Shown here: positions 1-64,000 of the stretch, piece after piece
How positions within the stretch are numbered: the first letter of the stretch is position 1
How the letters are laid out: each line of letters opens with the position of its first letter
IMG/VR virus record: IMGVR_UViG_3300045125_000169
Span: 24,840 to 88,839 of that record
Length of the DNA stretch: 64,000 nucleotides
DNA from: a virus
Direction: 5' to 3' (one strand)
Program-made: the position numbers and the translations under genes
Notes under the pieces: generated by a model
Seen by the model: the letters and a program-made list of their open reading frames with translations, nothing else
What the model was told of the DNA's origin: nothing
Database searches by the model: none

Positions 1-2
1 TG

Positions 3-101
3 GTTCAACCAAGAAAAAGCAAAGGCCAAATCTCAGTGAAGTGGGATAATGGTCGCGGTCTGATGGTGCTGGTGCCTGAAGACAAAATTGAAAAAATTTG
101 A
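3..101 (+). CDS. 3' end of DUF4314-like protein (partial)
   Basis: Frame from nt 3 reads ...KGQISVKWDNGRGLMVLVPEDKIEKI*, resembling the VxWDNG motif of DUF4314; truncated by the window edge. Confidence 0.45.
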   Translation, partial: VQPRKSKGQISVKWDNGRGLMVLVPEDKIEKI

Positions 102-113
102 GAGTGAAAAATC

Positions 114-341
114 GTGACAACAGACTTACAAACAACGTCCATCCCTGACCTTGAGAAGCTCTTAGCCGATCTAAGAGTTAAGTATAACAGTGGGGACAAG
201 ACGGTTGAGACTCGCTTGCGAGCCGTGGCCGCTAGGCTTGAAGTGCTGAAAGCTCAAAACCCTAAGCCGCAGCAGAATAAGATTCAGGTCATAACAAAAA
301 TTCTCAATCCGATTTTGCGCAAACGGTGCTGCGGTCGGTAG
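114..341 (+). CDS. hypothetical protein
   Basis: 75-aa ORF co-directional with its neighbours. Confidence 0.5.
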   Translation: MTTDLQTTSIPDLEKLLADLRVKYNSGDKTVETRLRAVAARLEVLKAQNPKPQQNKIQVITKILNPILRKRCCGR

Positions 342-362
342 GCTATATAGGGAGATCAAAAA

Positions 363-940
363 ATGAGCTTTCTGAAAGTCCTTGCAGACCTTTTATCCGA
401 CCGTGAGCGCGTCAAAAGAAACCAGAAAAGCGCCCAGAAAATAAAAGAGGCTTTGCGCAGCAAAAGTCCGTATCCTGTTTTTAGGTCGGAGGATAAAGAA
501 GTAAAACAGGAAGAAAAACACCTGTTCACAAAAAAGATAACGTCCTTATCCCCGAAAAATCTGCGCAGTCAAAGGAAAGAGGTGCGATTAGTATTCACCT
601 CGACATTTTGGATGAATTTGGAAATGTTCATTCATCGAATCGACCCATTACGACAATAACTTGTAGAAAAGACGAAATAATCTCTAAATTAAAAAAGTTG
701 GACGAAAAACTGAGGGTAAATATCGGTATTAGGATGGGGAATTGGTATGCAGGACACGATGGTAAAGATGGCATTTATACAGGCCATAGTACCAAGATAG
801 ACTTTGATGATGTCCCTTGGAATCTTTTCCCGAAAAGTACAAAAAAAGATTTCGAGGGAGAGACTAAAATTGAGGTGATGCCTGTCTTGGAATTGAAGTT
901 CTCTAAATTGACAGGGGACGAACTTTCACAAGTAGGTTAG
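363..940 (+). CDS. hypothetical protein (363..659 and 608..940 joined across an A-run indel)
   Basis: GGGAG RBS before ATG 363; the second frame is open from the A-run near 532 (KKDNVLIPEK...DEFGNV) to 940. Confidence 0.55.
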
Positions 941-952
941 TTCGGAGATCAC

Positions 953-1351
953 ATGCATAAGCAAGACGTACCAACCCATAGCATCTTTGTCGGTTATATT
1001 TTGTGGATTTTCGGGTTCACAGGTTCGCATAGGTTTTACTATGGCAGGCCGATCACCGGGACCATTTGGTTTTTCACCTTTGGTCTTTGCGGTCTCGGTT
1101 GGCTGTTCGATCTTTTCCTGATTCCGAGTATGGACGACAAGGCCAACCGAACCTATGTCCGAGGAAAACTGGACTACAACCTTGCGTGGCTTTTTCTCAC
1201 ATTCTTCGGAATGTTTGGTCTACACCGCATGTACATGGGAAAATGGATCTCCGGCCTGATCTGGGCTTTGACCGGAGGATTTTTTCTCCTTGGTTGGATA
1301 TACGACTATTGGACCCTGAACAGCCAAATTGATGAGATCAACGCTGGGTGA
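953..1351 (+). CDS. TM2/NINE-domain membrane protein (two TM2 repeats)
   Basis: Two copies of the TM2 motif: GYILWIFGFTGSHRFYYG and AWLFLTFFGMFGLHRMYMG; GGAG RBS. Confidence 0.9.
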   Translation: MHKQDVPTHSIFVGYILWIFGFTGSHRFYYGRPITGTIWFFTFGLCGLGWLFDLFLIPSMDDKANRTYVRGKLDYNLAWLFLTFFGMFGLHRMYMGKWISGLIWALTGGFFLLGWIYDYWTLNSQIDEINAG

Positions 1352-2174
1352 TTTTCTCATCCTCTGACTGAAAGTCCGAAAGACGCCCCTCTTGCAGATC
1401 TTGCAAACCACGATCGACTCTGGCTCTTGTTTCCTCTGACATGGGCACAAGAGACTCCCAATCGACCAAGGGTGTCATCGCCCCAACGTGCATGTGGGTG
1501 GCAAGTCCCGGCATAGGACTCAGACAAACTTCTTGGGTGTAAATTCTCTGGCTGAGAAGTCGGTCGTTCCAGTTGGGAGCACTGGCCCAAAGGGTTTCCC
1601 TGTGCTTCAGATAGGCTTCCTTGGAGCACAAAAAGGTATAGGTCGTGCTCGGGATTTGCCGCCAGTGGCAGTGGTCCGAGATCAAGATCAGGTAGCCGTT
1701 CAAGACCTTGCCTGTGTGCGGGTCTGGCCACATATAGCGGTCGGGATAATCCGGGGGATGAATAAAAAGGTGGTTTTCTCTCAACGGCCCCAGGTAGCGG
1801 GCTTTGTTCTCGTACATGTCCATCATGTAGGGAAGGGCCTGCGGGACAAACAGGTAGTCGTCTTCGCAAAAGAAAAGAATCGTGCCCTCAGGCTTACTGT
1901 CGGCAACCTCGAAGGTCTTTTCAATCGAGGGTCCGTTGCCAAAAGAACCGACGATGATTTCATCGACGTGGGGGCGAAAGAACTCTTGCCTCTCTTGGGA
2001 GAGACGGTCACCCACGACAATAATTTCTGTTTCCCCTTGGTACTCAGCCTTGGTCTTTAGGAGAGACTGAAAGCAGGTGTCGATTACCTGCTTTTTGGTC
2101 ATCCCAAAAGGTCTAGGAGTACCGTGTACGGCTTCGACCACTTCACAGGTTCGGAAGATGATGCAGAGTTTCAA
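1338..2174 (-). CDS. GT-A fold glycosyltransferase
   Basis: N-terminal IIFRTC strand, EIIVVGD, and FFCEDDYLF (DxD-type motif); AAGGAG RBS before the TTG start. Confidence 0.7.
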   Translation of the reverse strand: MKLCIIFRTCEVVEAVHGTPRPFGMTKKQVIDTCFQSLLKTKAEYQGETEIIVVGDRLSQERQEFFRPHVDEIIVGSFGNGPSIEKTFEVADSKPEGTILFFCEDDYLFVPQALPYMMDMYENKARYLGPLRENHLFIHPPDYPDRYMWPDPHTGKVLNGYLILISDHCHWRQIPSTTYTFLCSKEAYLKHRETLWASAPNWNDRLLSQRIYTQEVCLSPMPGLATHMHVGAMTPLVDWESLVPMSEETRARVDRGLQDLQEGRLSDFQSEDEKITQR

Positions 2175-2183
2175 GAGTGCTCC

Positions 2184-2206
2184 TTACTTACTTACTTACT
2201 TACTTA
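2184..2206. repeat. (TTAC)5+TTA simple sequence repeat; (TAAG)n on the coding strand
   Basis: ttacttacttacttacttactta directly visible, merging into the RBS of the glycosyltransferase. Confidence 0.95.
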
Positions 2207-2224
2207 GAAAAAGGATACACCTAG

Positions 2225-2455
2225 CTAGGTATGTTTTTCTTTCATTTTTTCTAAAAACGACCCAGCTATCCGATATTTATTTGCAAGTTTTTTTAACACT
2301 TCAGGATTTTTCAGTATCGCAAAATAATCCTCTTTGCTTATACCAAGGTAATCCTCTACTGATTCTGATGACGCAGATTTATGCCACGCATTAACTGCAT
2401 CCTCAAAATCATCAAAGGTTGCCGTGCCTTTTTTTATTTTTTCTATCAACTTCAT
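2225..2455 (-). CDS. hypothetical protein
   Basis: 76-aa ORF overlapping the upstream gene by 4 nt. Confidence 0.6.
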   Translation of the reverse strand: MKLIEKIKKGTATFDDFEDAVNAWHKSASSESVEDYLGISKEDYFAILKNPEVLKKLANKYRIAGSFLEKMKEKHT

Positions 2456-2733
2456 CTAAACTCCAAATATCTACCTTTTACAGGACCATTTTTTACATCA
2501 CCATTTGCATGGTATACGGCATAATGAGCTAAAGTCTTCACAGAAAACGCCTCAATTTCGCCATGTAATTCATCCCAAACAAGATAATAGGGATGAGCTT
2601 TTGATTTGTGTTTCCATACCTTTCTACCATGAGTGTCAAATTTACCTGTGAATGTTGATGTTTTTACAATATAGGAATCTGTAGGCATCGGTATTGTTGC
2701 TTCAATTTTCGTGCCAAGGTTACGCATTCTCAA
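2452..2733 (-). CDS. hypothetical protein
   Basis: 93-aa ORF in the operon direction. Confidence 0.6.
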   Translation of the reverse strand: MRMRNLGTKIEATIPMPTDSYIVKTSTFTGKFDTHGRKVWKHKSKAHPYYLVWDELHGEIEAFSVKTLAHYAVYHANGDVKNGPVKGRYLEFR

Positions 2734-2806
2734 TTACCCCAATACCCTAGAATCATATCGGAATTTTACCGAAAAATCGTGAATTTTCGGTTATGTGTCT
2801 ACTTTT

Positions 2807-3580
2807 TTACACTTCCATATCAACTTCTACTTCACCCTCATCCGTCATCACCTTGGTCTTGGTGGACTCTGGCTTGTAATAGGTGAGAGTCAGGTGGTTA
2901 GCGTCTTCTCCGATGGTGAAGTCCATCGACGACCCATCAGGGAAGTCCAGGGGCGCAATCGCCACACCGTCCATCTCCCGGTGCGTCCACTCTAGCTCGG
3001 GAAAGCGAATTTTGAGGTTATTTTTGATCTTCATGATATCGAGTTTTTCGTTCTCGTCTTTCGGGTTCCAGATATAAGTGGGCGGTTCGGGAAAGACCAT
3101 TTTGATATCAGGATAGACTTGCTTGACGGTGGACACTACGTCTTTAAAGAAAAGGTTTCTGGCAGAGACTTTGTAGGCCCGCATAACTTTCGTCAAAAAA
3201 CTTGAGCCCTCCGTGGGCTGTTTCTCGAAGGGACGCCTCTGCAAGTTCGTGATCTGGTCTAGGTTCGGGATGTCTAAAGCAGAGGGTTGAGAACCGCTAT
3301 CGTAAAGACCACCCTTGCCCTTAGGTTCATCTTTGGGGACTGTCTTGGGAAAGTTCAGCCCTTTATGAAAAAGGAGAACGGGGCGACCATCCTCTGTGAA
3401 CTCCACTTCATCGGTTCTTCCTGCGGGACCAGCGAAGCCAGAGGGTTCTCCAGCGGCCTGAGCCAACCGCGCTTTGGCTTGTTCGAGGGCCAGCCCAGGG
3501 TCGTCGGTGTGTTCAAGCTCTTCTGCGAGAGCTTGTGCCAGTTGGTCGAGATCTTCTAGCATGGTCAATCCCCCGATCAA
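2807..3580 (-). CDS. acidic hypothetical protein
   Basis: 257-aa ORF; the likely true start is MLEDL after a GGGG RBS. Confidence 0.7.
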   Translation of the reverse strand: MIGGLTMLEDLDQLAQALAEELEHTDDPGLALEQAKARLAQAAGEPSGFAGPAGRTDEVEFTEDGRPVLLFHKGLNFPKTVPKDEPKGKGGLYDSGSQPSALDIPNLDQITNLQRRPFEKQPTEGSSFLTKVMRAYKVSARNLFFKDVVSTVKQVYPDIKMVFPEPPTYIWNPKDENEKLDIMKIKNNLKIRFPELEWTHREMDGVAIAPLDFPDGSSMDFTIGEDANHLTLTYYKPESTKTKVMTDEGEVEVDMEV

Positions 3581-4984
3581 ATTAAATCAAAAAAGCTATC
3601 GATGGCATATTCACGATTAAAGTCGGTTGCTATACGCGGCCATTTGAAGGTGGGTTTATCATGGCGAACCATAACTTCATATACGTCTTTGTCTTCCTCT
3701 ATAATCTCGGGCACAAAAGGTAGAATCACTTTGAAAGGGAGAGCCAGCTTGATTTTGCTATCAGGCCAAAAACCCTCTTCATCGATTATGAAGAAGCAAT
3801 CGTCGTGAGGGGTGTCCGTGAAAAAATATTTAATATTCGCCCAGGCGTTAGCCTCAGTTCCTGCTTGCCAACCGTCATAAATCGCTTGGGACAATGCGGA
3901 ATCAAGCTCCTCCACGGCCTCTGTACTAAATTGGTGACTGAGCATATCCCGTACAACAGCCGCAGGTTCTGATTCAAATTTTGTTTTTACTTCGTCAACG
4001 TCTAGGTCCCATTGTTCGGCAAAGTTCTGAAGATCGTCCTGGGTAAATTTCTTGAATACATTTGCCATTTCTTTCTTGTCTGATACATCATCAAAAAAGT
4101 AAAGAATTTCATCTTGGTCTCTCGATTCAAAATTCGCCAATTCACTGTCATCAATAGTCGCTAAGAGGCTTTCGAGATCCGAGCTTTCATGTTTCGCATA
4201 GTCGGCAAGGTTATCCCACACCTGTAGAACAGCATCATCTCCAACCCACTCTTTCACGCCATGCTGCAAGAGCGTTTCTTTTGTGGCTTGTGGATTGCTT
4301 GTTAATTCCTCGATAAAGTCCACAAGGTCTTTACGAACACCTTTTGCGTTGAGCACCCCTGTTTTCGGTGTATCCCACTTGAATTTTGGCAACATGACAT
4401 CGCCACCGATCACAGGATCGTCCTCGATGTAGTTGACAGAGTAATGCCTGTCGGTAGCACTCCACGCCTGGACCTTACCTGCGGTGGACACTTCAAGAGC
4501 AACTTTGTAAAATGGATCATTAGGCTTACGAGTTTTCGAGATTAAAAAATAAAAGTGCGAGTCTCGGTTGTAGCGTCTCCAGTTGGACATGTCGTCTCGT
4601 GCCGAGATACACCATTTGGTGCCTGAGCCGTAGAGCTTCGATGCCTCGTAGCTCGTGATATGATAGACAACCCAGTTGTCGTCCTCGAACACTTGCTTGG
4701 CACCTTCCGTGCGAGCGAGTTTCTTTTGCGCTGTTTTAGACGTATTCTGGGATTGACTATCCATGAAGTCTTTGAACTCCTCCCAGGACTTTTTACCCCA
4801 ACTATCGATGTCGCGGTCGTCACCTTCAAGTTGATTGCGATCCCGTAAGGACTTGAATTTTTCCAGGTAGTCCTTCAGCACTTCGGGCGCTACCCCTTGG
4901 TCGAGAAATTTCTTCTCGACCGTCTTGAAGATCCGAGGTGACGAGAGTGTATTTGACTAAGACTTGGCTCAAGAACTTATACAT
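3577..4984 (-). CDS. GTxWC-family protein, paralogue 2 (unknown acidic C-terminal domain)
   Basis: Starts MYKFLSQVLVKY at 4984 and shifts frame at an extra A near 4931; contains WVVYHITSYEASKLYGSGTKWCI...YFLISK. Confidence 0.75.
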
Positions 4985-6136
4985 ACACTTTGCCTCCAAC
5001 TTTACATACCGCACGGACTTCTTCTTCAGTGAATTTTTTGGCGTTGTTCCTGCAATAAAAATCCCCACCAACCGTTTGAGGCGCTCCCTCAAGAGAGGTG
5101 AGGTTGTTGACGCTGCAATAAAAATCCCGACCAACCGTTTGAGGCGCTCCCTCAAGAGAGGTGAGGTTGTTGTTCCTGCAAGAAAAACCCCCACCAACCG
5201 TTTGAGGCGCACCCTCAAGAGATGTGAGTTTGTTGTCGCTGCAATAAAATCCCCACCAACCTTCGGAGGCGCTCCCTCAAGAGATGTGAGGTTGTTGTTG
5301 TTGCACTCAAAATCCCGACCAACCGTTTGAGGCGCTCCCTCAAGAGATGTGAGGTTGTTGTTGTTGCACTCAAAATCCCGACCAACCGTTTGAGGCGCAC
5401 CCTCAAGAGAGGTGAGGTTGTTGTCGCTGCAATCAAAACCCTCATCAACTTTTTGAGGCGCTCCCTTAAGAGAGGTGAGACCTTTCTCCGAGACATTAAT
5501 ATTTCCGCTACTATCGGCTTTCCACATCGGAGGTATTTTTAATTTAAAACTTGGTAGTTTTAAGTTGTTCGGTACGCTCTTATGATCCTTATCCGCTCGG
5601 TCCCAATATGTTTTATGTCCTTTTTTATTAACAAGAAGAGCTGTTTTAGACCAAGGGTCTTTCTGGTCTCTCGTCTTTGAGATTAGAAAATAAATCGTAT
5701 TATCGCTGTCATAGATATTCCAATGTTCACTTTTCTCATGTTTAATACACCACTCTGTTCCTTGACCGAGCTTATGAGATGCTTCGTTGGTCGTGATCTC
5801 GTACACCGTCCACTCGTCGTTCTCAGTAATAAATTCTGCTCCTGGGATGTTTTCTCTGAGATCAACTTTACCTTTTTTCTTTTCGGTAGAAGTCTTGGTT
5901 TTTTCCAAGTCCTCAATTCTTTCCTTAAACTCTTTAAAAGGCTTAGAGCCCCAAAAGTCGATATTTTTTTCATCGCCTTTAAGCTTATTGCGGTCTCTAA
6001 GCTTTTTGAACCGCTCTAAAGCATCCTTGACCTTTGACTTTTCAATCCCTTTGTCGAGAAATTTCTTCTCGACCGTCTTGAAGTCCGAGGTGACCAAAGT
6101 GTATTTGGCTAAGACTTGGCTCAAGAACTTATACAT
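4977..6136 (-). CDS. GTxWC-family protein, paralogue 1, with C-terminal LRR-like array
   Basis: WTVYEITTNEASHKLGQGTEWCI...YFLISK, then 7x LTSLEGAPQTVGxDFxCxxNN; restoring one T near 5250 gives a natural end KVGGKVYV* overlapping the next ATG. Confidence 0.8.
5040..5479 (-). repeat. seven 63-bp tandem coding repeats (21-aa LRR-like units)
   Basis: Units spaced 63 nt apart (e.g. gaggcgctccctcaagag at 5078 and 5141); 440 nt = 7x63 minus the 1-nt deletion. Confidence 0.95.
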
Positions 6137-6147
6137 TTCGGGCTCCT

Positions 6148-6483
6148 CTAAAATTTTTTACCATGCTTTGGTGGTCGCGTTTTGTTGAAAGCAATCTTGG
6201 CAACAATCGCCTCGGCAATTCGCCACTTTTGATTTTGCGACACATCCATGATGCGAATGATGCAATCGGCAAGCTCTTCTTCAACGCCTAAGAAACCTTC
6301 AATCTTGTCGGAGGGTGTTTCGGCACCAGCCCGGAGCGCCTCAAGAGCTTCCGACAACTCGGAGTGCATCAGCGCAACGGCTTCACCCAGGTTTCTCTCG
6401 CCTGAGTCGTACCACCCTTTGGACAAAGCGGTTTGATAAACATCCTCGGCAATCTTTTGAAAAGCTCTTATAAAGTCGTCCAT
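6148..6483 (-). CDS. MazG-like nucleotide pyrophosphohydrolase
   Basis: LMHSELSEALEA...VEEELADCIIRIMD motif; ends KIAFNKTRPPKHGKKF. Confidence 0.85.
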   Translation of the reverse strand: MDDFIRAFQKIAEDVYQTALSKGWYDSGERNLGEAVALMHSELSEALEALRAGAETPSDKIEGFLGVEEELADCIIRIMDVSQNQKWRIAEAIVAKIAFNKTRPPKHGKKF

Positions 6484-6484
6484 C

Positions 6485-7314
6485 TTAGTTCTCCGAAGCC
6501 TGCATTTGGTGACTTAAATCTTCAATAAAGCCTGCGGCCTGTCGATGGCCGCCACCCCAAACAATCTTGCGACGACGGAGACATCATAGTCTTGTCTGCT
6601 CCGAAGACCCCATTGACGCACCCAACCTCCAGTCTTCTTATTCAAAAGATCATAGTAGTAGGCGGCATAGGGTGCGGTTGGGTGTAACTCTAATAAGCGG
6701 CTTGGAACTTCAGAAAAATAGACGGAAGTATTGGCGACTGGAATGATTTCAGGCCCAACCTTCATCAAAACCGCTTTTAAACAGATGTTTTCCACTTGCT
6801 GTCTTTGAAACTTGGCTAGAGTCTGACCCGAAGTCATCAATGAAGGAACGTCCAGAGTATCCCAAACTTGAAAATCAAAAGGCTCGGCAAGTAGGGCTAG
6901 GTGGACGTAGTGGGTGCCTACGAGCTTAAACCGCCAAAGGTCACGATCTTGAATATGCTCAATCAAGAGTGGGGCCTTGTTACCTGGATGAAAATAGTCC
7001 CAAGCAATCATTGCGCCCGAGCGATTCATATCGAAGACACAAAAATCTAACCCCCTAAGGTTTTCTTCCGCCGTTGCGTGATGATCGAGAACAACAAGAG
7101 TTTTAAACCTGGGGCGTTTTCTGAGTAGATCTTCTCTTGGAAAACTATAGTCCACAACATAGACCTCTGAACCATCGGGAACTTGGTCTAAGGGTAAAGA
7201 TCCTTCGTTATAGGCACACGGAATATATTCGGCGTTGTCGCCAAAGGCTTTCCAAGCAGCATACGCTGCCCCAAAGCCATCATAACAATTTCCATGGTAC
7301 AAAACTTTTATCAC
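6485..7314 (-). CDS. DHH/DHHA1 phosphoesterase
   Basis: YHGNCYDGFGA, VVDYS, LDHH, DRDLW; adding one G restores the C-terminal GGGGH motif. Confidence 0.9.
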
Positions 7315-7340
7315 AAGAGGCTCTCCTATCGCGATCCCCG

Positions 7341-8330
7341 TTACCGGATAATTTCCACACGAGGAGAGATAAGTTTTTTGAACTCATTCAGCCAGACTTC
7401 GGGTATTTTTTGACCGTAAATGATCTTCAAAAGGTAAGTGTCTTCTTTTTGAATGACCTCTACTATGCACTCAATTCTATTACGTCCTGAAAAGCCTACA
7501 GGGCTTAGAATCCGTAAAGTTTTATTCCAGTGGGTGTGCTTAACATACCGACGTGCGTGATTCAGAACCGTGTTGAGAGCATCGCGGTAGAGCCTTTCAC
7601 CCTCTGCGGCTGTTTGTTTTCTCAATTCTTCAGGGATATCCTCACCTTTTGGTAGGTGCTCGTTTATAAGCCGATCATAGTCCTCTTTCCAATACTCGTG
7701 GGATAAAATCCTTATCACCGAGGCGAGAAGAAGCTCGTGGAGTGCTTTGACAAATTTTGCACTCATGATCTTGGGAGCTAAGGAATCAGGGTTATTTCCG
7801 CCCAACTCCTCTCGGAAATTTTTTACAAAGGTATCTTGGATCTTTTTTCCTTCCGCGTCTCCCTTATAGAGGGAGAGCAAAACACCAGCCAAGACTGTGC
7901 GACTCCGACTGACGCGATACTCTGGCCCATAGAGGCCATCGAGGCAGCGTGTAATAATTCCCGTAAAGTCATCTTCATCGGGTACAGCGGTTTGTAGCTG
8001 AAGACGCGCCATCACGACGATCGGATTTCCACCGAATTTTCGGGATGTAGAGTTTGAGTAAGATATGCTCGTCATCACATTATTCGAGAAGTATACCCCA
8101 CCGTAGGACTTTCGTGATGGAGTCGTCGGACTCGCATCAGGATCTTCCTCTTTCCAAACTCCTTGTTTGGTCTGGGGTTGCAATCCTACTTTCAGAATTT
8201 TTTTGAGAAACGTCGAAGACGTACCGTGATAAAAGAGTTCCAAGGAAGACCTTGCAATCACCTTATACTTTTGGAAAGTATGCTGGTAAAATGCGCGTAA
8301 AGAATCCACCTTAGACTCCCATCCCGTCAA
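7341..8330 (-). CDS. ADP-ribosyltransferase-fold protein (HGT...GVYFS)
   Basis: FYHGTS...ILKVGL and YGGVYFS match the PARP/Tpt1-like NAD-binding core. Confidence 0.6.
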   Translation of the reverse strand: MTGWESKVDSLRAFYQHTFQKYKVIARSSLELFYHGTSSTFLKKILKVGLQPQTKQGVWKEEDPDASPTTPSRKSYGGVYFSNNVMTSISYSNSTSRKFGGNPIVVMARLQLQTAVPDEDDFTGIITRCLDGLYGPEYRVSRSRTVLAGVLLSLYKGDAEGKKIQDTFVKNFREELGGNNPDSLAPKIMSAKFVKALHELLLASVIRILSHEYWKEDYDRLINEHLPKGEDIPEELRKQTAAEGERLYRDALNTVLNHARRYVKHTHWNKTLRILSPVGFSGRNRIECIVEVIQKEDTYLLKIIYGQKIPEVWLNEFKKLISPRVEIIR

Positions 8331-11300
8331 ATTCGCTCAAGTCAAGACCCCTAAAGGAAACCTTGGCTTTTTCTTTGAATGCTTCCCACTCGGCAATTTT
8401 GAGCTTGGGATTCAGCGACTGAATTTTGCGCAGGAGATTGACCAGTTGTCCTCGGGTCACCTCACGCTGCCAACACGCAGGTTCGGCGATAAAGCCGTGG
8501 CCCTTGAGAACCCGCACCTCCATGTCCGATTCAATCAGGGTATCGACGTAGAGGACGGGAGCACCATCAAGTGTTGCGAAGTCAATCGCAACAGCACCTT
8601 TAACCGCAGACAGGACGGCTTTCTTGTCGCTTTTGGCTTTTTTGGTGACACCTTGCTGAACCCCAGGGGACGTAACGCGAATCCCACGCAGCGACTCCTC
8701 TAGTTCGTCCAGGTTGGTGATGTCCAAGTCCTGCTTGATCTTTTGAACCGCTTGGATCGCTGCCGTTTTATTGCGCGTTTGCAGATAGTAGTAGTCCCGC
8801 ATCAGGTTAAAACCAAAGCGTCTCAGGTAGCCCTGCGGGTCCACGGATCTAAAGCAGACCAAGTGCCAACCTTCGTTCCAGTTCTTAAGGTGGAAGATCA
8901 CCTTTTGCCCTGAGGGCAGAACAGGCTCAGGGGGTAGGTCGCTCAGTTCTTTCTCAACCATTTCCTCTTTGTCGCGCAGACGACCCGAGAAAATCCCAGC
9001 ACCTGGGACATGGGCCAAGATACGAGCGTCCTTGAAGACGGTATCGATACTTTCATAGCCGCGCAACTTGAGCAGCTTCTTACCGAAAAAGGCCGCTTCC
9101 TGATCGGCTTTTGCAGCAATCTGATCGTCGATCGCTTGGCGACGGTCTAGGTAGGAGAAAGCTGCTCGTCCTTGCGGAAGTCGGTCATGTTGCTGAGACT
9201 CATGGCCACAGGTTGCAACATGATCGTGTCTTCAAAATCGCTGTTAGCCTTGGCAATCAAATGCTCGGCAGAGGCAATCCTGGCCATCTTGAGCATTTCG
9301 GCAGTCCCCGACGCGAGCACTTGATGGACGTAGACATCACGCTTTTGCCCGATCCGCACGGCACGTCCTTCCCGCTGCGTCATATCTCCACTCATCCATG
9401 TAAGGTCACCGTGGATGATGCAGTTGGCAGACTGAAGGTTGTGGCCAGTCCTTAGGGTCTTATCCACGGCCACGAGGATTTGCACACCCTTATCGTTCGG
9501 GTCTTTGAAACGAGCTAGGGCATCAATCTTGCCACCCTCATAGTAGGCCGCGATCTCCTGCAAGTGCTCAGGGAAGTTTTCCAGGATGTTTTTTGCGCCA
9601 TCCTTAAACTGGACTAGAACCAAAACTTTGCCTGCGTCCGCTTTGGTCAAATGGTCTTGGGCGATCTCCGCAATCCTTTTAGCCTTGGGGCTCACCGCAT
9701 CATGAGTCTCTTTCAACAAAGCGTTGACCCAATCCTTCGAGGCCGAAGGAGAGTTGAGAAAGACATCGAGCGGCACAAAGCGGGCCAGGAGAGAGCCCAT
9801 GCCCTGAAGCTCTTCCTCATCGGAGTCCGCCTGAAACTTAGCAAGCAGCTTACCGAGTTTCGGATCGTTTTGAATTTCATCGAGGATGTTGCGCAGAATG
9901 GCATCGTAGGCTTTCTGCTGGTTTGGGCTCAGTTTGACGTAATGATATTTGCGGTGGACTTTTGGAAGAAGATGAGCCCAGGCTGATTTGCGCAACGAGC
10001 GCATCCCAAAGGACCGGAGAAGATCACGGATTTCTTTTGGAGCGTCCTCACGGTAGGCCGAGGGTGTCCCGTTGAGCGTAAAGCGGTTGAGAAATTCCTC
10101 CTGCATCCCGAAGACACCGGAATGGATCACGTCCATCGGCCCCATGACGTCGGCTGGGTTCCCTGGCATAATCGTTCCCGTCAACCCACGGACGACAGGG
10201 AGCTTGCCCAGGGCACTGGCCGCTGCACTTTGGTTGGACGTATTTTTCAGCGCGTGAACCTCGTCCATCCACACACCGTCGAGACTAAGCGTTGACATCA
10301 AAAGCTCAGGTCGGGTGAAGACCTTGATGGTCTTATAGTGGTCTTGAGCTTTCGAGAAGTCTCCCGTGGCCATTTCCTGGTAGTCGCGGGCAAGCCAATT
10401 ATACGACGTGAGAAATACGGTATTTTTCGGGGTCGCGGCAGCGTCTTTTAAAAAGGTTTCTAATTCACCGTCCTGCCAATTCCCGACCGACTTCGTGCTG
10501 ATAATCCAAGGATTCAGTTCTGAGAAAAGCCTGACTTCGGCAGCAAACTGCCCAAGCAAAGACTCGGGCATCACGACGATTGGTCGTTTGACCCGACCCT
10601 TTTTCATGTTTCTTAGGATGTCGCAGATAATAATCAGGGTCTTCCCGGCTCCTGGGTCGGCATCGATCAACATACGCTCACGCTCTTCGAGCGAGCCGAG
10701 CAGCATGGATTGGTGCGGGAAAAGCTCAACACTGGGTTTCAGTCCAGGCAGATCCCCTGCCCCGAGCGGCCCTTTGGCTGGTGTGAGCTTTTTTGAGCAG
10801 CTTGGCGGTCGAGGACTCTTTTCTCCACCTCTTTTTTTCTGCAAGCAGGCTTGGAGCTAGGACCGCAGTGATCGGAACCCCTCCCAGTTCAGGGGTCACT
10901 TCCATGCGGAAGACGAAGGATTGCTGGGCATACTCCTCGCGGTCTTGGTCAAGACGCTCAGGAAATTCCTCGTACTGCTCCACCATCTTTAGCAGGCGTT
11001 TTTTATCGTCGTCGTCCAGAGGTCGCATCCCTGGAAAATGCTCAGTCTGCCACTGGCCGCTAGACCCAATAAAGGACACCAGACCATCGGCTGTCACGTC
11101 ATAGATATCGCCCTTGTGAGCATCGAGTAAGGTGTGCGTTTCTTGGATTGCGGCATTTATCTTTTGAGCCTTTTCAGGCAGATTGTTCTTATGTGCTTCA
11201 AAGAGCTTTTCATAAAGGCTCTTTTGCTTGGCGGCTGTTTCCTTCAAGACTTTGGCAAACGGGCTCAGTTCAGGATAAAGGTAGACCCCGTGGTCAACCC

Positions 11301-11834
11301 CTTGACCTTCGAGGGGTCGAAGGTGCCCTTACCAAACACCGTGCTCTCGTGCGGCATGAGATACGGGAGTCGCGGGTCGATGGCCCTGTAGACTACCCCT
11401 TTGACTACGGCTAGAGGTCGATCATAGGCATCGGTCATGAGTTTGACCGAACCGATCTCAAGATAGGTCGGTGAGAGACGGGTTCCACGGAGCTTGAGGG
11501 TTTCAGCTTGCAGCTTATAAAAACGCTCGTCCCTTTTACATCGTCTTGATCGACTTCATGGTTCATCAGTCGAAAGGCGAACTGCGCTTCTTCGACAAAA
11601 TCGGCCTGATGCTGAAGACCTGTCATGGGCTCGTCTTTGAAGATCCCCGCTGCGGAAGAAAAAGACCCTTGGCCATCGATATAAAAGTAGAGCCTCTTCC
11701 CCTCTTTAAGGGCTTTGAGATCCTTTTGGCTTTCTCGGTTCCAGGGACTCACAACAAAGAGGGTGTTCGATACTTTAAGGTGATCGAGGCTAGGGCTTTC
11801 GTCAGCCGCAGGCTTTTGCCAGAATCAAGCGCAT
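8311..11834 (-). CDS. large SNF2-family helicase (~1170 aa, split into 5-6 ORFs by indels)
   Basis: 9147..10844 has DPGAGKT, DEVH, LTGT, GHNLQ and QREGRAVRIGQ; flanking ORFs 11435, 11148, 10726 and 8311 chain by frameshifts from MRLILA at 11834. Confidence 0.8.
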
Positions 11835-11851
11835 GATATTTGTCCTCTTTG

Positions 11852-12322
11852 TTAGGCATCTTCTTCGGGGGCAAGGTAGGCACTCCACAAATCCATTTGG
11901 GGAAGACCTTTTTCTTGCACGAAAGAAATTAAAACCTTCGCTGTTGGTGCTCTTAGATATGGAGGCGTATAGGATTCAAAATAAGTCTGATCGAACAAAA
12001 AGGTCCAAAAGGTTTTACTTTGTTCGAGTTCTTCGAGGGTGGGCACGTCCTTCACCAGATAGCGGTGTTCCTCGTCCTCGATCAGGCTCAAGGCCGCAGA
12101 GGCCGTGAGCGGCACTCCGCTCTTTTGCATGTCTTGTAAGCCGACCACGAGACTGTCCACGTCAGCATCCGACATGCAGTGAAAAATATAGTGGTCCAAA
12201 ACCTTCCAAAGCTCTTCTTTCGATAATGGCTTAAGAGCTTCGCAGAGTTTTTTATAGGCCGCTGCCGAGATGTTTCCAGTGACCTGAATCTTCGGGGAAT
12301 CGTCTAATCCGAAAAATCGCAT
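11852..12322 (-). CDS. hypothetical protein
   Basis: 156-aa ORF preceded by a GAGG RBS. Confidence 0.7.
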   Translation of the reverse strand: MRFFGLDDSPKIQVTGNISAAAYKKLCEALKPLSKEELWKVLDHYIFHCMSDADVDSLVVGLQDMQKSGVPLTASAALSLIEDEEHRYLVKDVPTLEELEQSKTFWTFLFDQTYFESYTPPYLRAPTAKVLISFVQEKGLPQMDLWSAYLAPEEDA

Positions 12323-12392
12323 AGGGGTGCCTCGTTAGTTTGACAACTTAATCTTGAAGTTAAGTTATCGAGGCACTTTTGGAAGTTTTGCG

Positions 12393-12611
12393 TTAGTGGA
12401 GCTTGGTAGAGTTTTTCTGATCTTGCTTATAGGCGATGAGTCGAAGTTTCTTTTCGGCTCTTGGTTCTCCGCGCATCACTCTCTGAAGAAGCCTGGGAAC
12501 TTCCGCCCCGAGAGGTCCGAGGATCTCGAAAATTTGGCCGATCACTTCTGGTTTTCGAGAAGTTTGCAAAAGATGAATCACAGAGGACATTATTCCAGAC
12601 CAAGACCGCAC
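12393..12611 (-). CDS. hypothetical protein
   Basis: Short ORF in the operon direction. Confidence 0.45.
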   Translation of the reverse strand: MRSWSGIMSSVIHLLQTSRKPEVIGQIFEILGPLGAEVPRLLQRVMRGEPRAEKKLRLIAYKQDQKNSTKLH

Positions 12612-12644
12612 AACTCTTCCCTTTTTTGATGAGCCGGGAAGGTA

Positions 12645-13634
12645 TCATGGATTTGTGGCAGATCTCAAGTACCATTCGACGGTCTTTTTAAGACCTGTTT
12701 CGAGAGTCTCTTGAGGCGTCCACCCAAGCTCCTTTTTGATCTTGGTCGCATCGATCGCGTACCGAAAGTCATGGCCTGGACGATCTGTGACGAAGGTGAT
12801 TTGCTCTTTATAGGAGGTCGCTTTGGGTTTGAGACAATCCAAAGTGTCGCAAAGAGTTTCCACCAACTCTAAGTTGCGACGTTCATTGTGACCACCGATA
12901 TTATAGCTTTCTCCAAGTCGGCCTTTTTCAAGGACCAGAACCAAAGCCCGCACATGGTCCTCGACATAAAGCCAGTCGCGGATATTATCGCCCTTTCCAT
13001 ACACGGGGATTGGCTCACCGCTCAGGGCTTTATGGATAACGTGCGGTATAAGTTTTTCCCTATTTTGATAGGGTCCATAGTTATTCGAGCAGTTGGTGAT
13101 GATGCCAGGAAACCCGTAAGTATGAAACCAAGCTCGTACCATAAAGTCTGAGGCCGCTTTGCTTGCCGAGTAGGGCGAGTTGGGAGCGTAAGGTGTCGTC
13201 TCGGTAAAGTAACCAGAATCCCCGAGAGTCCCGTACACTTCATCGGTTGAGACGTGGAGAAAGCGAAAATTCTTTTTGTCTGCTTTCTTGAGGTAGGCTC
13301 TCGTCTCTTCCAACAGAGTCGTCGTTCCTACGACGTTGTTTTTCACAAAGAGCGCAGGACCAGAGATCGAGCGATCAACATGCGACTCTGCCGCGAGGTG
13401 CATGATGGCGTCAGGCTCTTCGGCCTCTAGCAAATCTCTCAAGCCAATACGGTTACAGATATCGAGGATTTTGAGACTGTGCCGAGACGCGGGCAAACCT
13501 TCGAGCCCATCGAGATTTGCAGCATAGGTGAGCTTATCGACGTTGATGACATTGTAGTCAGTAGACTGAACTAAGTAACGCACCAGTGCCGAGCCGATAA
13601 ATCCCGCACCACCTGTCACCAGTATCTTTTGCAT
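12645..13634 (-). CDS. rfbB: dTDP-glucose 4,6-dehydratase
   Basis: [61 protein letters not shown]; GGGAG RBS before ATG 13634. Confidence 0.95.
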
Positions 13635-14126
13635 CTTAAACTCCCACCAACCTACAAAAATAATCGAGGTCTGATTCTTCTTTTCTAGTGAATCTAGCAC
13701 GGAAATAACTTCACATTGGAAAAGAATCGCGGCTTGTGCTGAGTTGACATTGCTCACTTGAAAATAAGACTCCTCTCGACTGTCCCCATCACCCATAGAA
13801 TCATAGATCTCTGCGTCGAGGTATCTTTGTAGGCAGCTTAAAGTCCATCCATCGTGACGATAAAAGCGTATTTTATAATTTGCACAACGAACAAACTTTT
13901 TACCCATGACAATTCTACGATATATTGTGATGTTTTCATCGATGCTATTGAGTTCTGAATCGATCTCTTCTACTCTTTTCTTTAAAGATTTTCTCCATAA
14001 GAAAAAGGGCGATCTACGAGAGTAGACCTCTCTTAGGATGATTGCCCGGTCAAAAAGGTTTTTTAAAAGTTCATCTTGGGCTTTGGTGACGCTGCGCTCA
14101 TAAGAAGGAATGGCTCGATCTAACAT
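13635..14126 (-). CDS. hypothetical protein(s) upstream of rfbB
   Basis: In-frame with rfbB in the track, but one extra T would place a TAA just before the rfbB ATG. Confidence 0.5.
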
Positions 14127-14149
14127 CTTGCTCCCCCAAAAGGTGAAGA

Positions 14150-14407
14150 ATGATCTATTTCATTCAAGAAATTGAGCCACCCTATCGCATCAAAATAGGA
14201 TACAGCGCCAACCCAAAGAAAAGAATTGCGACCCTTGCAGCGACCTTACCTCAAAGCATCAACATCCTAATCGTCATCGAGGGGACCAAAGAGGATGAGT
14301 ATTGGTTGCATGAGCGTTGGAAAGAGTTCCGTGTTGAGGGAAAGAGAGAGTGGTACTACCCCTATCCCGAGCTATTAGAAGAAATTGATAACAAAAAAGA
14401 ATCCTAG
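14150..14407 (+). CDS. GIY-YIG (T5orf172/MUG113-like) endonuclease
   Basis: MIYFIQ...IKIGYS..P..RI..L...E..LH..W...R..G..EWY pattern. Confidence 0.8.
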
Positions 14408-15332
14408 AAATCTGCGTTTAAGCTCAATTCCGCATTGTCTGAGTGACTGTACTCAGAAACCTTACGCTCAAAGAAGTTCACCTTGGTTTCCATATCGTTC
14501 ATGCGCATAAAATCAAATGGATTTCTCTGCGCCGTAGATAGGGTCAAACCCGAACTTCTTGGTCACAAGGTCTGCAACGAACTCAATGTATTGGCACATC
14601 AGACCTGAGTTCATACCGATCAAGTTGACAGGGAGAGCATCGCAGACAAACTCTTTTTCAATCGCCACGGCTTCCATCATGATCTGATAGAAGTCAGCCT
14701 TGGAAATCTTAAGGCCCAACGTGTGATAGAGCATCACCGCAAACTCCCAGTGCATACCCTCATCCCGCGAGATCCAGTTGTTGGCCGTTGCGAGTCCTGG
14801 AAGGATTCCTCGCTTACGGAACCAAAAGATCGCACAGAAGGAACCACTGAAAAACACGCCTTCAACGATTGCAAACGCAACCAGTCTTTTGACAAAATCC
14901 GCTTGCGAATCCACCCAACACAAAGCCCACTCTGCTTTGCGCTTAACCGCAGGGACATTTTCTATGGCGTTGAAGAGTCGATCTTTTTCTTCGGGATCTT
15001 TGACATAGGTGTCAATTAAAAGAGCATACGTCCAGGCGTGGACCGCTTCCCTTGGATTTGATCGGGTAGAAGGCTCGTGCCTCTGGGATTTCAACCTCTT
15101 TATAAAACCGCACGGCAAGGTTTTCGTTCACAATCCCATCAGACTGAGCAAAGAACGCCAGGACGTGGGTGATATAATGGATCTCGCCTGGAGAAAGGGT
15201 CTTGAGATGAGCTAAGTCCTGGGAGAAGTCGATATCCTTAATGGTCCAAAACATCTTGTGGTGGGTCTCGAAGGCTTCCCAGAGTCCATGGTATTTGACA
15301 GGGAACAGTGAGTATTTGTTGTTACTCGACAT
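14404..15332 (-). CDS. nrdB: ribonucleotide reductase class Ia small subunit (two indels)
   Basis: SLFPVKY..W, FFAQSDGIVNENL, EAVH..TY, EGVFFSGSF, ISRDEGMH, C-terminal VNFFERKVSEY. Confidence 0.95.
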
Positions 15333-15470
15333 AAAGGAAGACCCTCTCCAAGACAGTCCACCAGGGAGCGAAGCCCCGAGTGGTTGAATTTTTTGGATTG
15401 TAGCTACCCTTACCGTGGCACCGAGGCACTCTTCTGTCAAGACGCAAGGAAAGTGCAACAGGCTGTTGCA

Positions 15471-15683
15471 CTAAGTCAGGTTCTTTGCGGCTCTTAAGAT
15501 GTCTTTCAACTCTTTGTCTGCACCTTGCAGCGATTGCGTGACCTTTTTAAGACGTTCGGCAAGGCTATGAAACCCGCATTCGTCTAAAGTGCTCGCAAGG
15601 CTTCGACACAGAATCACTGTGTCCGAAAGCCTCTCCGATTGGATCAAATCGATCTGCTCTTCGATCTGATCTTGGAGTTCCAA
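15471..15683 (-). CDS. hypothetical coiled-coil protein
   Basis: 70-aa ORF. Confidence 0.5.
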   Translation of the reverse strand: MELQDQIEEQIDLIQSERLSDTVILCRSLASTLDECGFHSLAERLKKVTQSLQGADKELKDILRAAKNLT

Positions 15684-15802
15684 GTTGCCGCTGATGCGGG
15701 CTTCAATTTTTTCAAAAATTCAAGGCTCCCCACCTTCGATTTTTGCTTGATTCGTTTTCAGAAGATTGTACACTAGAATCTAATCAATCCAAAAAGCGAT
15801 AA

Positions 15803-15880
15803 TGGCGAGTAGCAATTAGGGTAATTGCACCTGACTGTTAATCAGGATGGAAGCTGGTTCGATCCCAGCCTCGCCAGCCA
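15803..15880 (+). tRNA. trnN: tRNA-Asn (GTT) with encoded CCA
   Basis: Acceptor TGGCGAG/CTCGCCA, anticodon arm CCTGA-CTGTTAA-TCAGG, T arm GCTGG-TTCGATC-CCAGC, discriminator G, CCA. Confidence 0.93.
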
Positions 15881-16048
15881 ACCTTCATATCAAAAAAACC
15901 CAGTCATTCCAGCAAGTTAAAGAATAAAAGATAAAAGGGTGGCCTAGTTGAGTGGACCTAAGTTATAAGACATTGATTTCATTAACGTATAAATTTTAGA
16001 AAAATTTGAATATCGGACAATTTTTGTCTGATACCAAGCCGTTAAAGT

Positions 16049-17053
16049 ATGTGTCAAAAACAGGAGACACATACTATGTTTATCCCACCTTTCTGCCCGA
16101 ACACGGATTGCGTCAACAACATTACTCCCGAAGGTAAATGGTACAAACGCAAAGGGTACTACCACCCGAAAACCAGTGAGACAAAAATCCCTCGGGCACA
16201 ATGCTACCTCTGCAATCTCAAGTTTTCAGAGGCTACTTTCAAGGACACCTACCGTCAGAAAAGCCGCATTTAAACGCTGAAATTTACCTTTGGTATACAT
16301 CAAGCGTAAGCCTTCGCAGACTAGCTAAAAATCTCAAGACCACTAGAATCACTGCGACTACAAAGTTTCGATTGCTCGCGGACAAAGCACGAGCCATTCA
16401 TGCCGTTGAAGTGGTCCAAGGCAACCTCAACACCGATGAGGTTCAATTCGACGAGCAAGAGTCCTTTGTGAAAACCAACAACCTACCTGTCTCAATCGCT
16501 ATCGCTGTAGATGGCCGTAAAATCCCGCGAAAAAACGGTGGCGGCAAGATCATTGATATCAAGGTCGGCACCATGCCCGCTCGCGGGCGCAACGCCAAGA
16601 AAAGCCAAGCTCAGTACGGTTTTCAAGAAGACGAGCGTCCCTATATTTGCAGAACCGTCCTCAACAATGTGCGTATTGCTACCATGGGTGGTGACATCAC
16701 GATAACGACGGATGCGAAGCCCGCCTACACAACCTATGTGCGAGATATGCTCCCGCTCGCAACCCACCAAATTCAATCGCAGTGCGGCAATGAAAGACGA
16801 CAGCTACAACCGTAAAGAGGACGATCCTCTCTGGTATATCAATCAGGCTTGCGCTGCCAATCGGCACGATATCAGTCGCATGAGACGTAAAACCTGTGTG
16901 ACTACGAAGCTCGTGTATGAATTGCAAAGGCATCTCTGGCTTTACGTTGCTCACCGCAACGGCTACGAGCGGGATCTTTTCGATCCATTCTTTGCGGTAA
17001 CTACACTGAGAGAGGCACGAGAAAGATTTTCTAGGGATGTTGCAAGACCCTAA
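16049..17053 (+). CDS. IS1-like DDE transposase (Zn-ribbon, HTH, DDE; two indels)
   Basis: PPFCPNTDC...CYLC zinc ribbon, SLRRLAKNL HTH, VQFDEQES, ITTDAKPAY, RMRRKTCVTTK. Confidence 0.8.
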
Positions 17054-17624
17054 AACAAATCTTCAGTGCTGTAAACAAACACCCTTTTTTTATAGTCGGC
17101 CTGAGAACCCCAAAAACATCAGCGGAGTTTACGACTAAAGATGGATCATTTAACTGAAAAAACTTGTTATTTTCATCTTTAACGTACACATGAATGTTTG
17201 CAGATAGAGCATGTTTAATCTGATTTTTTGAAACCTTTCTCCGTCTGGAGAATGTTCGGATGCGGAGACTACAACTTTGTAAGTAGGTAGCAGATATTTG
17301 AAAAGACAAAAGGCAGCAAGGGGCATCTGGTCTATTCTTATCGAGCGATAATCCTTATCACACCAAATATAACGAGACTCGACTCCAGGTGTCCTCACGA
17401 CCATAACCGATTGCCAAACATAGAAAAATTTAATTGGAAAATTGATATCTTCAGTTAAGAAAGCAAAGAAATTCTGACATAAGAGTAGTTTTCCTTCTGG
17501 TATTTCTTTTAGAACTTGATGCTCACTGTCAGTGATATCCTGTGCGGCTTGCTTATTTAATTCTGAATTTTCTTCAATTTTAGTGCGAGAAAAAGTTCAC
17601 CCGAAAGGGAGAACTTACAACCAT
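17031..17624 (-). CDS. IS passenger protein, unknown function
   Basis: The frame of 17150..17404 stays open upstream (EENSELNKQAAQ...) to a T-run next to ATG 17624, and continues into 17031..17309. Confidence 0.55.
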
Positions 17625-18003
17625 TTTAGCCTCTAATTTTTCAAGAAAACTCATTAAATTTACCTCAAATCTAATTAAAGTAACCTAAAAAGAAATTTAT
17701 GTCAATATAGACAGAAATAGTCAAGGTTTGAGCCTGGTTACCAGATCCAATCAACTAGGCTCCTTGTCAGAGTTTCAGTGCGCACGGAGATCGCGCAAGA
17801 ATATTTCGACCTTTCAGCAAAAGAATCAAAGAACAGTTGCAGAAAGCTGATGAGGCTCTTGACTGGTGTACTTATGACCAAAAATAGCCATATCACTCGT
17901 AATGCTAGGTCCATTCAACTAGGCCACCCTTCTTTGGTATTCATAGGCCAGTGACTTGCTGCCGCATGTAGCTCCCTCGCTTGGGAGTTTCGATATCCTA
18001 ATC

Positions 18004-18032
18004 TTGACAAACACAAAATTTTGGTGTATAAA
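18004..18032 (+). promoter_or_regulatory. sigma70-type promoter
   Basis: TTGACA-17 nt-TATAAA upstream of the plus-strand gene at 18131/18182. Confidence 0.75.
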
Positions 18033-18130
18033 GCGCCCAGGTTCAGGGTTCCCTGCGTGTCGCGGCCTTATAGGCTATCGTAAAAACCTCAATCAAATCT
18101 TGCCATTAAATGTAGTCATCACTTACTTTT

Positions 18131-18667
18131 TTGGTCCTGGACAAAGCGACAAATCTAGTCAACAAAAAGGAAGGTGTTGCTATGTCCTCTGACCCCAAGT
18201 CTCTCGCTAAGAAAACCCAAGAAACCCTAAAAGATCTAGGCTACATCGTTCCTTTGGGACACGCCTATGAGTTGCTTGCTCGCCTTGCAGGCCACAAGTC
18301 GTGGAATGTTGCGAGTACAGATCCAAACTTTGTCCCTCGGGTAGAACAAAGTTTCAAAACAGTCGAACCCGTAAAAACAGACTCCGAGGAAGATGGAAAG
18401 AAAGTCTTCAGGGTTTGTCTTACTTCGGATGCTGTAGTTGAAAAAGCGTACTTCATTCATGCGAAGGATGAAACAGAAGCCCGCAAAATTATGAGTCAGT
18501 ACGCCAACGCTCAAGGCAATGATGTAGATGAGTCTAAACTTCACGAAGAAGTAAAAAAGCTCTTTGAACTAGAGGACTATCAAGCCTTCAAATACGACAA
18601 CTGGCGTATTCACGATTCAATCTACTCTCCAGATATAGAGGATGTTCTTGAAATAAAAGAGTATTGA
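18131..18667 (+). CDS. protein with 'glyoxalase superfamily' (Glyoxalase_8-like) helical N-domain
   Basis: KSLAKKTQETLKDLGYIVPLGHAYELLARLAGHKSWN; likely start ATG 18182 after an AGGAAGG RBS. Confidence 0.6.
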   Translation: MVLDKATNLVNKKEGVAMSSDPKSLAKKTQETLKDLGYIVPLGHAYELLARLAGHKSWNVASTDPNFVPRVEQSFKTVEPVKTDSEEDGKKVFRVCLTSDAVVEKAYFIHAKDETEARKIMSQYANAQGNDVDESKLHEEVKKLFELEDYQAFKYDNWRIHDSIYSPDIEDVLEIKEY

Positions 18668-18681
18668 AGGCACAAAAGAAC

Positions 18682-18706
18682 GAAAGCTCCCACCTCGGGA
18701 GCTTTC
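18682..18706. terminator. bidirectional intrinsic terminator
   Basis: gaaagctccc-acctc-gggagctttc between convergent genes. Confidence 0.85.
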
Positions 18707-18735
18707 TTCTTGTTAGAAAAAATGTGTACTTTTTC

Positions 18736-19167
18736 TTACAAGTTGAACTGGTGGGCGGGTACAGGGCTAAGGACAGCTTCGACAAATTTCAGTGTGGCTG
18801 CTTGCAACTTTTTAGGGTCGGGTTCGACAACAGGAAGGTTTTCTTTGAGAGCAACTTGAGCCGCAATTTCTTTTTGCTCACTAGCACCCCCCAGAGGTTC
18901 CTCCCAAAGAGCTTTCCATAGCATCGCCTTGGTGTAGTTTTTCGAGCCTTTCTTTCCTTTGTGATGCAGACGCAGATCTCCGTTCCAGGCTCGCAACTCT
19001 TGAAGCCAGTGGCTCCATGCTTCGGAGTTTTCGTAATGCACTACGAGAAAAAGATGCTTTGCAATCGAGATCTGAAGGCCCTCTAGCTTTTGAATGGCTT
19101 TCTTGCGGTTGAAAGCCATGGCGAGCATTTCAAAATACTTGGCTTGAATTGTTGTAAGAAAGCTCAT
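18736..19167 (-). CDS. DUF29-like helical protein, paralogue 1
   Basis: MSFLTTIQAKYFEMLA-MAFNRKKAI...IAKHLFLVVHY...HWLQEL. Confidence 0.55.
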   Translation of the reverse strand: MSFLTTIQAKYFEMLAMAFNRKKAIQKLEGLQISIAKHLFLVVHYENSEAWSHWLQELRAWNGDLRLHHKGKKGSKNYTKAMLWKALWEEPLGGASEQKEIAAQVALKENLPVVEPDPKKLQAATLKFVEAVLSPVPAHQFNL

Positions 19168-19304
19168 CCTAATCCGCTCCAACGGGTTCTCCATCAGTGT
19201 ATCGGAATTTTTCCTCGGATCTTTAGCTTTTAATTTATAAATAAAAACAGAGGCTTAGAACTACCCCTTGTCAATCACCTTCCCCTCTAGGTGGGTGGCT
19301 TTGG

Positions 19305-19520
19305 TCAATTTGTGACGACCAGAAAGAGCGGATAGAAAAGCACAAAACCCACCAAACCGAGCATCCCTATAAGGGTAAGAGCACCGATCAATAGGCCAGG
19401 GTAGTGCCACCATCTGAGGTCGGTGTGTCCCAAGGACTCGACGCAAAAGATGGTGTACACGGCAAAGACTACGACCACACAAAAAAGAAGCCTGCCAAAG
19501 GGAAGGCATGTGTTCACCAC
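19305..19520 (-). CDS. small two-TM membrane protein
   Basis: Two hydrophobic segments. Confidence 0.5.
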   Translation of the reverse strand: MVNTCLPFGRLLFCVVVVFAVYTIFCVESLGHTDLRWWHYPGLLIGALTLIGMLGLVGFVLFYPLFLVVTN

Positions 19521-19573
19521 TAAATGAACAGTCCTCGCCGCAATCCTCTCCCTTTAGGGAGGTCAAGGCGAGC

Positions 19574-19602
19574 TTGACTTATTGCTTAAAAACAAGCATA
19601 AT
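19574..19602 (+). promoter_or_regulatory. sigma70-like promoter facing the nrdA 3' end
   Basis: TTGACT-17 nt-CATAAT with an internal inverted repeat tgctt-aaaaac-aagca. Confidence 0.45.
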
Positions 19603-19692
19603 TCCTGCGTTCTTTGACAAGTTAGGTACGGGTTCCGTGCTCTAATTCATAGCACGGGTAAAAACCTAGATAACTTTTCATGACCTTTTCCC

Positions 19693-22600
19693 TCATGAGC
19701 TACAAACGTCACAAGCCTCAGGATTGTCAATCGAGCAAGCTGCGACATCGTTTGCCAACTGCTCTTGCACGGTAACTTTGACAGAATCTTTGGCAGCTTT
19801 TGTGCGCAGGTAATACATCCCTGTCTTGAGGCCGCGCTTCCAGGCGTAGAGGTGCAGAGAGGCGATTTGGTCGATGGTCGGGTTAGCCATGTGAATATTC
19901 ATGGATTGGCTTTGGCAGACAAAAACCCCACGGTCGGTCGCCATGTCGATTACGACTTTTGGGAAATCTCCCAGACCGTCCGGTAGATTTTGCGCACGTC
20001 CTCAGGGATTCGCAGGATTTGCTGGACCGAACCATTGTTTGAAATAATTTGGTCCATCATCCGTTTGTCCCAAAGACCAAGCTCTTGCAGGTGCTTCACG
20101 AGATGCTTATTGATGACCACAAACTCACCTGCAAGCGTTTCCCGCTTGTAGAGGTTGCTCGTGTGAATTTCAAAAGCCTCGAAGTTATCGAAGATCTGGC
20201 TTGTGGATGCGGTGGGCATTGGGGCCAGGAGCAAGCTGTTGCGAGCACCGAATTTTTTACTCGTTCGCGCAAGGCTTCCCACGTCTCTTTGTGCTTCAGT
20301 GGAACCTCGTGCTCACCGTGCCAGAGGTCAAACTGGAAAAGACCTTGGGATAAAGGACTACCCGCAAAAGACTCATACGGACCATCTTTCTCCGCGAGGT
20401 CCACGGACGCTTGCATCGCTCCAAGGTAAATGGTCTCAAAGATTTCGTGATTCAGCTTGCGGGCCTCGGGTGAGTCGTAGGGAATCCTGAGCATCATAAA
20501 GGTGTCTGCAAGACCTTGCACCCCAATCCCGATGGGACGATGCTTAAGATTTGAGTTTTCGGTCGCGGGTGTCGGGTAGAAATTTTTGTCGATGACATGG
20601 TTGAGGTTCACCGTCGCGTCGTAAGAGACCTGCCGCAAACTTTCGAGATCGTAAGTATCCCCTTGGACAAATTTGGGCAGACAGATCGACGCGAGATTGC
20701 AGACCGCAGTTTCCTCGGCGCTGCTGTATTGGCAGACTTCCGTACAAAGGTTGGAGGACTTAATCGTCCCTAAATTTTTCTGGTTTGATTTACGGTTAAC
20801 GGAATCCTTGTAGAGCATGTAGGGAGTGCCTGTTTCCTTTTGCGAACTACAGATCCTTTTCATCAGGTCGGAGGCTTTGACGACCTTGCGTCCTCGGCCT
20901 TCGGCTTCATAGCGGGTATAAAGCTCTTCAAAGGCTTCGCCGTAGCAATCAAAAAGCCCTGGAGCCTCATCAGGGAGAAGAGGGTCCAGTTGCCGCCCTC
21001 TTGTAGGCGTTTCATAAATAGGTCTGGAATCCATAAAGCGGTGAACAGGTCATGGCACCGTCGCTCATCGTCCCCTGTGTTTTTCCGCAGGTCTAAAAAG
21101 TCCTCGACATCAGCGTGCCAGGGTTCAAGGTAAATCGCTGCCGAACCTTTGCGCTTACCCCCTTGGTTGACGTATCGAAAGGTGGCGTTAAGGTGTCGCA
21201 GCATGGGGATGATGCCATCCGAAAATCTCTGGCTCGACTTGATGATCGCACCATCGGCCCTGACGTTATGAACCCAAAGGCCAACGCCACCGGAATTTTT
21301 GAGATAATGGCACACTCTTTATCGGTGTCGTAGATGCCATTAAGGGAATCACTGCGGGTAGCTATTAAGAAACAATTTTCTGCTAAAAGACCGACCACCG
21401 AATAAGAATGGGTTTCTTCTACCCCCAAGGTGTAGACATATTCCGGTCTGGTCGAATTTTTGACTTTCGACGAGATCCTTAAAAAATTATTCCCCTCAAT
21501 TTCCAAGACTTGTCCCGATTTCGTCTCGCGTTGCCTTGCTAAGTTAATCCGATCATCCCCATATTGCTTCAAGGGATTGAGGTCCAAGGTATGTGGTATG
21601 CCCATGTAGGCGAGCTTTGATCCTTTATCCTGAAAGGAGACGTCGATCCCGACTTGCCTTGCGACCATGTAAAATTCTTTTACTAGTTTCTTATTTGATA
21701 AGGTAACACCATATCCAGATCCATTCGCGTACACATGGCCATCACTAGAAACAAGACCTTCCAAGAGGGCAACCACGAGATCTCGGTGCCAGGAGAAGAT
21801 ATCTTTAAAGAGACGTTTTCCATCAAAACCTTTGCCGAACAGATGGTAGAAGATATTTGCCAAAATCGTTGAGTGAACAGTAACACTTACAACATTCGGA
21901 TTTTTTGAGTGCGGAAGGTGCGTTACTTTGACATTTAAGCCAAAGGCCCGACTCATGTAATCCTGACAAAAATCGATCAAAGGCTTATTTTCATAATGAA
22001 TCGCGATATTTATATTCTTCAAGTACCGTCTACCAGAAGCATTTTTCCCTGATGCAATACTACCGTCACCGTACCAGATACCAAGAAATTTTGCGAAATC
22101 CCGATCGATTTTGATAAAGCGATTGATCGAACTGTTCTTTCTGCACAAATAGACCTCCGAATCGCTTGCATTCAAGCGATGTGGTCTTTGCCAGGTGCTT
22201 ACCGTGTGTATCTTGTCCTCTACTACGTCAAACGTGAAGTTGACGTTGCCATTATCGGATTTTGGAAGGTATGGCAAAAAGTCCGACAAATCGACAACAT
22301 AATCGTTTTTGCCAGAAAGCATTTTTGGAATAGCAATATAATCCCCTTTTCTCAGGGATTCTATGCTGTTCATTTGGGGTTGCTCACCCCAAGCGATTTG
22401 TTCCTTCGTAATTGAGAAGAATCGATGATTGCCCGTAACCGTGAAGCTAGGCGTTTTAAAAACTTTAACATCAAAAAGCTGTCGGTCATTTAGTTTATTC
22501 TTGTGTACCTGGACTACTTTTTCAACAGTCCCCTTGTGCGTCACGACGAGATCGCCTATCTGAGTGCTCTCAATAGGTTTAATTCCATCATTAACAGTTA

Positions 22601-23291
22601 AGATTTCAGTTCCCTCAACAAAGCAACTTGACATTTGCGGCCTACTGGTTCCCGCGTTGAAAAGCGTAGGTGTTGCATGAGTATAGAAGCCGAGCGAAAG
22701 GTAGTCGTAGAGCTTTTTGACTTGTTCGATATTTGCTCCGCAGATCCCAACGGCGACACGGAGAAAAAGACTCTGCGGCCTTTCAACAACTTTTCGCTCG
22801 CAGGCCCAGGAGCCATCGGCAAGGCGTTTTCTGCTAGAGGTGTCGATGATCCCAAGCAGGTATTTGCTTTCGAGGGTTTTGAAACCGAAGTACGAGAAAC
22901 TGAAGTCGCGTGTGTAGTCGATGATCTGGTCCAAGCCTTCGGGTCTGAGAGCTTGAGCATCCTGCATAAAGGAGTCTGACAGGACACCCGCTTGATGCAA
23001 CTGGGTCCACGCTTCCCAAAAGTCGTCGGGAGTTTCTTTGTGGAGAGCAGAGGCCGCGATGCCTGCGGCGAGTTTGTCATAGTCAGGATGCTCAGGAGCG
23101 AGCACCGCAGCAGTTTCAATGAGGAGGCGATCGAGTTCTCGGGTGGTGATCCCATCGCAAAGACCACCGACCACTTTTTGCGCTATGAGTACGGGCTCGA
23201 CCTTGAGCCCAGCCGAGCGGTTTTTGACTCGGTTAAGAATTTTGTCAAAAGACACTTCCTCGCGTTGACCGTTCCGTTTCACAACCTGCAT
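19693..23291 (-). CDS. nrdA: ribonucleotide reductase class Ia large subunit with ATP cone and intein (four indels)
   Basis: [11 protein letters not shown] cone, [72 protein letters not shown]-terminal CDVCSS. Confidence 0.95.
21375..22625 (-). mobile_element. intein (417 aa) with LAGLIDADG homing endonuclease
   Basis: Starts CFVEGTEI; block B TGNH; LGIWYGDGS and LEGLVSSDG; ends [21 protein letters not shown]|C; removal restores QMSSCFL. Confidence 0.95.
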
Positions 23292-23420
23292 GTTGGCCCC
23301 TGTCCGAATTAGGTCGTCTTTGTCTTTTTTGGTGAATCTTTGCTTTCGACATTAGAGCGAGCATGACCACAGAGGCAATACCTTTTGACACGCAATCTAA
23401 AACAAAATTAGTTGAAATTT

Positions 23421-23636
23421 TCAGCATTTTCTTTTTTCCCAAAACATTTGTGCGTTGAAACATTCGTCCTCGATCTCCACTAAAAAAATGCGGCCCTGCT
23501 CAAAGCCCTCAAGGGTGTAAGTTTTCTTGGTGCTGAGAAAAAAACGTCCTTGCTCCAGGTCAAAATCAGAACCCCCTTGGTTTCGGAAAATCACTTCCGT
23601 CCCTTTGGGGGTTTTGGCAGTAACAGGCTTGGGCAT
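23421..23636 (-). CDS. hypothetical protein
   Basis: MPKPVTAK... after a GAGGGG RBS; fused to the upstream gene in the track by a probable T-run deletion. Confidence 0.5.
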   Translation of the reverse strand: MPKPVTAKTPKGTEVIFRNQGGSDFDLEQGRFFLSTKKTYTLEGFEQGRIFLVEIEDECFNAQMFWEKRKC

Positions 23637-23639
23637 CGT

Positions 23640-24308
23640 CCCCTCAAAAAGTGCGCGGAACCGTGTCCACACAGTCTCGTGGTTGTCTATCTGCGTGTGA
23701 CCAACACCTTCGACGTGGAAGTTTTCCGCTTGGGGAATTTCCGACGAGTGCAGATAGATTGTCGTGGTCTGGTAAAAGTTAGACCACAAATTGGTTTTTT
23801 GCGCCACCGCATCTTGGGATAGGTCTTGTGGTGCCCTTTGGCACCCCATCCACCCTGTTGGTCTGGTAAGCTCGCACTCGACGGGACTGATCGGGTCGAT
23901 GGTGTAAAGGTACGACTTGGTGTGCCCTTGGAGGGTGAGCGCCATGGCAAGCCATCCACCATACGAATGACCGATATACAGGGTGTGGTCCTTTTCTTGG
24001 CTGTTCACGAGGTTCAGAATATCTTGAGGCTTGGCTCTTTGAACGGTGTCCGTGCGGTAGAAAAGCGTACCATAAGAGTCATAGCATGTGAGTATTGTGT
24101 TCACCCGGTAGGTTTCCCGCAGGGTATCTAAAACTCTCTCGGCCTGGGGGTACATGCTCATAGAGCGGGGGTCTCCATCCCGACCGCAGCTATTGCGTCC
24201 CCCCATGACCAAGACGAGCAGGCGCTCGTCTTTTTCAAAGGTTTTAATTTCAGATGCCTGTTGAGAGCCGCAGCCCACCAAGAGCAAGAGAAATAAAATA
24301 ATGTGCAT
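23640..24308 (-). CDS. alpha/beta-hydrolase lipoprotein
   Basis: Lipobox LLVGC; GHSYGG nucleophile elbow, TIDP, late HTQID; 3' end approximate. Confidence 0.8.
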
Positions 24309-24309
24309 A

Positions 24310-25464
24310 CTACTTCCAACGCAGGCGTTCGATCAGTTTGAGCTTCCTGGTATTGACGGTTTTCCAGTCATCTTCTAAAAGACCCCCTGTATCGCCTGAG
24401 TTGGGGTTCAGACTCCAGAAAAAAGTGTTAGTCAAGGACTTTTTTCGCAGATAATTCACAAAAGCCTCGCCCCAGACCTGATCGAGCCCCTCGAAGCGGC
24501 CTCCCCATTCCCCTATGACCAGGGCAAAATCCTCTTGGTCTTTGATATAACCAAAGTGCTCTTCCCAGATCGCGGGCATGTTGCTTGGAAAGTCTTGGGT
24601 GAGGAAATAGTCCTGCTTGGCTACCGAGGGGCCGTAGACGTGGGGACTAAGAACCACTTGAGTGCGGGGGAGTCGAATCGGCTTGGCAACTGCCTCGGTC
24701 AAATTTTCCCCCAAAAGGCATACTGCTTTCCTAGGGGCGACTCATTTCCGACACCTTCCACAAAGAGCAAAATTTTGGGGTTGATTTTTAGGATCTCTGC
24801 TCCTGCCTTTTCCACCATAAGACGCCACTGGTCCCAGGTCAGACCGTAGGGTTCATTAAATAGATCGATGCCCATCACGTTGTCGTATGAAAGGGAAAGT
24901 TGGGCGAGGGTCTTCAGATCCTCTATCCAACGCTCAACGGAGTAGTTTGCACAACTCCCAACCCCTGGTCCTGGCTTGTCGGTATGGGATAAGCGGTTGC
25001 TACAGGTGTGCAAGTCTAAAAGCACATACATTTCTTTTTGGAATTGGTGTAGGCCAGGAGCTTCTTTAACTGTTCGAGAGGGGAAGAGTAACCGTCTTTG
25101 CCTGGAGCTTTTCCGGCCAAAGACTCGGGTGCTAAGGGGATACGGAGCGAGTTGAAGCCGATTTGATGGACTTGATCGACGATACTCTCCAGAGATCGTC
25201 CACTCCAGAGTCCATGCAATCCTAGATACTCGCCTTCCAGGCCGAACCAGTTGATACCTCGGACAGAGGTAGGCAGACCGTGCGCGTGAATCATGTGATT
25301 TCTTTTATCCACGTAAAAAGACTCCTTACGTCCACGCACTCACCAAACACGTCATTGCACAAAGGTCGCGGTGGCATTTGTGGGGCCTCTAGCACGGTTT
25401 CGAGCCCACATGCCTGCAAACTCAAGAGCAGAAAAAGACAAAGAAGTCCCTTAAAGTACGACAT
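24310..25464 (-). CDS. GH5 endoglucanase-type glycoside hydrolase, lipoprotein (three indels)
   Basis: MSYFKGLLCLFLLLSLQAC signal after AAGGAG; RGINWFGLE, FNSLRIP, LLDLH, LFNEPY, IGEWGG, FWSLNPNSGDTGGLL. Confidence 0.9.
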
Positions 25465-25494
25465 ATATCCTTCTCCTTGGTTAGGGGAAAAGTA

Positions 25495-26226
25495 TCAGTC
25501 GAGTTTAGATTCTAGCCAAGCCTCGAAAAACGCATCGGCAATTTTCTGTTGCCCGATCTTGGATGGATGAAAACAATCGACCGTTGAAATGTCCTCGACA
25601 TCATAAACTTGTGTGTCTAAGCGCGTGATGACATGGAGCTTGGCAAAGTTTTTTTCTAGGTCGATCAGTTCTGCGTTGATCTCTTTAATCTGACGCATGA
25701 CGCCTGCACGATATGCATCGTCTCGTGCCATAAAGTTAGGGCAGGACACTGAAGTGGTCACCTGACAGTAAGGTGACTCGCGGCCCACGTCATAAACCTG
25801 TTGCAGGTCGGGGAGTGTTCCCAGAAATATCCCTTTGATGTTGGGATTTTTTTCCAACCTCTCGACGAGGCGATGGATGTTTCCAGTGACCGTGTGCCCC
25901 AGCCCCCAGCACACATCGTTTGTCCCCACCAGGAGAGAGACATAATCCGCTTCGACATGCTCGGCAAAGGACACTTGATAACCAACAATGCTGCTCAACG
26001 CTCCAGGCAGCGAGACGTTGTAGGCCGAGTCAAATCCTGCTTGCTTGGCAAAGTTGCGTTCGATTTGATCGCCTGTCGCCCAAGAGTAATGAAACCCGTG
26101 CTGCATAGACGGGTTCGCATGAGTTCCTGACGTGATCGAGTCCCCTATTGCGACATAGGTCGAGGCTTGCGCGATATTAAGATCGAGCGCCCCTGATAAC
26201 AGTAAACCGACGACGGTTCGCAACAT
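25495..26226 (-). CDS. secreted SGNH/GDSL hydrolase
   Basis: Signal peptide; blocks GDSIT, VGTND, DCFHPS. Confidence 0.9.
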   Translation of the reverse strand: MLRTVVGLLLSGALDLNIAQASTYVAIGDSITSGTHANPSMQHGFHYSWATGDQIERNFAKQAGFDSAYNVSLPGALSSIVGYQVSFAEHVEADYVSLLVGTNDVCWGLGHTVTGNIHRLVERLEKNPNIKGIFLGTLPDLQQVYDVGRESPYCQVTTSVSCPNFMARDDAYRAGVMRQIKEINAELIDLEKNFAKLHVITRLDTQVYDVEDISTVDCFHPSKIGQQKIADAFFEAWLESKLD

Positions 26227-26340
26227 ACGTTGTTTTCCTTATAGGCGGAAGGAGTTTGCGATAACTGACACGCAAAGGTCCGAGGCACCAAAGCACCCAA
26301 GAGTTTTCCAGCTTCCACCCGCAGCGCCACATAAAAGGGT

Positions 26341-26544
26341 TCAACTCAACAAGGAGCGAAACGCGCAGAAATAAAGGTGGCCTATTTTTCCAAGCCAACA
26401 AGTAATACAAAAAAGAAACATCAAAGTCTGAGTAAAGAGAACGACCGTCACGATCCAACTTGCAAAATGCTCAGGCCCAGGCCCTCCGATCAAGAAGCCA
26501 AGACAAGTCAAGAGGACAAACCAAGATCGTGTTCTAGGGCGCAT
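26341..26544 (-). CDS. small membrane protein
   Basis: Two hydrophobic stretches. Confidence 0.45.
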   Translation of the reverse strand: MRPRTRSWFVLLTCLGFLIGGPGPEHFASWIVTVVLFTQTLMFLFCITCWLGKIGHLYFCAFRSLLS

Positions 26545-27390
26545 CTTCTTTTGGCTTTGTTAAATACACAAAACCTCTTTCTATCCAATCAGGGTCATGG
26601 AGTAGATAATCTGGTCCGCTGAGAAAAATTGCCCAGGTCAGTTCGCTGTTCTTCCGGTAGTCCGACAAGTAGTCGTGATACTTATCAATCCACTTAGACA
26701 TAACCTCTTTGAGCTTATCGTGGTCTGCATGAGACACGAGGACTCTCTTATAAAACTCTTGGTGCTCTTTGCTTTGCTCCTCGTCCTTTTGAGCGATCGG
26801 CAGAGAGAAGCCTTGAGCAATCTCAGTCCAGAATTTTGTCAGGGGGCTGTTTTTAGAATTGAGGCGGTTGATCTTGCCCCAAGGGATTTTGAAGGACGTT
26901 TTCTCGTAATTCTTTTCATCAAGGCCCGAGAGGTATTTTTGGCGAGCCTCGTCCTTTTGTTCTTGAGAAGGCCCTTCCAACTCTTGCTCATAGAGCCGAC
27001 CGTTTTCCGATCGGACGAAATACTCCTCGTTCCAATAGTCTTGGCCTGAGGGGTCAACGCTGTAAACCGCACGGTCGAGCTTGGGTGCATTTTCGTTTTC
27101 AAACCGAGCGTCTGTTTCATAGAGGACATAGATGCGCTCTTGTAGTTCTTTAGCAAGGTGCATCAACTTTTCTTCCTCGACGGTGATATCGAGATCTCCG
27201 TGCCAAACTTTGCCCTGACTGGTGCAGACATTGGCGTTGAAGACCACAACATGATTGGCGTGGTCCCATCGGTATTGCCCTTTAGACCCAAAATCCGTCC
27301 TCGGTGCCCGAGGATGTCTTCGACAGACATAAGCAGAACCTCTTGGTGATGTTGTCCTATGAGAATACGCCAGGATGCTCTCATCGACAA
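26534..27390 (-). CDS. hypothetical protein(s) (27163..27390 and 26534..27247)
   Basis: Two overlapping ORFs on the operon strand, possibly one gene. Confidence 0.55.
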
Positions 27391-27497
27391 TGGGCAGAAG
27401 AAAAACCTTGCTATTTAAAAAATGTTAGTACAGTTCGCCTCGCCACTTAAGGTTGACACTCAAGGTTGAGAGCAGCCGACATATTCTGGAGAATGAC

Positions 27498-28129
27498 ATG
27501 CATTTTTTTCTAAATGGCTTCCTGAAGCCCAAGAACTTCACAAAAGAATCAAGGAACAGGATGCCGCTCGTATCGCCGAGCAAGCCAAAGCCGCGGGAGC
27601 ATCCGACCTAACATTGCTTGACCTTTTGCTCGCTGGCCCAAGGCTCAAGCCTTTCCCCGACCCCCTTCAGTACGTCCAGTTCCGCTCGCAAGTCGTTCAA
27701 AATCTTCAGCAGGGTGGCCCAGATCTTCCAAATGTAAGTGTCTATCGTGTTTTTGCCCACATTGATATCGCGGCCTTGAAAGCAGGGTACGCCTGGGCAA
27801 AAGATCAAGATTTAACCCAGCTTACCAACCCTAACATCAAAGCATGGGAGCTAGAAGAATTGTCACAATGTTGTGACAAACCTTCGATTCTCTTATCGAT
27901 CAAATACATGTGGCTCTACCGTGGTTTTCACAATTTTCGCGGAAACCTAGCGAATACGAGCCCCGTCTGCAAAACGCTGAAACTTTTGTATGGTACTGAC
28001 TTTCGGTCTGCCTACAAATCAACATGGACGCAGATTGAGTTAGCCGCGCAAATCGGAAACGAAGACATTGATCCATGGATGCTGAATACCATTCTTTGGA
28101 TCTTGGGGCAGAGATTCTCGTTAGCGTAA
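27498..28129 (+). CDS. hypothetical helical protein
   Basis: The frame of 27614..28129 is open upstream to the T-run after ATG 27498 (GGAG RBS). Confidence 0.6.
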
Positions 28130-28447
28130 CTGGTCCCAGGAGTCGATCGGAGCGACATCGCACCATGCGGTTGGGACATAATAGAAATCAATACCCCGCA
28201 GGTGTCTGACTAGCTCCGGTTTTGCCATACAAAGAAGAGACGTGGGAACCTTCCAGTAATCTGGGAAGCGTCCTCCCACGTCTGAATCATCGTAGCTTTT
28301 AACTTCTCGCGGGAGCGCCTCGGGGCAAAAAGTCGTTAAAGGCACTTTAATGCCCTTGAGACTGAAGCCACGATCTCCTGCATCAGGATCTTTTAAAATG
28401 AAAAGGCGAAATTTCAAAAGCAGTATCCCCTTACTGTTTTTTCTCAA
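28121..28447 (-). CDS. hypothetical protein
   Basis: 108-aa ORF. Confidence 0.5.
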   Translation of the reverse strand: MRKNSKGILLLKFRLFILKDPDAGDRGFSLKGIKVPLTTFCPEALPREVKSYDDSDVGGRFPDYWKVPTSLLCMAKPELVRHLRGIDFYYVPTAWCDVAPIDSWDQLR

Positions 28448-28817
28448 CGCCTTGAGCGATGGTCGAGAGGCTTTTGAGTTGAGCTTCTATTTTGGTCAAG
28501 AGTTGTTCCGAATCCAAGATATCGGCATACGGGACAAAGTAAAGTTTTTCATCGCTTTCAAACTCTGGCATGTTGCCCGAAAGATCCAACATGCGAAGAC
28601 CAATCGAAGCTCCTAAGAGAGCATCATAGCAAAAACCGTAAAAGTCCAAGTCGCTGCTTTTTTCTAAAGACGATGCTTGATACCCGTCCTCCACAAAAAC
28701 CGTCAGAGACGAGAGAGCTAAAACGGCACCGCGTCTTTGCTCAGGGTCCAGGTGCATCAAGATTGAATACAGGTGCTTTGCGACCACCTGCTGCTGAGAC
28801 GTGAACAGAGCCACCAC
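28431..28817 (-). CDS. hypothetical protein
   Basis: 128-aa ORF. Confidence 0.55.
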   Translation of the reverse strand: MVALFTSQQQVVAKHLYSILMHLDPEQRRGAVLALSSLTVFVEDGYQASSLEKSSDLDFYGFCYDALLGASIGLRMLDLSGNMPEFESDEKLYFVPYADILDSEQLLTKIEAQLKSLSTIAQGVEKKQ

Positions 28818-28906
28818 GTTACCCCTTTTGCTATGATATTTTTGGAGCTTTTAAAAAGACTACCTCAAACCAACGCTCAAAGTCCAGAGAGCGACCGGAG
28901 AACAAA

Positions 28907-29269
28907 ATGTTTATCAAGAAGATTGAAAAAAAGATCAGAGTCCAAGCTACAGGTGAAATGACGCCCGAAGACCTGAGGCCAGGGGGCGACTTTTACGAGG
29001 CGGCTCAAAAACTGGCGAAGGTTGCCAAAGAGACTAAGCTCTTTGTGGCCGTAAAACCCTTCGATGTCTACCAAGGACCGTTTGCCCTGCTCAAAACAGG
29101 TGACCGCATTTGGCTCACGGACACACCGGGGAAATACTATGTCGAACTCATGTCCAAAAATAAGATGAAAGGACACGGCTTCGAGGGCAACGCTGCCATG
29201 ATTAAAAAATTCTACCTGCATCTAAAGCCCACGAAGCCTGTCTATCAGCATTTGAGGCTGGTGAAATGA
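28907..29269 (+). CDS. hypothetical protein; stop codon supplied by the IS605 end
   Basis: GGAG RBS; ends GTG AAA TGA, where ATGAA is the IS right end. Confidence 0.7.
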   Translation: MFIKKIEKKIRVQATGEMTPEDLRPGGDFYEAAQKLAKVAKETKLFVAVKPFDVYQGPFALLKTGDRIWLTDTPGKYYVELMSKNKMKGHGFEGNAAMIKKFYLHLKPTKPVYQHLRLVK

Positions 29270-29430
29270 ACTACCCCGACCAATCCTCACGCTCTCTTAC
29301 AAGAGCGTTCCGGTATGGTCAGAGTTTCGTGCTTCAGCGGGCAGGTAACCCCACCCTCCACACCTGAGGACGGTTCCCGTCCCGTGACAAAGCCTGTCAA
29401 AGCATAATTCAAGATCACTCGTGCAGCATT
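29266..29430 (-). ncRNA. putative omega/reRNA scaffold of TnpB
   Basis: The structured right-end region overlapping the tnpB 3' end, where this RNA lies in IS605 elements; 5' limit is a guess. Confidence 0.5.
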
Positions 29431-30566
29431 CACATCCCGATCAAGAGTGAGCCCACAACATCCACATAAATGTGTGCGCTCTGACAAAGCCTTTTTTGAA
29501 CAACTCCGCATCCGGAGCAGCTTTGCGAAGGTTTGACTTTCCTGGTTGGTATTTCGATGTAGGGAATACCAGCGTCTGCCGCTTTGCATTCCAACAATGT
29601 GAAAAACTTGCCAGGGGACGTGTCAAGAATACTGCGATTTAAGCCTCTCTTATAAGCACCGCCGTGGACTGTCATGGCTTTGATATTTAGAGCCTCTGTG
29701 GCCACGAGCCGAGACATGCGTACAATGCGGGCACTCATTTGGTGTAAAAAGTCATCACGCTGATCAGCTAGCTTCTCATGGCATGAGACCAGCTTCAACT
29801 TGGCTTTGGCCCTATTCCTGGACCCTTTCTTTTTGCGGGATAAGCTTCGTTGCGCCTTTTTTAATTGGCCATCATACTTTTTGAAGTGGCGTGGATTTTC
29901 GATCAAATACTGCTTGTTATCTTCAGTAACCATGGTCACAAAAGTGCTAGTACCCCAATCAATCCCAAGAGCCGCTGTGCCACTAGGGCGATGCGGCCTT
30001 AGGGTCGCAAAAGTGATGGATGCGTACCATTTCCGGCCCTTTCGCATGATCTCGACCGTCTTTGGCTTGCCTGGGTCGCGGCTACTCTTTACTTCGTCAA
30101 CAAACCTCGGACGTCCACGTGCCTGCAAATTCCCAAGACCGCTTAAATGCAGTGTGCCATTCACATAATCCACATGAGGCTTGAACCTCCACCCATCCCC
30201 GTGAGCCGCATATCCCCAACCCTTAAACCGTTCAAATGCCTTGAACCTCGGAAATCCAGGCGCAGCCTCTCCCGCTCTCACTCGTCTAAAAAAGGCCTGG
30301 AACGCTCTATCCAGACGCCGCAGAGTCACTTGCTCTGACTGCGCATTGAGCGCAGCATATTCAGGAAACTCAGCCCGAAGCTGAGTGAGATCTTTAGCCT
30401 GGTCGTAGTAATTAAGACTCTTACCGCAGCGGCGGTAGGCATCAATGCGCTGCTCAAGGGCCGCATTATACAAACGTTGGTGGAGCCGCATGATCTCGAC
30501 CATTTTATTGGCCTGCTTGGTCGATGGGTAAATGCGGTATGAAACTTTTCGCTTGACCTGATCCAT
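29287..30566 (-). CDS. tnpB: TnpB RNA-guided endonuclease (one indel in the Zn finger)
   Basis: YRIYPS HTH, GIDWG (RuvC I), VATEAL (RuvC II), SQSCSGCG...CGCCG, DRDVNAA (RuvC III, in the 29287..29589 frame). Confidence 0.92.
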
Positions 30567-30590
30567 ACCCCGAACTATGTCTTAGTTCCT

Positions 30591-31003
30591 ATGAAAACGC
30601 AATCTCTAAATACCTTGCATCACTGTGTCTACGACCTAAAATATCACTTAGTTCTGGTGACGAAATATCGTCGCAAATGCATCAACAAGGCGATCCTCTT
30701 ACGGCTTGAAGAGCACTTGGCGCGACTTCTCCAGACTTGGGATTGTCAGCTTCTCGAATTTAATGGCGAGGCTGATCACGTCCACCTTTTGATGGCGCTC
30801 AATCCGAAGGCCCAACCTTCCCGACTTATCAATAATCTCAAGACGGTCACGTCTCGCTTGATCCGGAAAGAGTTTGCCGACCATATAAAGAAATACTACT
30901 GGAAACCGATTTTTGGAGTCGCACCTACTGTCTCCTCACTGTCGGCGGAGCACCCCTCTCAGTGCTCAAGCAATACATTGAGAATCAGACCGAGGTCGAG
31001 TAA
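30591..31003 (+). CDS. tnpA: IS200-like Y1 (HUH) transposase
   Basis: YHLVLVTKYR, DHVHLL, KTVTSRL; one T added restores FWSRTYC...LKQYIENQ. Confidence 0.93.
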
Positions 31004-31106
31004 AGGACCGCTCACTTCGCTGCGCGAAGATCACGGTGTCGGCCTTCACCACCAACCAAGCCTCAGACGCCTTTAGCGACTGGCCGACTTTTCGATAGGC
31101 GGGGAA

Positions 31107-31472
31107 TCACTGCCTTTGGCGATCTATCGCCCTGATCGCCGATCCAATAATTTCTTGAACGTCGCTTTCTGTCAGACCTATTTCAGCGTTCATTTGCTTA
31201 CATATCAGTCGAATCTCAGCCGTGGACTTCCCCCATAGAAAAGTTGGTTGGGGCTTTGATTTTTTTGAGTAATAGTAGTAGTAGATATTTTTTCCACTAT
31301 ATTCTTGTGTATAAGCGTCTTTTAAACGCAACGGGAATTGAACTCCAAAATCGTCAAAAATAATGCTTGGTATATAATAGTTGATCCCATCAATCACTTC
31401 GCACTCACCAGCCCACGCATAACAGACCCGCGGACCATTTACCCCAGGGTCGAGTTCATCGAAGATCATCAT
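31107..31472 (-). CDS. hypothetical protein
   Basis: 121-aa ORF. Confidence 0.6.
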   Translation of the reverse strand: MMIFDELDPGVNGPRVCYAWAGECEVIDGINYYIPSIIFDDFGVQFPLRLKDAYTQEYSGKNIYYYYYSKKSKPQPTFLWGKSTAEIRLICKQMNAEIGLTESDVQEIIGSAIRAIDRQRQ

Positions 31473-31705
31473 ATCCAGGCGACTGAGTTCCCTGAGTCTA
31501 TCAAGATCTTTTTGTGCGCTTTTTCGCGATCCCGCAAAACTTGCAGCGCATGGAACCAGTCGCGATACTTTAGCTCGCGGGCCACGGCTTCTTGTGCTTC
31601 GGAGAGCTTTGTGAACCTTGCAGGCTCTTTTCTAAATTTTTGTTTTGCCAGGGATTTGAGTTGCGACACTGAGGATACGGGGAACGTAGACATAAAAGCC
31701 GACAC
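31469..31705 (-). CDS. Glyoxalase_8-like small helical protein
   Basis: LKSLAK...KLSEAQEAVARELKYRDW. Confidence 0.6.
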   Translation of the reverse strand: MSAFMSTFPVSSVSQLKSLAKQKFRKEPARFTKLSEAQEAVARELKYRDWFHALQVLRDREKAHKKILIDSGNSVAWI

Positions 31706-31839
31706 CTTTCATACCATTTGGCTGGCGTCCACTATGCAGCTAAGGTCTTGAAAAGTTTAGACCTTTAATCTTCTTTGCGGCTGCTTGTAGGCTTTCCTTG
31801 CGTGGACCGGACGGGTGCCGTACCCGATTGGCGCGGATT

Positions 31840-32427
31840 TTAGACACATTGGATAAGCCTGTCAATATTTTTCAGACTGGTAGGTCGGATGCAAATTCTC
31901 TTAGCATCTCGTACAAGAGAAATTCCTCGTCCCAGTCCTGGTCGTGCGCCCGCCACACGCTTAAACTCATCATCGCTGACTTTTTTTGCTGCATTCAGAA
32001 AAAAATTTTTGGCCGTTGAGGTCACAGGCGAGCCGATCGCGTCACGACAGGCTTCGCGAAAAGCCTTCTTGCGGTCAAAGGTCGCTTTTGTTTTTGTGAT
32101 TTTTGGGTCGAGCATCTTCCGTAGGGGGCGGAGTAGCCGTTCAATCTCGGCATCCCAAGAGTGGTCGTAATTGATGAGCCGACCATACCGTTCAAAGGCA
32201 TATTCACCGAGCATACCGTGGAGACGGCTTGCGACGTTCGCCACCCAGGTATCCCTGGAAACGGCCATGCCTGTAATTTTTTTTAAATACGACAATCTAT
32301 TTCCCCAAAACTCCAGTTCATACCGATCCTCAGAGGACTCTTGCAATACCTCATCCGTGATCGGATTTTTTCTATGCACCCAAGCAGAATATAACTTTTT
32401 TGTATTTATTTTTTGCAGGATTTTCAT
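31840..32427 (-). CDS. DUF29-like helical protein, paralogue 2, with N-terminal extension
   Basis: KKITG-MAVSRDTW...GMLGEY...SWDAEIERLL; likely start MKILQKI at 32427. Confidence 0.55.
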   Translation of the reverse strand: MKILQKINTKKLYSAWVHRKNPITDEVLQESSEDRYELEFWGNRLSYLKKITGMAVSRDTWVANVASRLHGMLGEYAFERYGRLINYDHSWDAEIERLLRPLRKMLDPKITKTKATFDRKKAFREACRDAIGSPVTSTAKNFFLNAAKKVSDDEFKRVAGARPGLGRGISLVRDAKRICIRPTSLKNIDRLIQCV

Positions 32428-32589
32428 AGCCTCTAATAGGCCATAAAAACAATATTCTAAGTCATCATTATCTTTATTCAATTTTTTGAAGTTTTTTTAA
32501 CTTTTTCGTATGTATTTGAGCCTTTTTTTGGACAAGTTCAATTACACGCTGCACCTTTTTTGTGTTTTGTCGCTCGAAGCCACGCCTTA

Positions 32590-32913
32590 TCAAAGTGTTC
32601 TTCGATCGTAAAACGCTGGCCTGCCGAGTGTGATTTCATGTAGTCCAACAAAAGCCGTCACATGGGAATTAAAAACATCGCAAAAATGCGATAAAAGAAT
32701 GTCTGATTGCTCTACTTGTTTAAGTCTCTGTGCTTGTTTAAGTCTCTGTGATGATTTTTTTGACGTTAATAATTTTAGATTATCTTTGTATGTAATTTCA
32801 GGGCGCGACAATTTTTGATGCAACGTACTAAAGAAGCTAACTAGCAGGGCATGACAGACGGAATCTAGTGTCTTTTTCCTCATAGAGATGGACCTCTTAA
32901 TCCAAGGTATCAA
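32590..32913 (-). CDS. hypothetical basic protein
   Basis: ORF containing an 18-bp tandem duplication (32715-32750). Confidence 0.45.
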   Translation of the reverse strand: MIPWIKRSISMRKKTLDSVCHALLVSFFSTLHQKLSRPEITYKDNLKLLTSKKSSQRLKQAQRLKQVEQSDILLSHFCDVFNSHVTAFVGLHEITLGRPAFYDRRTL

Positions 32914-33268
32914 TATCGACCCACTTACATTCGTTTTCCGAAAGACCTTTGATGATCTTTCGCTTCGGGTCGTAGGATAAAAGTGTTTTTTGCTCCCAGG
33001 GACCGATCACCTTGACGAGAGTTTTCATTTCCTGAAAAACAATCCGGTCGAGAACCCCCAGGTTCCTTGCTCCGTCACACGCCATGTGTTGTGGCTAAGT
33101 CTCTCGATCCTTATCGGGTCTTTGCGGTTAAGATCATGCCGCCATTTTCGCCATTTTTTCAAAAATGCTTTTTTTCTTGTGCTTTGGGTTTTGCCGTTTG
33201 ACGTTGTTTTTTCACGACCTTCTCCTCTTAAAAAGGGTGGCCTAGTAAGAGCTATGTGCCGCCTTTCG

Positions 33269-33574
33269 TCAAGGCTCTTTGTCTGCAAACTCGGCGACGG
33301 CCCTGCGACCGTCCTCATAGCTCAGTAGCCGACCATCCTCGCTCACAAGGTTGCTGCCAAGGCAAAAATCCCCAGCATAAGCTCGCCATAGCTTATACTC
33401 AGGCTCTATGAAGTTAGACAGGAACACCATGGGCAGCATAAAAAACATGGGGTGGTACTGGCCTGCATACTCCCCATAAGCCTGCTTATCGAAGCGCAGT
33501 TCTTTGATAAGCTGCCCGTCTTCCATCACGTCAGCCACGGTCCAGGTGATTTCTCCATCTTGCTTTCGGATCAT
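33269..33574 (-). CDS. hypothetical protein
   Basis: 101-aa ORF with a GGGGG RBS. Confidence 0.6.
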   Translation of the reverse strand: MIRKQDGEITWTVADVMEDGQLIKELRFDKQAYGEYAGQYHPMFFMLPMVFLSNFIEPEYKLWRAYAGDFCLGSNLVSEDGRLLSYEDGRRAVAEFADKEP

Positions 33575-33675
33575 GTTTAACCCCCTTTTTTAGTTCTGAC
33601 TCTCTTATCGGAAGGTTTTAAAAAGACTTTAGGGGTAAGATTTAAGAAAATCTGAAAAAAATAGGATGGTGAACC

Positions 33676-34334
33676 ATGTACTCTTCTTGGCTTTCAAAGG
33701 TTTATCAGCAATATCAAGCTGTTGCAGGAAAAGAATATAAAAACCCTCTGCTTGCCTGGGAGTTTGACCCCGATATCTACCACAAAGCCTTTGGTCCGGC
33801 TCTCCAAGCCCTCAAAGATGCAGACATTCCCTACGACCTTTTGCAGCACAGGCCAGACAACAGTTCTTTTCGGATGCAAGAACAGGGCTTTAACCTAAGT
33901 CCGAAAGCAAAAGGAAACGACTGGAGTCATGTCACTCTCGGCAGTTTTAGCCACCTTAAAGAGGAAGAATGGCCTTCAGTGTCTATAATTTAGCCAAGAC
34001 CATGGTCCCGACCTATACCGTATTAAGAGCAAAAATTCTCGACGCGCCCGCATCGGGTCTCAGCTATCTCGTTTTGAGCCTCGATCAACCGAAGCAGGAA
34101 AAGAATTTAAAAGAATTTCTTGCCTCTCGTTATCCAGATTTTTCGTCTTACGAGATGCGCGTCCACGCACCCATGCAACCGCATGTGTCGCTCTTAGGTT
34201 TTGCCAAAAAAGACGAAACTCGCGTGAAAGTCTTGCTCCCAAAAATCCAGGAAGCGGTCATCGGTGCAAAAATGCGTCCGAGCTATCTTCAGCTTTGGGA
34301 AAACTTTGTCGTTGCGAAACACTCTAAACTTTGA
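33676..34334 (+). CDS. 2H phosphoesterase (Acb1/LigT-like), one indel
   Basis: Two HxT/S motifs, WSHVTLG (33676..33993) and QPHVSLL (33969..34334), about 80 aa apart. Confidence 0.75.
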
Positions 34335-34838
34335 GGTCTCTCGTGAAAATCTTCGGCGCTTTGTTAGCTTTTCTTCTGAGTGTTGTCGCCCTTGAACAAT
34401 TTGCTTCGGCCTACATCTTCCCACCGACTGTTTCCCAACTGGACGTGCCGCGTTATATGGGCAAGTGGTATGAAGTGGAGTCCACCAAACCGTTCTTTCA
34501 AAACGGATGTGTCTGCAACACGGCTGAGTACAAGTTGTTAGAAGACGGTACTGTATCCGTGAAAAATTCTTGCCACTTAGAAACTCCGACTGGACCTCTG
34601 CGCGTGGTTGAGGCTATCGCTCGACCGACCTCGGAACCTGGAAAACTTTGCGTGGACTTCGGTGGTGTTCGCCTGCCTATCGCCAACTACTGGGTCATCG
34701 ACCTCGCACCAGACTACAGTTATGCGGTCGTCTCTACTCTCCTAAGAAATCCTGTGTGGATTCTTTCGAGACAAACTGGTAGGATACGGGTTCAACACGT
34801 CGAAACTTTCTGAAACGATCCAAGTCTGTACCAAATAG
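34331..34838 (+). CDS. blc: lipocalin (Blc-like), exported
   Basis: LDVPRYMGKWYEV, YWVIDLAPDYSYAVV, WILSR; the alternate frame gives GYGFNTSKLSETIQ. Confidence 0.88.
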
Positions 34839-34850
34839 GATAAGCAAAAA

Positions 34851-35259
34851 ATGGCTCTCAAAACACTCAAAGGCGTAGATGCAATCAGCGGATTTACCCT
34901 TATCGAAATGGACACCCCTACGCGAAAAGTATCCTGAAAAATTTAATGCAAGTGGAGCGATGGATTGGCAATGGTTTGAGCAAGACATTCGCCCGAACCA
35001 TTTTGTCTATGTGCGGCACGATAAAAACTCCCTTTCTTTCACACTTCAAAACGGTCCTATCCAAGAAAACGGTGTGAACGGGTGTCAGGTAGACACGCTG
35101 ATCGAAGCCGCTAAATTGATTATCGAAGGACTGAACAAAGAGTTTCCCTGCCGCGAAAATTCCATGGCCATTACCAAGCTCGATGAAGCCCTTTTGTGGC
35201 TTGGAAAGCGCAAAGCAGACCGCGAGAAGAGGGGTGTTGAGGGATTGAATGAAGTCTGA
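34851..35259 (+). CDS. Tad1-like immune-signal sponge protein
   Basis: FTLQNGPIQENGVNG...CRENSMAITKLDEALLWLGKRKADREKRGVEG follows the Tad1 pattern FQxG...RENAxAxTxxEEALxW..R..DR..R.V.G; start MALKTLKG at 34851 via an indel. Confidence 0.75.
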
Positions 35260-35731
35260 AATGCCGTGCCGATTAGGGGAACCAGTATATGACTTACCTT
35301 TCAAATCTAAGAAGAAAGTACATCGTAGCTGCGCCTGCGAAGCAGGAATTTATTATCAAAAAAAGCCTCTTTATAGAGGTATTAATCTCAGACCAACCAT
35401 CTACGATGATTCACCCATCACGTTTGATCCTAAACGACTTGATAAGGTACGAGGTTTTTATGGCTATGGGGTATATTTCTCCCTAACACCACGAGATGCT
35501 ACAATTTGGGGGCAGCATATAGCTGAATACACCCCAGTAAGAAATCTAAAGTTGTGGAAAGAACCTAAGACTCACAAAGGATTGTCTATAAAACGTAAAG
35601 ACTATCTTGAAAAATTACCAGTCGAGTACGATGGAATATTTTTCGGTAGTGGTGCAGAGGGTGCAGATCAAATTTTATTGCGCGATCCGTCACTGGTAAA
35701 GTTGACTAAGAGAAAGGTGAAATATATTTAA
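35249..35731 (+). CDS. ADP-ribosyltransferase-fold protein (ART-PolyVal-like)
   Basis: LYRG, GYGVYFS...A..W, EYDGI, QILLRDPSLVK. Confidence 0.65.
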   Translation: MKSEMPCRLGEPVYDLPFKSKKKVHRSCACEAGIYYQKKPLYRGINLRPTIYDDSPITFDPKRLDKVRGFYGYGVYFSLTPRDATIWGQHIAEYTPVRNLKLWKEPKTHKGLSIKRKDYLEKLPVEYDGIFFGSGAEGADQILLRDPSLVKLTKRKVKYI

Positions 35732-35732
35732 A

Positions 35733-36251
35733 ATGCTACAGACATTTCTCAATCGTATAAAACAAAAACTTGATTTGCATAGCTTAAAAAATACTGATGA
35801 ACTAAGACAAAATGCTAAAAAAGTATCCGGTGATTCAGCTAGATATAATGAAATCGAATGTTTATCCAAATTAAGAAATGTTTCTGACGCTGACGAAGAG
35901 ATGGCATTGTCAATTTTATCGAGGCTTCTAGGACAACCCGAGGACGCTATTCAAGGGCGATTCTCAAAGGCTCTCAAACTAAGTAAAAAAATTACTCTTC
36001 CCGTAGGTGAAATTCAAAAGTTAGAATTTCTACACCAAGGAACTCTTGACGACGAGTACGGAGATGAGTGGAAGAATTGGGGACAATTAGACCTACCAAT
36101 AGTGGCCGAAATTGTAGACCGCCGAGTAGTTCTTGAGGGTAACCATAGGCTTAACCAAGCAATAAAGGATAAGCGTCCTATCAAAGTCAACCTAGTGACC
36201 ATTGACTGGGTTAAAAATTTACGGGGCGTACATAAAACACTTCGAGGATAA
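35733..36251 (+). CDS. ParB/sulfiredoxin-like domain protein
   Basis: LPIVAE....VLEGNHRL motif. Confidence 0.65.
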
Positions 36252-36271
36252 CACGAATAAACAAGACCCTG

Positions 36272-37163
36272 ATGGAAAATTGCTTTGGGCACAGAAGAAT
36301 CGGAATTTTGGAAACTAAGGATGAATTGAACCACACGATGCAACAATACCACGACCTCTGTAAAAAAATTCTCGCTGAAGGCATCGAAAAATCCGACCGC
36401 ACGGGGACAGGCACCAAGTCGATTTTCGGGCATCAAATGCGGTTTGACCTAAGCCAAGGCTTCCCGCTGGTCACTACAAAACGAGTGCCGTTCAAAGCCG
36501 TTGTCCATGAGCTTCTGTGGTTCATCTCAGGCTCAACCAACATCCAATATTTAAAAGACCATAACGTCACGATATGGGACGAATGGGCTGATGCAAACGG
36601 AGACCTCGGTCCGATCTACGGGCATCAGTGGAGGCACTGGGGGCAGAGACAACTAACCCCAACCAACTCCAAGACCCTTTAGTTTATGCAGGCGTTGACC
36701 AGCTTCGATGGGTCTTGGACGAGATCAAGAGAAACCCGACTCCCGTCGCCTGATAGTCTCCGCGTGGAATGTGGAAGCCCTGCCTGAGATGGCCTTAGCT
36801 CCCTGTCACACGCTGTTTCAGTTCTACGTCGTGAACGGCCATCTCTCGCTGCAACTCTACCAACGCAGTGCGGATGTTTTTTTAGGGGTTCCGTTCAACA
36901 TTGGAAGCTATAGCTTGTTAGTCATGATGATGGCTCAGGTGGCGGATCTTAAGGTCGGAGATTTCGTCCACACCTTTGGGGACGCTCACCTATACCTGAA
37001 CCACATGAACCAAGTGCAAGAGATGCTTTCCCGCGAGCCACGCTCTTTGCCGCAAGTCAAAATCAATGCTGAAGTATCGAGTCTCTTCGACTTCAAAATA
37101 AGCGATTTTGAGCTTGTCGGATATGACCCACACCCAACTATCAAAGCGCCTGTGTCCGTTTGA
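36272..37163 (+). CDS. thyA: thymidylate synthase (two C-run indels)
   Basis: [68 protein letters not shown]. Confidence 0.96.
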
Positions 37164-37480
37164 GTCCTAGAGTCTAAAAGATCAGTTTAAAAATGAAGTA
37201 GAATGGCGATATTATAAGAATAAGTAGCAAAGGAAGCTGAACTACACTAGCGACAAAATCCCATAGGGTCACACGCTCCTTTTTGGAACGGCCCTCTCTT
37301 TCAGCCGTGTCAGCTTTTCGCCGTCGCCTCGGTCTTGGACTCAGGAAATTCCCAAGTGCTCATCCAGTACAAAGTACAAATGCAAGCCCCTAAAAAAAAT
37401 AATATTGTCCCCATGACATTTCCCCCAAAAGCACACCCGTGGGCTTATCGGCATTTTCACACAGAAACTTGAGCCAACAG

Positions 37481-37515
37481 TTTGTGCATTTGGTGCATTT
37501 GGTGCATTTGGTGCA
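37481..37515. repeat. 9-bp tandem repeat (TTTGGTGCA)x3 plus a degenerate copy
   Basis: Directly visible in a divergent intergenic region. Confidence 0.9.
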
Positions 37516-37681
37516 TGTATGGATCATCCTTGACTAATTTGGTTGAGTTCGTTAGGTAATCGGCTGCGCTAGAGCTTGCGCTACCGTGTCGCGTGGTTAA
37601 AAGCTACATATTTTCATCAATTTTCTTCAATGAAGTTGATAAGTTGAGCGACGAAAACTTACGGCTTCGATTGGAGAAAAC

Positions 37682-38254
37682 ATGTCTATCCCTACCCCCT
37701 CTCTTCGTCAGTTCCTTGCACCATACAAAATTGCATCAAAAGCTCTTAAGCGTGAGCTAGGCATTTCACTCACCGATGCGCAGCATCGTATAGCTAAGAG
37801 TTGCGGTTACGATGATTGGCAAAGTTTCAATTACTTTTTTAAAAGTCTCGCTGATCTCGACCTGGGCCTTTCACGACAAGAATGGCTTTATTTTGCCGAG
37901 ATGCTCAACGGTTTGTGGTTGCAAGACCACTTTCCCTTCACCACCGATTTTTTGCGATTCAATGTTATTGAGTCGGACATTTGGTCGGCGTTAGGTGCTA
38001 CCCGCTTTCAAGTCTTGTCGGAATACAACAAAGAGACAGGTGAATATCACCCAAGTGATCGCATGAAAGAATTGATCGCAAAAATAACCAAATTTTCAGA
38101 TGTGGAAAGCCAATCTGTTCTTTTCACTTGCTTGATGTTTTGGGGTAAGCCGCATCCAAAGCTACAAGGTAGCGATGCGCTCAATCGCTGCGTCGAAGAG
38201 GCATTTTCCAGCCTCACGCCTCTAGCCTTTGAAGTGGAAAATAATTTGTCCTAA
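37682..38254 (+). CDS. protein with Glyoxalase_8-like N-domain
   Basis: KIASKALKRELGISLTDAQHRIAKSCGYDDW; GGAG RBS. Confidence 0.65.
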   Translation: MSIPTPSLRQFLAPYKIASKALKRELGISLTDAQHRIAKSCGYDDWQSFNYFFKSLADLDLGLSRQEWLYFAEMLNGLWLQDHFPFTTDFLRFNVIESDIWSALGATRFQVLSEYNKETGEYHPSDRMKELIAKITKFSDVESQSVLFTCLMFWGKPHPKLQGSDALNRCVEEAFSSLTPLAFEVENNLS

Positions 38255-38311
38255 ATAATTTGTCTTAGAGACTTTGGCCCTTCTAGGACAAATTTTTTTA
38301 TTTGTCTTAGG
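38241..38311. repeat. four copies of ATTTGTCYTAR (tandem pair plus inverted pair)
   Basis: ataatttgtcctaa-ataatttgtcttag, then ctaggacaaat-T-run-atttgtcttag. Confidence 0.8.
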
Positions 38312-38531
38312 GGTCTTCAAAAAAAGATGTTCCTTATTACAGTGGCTTACGGCGATCTTCTCAGCGATTTTTAAAAACCTCCGATAAAGAGAATGACTGT
38401 GATATATGAGATATCTCATAGAAAAGAAAAAGATATGCAAAACTGGAAAGTTATGGTTGCAACAAAGCTTTCTGATGGGCGCGTATGTTTGCCCTTAGCA
38501 GGACTTGGATCTATTTTGAGAAAAAGTGAAA

Positions 38532-38986
38532 ATGATGAGTTTTATTGAAAAATCCAAGTCACGGGGATGGCGTTCCATCGTGACGACTTTATCAAAAAGT
38601 TTCGAGAACGCTTCGAGGGTTGCCTTAAAGAGTACACAAAGTTGTGGCTCGTCGAGCAACTTGACCTCAAAGACTTTTGGTCTGACGAAGTGACTCGATT
38701 ATCTAAAAGGGTCTATGGTCTCCTAGAACCTAAACAGACGAAGGTAAAAGGCTCTTGGAATCGGTACACCGCAGCAGCAGAGGCTTTTTTGGAAGCCTCA
38801 GAAGAGCAAATCAAACTGCACCAAGGCATTTCCGAGTTCAAAAACTATAGTTTTTACTCCGCTAAGGATTTGAAAAAAATCCATACATATTGGGCTAAAA
38901 ATACGCCCGACTCCAAAGATTTGGCGATGGAACTTGTCGTGAGGTTTTTCCCAGATCCTTACAAAAAAATCTGCTCAAAACCTTAA
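38532..38986 (+). CDS. DUF29-like helical protein, paralogue 3
   Basis: MSFIEKIQVTG (one A restored)-MAFHRDDF...GCLKEY...FWSDEV. Confidence 0.6.
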
Positions 38987-39180
38987 AATGAACGGCGACT
39001 ACAGGCCGAAGGTGTCCCAATTAGTCAACGATATTAGATATCTTGAAAAAAACAAGCTCCTTGAGGGTGTTTCAAGAAGCTAACCATAAACCTTGCACCC
39101 GAAAATTTAATCTAGGTATCGGAGCAAACTACCCCGGCTCGGCACCGAGGTAGTGATTCTGAACAAAGAAACCAAATATC

Positions 39181-39755
39181 CTACTTTTTCCGTGTCTCTG
39201 ACGCGATCAACTGAGATCTTGGTCCTTGGTTGTCGTGGTCGATGATGGTTCGATAATGGTAGAGAACAGAACGGACGTAGGCTTGATTTACAAAAGTTCC
39301 TGGTGTGCATCGACGACGGGATGATCCTTTTTACAGATCAAAACAGAACCCGCGTTGTATGCTGCTAAAGCAGATGGAACAGTGCCGTACCGAGTATACT
39401 GATAGTTCAGATAACGAATCCCGTACTTGAGATTAGTACGCCACTCATACAAGTCGGAGTATGCTCCACTGAAACCCATCGCTTTTGCTGTTGCCAGTTT
39501 AAGCTGCATCAAACCGTAAGTACCCTTCCCATCCCTGTCTTTACCATTGTAAGCGAACCTGTTTTTACCACTTTCTATCCTAACAACTGCCAGTACCAAT
39601 TTGTGATCGAAGGCCCCTAGCTCTTTAGCCGCTTGCATTATGCTCTCTTCAGAAATAAACTCCACTTTACGATTTTTTTGTTTTGTCGCGGCTTCACTAA
39701 CAGAGGAAAAACCTAAATTGAAAATTAAAAAAAACAACGGAAAAACATTCTTCAC
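39181..39755 (-). CDS. lytic transglycosylase (SLT domain) with N-terminal signal
   Basis: VRIESG, YGLMQL, LAAYNAG; one C added restores AYVRSVL. Confidence 0.9.
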
Positions 39756-39830
39756 AGAGTCGTCTCCTTTCCTTTAAAGGGGACGCAAGGTTTTGACCCT
39801 TGGTACGTTTAAGACTCCTTTCCCTATTCC

Positions 39831-40001
39831 TCAATCACCCTGGAATAGATCGATTAGTTTCAGATAAATCCAAAGAACCAGTAAAACTAAGCCAAGATAC
39901 AAATACACACGATCAGACGAAGCATCGGTATCCTCAGAAAGCAGAAACCCCAGCACCAGGGCACTAGCAACCGCTATGTCCTTGAGTGACGAGTTCCGCA
40001 T
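39831..40001 (-). CDS. 56-aa two-TM protein (holin candidate), missing from the ORF track
   Basis: MRNSSLKDIAVASALVLGFLLSEDTDASSDRVYLYLGLVLLVLWIYLKLIDLFQGD after a GGAGG RBS. Confidence 0.6.
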   Translation of the reverse strand: MRNSSLKDIAVASALVLGFLLSEDTDASSDRVYLYLGLVLLVLWIYLKLIDLFQGD

Positions 40002-40178
40002 ATAATGGACACCTCCCTTGGTGGGTGTGACACCCGCAGAAGAGAGAGATCCGAATAGCGGTATCAGAGATACATCAAATGCTCCAAAGTCGGATGAGTG
40101 ATCCGTCTATTTTAGACTGTTAGACAAGTGGAGCAAGCCTTTTCTTAAATCTGATCGAAGGGGTCGTATTTTGCAGAC

Positions 40179-40694
40179 TCAGAGGAGAACACATCGGTCG
40201 ATGTCGTACACCAAGTCTGCTTCAGGTTTTTTATCAAAACGACCGAGAATAAAGTAGGTTTTCTCTTTGTAGACGAGGATTTCAGAGGTCGAATCTGTGC
40301 GAGAAAGGATATAATATCGCGGTCTTTTGACACCAGTAATTGCAGAAACAGCATCGTACCAGCCGCGCTCAAAACTCGAAATCGGACTACACGTCACCTC
40401 TCGGACTTCTGCCGATGCTGTATTTTCGAGCGGTGTAGTTGCAAGCCCGATGATGAAAGCAGGCATCGTCAGACACATGCGGAAAAGTTTGCCTCGGTCT
40501 TCTTCAGACTTTTCAACCAACGTCGCATAAATACCGATCAGAAGTCCGATGAACATCGACGGGAGCATCGCACCAAAAAACGCTTCGATGTTATCAACCC
40601 TAACTTCATTTTGCGTGATTTTGATGGTCGGATAAAGAATCGAAGAAACAAAACCAATACCAAAGCGTTCATACCAGTTCATAACATACCTCAC
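40179..40694 (-). CDS. membrane protein (about three TM segments) with C-terminal soluble domain
   Basis: Hydrophobic segments in the first 90 aa. Confidence 0.7.
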   Translation of the reverse strand: MRYVMNWYERFGIGFVSSILYPTIKITQNEVRVDNIEAFFGAMLPSMFIGLLIGIYATLVEKSEEDRGKLFRMCLTMPAFIIGLATTPLENTASAEVREVTCSPISSFERGWYDAVSAITGVKRPRYYILSRTDSTSEILVYKEKTYFILGRFDKKPEADLVYDIDRCVLL

Positions 40695-41152
40695 TCGCGT
40701 AATTTAAAAATATTGCCATCTTCAGGTGTTTCGGCGAGCATCGTGAACCATAGATCATTTTTATCGCCCGCCACTCCGATTCCGATCGTTTTCAAATTCG
40801 GGTACGTTATAACTTTGTAGTTGTATTCATCCAAAAACCATTGCCCTAGTGCGTGGCCGAAGTCGGGAACTTTGCAGGCTATGATCTCAGTACCACCGCG
40901 AATTTCGCCTTCGCAAAGTCGCACACGATCCCAAAACTGGGTACCATCTACAGGGTTTTCGTGCCCACAAAACTGAAGCCGCCACATTTGTTTCGACCAA
41001 ACTCTAGCTCCACACTCCAAGTCCTTCCGCAGGACCACCTCAGAAAGACCTATGCGAGTTCTTTCCTCATTAATAGCAATAAGCATCTCTTCTGGTGTTT
41101 CCAACGCCCAGCTATCGGAGGAAGCTATCAATAAGAGGAAGAAAATTAGCAT
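40691..41152 (-). CDS. secreted CAP/SCP-domain protein
   Basis: Signal peptide; INEER...L...A..WS..M....H, EIIA, QW, IGIG. Confidence 0.8.
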   Translation of the reverse strand: MLIFFLLLIASSDSWALETPEEMLIAINEERTRIGLSEVVLRKDLECGARVWSKQMWRLQFCGHENPVDGTQFWDRVRLCEGEIRGGTEIIACKVPDFGHALGQWFLDEYNYKVITYPNLKTIGIGVAGDKNDLWFTMLAETPEDGNIFKLRE

Positions 41153-42177
41153 TATCTTAGCTTCCTTCTTAATTCATCGGAGCACTTAATTTTTGCAGGG
41201 TCATCAACAAAGATACAATTTCGCACTTTTAGCCCTACGGGCAGCGAGGTGATATTAGTCCCCTGGAGATAAAGACTACCGACGTCAAGATCCTTAGGCA
41301 AAGAGGTGATTTCGCTACCACTAAGATCGAGAAGACGCCCGACTTTTAGGCCCTCAGGCAAAGAAGTGATCTTGGTGTCCCTGAGTTCGAGAACACGCCC
41401 GACTTCAAGACCTTCGGGCAAAGATGTGATATCGGTGCCTCTAATGTTGAGGTCCCATTCGACCTTGAGTCCTTCGGGCAAAGAGGCGATCTTGGTGTGT
41501 TGCAGGTAAAGGTCTTCAGCGACTTTAAGATTTTTTGGTAAATTATTTATGTTCTCGTAGTGCTTACCATTGATCGTGATATGAGTAGGCGCTACTGTTT
41601 TAAATTTGGGAATTTGGAGATTTTGAGGCACTTCATCATGCGCAAAATCAAGAGCGTCCCAATAGGTTTTATCGCCAAAACGGTCCACCAAAACAGCGAT
41701 TTTTGCCCAACAAAATTTTTTCGGATCTAGCTTCTTTGATATGATGTAGTAAATATTATTATGAGCAACTTCCTCTTCATAATGCTCTCCATCTTCCTCA
41801 GTCAAACACCATTTCGTATCAGATCCATAAAGCATCGCAGCCTTGTGAGATGTGATCTCGTAAACTCTCCAGTCTTCGTTTTCCGCGATAAGTTTCGCAC
41901 CCTTAACCCTTGCTTGTTTTTTTCTCTTCGGTCTTAGTTTTTACTTTACTCTGTTTATCAACGAAGGACTTAAAGTCTTTGAAAGACTTTTTGCCCCAAA
42001 GGTCGATATTTTTATCATCGCCTGAGAGCTTATTTTTATCCCTCAATTCCTTGAACTTGGCGAGGTAGTCTTTCACCAAAGGCTTTTGAATCCCTTGTTC
42101 AAGGAACTTTTCTCAACCGTTTTAAAGTCAGAGACGACGAGATATTTTGATTTTACTTTGAAGAAAAAGTTCAACAT
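41152..42177 (-). CDS. GTxWC-family protein, paralogue 3, with ITSLPEGLKVG-type LRRs
   Basis: MLNFFFKVKSKYLVVSDFKTVEK...WRVYEITSHKAAMLYGSDTKWCL...YYIISK, then 5-6 repeats of about 20-21 aa; indels in the 5' part. Confidence 0.8.
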
Positions 42178-42193
42178 TTACGGCTCCAAAATA

Positions 42194-42223
42194 AAAGACC
42201 AAAGAGGTTAATCTTTGGTCTTT
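42194..42223 (-). terminator. intrinsic terminator
   Basis: Perfect 12-bp stem aaagaccaaaga/tctttggtcttt followed by a U-tract on the minus strand. Confidence 0.8.
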
Positions 42224-42428
42224 ATCCTAGCGAATCTCATCAAGCATCGTGGGCTATATCTAACTCAAACACAAAGAGAGGCGTTCCATCGGGAGCTTTG
42301 GTCACAAAAGCTCACTGAACTCATAAAAATTATTAAAGACAAGACCACCTACTTCATGATCTGCATAACCTTCCTTAGCTGCCTTTTTCAAGATGTCCGC
42401 CAACTCTTGAACAGTCACGGGAAATCTC

Positions 42429-42752
42429 CTACATAAATGACAGGTTTAGTATCTGAAATAGGTTCCCTATTTGTTGATACCAAAACGGAGCAAGAGTAGG
42501 CGGATTGAATGTGTCACCGTACCGCAGGACAACTTCAGTTCTAATTCTGTCTAAATCTTTAAAGGCCGCTCGGTCCCAAGGAACGATCTGGATATCCCCT
42601 AGCTGCCTTTTGATCTCCAAATTGAGACTAAGGATATCGTGGGCATTCACGAGGATCTTGATCGCTGGGACTGTAAAGGTCGCGTGAATCAGAGTAACCG
42701 TATCCTTAGCCGCTTTCTCAAGATATTGATCTTCAAAAAGGCGTCCCTTCAA
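42429..42752 (-). CDS. hypothetical protein
   Basis: 107-aa ORF with an AGGAGG RBS. Confidence 0.65.
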   Translation of the reverse strand: MKGRLFEDQYLEKAAKDTVTLIHATFTVPAIKILVNAHDILSLNLEIKRQLGDIQIVPWDRAAFKDLDRIRTEVVLRYGDTFNPPTLAPFWYQQIGNLFQILNLSFM

Positions 42753-42785
42753 CGGCTTCCTCCTTTTTGCTAGACACCTAAAGAC

Positions 42786-43010
42786 TCACTCTCCACTAGG
42801 CGGTGGTGTGACTTCCGTCACAAGTTTCACTAAATCTTCACGAGACACACCTTCAATCGCCTTTAGGCCGGAAATCAGTTGGTCGATCATGATTTCCAGG
42901 TTCAAAAGCCTGCGCATCTGCTCTCGGGTGACTGCGACTTTATTGGTGTCGAACACTTCCCGAAACGCGGCCAAGCCTTCCTCTAAAACTTCGCGTTGCT
43001 GCACCGACAT
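42786..43010 (-). CDS. hypothetical protein
   Basis: 74-aa ORF with an AGGAG RBS. Confidence 0.65.
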   Translation of the reverse strand: MSVQQREVLEEGLAAFREVFDTNKVAVTREQMRRLLNLEIMIDQLISGLKAIEGVSREDLVKLVTEVTPPPSGE

Positions 43011-43018
43011 AAAATCTC

Positions 43019-43621
43019 CTATAGTACGTCGTCAAGATCGTCTGTGTCAGGGTTCATCAGCATGTAGCTCGGAAGACCCTCGTTGAATATGGTCGTGCCC
43101 TCGGGTTGACCTTCGGGAGGATAGGACAAAGGTATAATCAGCGAAGCTCCACCCGTTTTCGACATGATCGCCCGACGCAAGCCTTTAGGTGTCACCCAAG
43201 GAAGCCAGGGCTTCATTTTGGGATACATCAATACCGTTAGACCTTTTTGGACAAGCTCGAAGGTCGAGGGTGCAAAGATCGCAAGCTCTTCCCTCTCGAT
43301 TTTCCAAAGAGGCCGCACCACAAAACAGCCGAGGGCCTGCCCCGACGACGTTTCGTTTTCGATTTTGACGCGCCACCAGTCGCGGTCTTTTATAGGATTG
43401 TTCTGGGCGTTGGCTTTAAGCCAAGCCTTGTCAATCACCGCCACCTTGTTGAGAGTCCAAGAGACAAAGGGATTCCGCCCTCTCTGGTTCTCAATTTGGT
43501 TCTTGTGAAATTTGATGACGACCTCCATCCCCAAGACAGATGAGGGTTGAGGACGTAATAACTCTTGCTCTTCAGGGGTGAACTGCTGAAGGACACGTTC
43601 CTGTATGCGAAGCCCGTTCAT
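43019..43621 (-). CDS. hypothetical protein
   Basis: 200-aa ORF. Confidence 0.7.
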   Translation of the reverse strand: MNGLRIQERVLQQFTPEEQELLRPQPSSVLGMEVVIKFHKNQIENQRGRNPFVSWTLNKVAVIDKAWLKANAQNNPIKDRDWWRVKIENETSSGQALGCFVVRPLWKIEREELAIFAPSTFELVQKGLTVLMYPKMKPWLPWVTPKGLRRAIMSKTGGASLIIPLSYPPEGQPEGTTIFNEGLPSYMLMNPDTDDLDDVL

Positions 43622-43638
43622 AGAAAAGTACCCCTGAT

Positions 43639-44972
43639 CTAGGATTGAATTGTGGTGAATAGAGGATAAGGCGATGGCTCTAAGGCCAACGATAACTGCC
43701 CCAAAGCCGCACTACGGCCCGGTTGCGCGTTGATCTCAATGTCAATCGTGGCAACCGAAGCGGGTATCCACTCCAACTCGGTATCGACCGGAATATCAAA
43801 CTCTCGCGTAATCAATCCACCCGTGTTGGAGACAATACCGTTGCTGGGGCTGAGGTTTAAAGTTCTGCCTTGAGCCGCAATCGACAAGGTAAAAATGCAG
43901 TTGAAGTCTACCTGTAAGCGAGCGATGAGTTTTCGTGGTTGACCTTCGCGAGCAACCACAAAAGGAAACCGTATTTTATAAATTTCTGGGATGATCGAGA
44001 TGTTCTGCCAACGCACCACTTGCTCGTTGTTCAATAGCTCGTTCTTTTCCAGCCACCGACCACTCGTGGCAGGAGACTCATAAGAAAGAGTGATCGATCC
44101 AGGGTAGGTGGTGTCAAAAATACCGACCCTTGTGATCGAGAGAGTCAGAGTCTCGTTGGGCTCAATAATAAAAGAGTCAGGGTTGAGGCTTGGTTTTTTC
44201 ACCACAAACCCTGGAACCCCAGCTTTAAGATAGCCTTGATTGGGTGTGCCACGAGTATCATAGGAGTAAATGACTACCGAGCCTTTTTAAGTTCAAAGGT
44301 CAGATAATTCGCAGGGTCTGAAATCGTTGTGCCCGACTCAACACGAGTTTTTAAATCCAAGGCGCTTAAAATAGAAGCTCCTAAAATGCGCACCCTCTGC
44401 CCACCAAAAGAAAAGTTTTTCGTTTGTGTTAGGCCGAGATTGGCAAACTCCATGACCTGCGTGGACTTAGCGCCTGGGTCTTCCGTCGAGGGACGAATCG
44501 CGTCCAAAAACTTCGGCATAAAAGACCTGTAATAAGTCCCCGTCTTCGGGCTCACACGCAAATGGAAGGGCTGGGTGAAGTGCGCCTCCGAAAGCGGGAT
44601 CGCTCCCCCAGGGTATCGCACCCAGCCAAGCACCACGGCATCTGTAAATGCCGATTGACGGGTAATCCCTGCGGTTGCCCGAAGGGTTGCTGGAGACCCA
44701 CCAAGAATCCTGGAATCGTCAAGCTGGTAAATAATCGTATAGTCTGCCGCGAAGGAACTATTGCCGATTAAAAGCTCTTTGGACTCATCCTCGATAATCA
44801 ATACACCGTCAGGCAAAAGAGCCGACCCTGGGCTGACACGTAGCCTGTTCACACCCCCAACCTCGAAGTTACAGCCGAGATATCTCCCAGGCTGAAAGAG
44901 AGACGACACCATGGTTGGGAGGTCGGCGGTGTCGATCAAGCTGCCATAGATGTTGATGCGTTGTTGTGCCAC
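43639..44972 (-). CDS. putative virion structural protein(s) (44274..44972 and 43639..44205)
   Basis: Beta-rich ORFs within the tail/baseplate block; may be a single gene. Confidence 0.55.
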
Positions 44973-44988
44973 GGGAATAACCTACATG

Positions 44989-47900
44989 TTAATTGATGAC
45001 GAGTTGGAAATAGCCTTGGGTAAGCGCATTACCGTCGTAATCCTTCCCAACCTGATTTTGATAGCGGTTCCTGATGGTCATTTTAGACGTTGTAGTCTTA
45101 ATGACAAGATCCTCATGGCTTACCACTTTGGGTTCACTGTCTCCCGTTGCAGACTGATGCAAGTAGAGGGTGAAGTGCCCTGGGAGGAAACCCAAGTTGT
45201 GGAAAAACGTGTACGAGAAGGGACGGGCTCGCAGTCATTTTGGCACTGATCGGGCTCACATATTTATTTAGGTATCGATAGCCGCGCACGGCCTCGACCG
45301 CATAAATCGTGCTATTGCCAAAAGTCGTTTGACTCCAATCCACTTCCCCAGGTAAATCGTGTCACTGGCCTTCTAGGCGCGTCAGCGTGAGGCTGAGGGC
45401 CAACTCCCTTGGCGACCATACTCTATAGGGCTCGCCCACGAGCAAGGCCCGTGGCAAAGCACCAGACAAGGTTAGGGTCGTGGCTGTAACAGCGGTGACG
45501 ACGGTGCAATAGTTTTGGCCTTGCCTTTGGATATTGGGAAACTCGACCACATGCCCTGGCAGCACCTGCGCGTTGGACCCAAGGTTCGCAAAGTTTTTGG
45601 TGGTGTCAGTCAAGACGTTTGAGCCTACCGTCGCAGCACTGGTCGCCGTGCTTTCCACCATCTTTAGACCTAGCTCATCACCCGAGGCCCTTTGCGCTTT
45701 GATGTAATAAGTGCCTGTCTGGGTGATACCTGCAAAGCTCAGTTCCATTTGTCTGGAATAAACATACTGATAGCCTTTGATAGTAAAGATCAGCGGTTCA
45801 TCGGTGGTGCCACCCACGGCCACCTTGTTGGTCGCAGACTGGATTACATGCGACGAAGGACCGGACCAAAGCTGATTCGGCATACCCGTAAACGGCGTGA
45901 TGAGTGCAGGTTTCGCGAGAGTGCTGAGTCCCCTGCCAACCACTGCGAAAAGGTGTCGGAGATGTCGAGACGTTCCCGCAAAGTGCTGGTTGAAGCATAG
46001 GTGAACTGAGAGCTTTTGTGGGCATCAACAAGCTCCGGGTCTTGAATCCTCTCGCCCGCAGCGGTAACCACGGAAGCGATGCGACTTCCCAAAGAGGGGG
46101 ATGTGCCTCTGGCGGCTTCGACTTCCGTTTTGACGGGCATGACAAGGTTCGTCAGCGACTCAATGGTTGCTCCGTTTTCATGAGGCACGGTCTGATACAT
46201 GCTAAAGCTGTTAGGCTCGTGGGTTCGACCTCTCATGCGGAACTGAATACAATAGAACGACTCCCCTGGGGGGACGTGGAACGAAAAGGCCGTTTCCGAG
46301 TGAGCTTCCATCGGGAGCCAATCCGACCATTCTAAAATTCCATCCTCGACGATTTTGTAACGCCATTCGGCAAGTTCTAGGGCGCGTAGGGTCTTGATAA
46401 ACCCGTGCCCTGCTGCGGGAGCCTGGGCCTACGGCTTGATACTGATTCAAAATCCAAAGGTTCGAGGCCGCTTGCTCGATCTGTTGCAGCTTGGCCGAGG
46501 AATAGCCTGCGACTCGTAAAATAATCGAGTTCGTCGAGACGGATGCCTGAACTCCAGAGGCCCACGCCGGATTGTTGATAGTCGCGGCCATATTGCGCAG
46601 GGTTTTTCGAGGGCTTGGGCCGACGTGTCCACTAAGAAATCGCCCTTTGTGGGGTCCACGGTCGTCGAGCCATTTCTGGCCGTGAGAATTTTACCCGTCG
46701 AGATTTCTACCCTGTCACCGTCGCCAATCGCGGCCACGTTATTGTTGGTAAAGGAAATACTGGCTTCGAGAAGCGGTCCTTCCCAGAGGAACGGTCGCGA
46801 CAGATATTCCCACTTGACACCAGCACTTGGGTACCTCTCAGGCAGGTGCGGTGTAGGCAGCACACCGCCCGAAGGCTGGGTGATGGAAAGGGGAAGCCAA
46901 AGGCTCGGTGGGTTCCAGGGTTGGTGCGTTAGACTCAGACAAGATATCGGTGACCAGGATCTCCTCACCGTCAGGCCCACCGTTCAAGGCGATGATATTT
47001 TGGCCTGTTAAAATGACCGCGTTCACTTTGGTGGTCAGTGTGACGGCGTTGATCGCATCGCGGATCGCTTCCAGGGTCTTAGTGTTGCCTGAAATGTTAG
47101 GGTCCGTGGACGCGACATAAGAGATCGGACCAATCTGAGTGCCGTTAATTTTAAACCGCACCGCTTGGCCGTTGGTCGTAAAGCTCGTTGAGAAATTGAG
47201 GTTGATGCGCTTACTCAGCACAAAACCTTCAGGGTAAGCGAGGGGACGAGTGAGGTTGACCGCAGGGTTTGCACCCGTGCCAAGGGACGCAAACCAAGTG
47301 GAGTCAAACGACGGGTCATTGATGGTAGCGATGAGGTTGGATTTGAAAACCACATCGCTCGCACCGATGTTGACTTCGCCTTTGGTCGGATCAGCCGTTT
47401 CGTTCCATAGCTTGATATATTTTCCTGGTGCGATTCTGAGAGTTTGGCCTCTCACCAGGGATGAAAAGGTCGAAAGGATGAGAGACGCAGAAGCATCGAC
47501 TTCAGAAAACTTATTCCAGGTCTCGCTGAACACCCGGTCGTCGTTGCTTTCCAGGAGACGAAGCCGTGCGGTTTTCTCCGGCGGCGTCAAGGCAGGATTG
47601 AGGATCGCACCAAGAAATTCCTGCACCGAAGCAAGGTCGTGTTCGGGACGAGCCGTGGGGTAGCGCGTCAGTTTTTGATCGCTTCTTTGAAGCGTTGTCG
47701 AGATCTGCCGTTCGTCCCGCACTTGAATCGCGGTCACACCCGTCCAAAAGAAGCTCGCAACGCTGGCAAGCTCTTTGTTGACGGTTGCCTGAAGGGAGTC
47801 AGCCCAAATAGACAGAACGGCATCAGGCCCCGCGTTAGGCGGTTCCGCCGAAGTGTTGAGCAAGCGGATACTGTTCACCACCATGAACTTATTTTTGGTG

Positions 47901-49486
47901 GTGCGGGTTTGCAGCGGCTCTTCGACGTTGAGATTTGCGTCTTGGTCCTTCCACTGCGCGGCTTTAAACGTGATCGTCTCGGTGAGAGCCGTGTTGTTTT
48001 CGGAGAGACCTGCGACCTCAAGCCGCACGTCCAAGTCATAAATGGTCGAGCCTACGGTGGTTCTCTCAATAGCGCGGGTAAGCCCGAGCATCAGCGGCAC
48101 ACCTTGACCACCGGAAGGTGTCTGGTTGATCTGATAGCGTCCGAGCCCCACAAGGTCTTGAACTTTAAGAAGAGCGACCAAGGGCTGAGGCGACAAAAGC
48201 AAAGCTCCTACTTTGTCGCAGACCAGCTTATATTTTCTTTTAATCGGACCTAAAAGCGCGGGCAGCGCCAGAGTTGTTTGTGCAAGGGAGCTTAGAGCTT
48301 GTCCACCCGAGACAATAAATTCTTGGTTCTCGATCGGGTTTTTAACCGTCAGTGTTTGCAGACCTTGAGAAAGACTCTCGGTGTTGACCTCAAGGGCGTC
48401 CACTGCGAAGTATTCAAAAATCAGATCATTGTCTTCATAAGTGAGGGGTTGCTCCATGGAACCGAAAACGATGATGTTGGTTCCTTCAACCCAACGGTAC
48501 GGCACAGGAATCCAGGGTCGCCCTGCGAAGTACAGAGAACCTGTCCTGACGGGTCTTTTGAGAAGCCGTACATAGTAGCATCCCCCAAGACGCGGGGCAC
48601 CTTCTGGTGTGGTGACCACGCCCGAGTAGTCGGCCTCGATGCGAGACAGGGTGATCGTCTCACTACAAAAAGTTCCAGGGTAGCCGTAATAGGTAAAGTC
48701 TTTGGAGACCACCCCACCTGCGGGCTCTAACTGTTGGTAGAGGGTGAGACCCGCCGAGCTTAAATCCTGCAACTCAGTTCCGTGCGGGTTATTGTCGCTC
48801 ACCACACCGGACCCGATGCGGCTTCTGTGCTCTACGTCCTGCATGGAAAACCACGGCCTGTTAAAGGCGTAGGTTTCACGGGACAAGTCTACACTGAGAG
48901 TCAGTGCTCCGGTTGTGGGGTCGGCACGAACGGTGATAACCGCGAGGACAACGATATTATCGAGACGCTCTTGGGGAAAGATGCTGAGGTTTTTGTAGTC
49001 GTTGATGTCGGCAACCGTGATGGCGCTCAACAGAGTTGAAGCTCCACCCCCAGGAGGATTGTTGCTCGGACGCTCCAGCCGCACTTCCGTGAGAGTTCCG
49101 AAACGGTTGATGCGCTGCTGGGCAGATTCGACAAGCGTGTACTCCGCACACACCACATATACTTTGTCAGCAGTCAACCCAGGTAAGGGGATCGAGGGGA
49201 CCGTCGAGTCGATGTTAATGAGAAGATGCGATGGGGTTACGGCAAACCCAGGGGCAATGTCAATCGTTTGCGGGTTCAGCGTTGAAATGCTGACAAGCAG
49301 CGGCCTACCTGCGGTAAAGGGTGAGGTTGCAGGATCACCACTGAAATCAACAATCCCGACCTGAACACCAGCGGATATCTGACTACGGAATCGGAACTCT
49401 TCCGAATAGGTCTGATGCAGATATTGAAATTCATCCAGTCCTGGGTTCGCATCAAAGTTTACTGTCGGAAGGACTTTATCTGCCAT
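44989..49486 (-). CDS. giant baseplate/tail-like protein (~1500 aa, split by indels)
   Basis: 882-aa ORF chained to 46447, 46211, 45844, 45362, 45134 and 44989 by frame overlaps; T/S/G/V-rich. Confidence 0.6.
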
Positions 49487-52111
49487 GAGAAATCCGCCAA
49501 AATGATGATAATCTGGTTAAACGTAAATATAGCCGGAGTTGTATTGGGCGATACCGTCAGAATACCTTGCTTGCAGAACTTTAAATTAAAAAAGAGCGGC
49601 TTGAGACAAATACCCCCAGCGGCCCATTTATTCGCACCAAAAACATCGCCCGTTCCTAACAGATAATAACTGAAAGAATCGACGGTTGGTCCATCATACT
49701 GCCAGTCGCGCATTTCGACGCGAGAGTTAGGTGAACCATCAAACGATAGCACAATTCGTTCAATCGGTGGATTTTTAGGTAGGATCGGCACGGCACTGAT
49801 GCGCAGACCTTCCTCTTCATCCGCATAACTGATGCTTAAATCTTCAAAAATAACGGGTGTCCCATCATGACTTCCCACCAAAAGGATACTGCGATTATCG
49901 ACTATTTCAGCGCGAGCGGGGCTGGTCACACCGATGAAATAAATGACTTCCGAGCCGTTGATGATGGCTCTCTCGGAATCAAGTGTGAGGTTGTCGCCAA
50001 TGTGTTCATAGATAAAACTTGTAGCCGTAGGGATGTCCCTAATCTTAAATGTGCCATTTAGCGATGGTTGAGAATGAATATTTATCAAAAATAGACTGAT
50101 TGTGCTGAAATCGATGGGTGTGGCGGTGGTCACCGTGACCATGTTTCCATACCGTGAAAGAGACAGGATATTGACTCTTTTTGTTTCACCACTTTGAATT
50201 GCGTCTACCAGTGCGGCAAGGCTCGTGGTGTTGATGGGTAAGGACGTGGCACCAATAGCCTGCCCGTTCAAACGGAATGAAATATACTTTTCATTGAAGG
50301 GCGTAAAACCTCAGTGACAGACATCGGGGGTCCACCGATCGACAACACCTCAGAGAGAGAAAATTCGACGAGGCTTGAAAGTAAAATGGTACTCTCATCG
50401 TCGAGTGAGGCTGAAACTCCCGTGACTGTCTTTTGATCTTCAAATGCTTGTATGATCGCAGCAACGGTTGCAGCATGAGAGCCTGCAAAGGCGATAGGAC
50501 CACATGGTGATGTCATTGACTTTGAACCGCACCTGCTCTTCGGAACTTAAAAACTCGCGTTCAAAATGAATCGTGCGGCTCATACTGAGCGTTAGCAGCG
50601 GAGCATTGAACTCCGAGATAAAATTGCTCACCGTGAAATTGGGATATTTTCCCTGTAGCATCACGGCAAGCGTATTCGACAAAGACGCTTGGACGTTAGT
50701 CTCACTTTCTTTGCGTTGATGGCGGAAACGATCTTGGCCATCGTGGTTCCGTGGTCGGTGTCGAACCGAATAGGGCCGATCAAGATGCCGTTGATCTTCA
50801 AAGAGATCTGCTCATTGACATCAGAAAACAACTTGGAAAAGTTCAGCGTCTTGGTCTCACCTGTGACGTACTCATCAGAAAAGTGCAGAAGCAGCTTGTA
50901 CGGTTCGGTAAAAATACGGGGTCTTAAAAGTAAAGACTGTTCGATGGAATATCAAAAATCTGCGGTGGCTGAGGCTCAAACTGAATCACGCAGCGAGCGG
51001 GGGACCGAGCCAACACAGGGATCACCCAACCGCGTTCTTTGTCGCGTAGGCCACGGTGGAACAAGCAGGTCGCTGGTCATGGAAAAGCGGCCTTCGTCAC
51101 TCAGTTCGGCTAAAAAAAGCCTTTCTTTTGAAACTGGAAGTTGCCCGTGACGCGCTGCCAGAAAAGAAAGGAGTCGGACGCTATGGGCCGTTCGAGAATC
51201 ATGTAGTTTGGGGGGACGACCTGCCACTGTTGACCATCCGGGGGGACGTTCAACTGCTGCGAAAAAGAGTCCCAGGTTCGCAGGCCAATCTTGGTCTCAG
51301 TCTTTCGAGGTATAAAGCAGACCACCAAAGAACGCATCTAAGAGACAAGGACCCATGCCTGCGGAATCTCGACATCCGAAACACCGGACGTGTCGCGAAT
51401 GAAAAGAGGTTGCGCCTTAAGGAAAAAACGCATTTCAAATTTTGGTTTGAACGGCAGAAGACCTGTCTTGGTTTTAAGCGCAATCCGGTAGCGATAGACC
51501 ACACTGGGCTCACCGAGGTTGGTGTCCCCATCTCTCTGACTGAGATAAAGAGCTTCCCTGACTTCATACGAGACGAGTGAGGGGAGGATTTCGGGAGTCG
51601 GAGACAGGAGCATGGCATCGCCAGGAACGACTTGATACCAACTCTCACAGAAAAAGTACGAGGATTCTTCTTGCTCTTCTCGGTAAATGATGCAGGGCGT
51701 TCCGACAAGCGAAACAACAGGCACCCGGTTTTGTGCAATATCGGCACTGTAGCTCAAGATCAGAGGATCGCGTGTCTCAAAAGCGGTAAGTCCGATCAAG
51801 TCACGCACAATATGCATCTCACCGATCTCAGAAGAGTCCCCGATGCGAATCAAGGTGTTGAGATTGAGTTCCCGAGGACGGGCCATGAGGGTCACGCGAT
51901 GACTATCTTTGAAAGCGTCTTCTGCGAGACCGACTTGATTGTTGGAAATCACTGCCGTGCAGTTAAAACCCCTTTTTGTGGCAAACCGCAAAAGTCCAGA
52001 GTCTAGCTGGGGGTCCACAAAGCGAGGGCGACCACGCACTAGCATCTTGAGGTTGCTGAAATAGGGAATTGTGCCCGCAGCAATTTCTTCGATTTCTGAA
52101 AGACGACCCAT
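49459..52111 (-). CDS. large virion-like protein with repeated F-x-ING-x-x-IG modules (split by indels)
   Basis: Chain from MGRLSEIEE (52111) to 49459; repeated K/R-I/V-NG..IGPI...T...I..AI units. Confidence 0.55.
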
Positions 52112-52159
52112 GGTATCCCTTTGTTCAGCGGGGAATGGGAATTGAATCTTGGTCGTCTT

Positions 52160-52885
52160 TTAGAGGCTCACATCCAGGGCAACGGTCCAAGACTCATCAC
52201 CAACCCAGTATTTTTCAAGACGCAAGCCGACTTTTCGACTGAGTTCTAATCCTATCCCCGCGTTGACGTATAGTTTTTCATCGCGCTCATATTCAAAGCC
52301 TGAACCGAGAACGGTGAAACGAGCTTGACCCTCATTTTCTTCAAAGATAACTCGCTCGACGCGACCATAGAAATTGATTTTAGGTATACGGTAGCGCACA
52401 CCCGCACCACCTGTCACCATTTTAGAGTCAAGCTCAACCGTTAAGGGTCTATCCATGATGAAGTCGGTATTGAACTTCCAGTTTTCCTGGTTGTAGCGCA
52501 CAAGACCCAGCACATAAAAATCACGCAGAACTTGCCCACCGACGTCCAGACCAACATGAACCTGATGGCCGTAAGTGCCTTCGAGGTCCATCGGACCATA
52601 AAATCGACTGTGAGCAAGATGTCCCATACCGACGTTCACAGAGACGTTGGATGTCACAGGGGCAGAAATTCCAAGATGGCCTCCGAGACCTTCCACTTGA
52701 AACTCAGTGTCACTGGGTCCTATATATGATCTATTGAGGTTTTGCAGGGCCGCAGTGACAGTCGTTTGCTCCGGCAGCAGTGGTGTAAAACCAAAAGCAC
52801 AGGAATTGTAAGACACAAGTCCTTGCATGGTAAACATCAAGATGACGCTGAGAATCAGCCGCATAGATTCCTCAATGTGTGGCAA
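52160..52885 (-). CDS. outer-membrane beta-barrel-like protein
   Basis: Signal peptide; alternating amphipathic strands (VNVGMGHL, GAGVRYRI, NAGIGLEL); C-terminal WTVALDVSL. Confidence 0.6.
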   Translation of the reverse strand: MPHIEESMRLILSVILMFTMQGLVSYNSCAFGFTPLLPEQTTVTAALQNLNRSYIGPSDTEFQVEGLGGHLGISAPVTSNVSVNVGMGHLAHSRFYGPMDLEGTYGHQVHVGLDVGGQVLRDFYVLGLVRYNQENWKFNTDFIMDRPLTVELDSKMVTGGAGVRYRIPKINFYGRVERVIFEENEGQARFTVLGSGFEYERDEKLYVNAGIGLELSRKVGLRLEKYWVGDESWTVALDVSL

Positions 52886-53246
52886 CAGTCTGCTCTAGCT
52901 TCTTACCCTCATAGCTCGCGTATGACCCCGGTAGTTTGAATCTCACAAACGTATAGCCGACCTTCGTTTCACCTTGTTCATCTTGAGACGGTTGCATCAA
53001 GAGACAAGCCTGTTCGCGCACGTTTTCCGAGAGTTCTTCGGAGTTGGCAACAATCTTAAGCTCACCGTTTTCCTGCTCCAAGATGCGCTCGTTGCGCAGG
53101 AAAATCGCCATTTCGATTTCGCACGTCTCGGTGTCGAAGTAAGTGACGTAGGGAATCACTTGACCTGTGCAGTCATGGACTTTGTATTTAAAAGAGTCTG
53201 GGCTATTGCGGCTGATAATCACAGTAATACCTCTTTGAGAGTTCAA
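52872..53246 (-). CDS. hypothetical protein
   Basis: 124-aa ORF. Confidence 0.6.
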   Translation of the reverse strand: MNSQRGITVIISRNSPDSFKYKVHDCTGQVIPYVTYFDTETCEIEMAIFLRNERILEQENGELKIVANSEELSENVREQACLLMQPSQDEQGETKVGYTFVRFKLPGSYASYEGKKLEQTVATH

Positions 53247-53475
53247 TCATCGAGTTTGATATGTGGGAATAATTCCACCATAACATCATTCATGATGGCC
53301 GCAAGTATTTCTGCGGCCCCAATGTCTGGATATTTGCTATCGTAATGTCTTACGGTTTGAACCAAGTTTGTGGCGGTTTGTTGAAACTTGGTTTCTCTTT
53401 AAGAAGTTCAAGAATATTGAACTCCTCGTCCTCAAGTTCTTTTGCGACAATTTTCACGCGCTCAAGAAAACCCAT
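53247..53475 (-). CDS. small hypothetical protein (one indel), missing from the track
   Basis: MGFLERVKIVAKELEDEE after a GAGGAGG RBS; the second frame ends FPHIKLDD*. Confidence 0.5.
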
Positions 53476-53485
53476 AGATGCCTCC

Positions 53486-54949
53486 TCAAAAATTCACAAC
53501 GATTCGGTAAGTGAGTAGCATCCGGTCATTTTTGCTTTGTAAGGGAAAGTGAGCGTGAGCAAAAAGAAACTTGCGTTTCACACCCGTGTGCAGAGTGTGC
53601 TCACCCGTGTTTTCTATAGAATCTGTGATCGTCAAAGAGTCTTCGCCTAGCACCGCAGCGATTTCAAAAAGGTCGAGGGTGGGATTTTTGACGTAATAGG
53701 TTTGACCCGCGTTCACCCCTTGAGGAAGAGAGCCCGTGGTCGAAAAGGTGACACTCTGCCCCTCGACGAGCCCATGATTGTGGACGTGGAACTGCAAAAC
53801 TTCACCGTCCCCTTCGAGAATTTCGAGGACCAAAAACTCACCTAACTCTGGCTTGAAGTTGCTTTCGACGACTTCGGCCCAAATACCAAGCTCGCCATAG
53901 CCGTTGACGCCGACGTTTCCATCGGGAACTCGGCAGACAAAGGAAACCGCACTCGTCGTTGGGGTTTCAATCTTCCCATCCGGGAGAGTGAAAGACGCAA
54001 GACTTGGAGGCAAGGGGTAGGCTGGGTCCGTCAAAAAGGTGCTCACACCCCCTGTTGCGGCTTCGAGCAACGTGAGATTTGGAGTCGGAGAGGCCGGGTT
54101 TGGTTCCAAGTCCCAAACGAAAATCGGCAAGGCGTTGCTGATCGCCCCTGTGATAAAAGTCGAGATGATGATCTTAGTAGGATCTTCTGCGTCCAGTTCC
54201 AGCCGTGACCAAACGGTACACCCGAGGGTCTCGGGAGTCACGGATCGCATCGACGATATTTTGCGCGGTCACTTCTTTCGTTTCCGCAGGCACCCAATGG
54301 ACGTTGACCGCAAAGAAGAGGCCGTTGATAACAATCGCGTCTCCTGGCTCGAAGTCCAGTCCGGTGACTTGCACCACGGCTTTGGCTTCGGTTGCGTGAT
54401 CCTCAAACGTGAGCACTTTAACCGGATTGGCCCCGATTGACCAAGACCACCAGAAAGTCGGGGACCACCGAGATCCAACCAAGACCCTTCGGCGCTGAGG
54501 GCAATAAAGTTGCCAATGCCACCTTTGACTCGACACTCGACGGTAATAATCGTCCCCTCACGGGTTGCTAAAAAATACTGCCCGAGGATGCTATTGATGT
54601 TGATCGCCGCTTTGAGGTTCTCTGCGGTGTCCTCAAGTGTGGCACCAATATCGAATTGCGTCGTGCCGTTGGCCCCAGAAAGAAGGGCCGTAATAACAGC
54701 ACCACCGATATTGACCGTGTTGCCTGCTGCCGGAAAATCCACCACTTCCAAAGTCTGTTTGGCCGCTTTCGCGGAGGTGAACTCATCTTGATATCCACCA
54801 CGTCCTAGCTGCCAACCGAGGTGCTTATAAACGACATCACCCGTCTTGACGCGAGCAAGGATCGATCTCGCCTCTGCGGTTAGCTGGGCTACAACTGTAT
54901 CGGTGGGTCTAAAAAAGGCATAAGGGTGATTCTTTCCTAAAAATAACAA
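53486..54949 (-). CDS. baseplate/tail-fibre attachment-like protein (split by indels)
   Basis: GYGELGIWAE and C-terminal AHAHFPLQSKNDRMLLTYRIVVNF, typical of phage baseplate/fibre proteins. Confidence 0.55.
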
Positions 54950-55076
54950 AGAACAACAGGCTTACCGACACCAGAACCGTTTGCAACGGGCGTATTGGTC
55001 GCAGCGTTCCAGGTGCCCTGATAGGTGAGAACTCCGGTTCGTCTCCCAAATTTTTCGACAAAAGCCATGTTGTAAC

Positions 55077-56075
55077 CTATCTGACGTAGGATTGTTCTCG
55101 TTTAATCTCGTGGACGGCCTCTTGTAGTGATACATCTTCAAATTCTGAACGAAGTATGGCCTCGATACAATAGTCCGGTGTGAAACCCTGGCCTCGAAAG
55201 CACTCTTTTTGACCGTCCTGCAAAGGAATCCCAGACACATATTCGACAAGCTCAAACACCTCTTCATCCGTAGGCGGGTCCACCTTAATAATCCTGTTGA
55301 ATCTACCAGGACGACTGGTCAACTGAGGCCCAAGCATAGTCAAAAAGTTGGTAGTCGTAATAATCAAAGTCGGAACTCGAAAAAGAGTTTGATTTCCATC
55401 CAGGAAATTTAAACAAGACGGATTATAAATGCTCGCTCCTGAATTATCTTTGCGCCCAAAATCTTCGATAACAAGAATAATACGCTCGACTTCAGGCGCA
55501 TATTCTTGAGAAAAAACATATGTTAGGAAAGAAAAGTCGATGTCACCATTTGTTTGCAGGATCGGTAGTGCTTTTTTGTTTCATGGCTTTTTTGCAGAAG
55601 TTGCGAATGAGGGCACTTTTTCCCATACCTGGATCAGAGTGCAAGAGATACGAGCGTTTATTTTTTTTAAACTTTAGAATGATATCTTTCTTCTGCAAAA
55701 AAAGATTGAAGGTTTTTTGCAGATTTTTTGAGGTCTCCGTCTCGAAGTAAATTTCCTCTTGAGACTTAAGCGCAACCCATCCGTACTCTTTGTGGAACTC
55801 AAACATTCCTGGCCGAATCTGCCATTTATGTTCCCATTCGAGGCGCTCTTGTTTTTCTTTTTCTAAAAGACTGGCGAGATCCTGGTCTTCTTCAGTCTTG
55901 ACCTCTTGTGAGGCTTTGCGTCCTCTTTTTTGATTGGCTCATTTTTATAAGAGACGATGAGAGGAACACCGTCCTTGCTCGTAGGTGGTAAAATCGTGAA
56001 GCCGCTTCCCAGAACAAAGCTCGACCCAGGTTTTGCCTCAATCGTTTTTTCGATCACGATCTTACTCGCCGCCAT
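55077..56075 (-). CDS. AAA+ ATPase (split by indels)
   Basis: HSDPGMGKS (Walker A), LVIEDFG (Walker B), LNFLDG, ITTTN (sensor 1), RPGRF (Arg finger); 5' extent uncertain. Confidence 0.8.
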
Positions 56076-56101
56076 ACGTCACCTCAAAAAGTATCTTGGG
56101 A

Positions 56102-56991
56102 TTATATTTTAATTATATAATACACACCTTTGTTGTGAGGTCTAGTTTCGGTGTCACCAGCCCCCAGAGACGTTGTGGGAGTGACGCTATGGGTGTGATC
56201 GGTGGCTGTATTATTGATAGAAACCGACGTGCTGACAGACACCGTATGGGAGTGATTGCCTAAAGCATAGTCGGTATAAGATCCTGTCCAATACACTCCA
56301 GGACCATCGGCAAGTGCATTCTGACCCGTTGCATGAGTAAAGTTGAGGTCATCTTTATCGCCCATGGGAATTTGGTGATTGTGGCTGAGATTGGTGTCGC
56401 CTGAGCTACCACTACCACCCTGGTTGACACCATGGCTATGACTCTGGCTTTGGCCTGCCGATGTCACTGGTGAATTGGTCAACGCCAAACTATTTTTGGC
56501 CGTTTTATGCGTTTGCCACCCACCAAGCGTCACAGCATCTCCGGCCCAAGGCGTCCCCACCCCCCTTAGAAATGAACCCCTATAGTCTGGTACTCTAAAA
56601 TTGCCCGTGGTTGGATTTGCCCATCGGTTACCTGTGGTTGGGTTAATTTGAAGATCGTAAATAGAAACGATGCAAGAAAGATTGTTACCGATAGTGGCTG
56701 GGAATTGGTTCGTAGTAAAGCTCGTCGCAGAATTGATAGCAGTAATATAGGTGCCATTGGCAAACGGAGAATATAAGTGCCGCTCCGACAACCAAGTTGG
56801 CTGTACTTGTCGTTGTTACTAGGGTGGAGGCCGAGGTTGACACAGTAATTGTCAAACCAAAAATGGACCACAAGCCTGAGTATGTCAGTTCGGCTATACT
56901 CTGCCCCATCACATAGAAGCCATCCTGTCGGAGCTTGGAGTCCTGAATAAGGCAGGATGACGCCTGAGGGGCAGATGGATAAAATAGCCAT
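56102..56991 (-). CDS. phage tail-collar domain fibre protein (indels)
   Basis: PSGVILPYSG..APTGWLLCDG, FRVPDYRGSFLRG, ETRPHNKGVYYIIKI. Confidence 0.9.
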
Positions 56992-59900
56992 TAGAACATC
57001 TCCCAGTTGGACCCATTGCTCACAACACCGATGACTTCGTTCCGTGCAAGCGTCAGACTCGTCACATCATCAATCGTTTGACTCGAAGTGGTTGCGATGC
57101 GCAAAAGAGCACTACCCGTCAATCTGCTCTTCAGATAATAGACCGTTCCTGAGAAACCAACTGCCGTAGGTAACGTCAGAGTAAGGCCCACGGCTCCGGT
57201 TCCCGTAACAAAATAGTCACTGGCCACCAAGGTGTAACTGGTCGATACCGATTTGTAAGAAAAGGTGCTCGGTGGGCTAGTGTATCCTGTTAGCAACCAA
57301 CGACCAATGCCCGCGTTGTAGTGAACCAAGACGCTTGCTTTTGGTCTCAGCAGGAAGCGACCGCCATCTGGTGTATTAAAGCGCAAAGTAGAAGTTGTTA
57401 AGGAACTTTCATGCAAAATCGAAACATCGTTCGCGGTTTCATTCACGAGGATGAAGATTCGCCCATCATTTGCGACGTTGATTCCTGTAACCGTTGTCCC
57501 AGACTGAATCCGAAGGATAGGATATCCGTACAAGGTCGTAAGGGTGTTGCTCGTACCATCGATGGTAGCAACCTCAGTCAACACATCCATTTTTGAAGAT
57601 TGTTGATCTGGCCGTTTTCCAAAGCGGCATTATCGATCTGGGTCGCGTTGATTGTACCGTTGAAGAACGACGGACCCTCGACGACTAGGCTGTTTCCACT
57701 GAACAGCGTCAGGTAGTCTTTGGCAGCTTGCCCTGTAGTTAAAGTTCCACCGATGTATGTCAGACCCGTATCGGTGATCGTCAACCTGTTATAAGATTGC
57801 TTTTTATCGCGGATGGCGAGACATCCCGCTTCAGTGTATATATCCCAATAACCCGTGTTGGTCGTAATCGTCGAGTTCCACGTTTGCAATTCTAACGCTG
57901 CGGCAGAGGACGTGGTGGTGTTGGCGATTTTGAGGACACCCACGCTATCGACGATATTTAAGGAACGGTAGGCATCAACTCCATCGAGAGACGTCGATTT
58001 GACTACGTTCGACACGTTGGTATTCAGGATTTGATCGCCAAGTGTTGCCTTACCGTTGACGTTCAGTTCCGATGTGAGAGTCAGGGTTCCGATGCCGACT
58101 TTTCCGGTCGTACCAACCACAAAAGGGCTAGAGTCTGGGCTTTGGTCCTCCACTAAAAGGGCATGGCCAAGACCTGTTTGAGTTACAGTCAAAGCTGGGG
58201 AACTTGGAGTTCAAGCTGACCGTTTGCGGTGCGCTAAAGGTCTTGCTGCCTGTAATCGTCTGGGCAGCATTGTGTCGTGAGCACTTCGCTTTCGCTGCCG
58301 TTCGGTCCCACCTTAAACCTAGAAGCCAAGGAGCTATCGTACAAAACTCTAGCTAGGGAAGAAGCTCCGGTTCCCTCAATGGTAAGACCAGAACCTTCTG
58401 CGGTGACACTTGTTCCACCTTTATTCAAGGTGATATTGGTGTCTTTAACATCGAGCGTCGTCGAATTAACGGTTGCTGTTGTCCCCTGAACCGTGAAGTC
58501 ACCACGGACCACAAGGTTATTATTGACCGTAGTTGTCCCTGCGGTAGTGTTGGCCGAACCGATGTTGACATCGGTGGTAGACCCAAAAACACCGTTTGTT
58601 CCGATATTGATCGTCTTGGTCGAACTTGCCGCAGTAGGGCCTGTTGCAAAGTTATAGATCCCGGAACTGGTTGCAGTGCCTGCAATCGTGATAGCGGTGG
58701 ACGAACTAAAAACACTGCTGCTCACGGCAGTGGTGGTAATATCACCAGGAGTTGACCGCTAGGGTTCCAACGAGCGTGGTGTTGCCTGTCGAGCCTTGCA
58801 CGACAAAACGACTACTTCCGACTGTCAAATCGGTGTTGACCTTGAGGCTATCGTCCACAACTGTGTAGTTTTGAAGGGTGGTTGTGCCACTATTCAGGGA
58901 ACCAATCACAATATTTGTTGTCGAATTATTCGCACCATTCGTACCGATGTTGACCACTTTGGTCGCACCAGAAGCCGTGGTTCCGGTGGCGATGTCCACA
59001 CGGCTATTGCCCGTCAAGGCGTCAGCAATATAGACATTCGACACGGTACTGAAGATGTAGGCGCTTGCCCGAGACGACAAAATCGTCGCTGCGTCTAGCG
59101 TTAGGGCACCGGAAACTGAGACATCCGACCTTAGAATGGTCGGTCCTGTCACGTCGAGGAAACCCCTAACGCTTTGGTCACCTTCAACCATGACGGTGGT
59201 TGCGGAGCTTTCGAGCCAATCAGGATGTTGCTCGTGGACCCCGACGCTCCACCTGTTCCGAGGCGGACCTCTTTGACTCTCCCCGAGGCAGTGGCACCAC
59301 CAGCAATCGATAAAAACGAATCCGATGTGACGGCGTTTTCCAGCGTCAAGGATAGCACGTTAGGGAAAGATCAATCGAGCTTAACGTGGTGGTAATCCCA
59401 CCGTTGGCCGCTAAAGAGCCTGTGACAACCGTATCGCCCGTTGCGCTATCAACAGTGAACTTGTCCGCGACATTGAATGAGCCGTTGACCTTAAGAGCAC
59501 CAAAGGCAGACACTGCGCTTTGGAGATTGATCGATCCAAAAGCTCCGATATTCACTCGCGTTGTAGAACCGGAAACCCCATTGGTGCCGATGTTGACAGT
59601 TTTCGTCGCACCCGAAACTGTTGCTCCGTGAGCAACATTCATCGAGGCTATTTTGCGTGGAAGCCCCGAAAGAGATCGACTGCGGTGAGGCGAAAAGAAC
59701 CGCACTGGTTGCGGTCGATGTGATGCTACCGCTTGTCACTAGAAGCGAATCAACCGTTGTGTTACCCGAAGGGGTATCGACCGCAAATTTACTACCAACA
59801 GCCAAGTTGCCTGCAACGGACAGGGTTTTATCAACGCTCGTTGCATTCAAAAGCCGCGTGGTGCCGCTTTCGGACGAGCCGATGTTGACGTTGGTGATAG

Positions 59901-62900
59901 AATTAGGTCCACCATTTGTAGCGATATTCACCGTCTTCGTAGACCCGCTTCCCGTATTTCCGATCGCCAAATTATAAGCGGTCGTCAAAGAACTTGAACC
60001 GACTGTCAGAGACGAGACGTCATTGAAGACAGAGGCACTGACTGCCGTTGTCGAGATTCTTCCATCCCCGACCCATAAGGTCTGAGCGACGTTGACATTA
60101 CCTTTGACCGCAAGCATAAAGTTCGGATCGATCTCAGAGGCTGCGGCAGCAATCGTGGTCGAAGTCGTCGAACCGATCAAAAACCTGCCGCTTTCATCGA
60201 TGACAAGTCGGTTTCTTGTTCCTTGGATACGATCGCGAACGACCAAGCGACCACTATCCGCAATCACGTCCCAAAAGGTGATGTTGCTTGTGAGAGTTTC
60301 ATTCCATTGTTGTAAGTCAACACTGGCACCTGTACTCGAATTAACGCGCAGAATCTTAAATTGACCCGCAGTATCCACAATATTAATCGTGCGAAATGCT
60401 TTTAGGCCCGAGGCGATTGAGAGATCAAGAGCATTACTGAGAGCAGTGTTGAAAATTTGGTCGCCAACCAAAAGTTTGCCCCCAACCCTTAAGGCAGGGG
60501 TGTTCGTACTTCCATCGCCTTTAATATAAGCTGTTCCACCGATAAAAGTGTTGCCCGTGGGCACATCGACACTAAAGACCGTGCCGACAATAAGGTCGTC
60601 ATTGACTTTGAGAATGTCATCAACGACCGTATAATTTTGCAGCGTGGTCGTGCCGCTATTCGTTGAACCGATCTTAATATTGGTAGTCGAACCAGGAAGA
60701 CCATTCGTGCCGATGTTGACCGTTTTGGTCGCGCCTGACGCCGTAGACCCTGTAGCAATATTGTAAAGACTGTCATCCGACGCAGCCGTTCCAAAGTTAA
60801 TGGTCGCTGGGGTGTCGAACAGAGTTCCAATACTTGCCGTGGTTGCTAAAATGCCATTATCACCAACAGTGATACTATCGCTGACTAGCAAGGTTCCATC
60901 GATGGTGACGTTGCCGTAGAGCTTGGTTTCACCAAAGAATCGGATCTCGCCTTTACCGTTGGGTCTACAACAGCATCGGTTTGCCAGGACTGAACCACAT
61001 AGACTTTTTCCGCAGGACCAGCCAACGAATAGCTGAAGTTTTCAATATGCACTCCGACAAAAGACTGGCCTCCGTCAGGGTGTAATTGAAAGGCAGGAAA
61101 AGTCCCGTCGCCTACCAAGCGCGTCTCATAGCCTGTCCCAAATAACTGGACGTTTGCAGGCACGGTCACAGGTTGTCGAAACGTCCAGGTGCCTTTTCCG
61201 AGATAGACGGTCGCTAGGTGATTATCGCGGCTGATGGCATCAAGAGCCGCCTGGATGGATGCTTCATTCCCGCCCGTATAGTCGGCACGAGAAGGTGCCA
61301 CCGACACAGTGAACGCAGTGCGGCCTTCGGCTTCTGCGCTATCGAAAACGCGGTTGCCAATCGCTCGTTCGCCAAAGGCATAACGGTTAGCTGTTTCAAA
61401 ACGGTTGCCAATAAATGTGTTGTAAGAACCGTTGACCTGAATCGCTACACCCGTGACAGGCACTCCACCAGAGAAGCGGAAGCCTTGGACCAAGCATCGA
61501 CTACCATCAATTCTTAAAATCGGTGAAACAGGAGTGCTGCCATCAAGACCCTTGATAATAGTGTCTGAGCCAGAACCCCAGGCTGTAATCTCCACATCAT
61601 TTTTAGATGCTGGGATGATAAAGGGATCATAAACCCCAGGCATGACCATGATCTTAGCACCAGACACAAAGTCGTAAACGATGGTGCTTTCATCGACGAA
61701 AACTTGACCGTCAAGGCGTGTAATAATCACGCTACTACGGTCCAAAACTTCCGTAATCAGGAAGGAACCAATATTCGAGGCATTTCCTGCCGACGAGATG
61801 TTGATGTTGCGGTAAAGATCGTCTTCCGTAAAGTTAAAAGGCAACCCTGAAATCAACGTGTGGGTTCCGGTTCCTAGATCGTTCAGATAGATCGGGGTGC
61901 CGTTAGCCGCAGTCGAGACTTGGAAGGTATTGGCGGTGACGTTGATAATGTAATACCGCACGACCACCGGGCCAAGCGGGGATGCCTCCAACGGGTTTGG
62001 TAGAAAGCCCGTCGTGATAAAAGTCACAGGTTCGTTCGCGGCAAGACCGTGAGCACTGAGGTTAAACGTCGAGCCCGTCGCGTTGTTACCTTGGGTGATG
62101 TTGGCCCCAGTAAAAGAGATCGACCTCGGTGCCGTGAATTTCGCCAAAGCACCAGAAGCCCCACTGATCTTTCCTGGCCAAGTCTGGACTTCGGTCAAAC
62201 CACCGAGTCCATCAGCCACACCCTTGAGCGACCGGGGGTGGGTGGGAAGGGCAAGAATCGCGGCACTGATCCCTTGCGCTCCGTTGAAGTCTCCGAAGCT
62301 GCGCACACCATCGCCTACAGTCCAGGAAATTTCCCAGCAGGTGCTCCAGTGTGTGGCAAGAAGCGGTTTCGTGCCCCCGACACAACCTTGTACTTGAGGT
62401 GCGACTCGACACGCTCCGACCCGGTTTCCGGGAAATCAATATTTTCAAAATGGTTATCCGAGCCGTTGACCTTGATACCAACGGTCGTCAGACCGATGGC
62501 TTCGTTGTCGTTATTGTCGGCTTGAACAAAAAGGTTTTTAAAAGTGTTCCGGTTCCCGTCCACGTCCACACAGATCGTGTCGAGTAGAGCATTAGCGCGA
62601 ATGACAGTCTGTTGCCCTGGGGCACCTATGACCGATTTGCCACTTGACTGACACTTGATCGCGAGATACTGGCCTCGGAAAACTTGGATGATGGTGCCTT
62701 CATTTTCCTCTTGCAAAGCCACGTTGATGGCATTTTCACCGACATAATCACCCCAGCTTACCACCCCGTCACCCACGGTGACCATGGGGTTATCCGACTC
62801 AAAGCTGTTGCCCGTGGTCACGCGACCGCAGATCATCGGGTGGTAGTTGTAATGCTTGGTCGCGGCTGTAATCGGAAATTTGATCGCCGTGCGAACGTCG

Positions 62901-64000
62901 TTGCCAAACTGGACGTTGACGCCAAAGGTGTTATGCACCGCACCTGTCGAGCAAACGATACCAGTCCCTGCGTTGTCGATGAGAAGGTTATCGATTTGGT
63001 TATACGAGCCAGAGATGGTGAATCCTGTAAAATTAGTTCCACCACCGTTGATCTTGACTTTGCCACCACCGAATCCTTGCAGAACCAGATAGCTTTTGGT
63101 CCAGATCACTTTGTTATAAGTGCCTGGATAAGCGAGGATGACATCGCCTTCACTGGCAGCGTCGTGGGCCTGTTGCAAAGCGTTCGGGCTATTGAAATCC
63201 CCGAGCCAATTTGTGTTGGACCCATCCGTCACAACCCATTTGGCAACGGCTGTTTCCTCGATTTGAGGATCAACCGACTGGCCTGCCCAAACGGTGTGAG
63301 TTCCCGAACCTGTGCCATTCGTGAAGCTCACAAGACCAGATCCGCTCTTACTTGTCGCAAGGCGGAAGCTATTGGTCGCTACGCTGGCGATATAATAGGT
63401 AGTGGTGGTTGAAAGGCCGCTCGGTAAAGCGCCTGTCGAGGTGAGCTTTACTCTGGCCCCGGCTAGAAGCCCGTGACTTGCCGACGTGATGATTGAGTTA
63501 GAAAAGCTCGTGCTATCGAAGGTAACCCTTGAGGGGGAGCGAAACTTGGTCGTCACGGTGCTTTCAAAAACCGCCTTCGTCAGTCGGAAGTTGTCCGACC
63601 CTGGTTGCACATTAACAGCAACCGAGCAGTTTCTAAAGCGGGGTGCAATCGCTTGGAAGCGGTCAGCCACCACACTTAGAACAGTGCTACCTGTGTTTTG
63701 TAAGATCGCCCCAGGCGTACAATCCAACGTAATATCGTCTTTACTGACGACAAAGTTCCCTGTGTAGGTTCCTGGCAAAAGACGAATGGTATTACCAGAG
63801 GACGCATAGCTTAAAGCTCGGGTATGAGCCGTTGACCCTGTGAAATGACCATAAGATGAGCTTCCGTCCCCGCAAACAATCACGGCACCAGGGTCGCGGC
63901 CTGTGTGGTAAGGATAAAATTCCAAATGCTCCGGCTCAATCGATTCAATACCGTTTGCCGTGCTGTTGACCTTTACACCCACGGTCGCAAAAAGGTGACT
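56991..64000 (-). CDS. giant multi-module tail fibre/tailspike (>2300 aa, 5' end outside the window, about nine indels)
   Basis: Frame junctions read through (e.g. TVGDGV|RSFGDFNG, GETKLYGNVTIDG|TLLVSD); pectin-lyase-like beta-helix segments followed by six TASGATKxVNIGTNG repeats. Confidence 0.7.

Follow-up and report, generated by a model that had tools for sequence, protein, structure and literature searches.

In an uncultured large myovirus and its closest relative, some eight to ten small proteins that are not otherwise related start with a common short N-terminal peptide, a signal that is real but modest. The narrow core of this peptide is M-S-F-[LI]-x-[KR]-[LIV]-[EQ], and its broader form is M-[S>G,A]-F-[LIV]-x-[KR]-[LIV]-[EQK]. 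The peptide proved to be enriched relative to controls, to be conserved as a peptide and to stand as an extra piece before a complete known domain. We tentatively favour a lineage-specific N-terminal recognition tag that is read by one common partner. Such a tag would be transferable and would open an N-terminal helix some 10-16 residues long. In the phage, the peptide heads eight or more small proteins whose bodies are unrelated.

The window, i.e. the whole stretch of 64,000 nt that was analysed, belongs to a 109-kb fragment of this myovirus, a record that is about 53% complete and most of whose proteins are invisible to Pfam. Its terminase shows a distant likeness to the terminases of the jumbo phages Lu11 and PaBG. 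No match to GenBank phages was obtained with 20 kb of the phage as megablast query, and scans of IMG/VR with the terminase and the 143-aa family (19167) yielded no relatives. In the closest related contig (L006) 3 of 20 genes are tagged; in a more distant relative (L009) at most 1 of 30 has a tag-like start.

Enrichment of the N-terminal peptide

As controls we used 80 metagenomic phage loci processed with the same ORF pipeline as the phage. Starts of the MSF[LI] type were enriched in the phage (6/254 versus 3/1323 in controls, p 9e-4), and amino-acid composition would predict 0.11-0.16 such starts against the 6 observed. Outside the window they made up 5 of 82 starts (p 3e-5), one of the five being a fibre gene and one probably non-coding. 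The rate of tag-type starts in the 80 other phage loci was only 0.2-0.6%. The motif is short and degenerate, with about eight informative residues and few members, and its narrow core was defined after inspection of the data and confirmed on unseen sequence.

A motif-free test led to the same result. Non-paralogous pairs of N-termini reaching a BLOSUM62 score of at least 15 over residues 2-10 numbered 19 where 5.6 were expected, which none of 500 shuffles equalled, and the top-scoring pairs were all N-termini of the MSF/MAF type. Moreover, 5 of 10 core members outscored all 1323 control N-termini in a leave-one-out profile. Three positions that had not been used to choose the set point in the same direction: residue 7 was hydrophobic in 12/12 tagged starts, residue 6 was K or R in 7/12 compared with 1/9 control MSF-type starts, and residue 8 was E or Q in 7/12 compared with 0/9. 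BLASTP found no relation between the bodies of the tagged proteins except for two weak pairs; the bodies of several tagged ORFs are uncertain because frame changes truncate the reading frames.

The preliminary description had proposed a shared leader on otherwise unrelated proteins. This holds for the narrow core, which stands on proteins without detectable body similarity, although about half of the examples given fall outside the set. The pattern originally written for it, M-x-[FI]-[LI]-x-[KR]-[IV], was not enriched (3/433 ORF starts versus 4/2141 in controls, p ~0.1).

Tagged genes

The tagged genes and the other listed examples are collected in Table 1. Within the window the peptide stands at 363, 17654, 19167, 38535, 53475 and, weakly, 55068.

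Table 1. Position, assignment and characteristics of N-termini in the window.
Positions	Strand	Assignment	Remarks
363..659	+	Tagged ORF, weaker member	98 aa, MSFLKVLADLL start
2225..2455	-	Marginal member MKLIEKIKKGTA	1.2% tail (leave-one-out profile)
3577..4984	-	Paralogue of the 6136 protein	First 91 nt near-identical to 6136, then 1-nt insertion
4826..6136	-	FKTVEKKF/GTxWC-domain protein, not a member	436 aa; residues 1-18 lie within the domain
11802..11834	-	Spurious 10-codon ORF MRLILAKACG, not the SNF2 start	Several stops after it
17580..17654	-	24-codon ORF MSFLEKLEAKMVVSS, relic or micro-ORF without a body	Best tag match
18736..19167	-	Tagged gene MSFLTTIQAKYFEMLA, then second Met (MAFNR...)	143 aa
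28907..29269	+	Marginal member MFIKKIEKKIRVQATG, without tag residue 2	0.4% tail, only with offset allowed
31840..32427	-	N-terminus MKILQKINTKK outside the tag set	Paralogue of the 38567 core; 14% tail
33676..34334	+	2H phosphoesterase, divided between two frames	HVT and HVS motifs in separate frames
35733..36251	+	Not a member	3% tail
38535..38986	+	MSFIEK start (ORF 38535-38693), then paralogous core in another frame	Core 38567-38986, IQVTG-MAFHR start
41903..42177	-	Third FKTVEKKF-family paralogue, fragmentary, frameshifted	34 codons, continuation only in other frames
53350..53475	-	Tagged, MGFLERVKIVAKE	41 codons; continuation to 52872 in two other frames
54937..55068	-	Weak member MAFVEKFGRR...	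43 codons; 1.6% tail (leave-one-out profile)

With a profile score of 21.6 the micro-ORF at 17654 ranks first and exceeds every one of the 1323 controls; stops fill all frames downstream, and a different gene occupies this site in the contig of the closest relative. The ORF at 363 has an ATG with a GGGAG Shine-Dalgarno site, a negative coding score (-8.7) and a leave-one-out score in the 1.2% tail of controls. A strong Shine-Dalgarno site (GAGGAGG) precedes the gene at 53475, which scores in the 0.45% tail, and the start at 55068 is followed by an ORF in a different frame (54269-54949).

Conservation of the peptide is seen in the gene at 19167, for which M-x-F-[LI]-x-x-[IV]-Q-A-K-Y is kept in three orthologues of 74-91% identity. 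Their upstream DNA is unrelated and synonymous sites are nearly saturated (58 synonymous versus 48 identical codons); the 16 codons of the tag show 4 synonymous changes. An AF2 model of this family (4 sequences) predicted a helix only at residues 3-16 at low confidence, and its pLDDT of 58 was too poor for a fold search.

Further members lie outside the window, in genes of 110, 91 and 99 aa (G000:C1:4848, 23838 and 24579). In the closest relative an ArdA protein and a 386-aa protein are tagged. The ArdA matches PF07275 with 73.5 bits (cut-off 27), its residues 22-172 corresponding to profile positions 1-149 of 155. Since the Pfam domain begins at residue 22, residues 1-21 represent a tag extension. 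Other stand-alone ArdAs carry short extensions of differing kind, and in large ArdA fusion proteins (540-1478 aa) we found neither a Pfam-recognisable N-terminal part nor a link to the phage genome. In the ArdA, a KY-x-VV-S-S/D stretch considered as part of a longer leader turned out to match an internal S/T-rich linker of longer homologues.

Searches of Pfam and PHROGs with the tagged proteins gave nothing useful apart from DUF4314 in the 99-aa gene, and for no tagged protein was a homologue known from a virion proteome found. The tagged gene between terminase and portal is unrelated to PaBG gp107; for the 433-aa protein that follows the portal, the Atlas offered nothing beyond fibre-like leads. 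In the fibre family a MAF/MSF start can simply belong to the conserved domain.

Listed examples outside the tag set

Thirteen examples had been listed for the leader. About four are solid and two marginal; the others comprise one 10-codon ORF, one that needs a frameshift, three domain paralogues and a remainder that resembles controls. Six-frame translation reproduced the peptides as written at 363, 2455, 6136, 19167, 28907, 32427, 33676, 35733, 42177 and 53475, but not those at 11834, 38535 and 4984. At 38535, given as MSFIEKIQVTG, the frame is lost after MSFIEK, which joins IQVTG and the core only if one A is added in an A5 run. The peptide MYKFLSQVLA given for 4984 reads ...QVLV, and the 1-nt insertion shifts the frame after 18 codons. 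By profile, 32427, 35733, 33676, 6136, 42177 and 12322 are non-members (3-53% tail of controls).

The proteins had also been called unrelated, which, two weak pairs aside, is correct for the bodies of the tagged set as judged by BLASTP but overstated for the list as a whole: 4984, 6136 and 42177 form one family and 19167, 38535 and 32427 a second. Within the latter, 19167, 38567 and 32427 are weakly related to each other (the 38567 core to 31840-32427 with a BLASTP E of 4e-6), and 28907 is not detectably related to them. A DUF29-like (PF01724) assignment of 19167, 28907 and 38535 found no backing, as no Pfam family matched at E <= 0.01.

The N-terminus of the FKTVEKKF family is part of a domain. 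In the 6136 protein, whose profile score lies in the 3% tail of controls, a phrog_28193 match begins at residue 10, and its homologues keep M-x-x-F-x-x-x-V-x-x-K-Y-x-x-V-x-x-D. The x-x-A/S-D stretch before FKTVEKKF also precedes internal copies of the domain in giant metagenomic proteins. Two candidates were rejected in this family: a gp21 cleavage site at the ILED that a homologue of a T4-like phage (L008) has in front of FKTVEKKF, because x-x-A/S/E-D precedes internal domain copies too, and a longer leader with KY-x-VV-S-S/D as its second half, because this stretch is part of the domain.

The cargo proteins that had been named found no support. The LRR/GTxWC proteins start with a conserved domain that also stands before internal domain copies. 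The SNF2 helicase gene (9147-10844) has no tag start, since the peptide ascribed to it at 11834 belongs to a 10-codon ORF. The 2H enzyme has an N-terminus no different from those of controls, and both of its starts are non-members (3% and 17% tails). That metabolic genes lack the leader was confirmed for nrdA and the rfbB-like gene.

Virion loading as a possible function

If one common partner reads the tag, the assembling virion would be its most likely single destination, as for the T4 CTS, yet here without a recognisable cleavage site. An 8-11-residue MSF[LI]xK[LIV]E address tag, unrelated to the T4 CTS and not removed by proteolysis, would load small accessory proteins, a varying set that includes the DNA mimic ArdA, into the virion for entry into the host with the DNA. 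This virion-loading role, drawn by analogy, seems quite unlikely to us; service to another partner, in turnover, as a chaperone or in modification, we consider unlikely.

In the 109-kb record, about half complete and mostly Pfam-invisible as it is, no match was found to the head proteases S77/S78 (Pfam PF03420, PF04586) or to a gp23-type capsid, nor was a scaffold gene found. A tblastn search with the PaBG capsid and its neighbouring proteins gave no match either. The T4-type cleavage motif L/I-x-E was absent from the 11 tags inspected, which showed no Glu at a constant position with L/I at P3, and the S/A/G-x-E motif of the phiKZ/SPN3US type was also absent from the tags. The residues following the tag helix vary (AK, TG, SS, AG).

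Two side observations lend weak circumstantial support to head packaging, namely the tagged ArdA in the closest relative and the position of 5 of the 9 tagged genes, which lie inside blocks of co-directional structural genes or close such a block.

Alternative explanations

The main rival to a recognition tag is a gene-start module that was inherited and serves no partner of its own. Small new accessory genes would have arisen on an existing 5' end, or by recombination with one, and the first codons would be kept for a good translation start and a well-capped N-terminal helix (Ser as N-cap, Glu at N3). We regard this as somewhat doubtful, although several findings speak for it. The codons are more uniform than the peptide needs: Ser2 was encoded by AGY in 8/9 tagged genes versus 4/13 untagged genes with Ser2 (hypergeometric p ~0.01), Phe by TTT in 9/9 tags of the window genome and Leu by CTK in 6/6. 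The AGY bias suggests that the tags share descent as a module. In addition, the motif is anchored at Met1, and S-x-x-E is a classic helix capping box. The near-identical 91-nt 5' cassette of the two FKTVEKKF paralogues at 4984 and 6136 indicates that exchange of 5' ends does happen in this genome. However, nucleotide identity between tags does not exceed about 12 nt, residues 6-8 are kept among tags and orthologues despite near-saturated synonymous sites, and starts of this type are rare in the control loci. The highly expressed structural genes for sheath, portal and terminase also lack the tag, which argues against a general start-codon context. We found no upstream k-mer or promoter-like element common to the tagged genes. 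Should the peptide be only an inherited gene-start module, it would illustrate that small phage genes are assembled on pre-existing 5' ends and that short N-terminal likenesses need empirical controls before they are read as a sorting code.

Chance resemblance combined with paralogy and ORF-calling artefacts, with no shared feature at all, is disfavoured and in our view improbable. It would account for the lack of enrichment of the pattern first proposed, for the 6 of 13 examples that fall into two paralogous families and the one spurious ORF, for the short length or low coding scores of several ORFs and for fibre-family starts that are part of a conserved domain. Against it, the motif-free pair test remains significant even without paralogues, the signal repeats outside the window and in L006, and the leave-one-out scores hold.

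An amphipathic N-terminal helix that targets the membrane, of the kind known from SepF and MreB, is highly improbable: the tag is N-terminal, predicted to be helical (AF2) and shows the M-S-hydrophobic-x-x-K pattern that occurs in known membrane-targeting sequences, but most core tags have a net charge of only 0 to +1 and their hydrophobic moment is ordinary (0.17-0.56 versus 0.32 +/- 0.18 in other genes), so that the leader, earlier labelled amphipathic, is not notably so.

Comparison with known systems

N-terminal ClpX recognition motifs, as in Dps and lambda O, have a polar-hydrophobic-hydrophobic-x-basic-hydrophobic order directly after Met1, and their likeness to the phage tag is only loose. 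Encapsulation peptides of bacterial microcompartments consist of a short N-terminal helix on unrelated cargo followed by a poorly conserved linker. The phage tag is similar to them as a functional analogy. However, the encapsulation peptides are clearly amphipathic, are not anchored at Met1 and belong to a different shell system, for which the phage has no shell genes.

Among large myoviruses, head and ejection proteins of phiKZ and SPN3US carry propeptides that are cut at S/A/G-x-E (PMC5694885, PMC10052503), and virion proteins of PaBG, from the nearest characterised terminase clade, are proteolytically processed (PMC7412058). Our phage is likewise a large myovirus, and packaging of its accessory proteins is conceivable. 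The phiKZ/SPN3US propeptides differ in being long and in sharing only the cleavage motif, which the phage tags lack.

In T4 the CTS (MKTYQEFIAE) is found on the internal proteins IPI-III and on Alt and is cut off by the head protease gp21 (PMC3012670, PMC9958956). Unlike the CTS, with which it has no sequence similarity, the phage tag contains no L/I-x-E site and is far more degenerate. Nevertheless, both span about 10 residues at the very start of unrelated, mostly small proteins of one lineage, and each set includes an anti-restriction protein, T4 IPI* in the one and the tagged ArdA of the relative in the other. Were the tag an address label, large phages would offer one more independent example of cargo loading, and candidate injected counter-defence proteins such as the tagged ArdA could be listed directly from sequence.

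A shared N-terminal signal in narrower form

The preliminary description had proposed a leader M-x-[FI]-[LI]-x-[KR]-[IV] as a virion-targeting code. A shared N-terminal signal survives, in a narrower form than this. The original regular expression was not enriched, since it occurred at 3/433 starts and at 4/2141 starts of 80 control metagenomic loci that were passed through the identical ORF pipeline. In contrast, MSF[LI] was found at 6/254 starts compared with 3/1323 control starts (p 9e-4), and 0.11-0.16 occurrences were expected from amino-acid composition where 6 were observed. Beyond the window, in the 45 kb on which the proposal had not been based, 5/82 starts carried MSF[LI] (p 3e-5). 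Three of these five head good small genes (G000:C1:4848, 23838 and 24579, positions on the record itself). When the entire record was scanned in six frames, M-[SAG]-F-[LIVS] appeared at 27 ATGs, of which roughly half are gene-like starts with a Shine-Dalgarno site.

A motif-free test pointed to starts of the same kind. Among non-paralogous N-termini compared over residues 2-10 (BLOSUM62 score >=15, 500 shuffles), 19 pairs were found against 5.6 expected, a count reached in 0/500 shuffles, and the top pairs were all of the MSF/MAF type. In a leave-one-out profile 5/10 members of the narrower core M-S-F-[LI]-x-[KR]-[LIV]-[EQ], hereafter the tag, scored above all 1323 control N-termini, while 28907 and 2455 (genes are named by their start in the window) were marginal and 32427, 35733, 33676, 6136, 42177 and 12322 ordinary. 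Positions 6-8 had played no part in choosing the 12 tagged starts. A hydrophobic residue stands at position 7 in 12/12, K/R at position 6 in 7/12 and E/Q at position 8 in 7/12; among nine control MSF-type starts, K/R occurred at position 6 in 1/9 and E/Q at position 8 in 0/9.

Integrity of the record and of the listed starts

The window comes from a 109,145-bp IMG/VR record (bases 24840-88839) labelled as a provirus and estimated to be 53% complete; a 351,605-bp contig also holds proteins identical to those of the record. Among the products of the record are a large terminase, a portal of 1146 aa, the tail sheath and numerous fibre-like proteins. Its terminase shares only 27-34% identity with the enzymes of jumbo myoviruses such as PhiXhv-12, Lu11 and PaBG, GenBank phages gave no close match to its DNA, and Pfam matches almost none of its proteins. 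Frame changes interrupt essential genes, and therefore the record either contains many indels or represents an element in decay; at least one change, at 4930, is a 1-nt insertion outside any homopolymer.

Frame-split genes and other features of the record (G000:C1, positions on the record; window, positions in the window)
Feature	Coordinates	Remark
Terminase	G000:C1:1269-4480	split by frame change into 852 + 216 aa
Tail sheath	G000:C1:19310-21456	split by frame change into 433 + 294 aa
Other frame-split genes	window 33676-34334, 3577-4984, 41903-42177, 52872-53475	
Portal	G000:C1:5192-8629	portal profile covers residues 62-545 only, leaving a C-terminal extension of ~600 residues
PARP catalytic domain, weak match	window 7341-8330	23.5 bits, under cut-off
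GDP-mannose 4,6-dehydratase	window 12645-14126	168-residue N-terminal extension

The frame changes matter for the leader question because several of the supposed leaders head truncated ORFs. Ten of the 13 listed peptides are present as written and the rest differ on checking. The start at 11834, assigned to the SNF2 helicase, opens an ORF of only 10 codons with several stops behind it, and is not that of the helicase, which lies at 9147-10844. At 38535 the frame is lost after MSFIEK, and the IQVTG of the leader formerly read as intact is reached only if one A is added to an A5 run. The ORFs at 53475 and 42177 comprise only 41 and 34 codons. The 4984 and 42177 genes are, respectively, a frameshifted and a third, fragmentary copy of the 6136 gene. 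The first 91 nt of 4984 and 6136 differ by four substitutions and one inserted base. This near-identical 5' cassette (6046-6136 and 4894-4984) in otherwise diverged tandem paralogues points to gene conversion of their 5' ends.

The tagged bodies are mutually dissimilar except for two weak pairs. The listed bearers, described as unrelated, include two families. The first, 6136, 4984 and 42177 (phrog_28193/17056), keeps its N-terminus in homologues. Its hydrophobic-x-A/S-D pattern directly before the FKTVEKKF block is conserved across 80 metagenomic loci, including those where the domain is embedded in very long reading frames and preceded by >1,400 codons. Because the pattern also precedes such internal copies, this N-terminus is part of the domain and not a detachable leader. 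The FKTVEKKF/GTxWC family (loci L010-L089) is widespread in metagenomic phage contigs with variable C-terminal parts, sometimes in tandem within very long reading frames (L013). A T4-like contig, L008, carries such a gene between gp23 and gp13, and the 351.6-kb contig carries one more paralogue, of 549 aa (P0125), that this record does not include. In the second, weak family (19167, 38567 and 32427) the core starts with MAF/V-x-R behind an N-terminal extension of variable length, and the homologue in metagenomic locus L030 bears yet another extension.

A 427-aa protein outside the window, starting MSFLTTTLAKAAFKK, was rejected as a tag bearer. It belongs to a fibre family, and its N-terminus is domain sequence because MAF-x-x-T-x-LAKAAFKK is kept in >20 metagenomic homologues. 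This fibre start and the 19167 tag are alike at 9/11 residues, with different Ser codons. At G000:C1:12115-15238 a 107-aa gene and the fibre gene are duplicated in tandem, the second fibre copy being cut to 63 aa. The truncated copy starts MAFSVTTLAK and the second part of the frame-split 2H phosphoesterase (window 33969) MAFSVYNLAK (pair score 29), a striking likeness which may be chance.

Nature of the tag

The start M-x-F-[LI]-x-x-[IV]-QAKY of the 19167 protein is retained in three orthologues with 74-91% identity. Between the window and the closest related contig, L006, this gene has 58 synonymous and 48 identical codons. Its 16 tag codons show four synonymous changes, and the DNA upstream is unrelated. 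Since the tag is kept through these changes, selection acts on the peptide. The 19167 gene lies between two terminator-like hairpins (18682-18706 and 19249-19268), and it therefore looks like a self-contained, moron-like transcription unit. Downstream of 17654, a 24-codon tag-only ORF, some 800 nt (16815-17650) have stops in all frames and resemble either the remains of a gene or non-coding DNA.

We tentatively consider that one common partner recognises the tag. Somewhat less probable is a gene-start module that was inherited and has no partner. Ser2 is AGY in 8/9 tagged genes compared with 4/13 untagged genes that also have Ser2; TTT encodes Phe in 9/9 tags of this genome, and Leu4 is CTK throughout. 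This uniformity exceeds what the peptide demands and fits either a tag inherited as a module from a common ancestor or a constraint at the mRNA start. An upstream element common to the tagged genes was not found, and a simple translation-start effect is opposed by the sheath, portal and terminase, which lack the tag. Chance combined with paralogy, given the enrichment described here, is very unlikely. Membrane targeting is the least probable, as the hydrophobic moment and charge of the tags are ordinary.

Comparison with known systems

In L006 3/20 genes carry the tag; in L009, a more distant relative, and in L008 at most 1-2 such starts occur in 30-35 genes. One tagged L006 protein is the anti-restriction protein ArdA, whose first 21 residues are an add-on because the Pfam domain starts at residue 22. 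Stand-alone ArdAs elsewhere have other short extensions, one starting MGFLGDVKK. The homologues nearest to the phage ArdA (P0134-P0200) are C-terminal modules of 540-1478-aa proteins, the N-terminal parts of which gave no Pfam match.

Loading into the virion, one form of the partner reading, is unlikely on present grounds. Neither a head protease nor a gp23-type capsid gene was detectable in the incomplete 109-kb record, and the T4 cleavage motif L/I-x-E and the phiKZ motif S/A/G-x-E are absent from the tags. AF2 predicted a helix at residues 3-16 with low confidence only. A virion link is nevertheless favoured by 5/9 tagged genes that lie inside a structural block or at its end, by the anti-restriction identity of one tagged protein and by the proteolytic processing of virion proteins in the nearest characterised clade (PMC7412058). 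T4 loads anti-restriction cargo through its capsid-targeting sequence, and P1 packages such a protein by its own route (PMC3012670, PMC9024508). The tagged ArdA of L006 would be the same kind of cargo as that carried by the T4 sequence.

Follow-up and report, generated by a model that had tools for sequence, protein, structure and literature searches.

Two adjacent genes of a large uncultured phage that begin almost identically and end quite differently raise the question of whether a constant module is joined to exchangeable partners and, if so, what the resulting proteins might do. The pair, genes A and B, lies in a window of 64,000 nt from the IMG/VR record IMGVR_UViG_3300045125_000169 (positions 24,840 to 88,839), which had earlier been interpreted from its letters and open reading frames alone.

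Genes A and B and a third paralogue

Gene A (4977..6136, minus strand; 386 aa when its frame break is counted as one unknown residue) encodes a constant module, here termed the WC module, then seven LRR-like repeats, and then a conserved C-terminal cap. The module (5582..6136, minus strand; approximately residues 1 to 185) is composed of a helical subdomain, a flexible Lys/Glu-rich linker, and an alpha/beta subdomain with GTEWC. The LRR-like array already noticed in this gene was recovered at 5040..5479 on the minus strand as seven units of 63 nt (21 aa) of the type LTSLEGAPxxVGxxFxCxxNN, with seven copies at 5043-5479 giving 88% matches. Against Pfam LRR_4 (PF12799), the repeats scored 17.4 bits, with a cut-off of 27, and kept a regular 21-aa period. 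The repeat was common to more than 5,700 database proteins, and many close homologues carry a precomputed PF12799 assignment.

The TAA of gene A (4977-4979) overlaps the ATG of gene B (ATGTATAA). Gene B (3577..4984, minus strand) would encode 468 aa, its break again counted as one unknown residue, with the WC module (4435..4984, minus strand; W106, C107, and K142 invariant in P0003 numbering) preceding an acidic helical C-terminal domain (3577..4434, minus strand). The acidity of this tail, and its lack of relation to the array of gene A, had been pointed out before; its pI was calculated as 4.23, with 63 Asp and Glu against 27 Lys and Arg in 285 aa. The tail was predicted to be mostly helical in a model of moderate quality (pLDDT 68.8, one of five models, from a 5-sequence alignment), for which Foldseek searches of the PDB and AFDB returned no match. 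Only four recognisable relatives of this tail were found.

The modules of A and B are 46% identical in amino acid sequence over about 165 residues of a module of ∼180, in agreement with the common N-terminal helix and GTxWC domain proposed from the sequence. No transmembrane or signal-like segment was detected in A or B (maximum KD19 of 0.61 and 1.35, respectively). A third paralogue, gene C (41152..42177, minus strand), had been overlooked. It carries the same module followed by LRRs of another type (TSLPEGLKV, about 21 aa), which scored 20.3 bits against LRR_4, below the cut-off of 27.

Frame breaks

The sequence-only reading had treated both genes as unbroken, but each was found to carry a 1-nt frame break, and two more were located in A runs of gene C (42108-42111 and 41917-41923, minus strand). 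In gene A, the break was placed at 5246..5249 (minus strand), in repeat 4, where a run of four T stands against five T in repeats 6 and 7, and where the repeat spacing is 62 nt instead of the 63 nt found elsewhere. As a result, a 436-aa ORF (4826-6136) reads out of frame across repeats 5 to 7 and into the start of gene B. This ORF was considered as a genuine A-B fusion and rejected, since its out-of-frame part displaces a tail that intact homologues conserve: P0168 and P0091, both intact, end in the same way as the tail of gene A after the break (P0004). Gene B has a single additional base after codon 18 (4930..4931, minus strand; GGATCTTC against GGACTTC in gene A), so that the ATG at 4984 and the first 54 nt of the shared segment are out of frame with the body of the gene, which reads from 4929.

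The four breaks in A, B, and C belong to a pattern of indels that extends across the window, most of them in homopolymer runs. The RNR small subunit gene is split in the same way, its two parts covering positions 3-85 and 91-277 of the Pfam profile. A GH5 gene is spread over three frames (7-73, 73-168, and 173-272), and in about 17 places ORFs on the same strand overlap by more than 13 nt. Of the eight break sites that were located, seven fall at runs of at least three identical bases. ORFs of this window, as listed, should be read with caution, as they are probably artefactually fused or truncated.

Intact orthologues of 468 aa and 408 aa were found in the family, and those of gene B include P0005 (468 aa, 90% identical) and P0007 (469 aa, 87% identical), with identities calculated over the module region. 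Given these orthologues, the conserved tail beyond the break of gene A, and the occurrence of mostly homopolymeric indels in the RNR and GH5 genes as well, the breaks are most likely assembly errors, and proteins of ∼386, 468, and 341 aa are probably produced intact by the actual phage. The break of gene B, which lies outside a homopolymer and within the near-identical 5′ tract, could be real. Among the public sequencing runs, one DNA run contained 5% of the words and yielded a single identical contig of 167 nt (5644-5810), covering no break; no RNA run with the locus was listed.

Alternatively, A, B, and C might be true pseudogenes, the dead remnants of an expanded family in a decaying prophage. 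The record is classed by IMG/VR as a provirus and as 53% complete, the four breaks fall within 3.6 kb of A, B, and C, many other genes are also broken, and the gene B break is not at a homopolymer. However, the located damage consists of 1-nt indels, nearly all at runs; no in-frame nonsense codons or deletions were noticed in the genes inspected; and 76 to 90% amino acid identity to the intact orthologues is kept, including the parts beyond the breaks. Single-base indels at runs within conserved coding sequence are better fitted by homopolymer sequencing error than by decay, and the pseudogene explanation was judged improbable.

The near-identical 5′ tract

The near-identical segment reported at the start of both genes was confirmed, with a length of 91 nt and 95% identity. 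The gene A copy (6047..6136, minus strand) and the gene B copy (4894..4984, minus strand) agree in 86 of 91 aligned columns, with one gap. As a direct repeat, the tract falls into two pieces (4932-4984 versus 6084-6136, 94% identical; 4894-4930 versus 6047-6083, 97% identical), and their spacings of 1152 and 1153 nt correspond to a one-base offset between the pieces. When A and B were aligned with MAFFT, identity per 30-column bin was 90 to 97% up to column 90, whereas beyond it the bins were 17 to 73% identical, mostly 40 to 60%. Because identity falls sharply after nt ∼91, and because the close orthologues of gene B, P0005 and P0007, have an N-terminus unlike that of B, the repeat looks like the footprint of a recent gene conversion and not like a site of tail swapping. 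Judged from these alignments, A and B arose by tandem duplication, and gene conversion has recently homogenised their first ∼30 codons.

The earlier idea that the direct repeat serves as a shuffling device did not hold. The tract ends ∼30 codons into the module, before the tails diverge after residue ∼180; hence, recombination within it could only delete or duplicate the body of gene A. The first 18 residues (h-h-x-x-D before FKT) reappear before internal module copies in P0008 and P0011, which suggests that they belong to the module and look like part of its fold rather than a removable leader; T4-type internal proteins targeted to the capsid, for comparison, have a cleavable N-terminal sequence that the mature domain lacks.

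A perfect palindrome with an 8-bp stem is present in the tract at 4900-4920 and 6053-6073, only in genes A and B. In gene C the palindrome is degraded, and in L005, a relative with an orthologue of gene B, it shows two changes. The palindrome is explained by the conserved peptide VEKKFLD, the codons of which are mutually complementary. Together with an RNA fold z of −3.1 for the 5′ region of gene B and the A or T runs at all but one of the four breaks, this element could be taken to mean that the indels are functional, with slippery tracts for programmed frameshifting or phase variation and a 5′ cassette and hairpin acting in regulation or recombination. Such a role appeared very unlikely: the housekeeping-type RNR small subunit and GH5 genes are broken likewise, the runs are short (4 to 7 nt), the breaks are absent from intact orthologues, and the palindrome, altered in gene C and L005, is accounted for by the codons of a conserved peptide.

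A large and mostly phage family

A phmmer search with the module retrieved 3349 representatives at an E value of ≤1e-3 and 722 at ≤1e-10, ranging from 131 to 2421 aa, family size being counted as clusters at 50% identity. With thousands of such clusters, the WC module is among the larger phage families without an assigned function. The nearest Atlas clusters were 80 to 100% viral, and the family as a whole is mostly from phages. Of 161 members, 128 had the module at the N-terminus and 33 in an internal position, and 2 to 5 modules each were present in 25 proteins; large phages also often carry several module copies. The module is basic, and the pair W106-C107 was kept in all but one of 203 modules (202). 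High conservation was also seen for Lys, Glu, Tyr, Thr, and Asp; of the same 203 modules, G101 was present in 192, Y120 in 182, K132 in 179, and E82 in 171. In the model of the module (pLDDT 86.7), C107 begins a helix at 107-110.

The proposal of a constant module on variable partners was confirmed. The 139 tails of at least 60 aa fell into 49 unrelated BLAST clusters, indicating no fewer than 49 different tails, and the Pfam partners of the module were diverse (LRR_5, LRR_8, LRR_4, DUF4116, FNIP, HEAT, SprT-like, and GGACT), to which a search by fold added ankyrin and WG repeats. The catalogue of C-terminal partners thus contained many architectures, and the constant domain corresponded to no known stand-alone enzyme. 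The architecture is therefore real, with the module joined to many tails of binding type.

A tblastn search matched only the cultured Salicola phage SCTP-2, at no fewer than six module-like places, and the genes under or near these matches are all annotated as hypothetical. A nucleotide search of GenBank phages with the locus gave no match, a search of viral contigs with a single sequence found no related locus, and an exact look-up of the window's own ORF returned no entry. L005 and the record have just two genes in common.

Relation to PcfJ and other described families

The closest described family was Pfam PF14284, which is named for PcfJ of the Enterococcus faecalis plasmid pCF10. Its profile scored 15.8 bits against P0003, 18.4 against the module alone, and 18.1 in a six-frame search of the record, all short of the cut-off of 25. 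It matched 22 of 71 modules at an E value of ≤0.1 (best, 2.4e-5), again below 25 bits in every case. In the structure search that had been recommended for the constant domain, Foldseek found nothing in the PDB (E > 0.2), while among AFDB clusters it returned entries with PcfJ-like names at E values of 4e-3 to 3e-2 and probabilities of 0.96 to 0.99, with TM scores of only 0.33 to 0.35. The alpha/beta subdomain aligned with profile positions 38 to 127, and, like the WC module, PcfJ-family domains typically belong to phages and mobile elements, where they precede variable binding domains. In contrast, a helical subdomain at the N-terminus (DFKTVEKKF...) is peculiar to the WC subfamily. On these profile comparisons, the WC module is better placed as a distant sister of PcfJ than inside the Pfam family.

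PcfJ-like motifs have been described upstream of the variable regions of DGRs in CPR bacteria (PMC5758913). As for a DGR target here, no RVT_1 match at an E value of ≤0.1 was found in the 109-kb record, which is 53% complete. In the literature on PcfJ, the gene was merely listed, or the hits concerned pCFJ plasmids, and no functional study was found; the literature on DUF4116 gave nothing relevant. Two unannotated PHROGs matched the genes, phrog_28193 (gene B, E = 1.6e-20; gene A, E = 7.7e-13) and phrog_17056 (gene B, E = 1.3e-15; gene A, E = 6.6e-06). These PHROGs span 681 and 420 positions, and the match is confined to their first ∼170 to 185 profile positions (∼15 to 185), so the tails differ. 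A sequence-profile search of the PDB with the module gave only chance-level matches to VapD (E = 0.07), a wide VIA search gave a best Z of 5.4 through helices only, and searches of ncbifam and PADLOC gave no meaningful match.

Site of action and possible function

Taken as a whole, the data were best explained, with a probability of roughly 60%, by A, B, and C being paralogues in a large, mostly phage family, the intact proteins of which are probably made and would serve as targeted intracellular effectors. The proteins would act inside the infected cell, where the swappable tail would select a host or rival target. The constant module would do what all members share, either by chemistry at the invariant Cys, placed at a helix N-terminus in the model, or by binding a common host machine. 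A family engaged in an arms race, over host takeover or counter-defence, would fit the duplication, conversion, and tail exchange. The invariant Trp-Cys and the repeated fusion to binding scaffolds make the module a good candidate for a general device of host targeting or counter-defence.

A classical Cys-His hydrolase is unlikely, since the Cys is not paired with a conserved His, and the invariant Trp-Cys could instead be structural. The more specific idea that the module is a new Cys-dependent catalytic or hub-docking domain, aimed at many different host or rival proteins through interchangeable LRR, ankyrin, HEAT, DUF4116, or acidic tails, with the tail of gene B possibly a nucleic acid mimic, must be considered speculative.

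Genomic context bears on a different explanation, close to the delivery or anchor role proposed in the sequence-only reading, in which the proteins are borne by the virion, the N-terminal module docking to the particle (neck, collar, tail, or head interior) and the tail binding the cell surface or acting after ejection. The classic pattern of phage receptor-binding proteins, which keep an anchor and exchange distal domains, combines tandem paralogues, recombination at their conserved N-terminal end, and a variable C-terminus; A and B resemble them in each feature of this pattern. In one of four contexts inspected, P0019 is encoded directly upstream of, and overlapping, a Phage_T4_gp13 (neck) gene on a 155-kb T4-like contig, a position that appears to fit a virion role equally well. 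Genes A and B, however, lie in a nonstructural context among replication and nucleotide metabolism genes (a DHH phosphoesterase, an SNF2 helicase, a PARP-like gene, and RNR, with no recognisable virion genes among these neighbours). Moreover, HEAT, ankyrin, SprT-like, and GGACT partners are typical of intracellular proteins, a module that is internal or present in up to five copies per protein would be odd for an anchor, and the proteins showed no features of trimeric fibres or beta-helices. A location in the virion was therefore thought rather unlikely.

For the preferred intracellular effector reading, a further analogy is to modular effectors and adaptors that pair a constant domain with repeats, such as the NEL E3 ligases with LRRs (IpaH/SspH) and F-box proteins with repeats. 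The likeness, by analogy only, lies in the fusion of a constant domain to scaffolds of the LRR, ankyrin, and HEAT type, the invariant Cys, and the expansion of paralogues; the WC module differs in having no sequence or fold relation to these domains and in placing the constant domain first, and ubiquitin-like chemistry is not implied. If correct, the speculative reading of the module as a new catalytic or hub-docking domain would amount to a phage-wide system of "one warhead, many guides," with a logic akin to that of the F-box and NEL effectors. The intact orthologues allow proteins of the family to be expressed. A match of the LRRs to SspH2 was at chance level (E = 0.0076).

Constant module and variable tails

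At E ≤ 1e-3, an exhaustive phmmer search with the ~180-residue module common to the tandem paralogues A and B returned 3349 cluster representatives (clustering at 50% identity) that ranged from 131 to 2421 aa. Among the 161 members retrieved, the module stood at the N terminus in 128 and lay internally in 33, and 25 proteins carried 2 to 5 copies. Tails of at least 60 aa C-terminal to the module (n = 139) fell into 49 unrelated clusters, which bore out the proposal of the sequence-only reading that a constant module is joined to variable C-termini. The recognized partner domains were LRR_5, LRR_8, LRR_4, DUF4116, FNIP, HEAT, DUF5649, SprT-like, and GGACT, and a shape search extended these to ankyrin and WG repeats. 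The module plus swapped-tail architecture is already present in databases, and genes A and B, together with a third paralogue (gene C), form a phage subfamily that is new within a known, uncharacterized kind. The viral share of the nearest Atlas clusters was 80 to 100%.

The AlphaFold model of the module (mean pLDDT, 86.7; gene B numbering) comprised a helical subdomain at residues 1 to 61 and an alpha/beta subdomain at 77 to 165, with a low-confidence Lys/Glu linker plus one more helix at 62 to 75. W106-C107 was present in 202/203 aligned modules, and G101, T104, Y120, Y127, K132, K142, E82, and D160 were each the commonest residue in 161 to 192 of the 203. The invariant Cys, which the model places at the N-terminal end of a short helix, suggests chemistry, but no partner His was conserved. 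The module was basic (pI ~9), and no membrane or signal segment was found in the proteins. It matched phrog_28193 and phrog_17056, both without assigned function, and Pfam PcfJ only below threshold; we know of no function for PcfJ. Its shape was shared with AlphaFold entries named PcfJ-like, DUF4116, or LRR, with no convincing resemblance among solved structures. In CPR bacteria, a PcfJ-like motif is listed ahead of the variable regions of DGRs (PMC5758913). No reverse transcriptase was found in the 109-kb record.

The shared 5' tract of genes A and B

What stands out locally in the window can be put down to a gene-conversion footprint and, probably, to assembly noise. The near-identical DNA noted earlier at the two 5' ends (6047-6136 in A and 4894-4984 in B) was confirmed, with 86 identities over 91 aligned columns and one gap. 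Identity was 97%, 90%, and 97% in successive 30-column bins, then dropped to 40% and was mostly 30% to 65% thereafter. The first ~14 residues of two intact gene B orthologues (P0005 and P0007) differed from those of B, and agreement resumed right after the tract, which argues for recent homogenization between A and B in this lineage. The shared N-terminus combined features of A-type and B-type orthologues, consistent with conversion in either direction. Because the tract spans no more than the first ~30 of ~180 module codons, it is not the site of tail exchange, and the suggestion that it acts as a tail-recombination cassette was not upheld.

A perfect palindrome (8-bp stem, 5-nt loop) lay within the tract at 4900-4920 and 6053-6073 and occurred in genes A and B alone (chance expectation, 0.01). 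The palindrome encodes, and follows from, the conserved peptide VEKKFLD, the codons of which complement one another. It was not kept in gene C and carried two changes in a related contig (L005).

Frame breaks in the paralogues and across the record

Gene A (minus strand) runs from an ATG at 6136 to a TAA at 4977-4979 that overlaps the ATG of gene B, and codes for a ~185-residue module and then for seven repeats of 63 nt (5040-5479). Its frame was lost at 5246-5249, where repeat 4 has a T4 run against T5 in repeats 6 and 7; the ORF finder therefore gave a 436-aa ORF (4826-6136) with repeats 5 to 7 out of frame, running on into the start of gene B. In the correct frame, three further repeats past the break led to a short terminal cap, the same as in P0168 (447 aa) and P0091 (408 aa), two homologues with unbroken frames. 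Fusion of A to B was rejected on this ground, and the shared cap points instead to a lesion or error. A freshwater-metagenome run of 2021 yielded a 167-nt contig identical to gene A at 5644-5810, so the phage or a near twin occurs in fresh water.

Gene B (minus strand; ATG at 4984, body from 4929 to 3577) had one extra base relative to A at 4930-4931, following codon 18. With the break read as an unknown residue, the product was 468 aa, equal in length to P0005, with which it shared 90% identity in the module region; P0007 was 469 aa. Its acidic tail had just four recognizable relatives and no fold match in the shape search. A 257-aa gene of no known family (2807-3580, minus strand) lay directly downstream of B; its 64%-identical homologue at L005:5056-5781 was two genes upstream of the B orthologue, and the linkage may be conserved.

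Gene C (41152-42177, minus strand), revealed by searching all six frames of the 109-kb record, had the same module, another LRR type of ~21 residues, and two frame breaks, both in A runs (42108-42111 and 41917-41923). A gene for a CAP/SCP-domain protein with a hydrophobic N-terminus (40691-41152, minus strand; PF00188, E = 7e-9) followed directly downstream, joined to gene C by a start/stop overlap.

Breaks were also found outside the family. Two 1-nt shifts, ~30 nt from each other and at short runs of C and G/A, divided the ribonucleotide reductase (RNR) small subunit (14513-15458, minus strand) between two ORFs (Pfam positions 3-85 and 91-277). A GH5 glycanase of the cellulase family (24310-25339, minus strand) occupied three frames (profile positions 7-73, 73-168, and 173-272), the frame changing at runs of A5 and G5/A4. 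In the window as a whole, about 17 pairs of ORFs on the same strand overlapped by >13 nt. The spread of breaks over the record and the position of 7/8 located sites at homopolymer runs form the pattern expected of indel-prone sequencing and not of decay; sequencing or assembly error is thus the probable cause (probability, about 0.8), true pseudogenes are improbable, and functional slippage is very improbable. The RNR large subunit (20096-23291, minus strand) contained an intein with a LAGLIDADG homing endonuclease in ORF 21093-23291, the remainder of the barrel being in the next ORF (20096-21034).

Proposed role and gene neighborhood

The proteins may be intracellular, tail-guided effectors or adaptors for host takeover or counter-defense. 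One constant domain ahead of many binding-type domains, multiple copies per genome, and a neighborhood of replication and accessory genes (DHH phosphoesterase, SNF2 helicase, PARP-like gene, and RNR) fit such a role. A virion-anchored role is a serious rival. At L008:8001-9859, on a 155-kb T4-like metagenomic contig, a relative (P0019, 365 aa) lies just upstream of a Phage_T4_gp13-like neck gene and overlaps its start. Close by, the gp23 gene has LAGLIDADG genes on either side.

A 329-aa protein encoded three genes upstream of A (7341-8330, minus strand), with a weak PARP catalytic-domain match (PF00644, E = 4.6e-5, below cut-off), is a possible ADP-ribosyltransferase. A TM2-domain membrane protein (953-1351, plus strand; PF05154, E = 3e-27) was encoded at the edge of the gene block.
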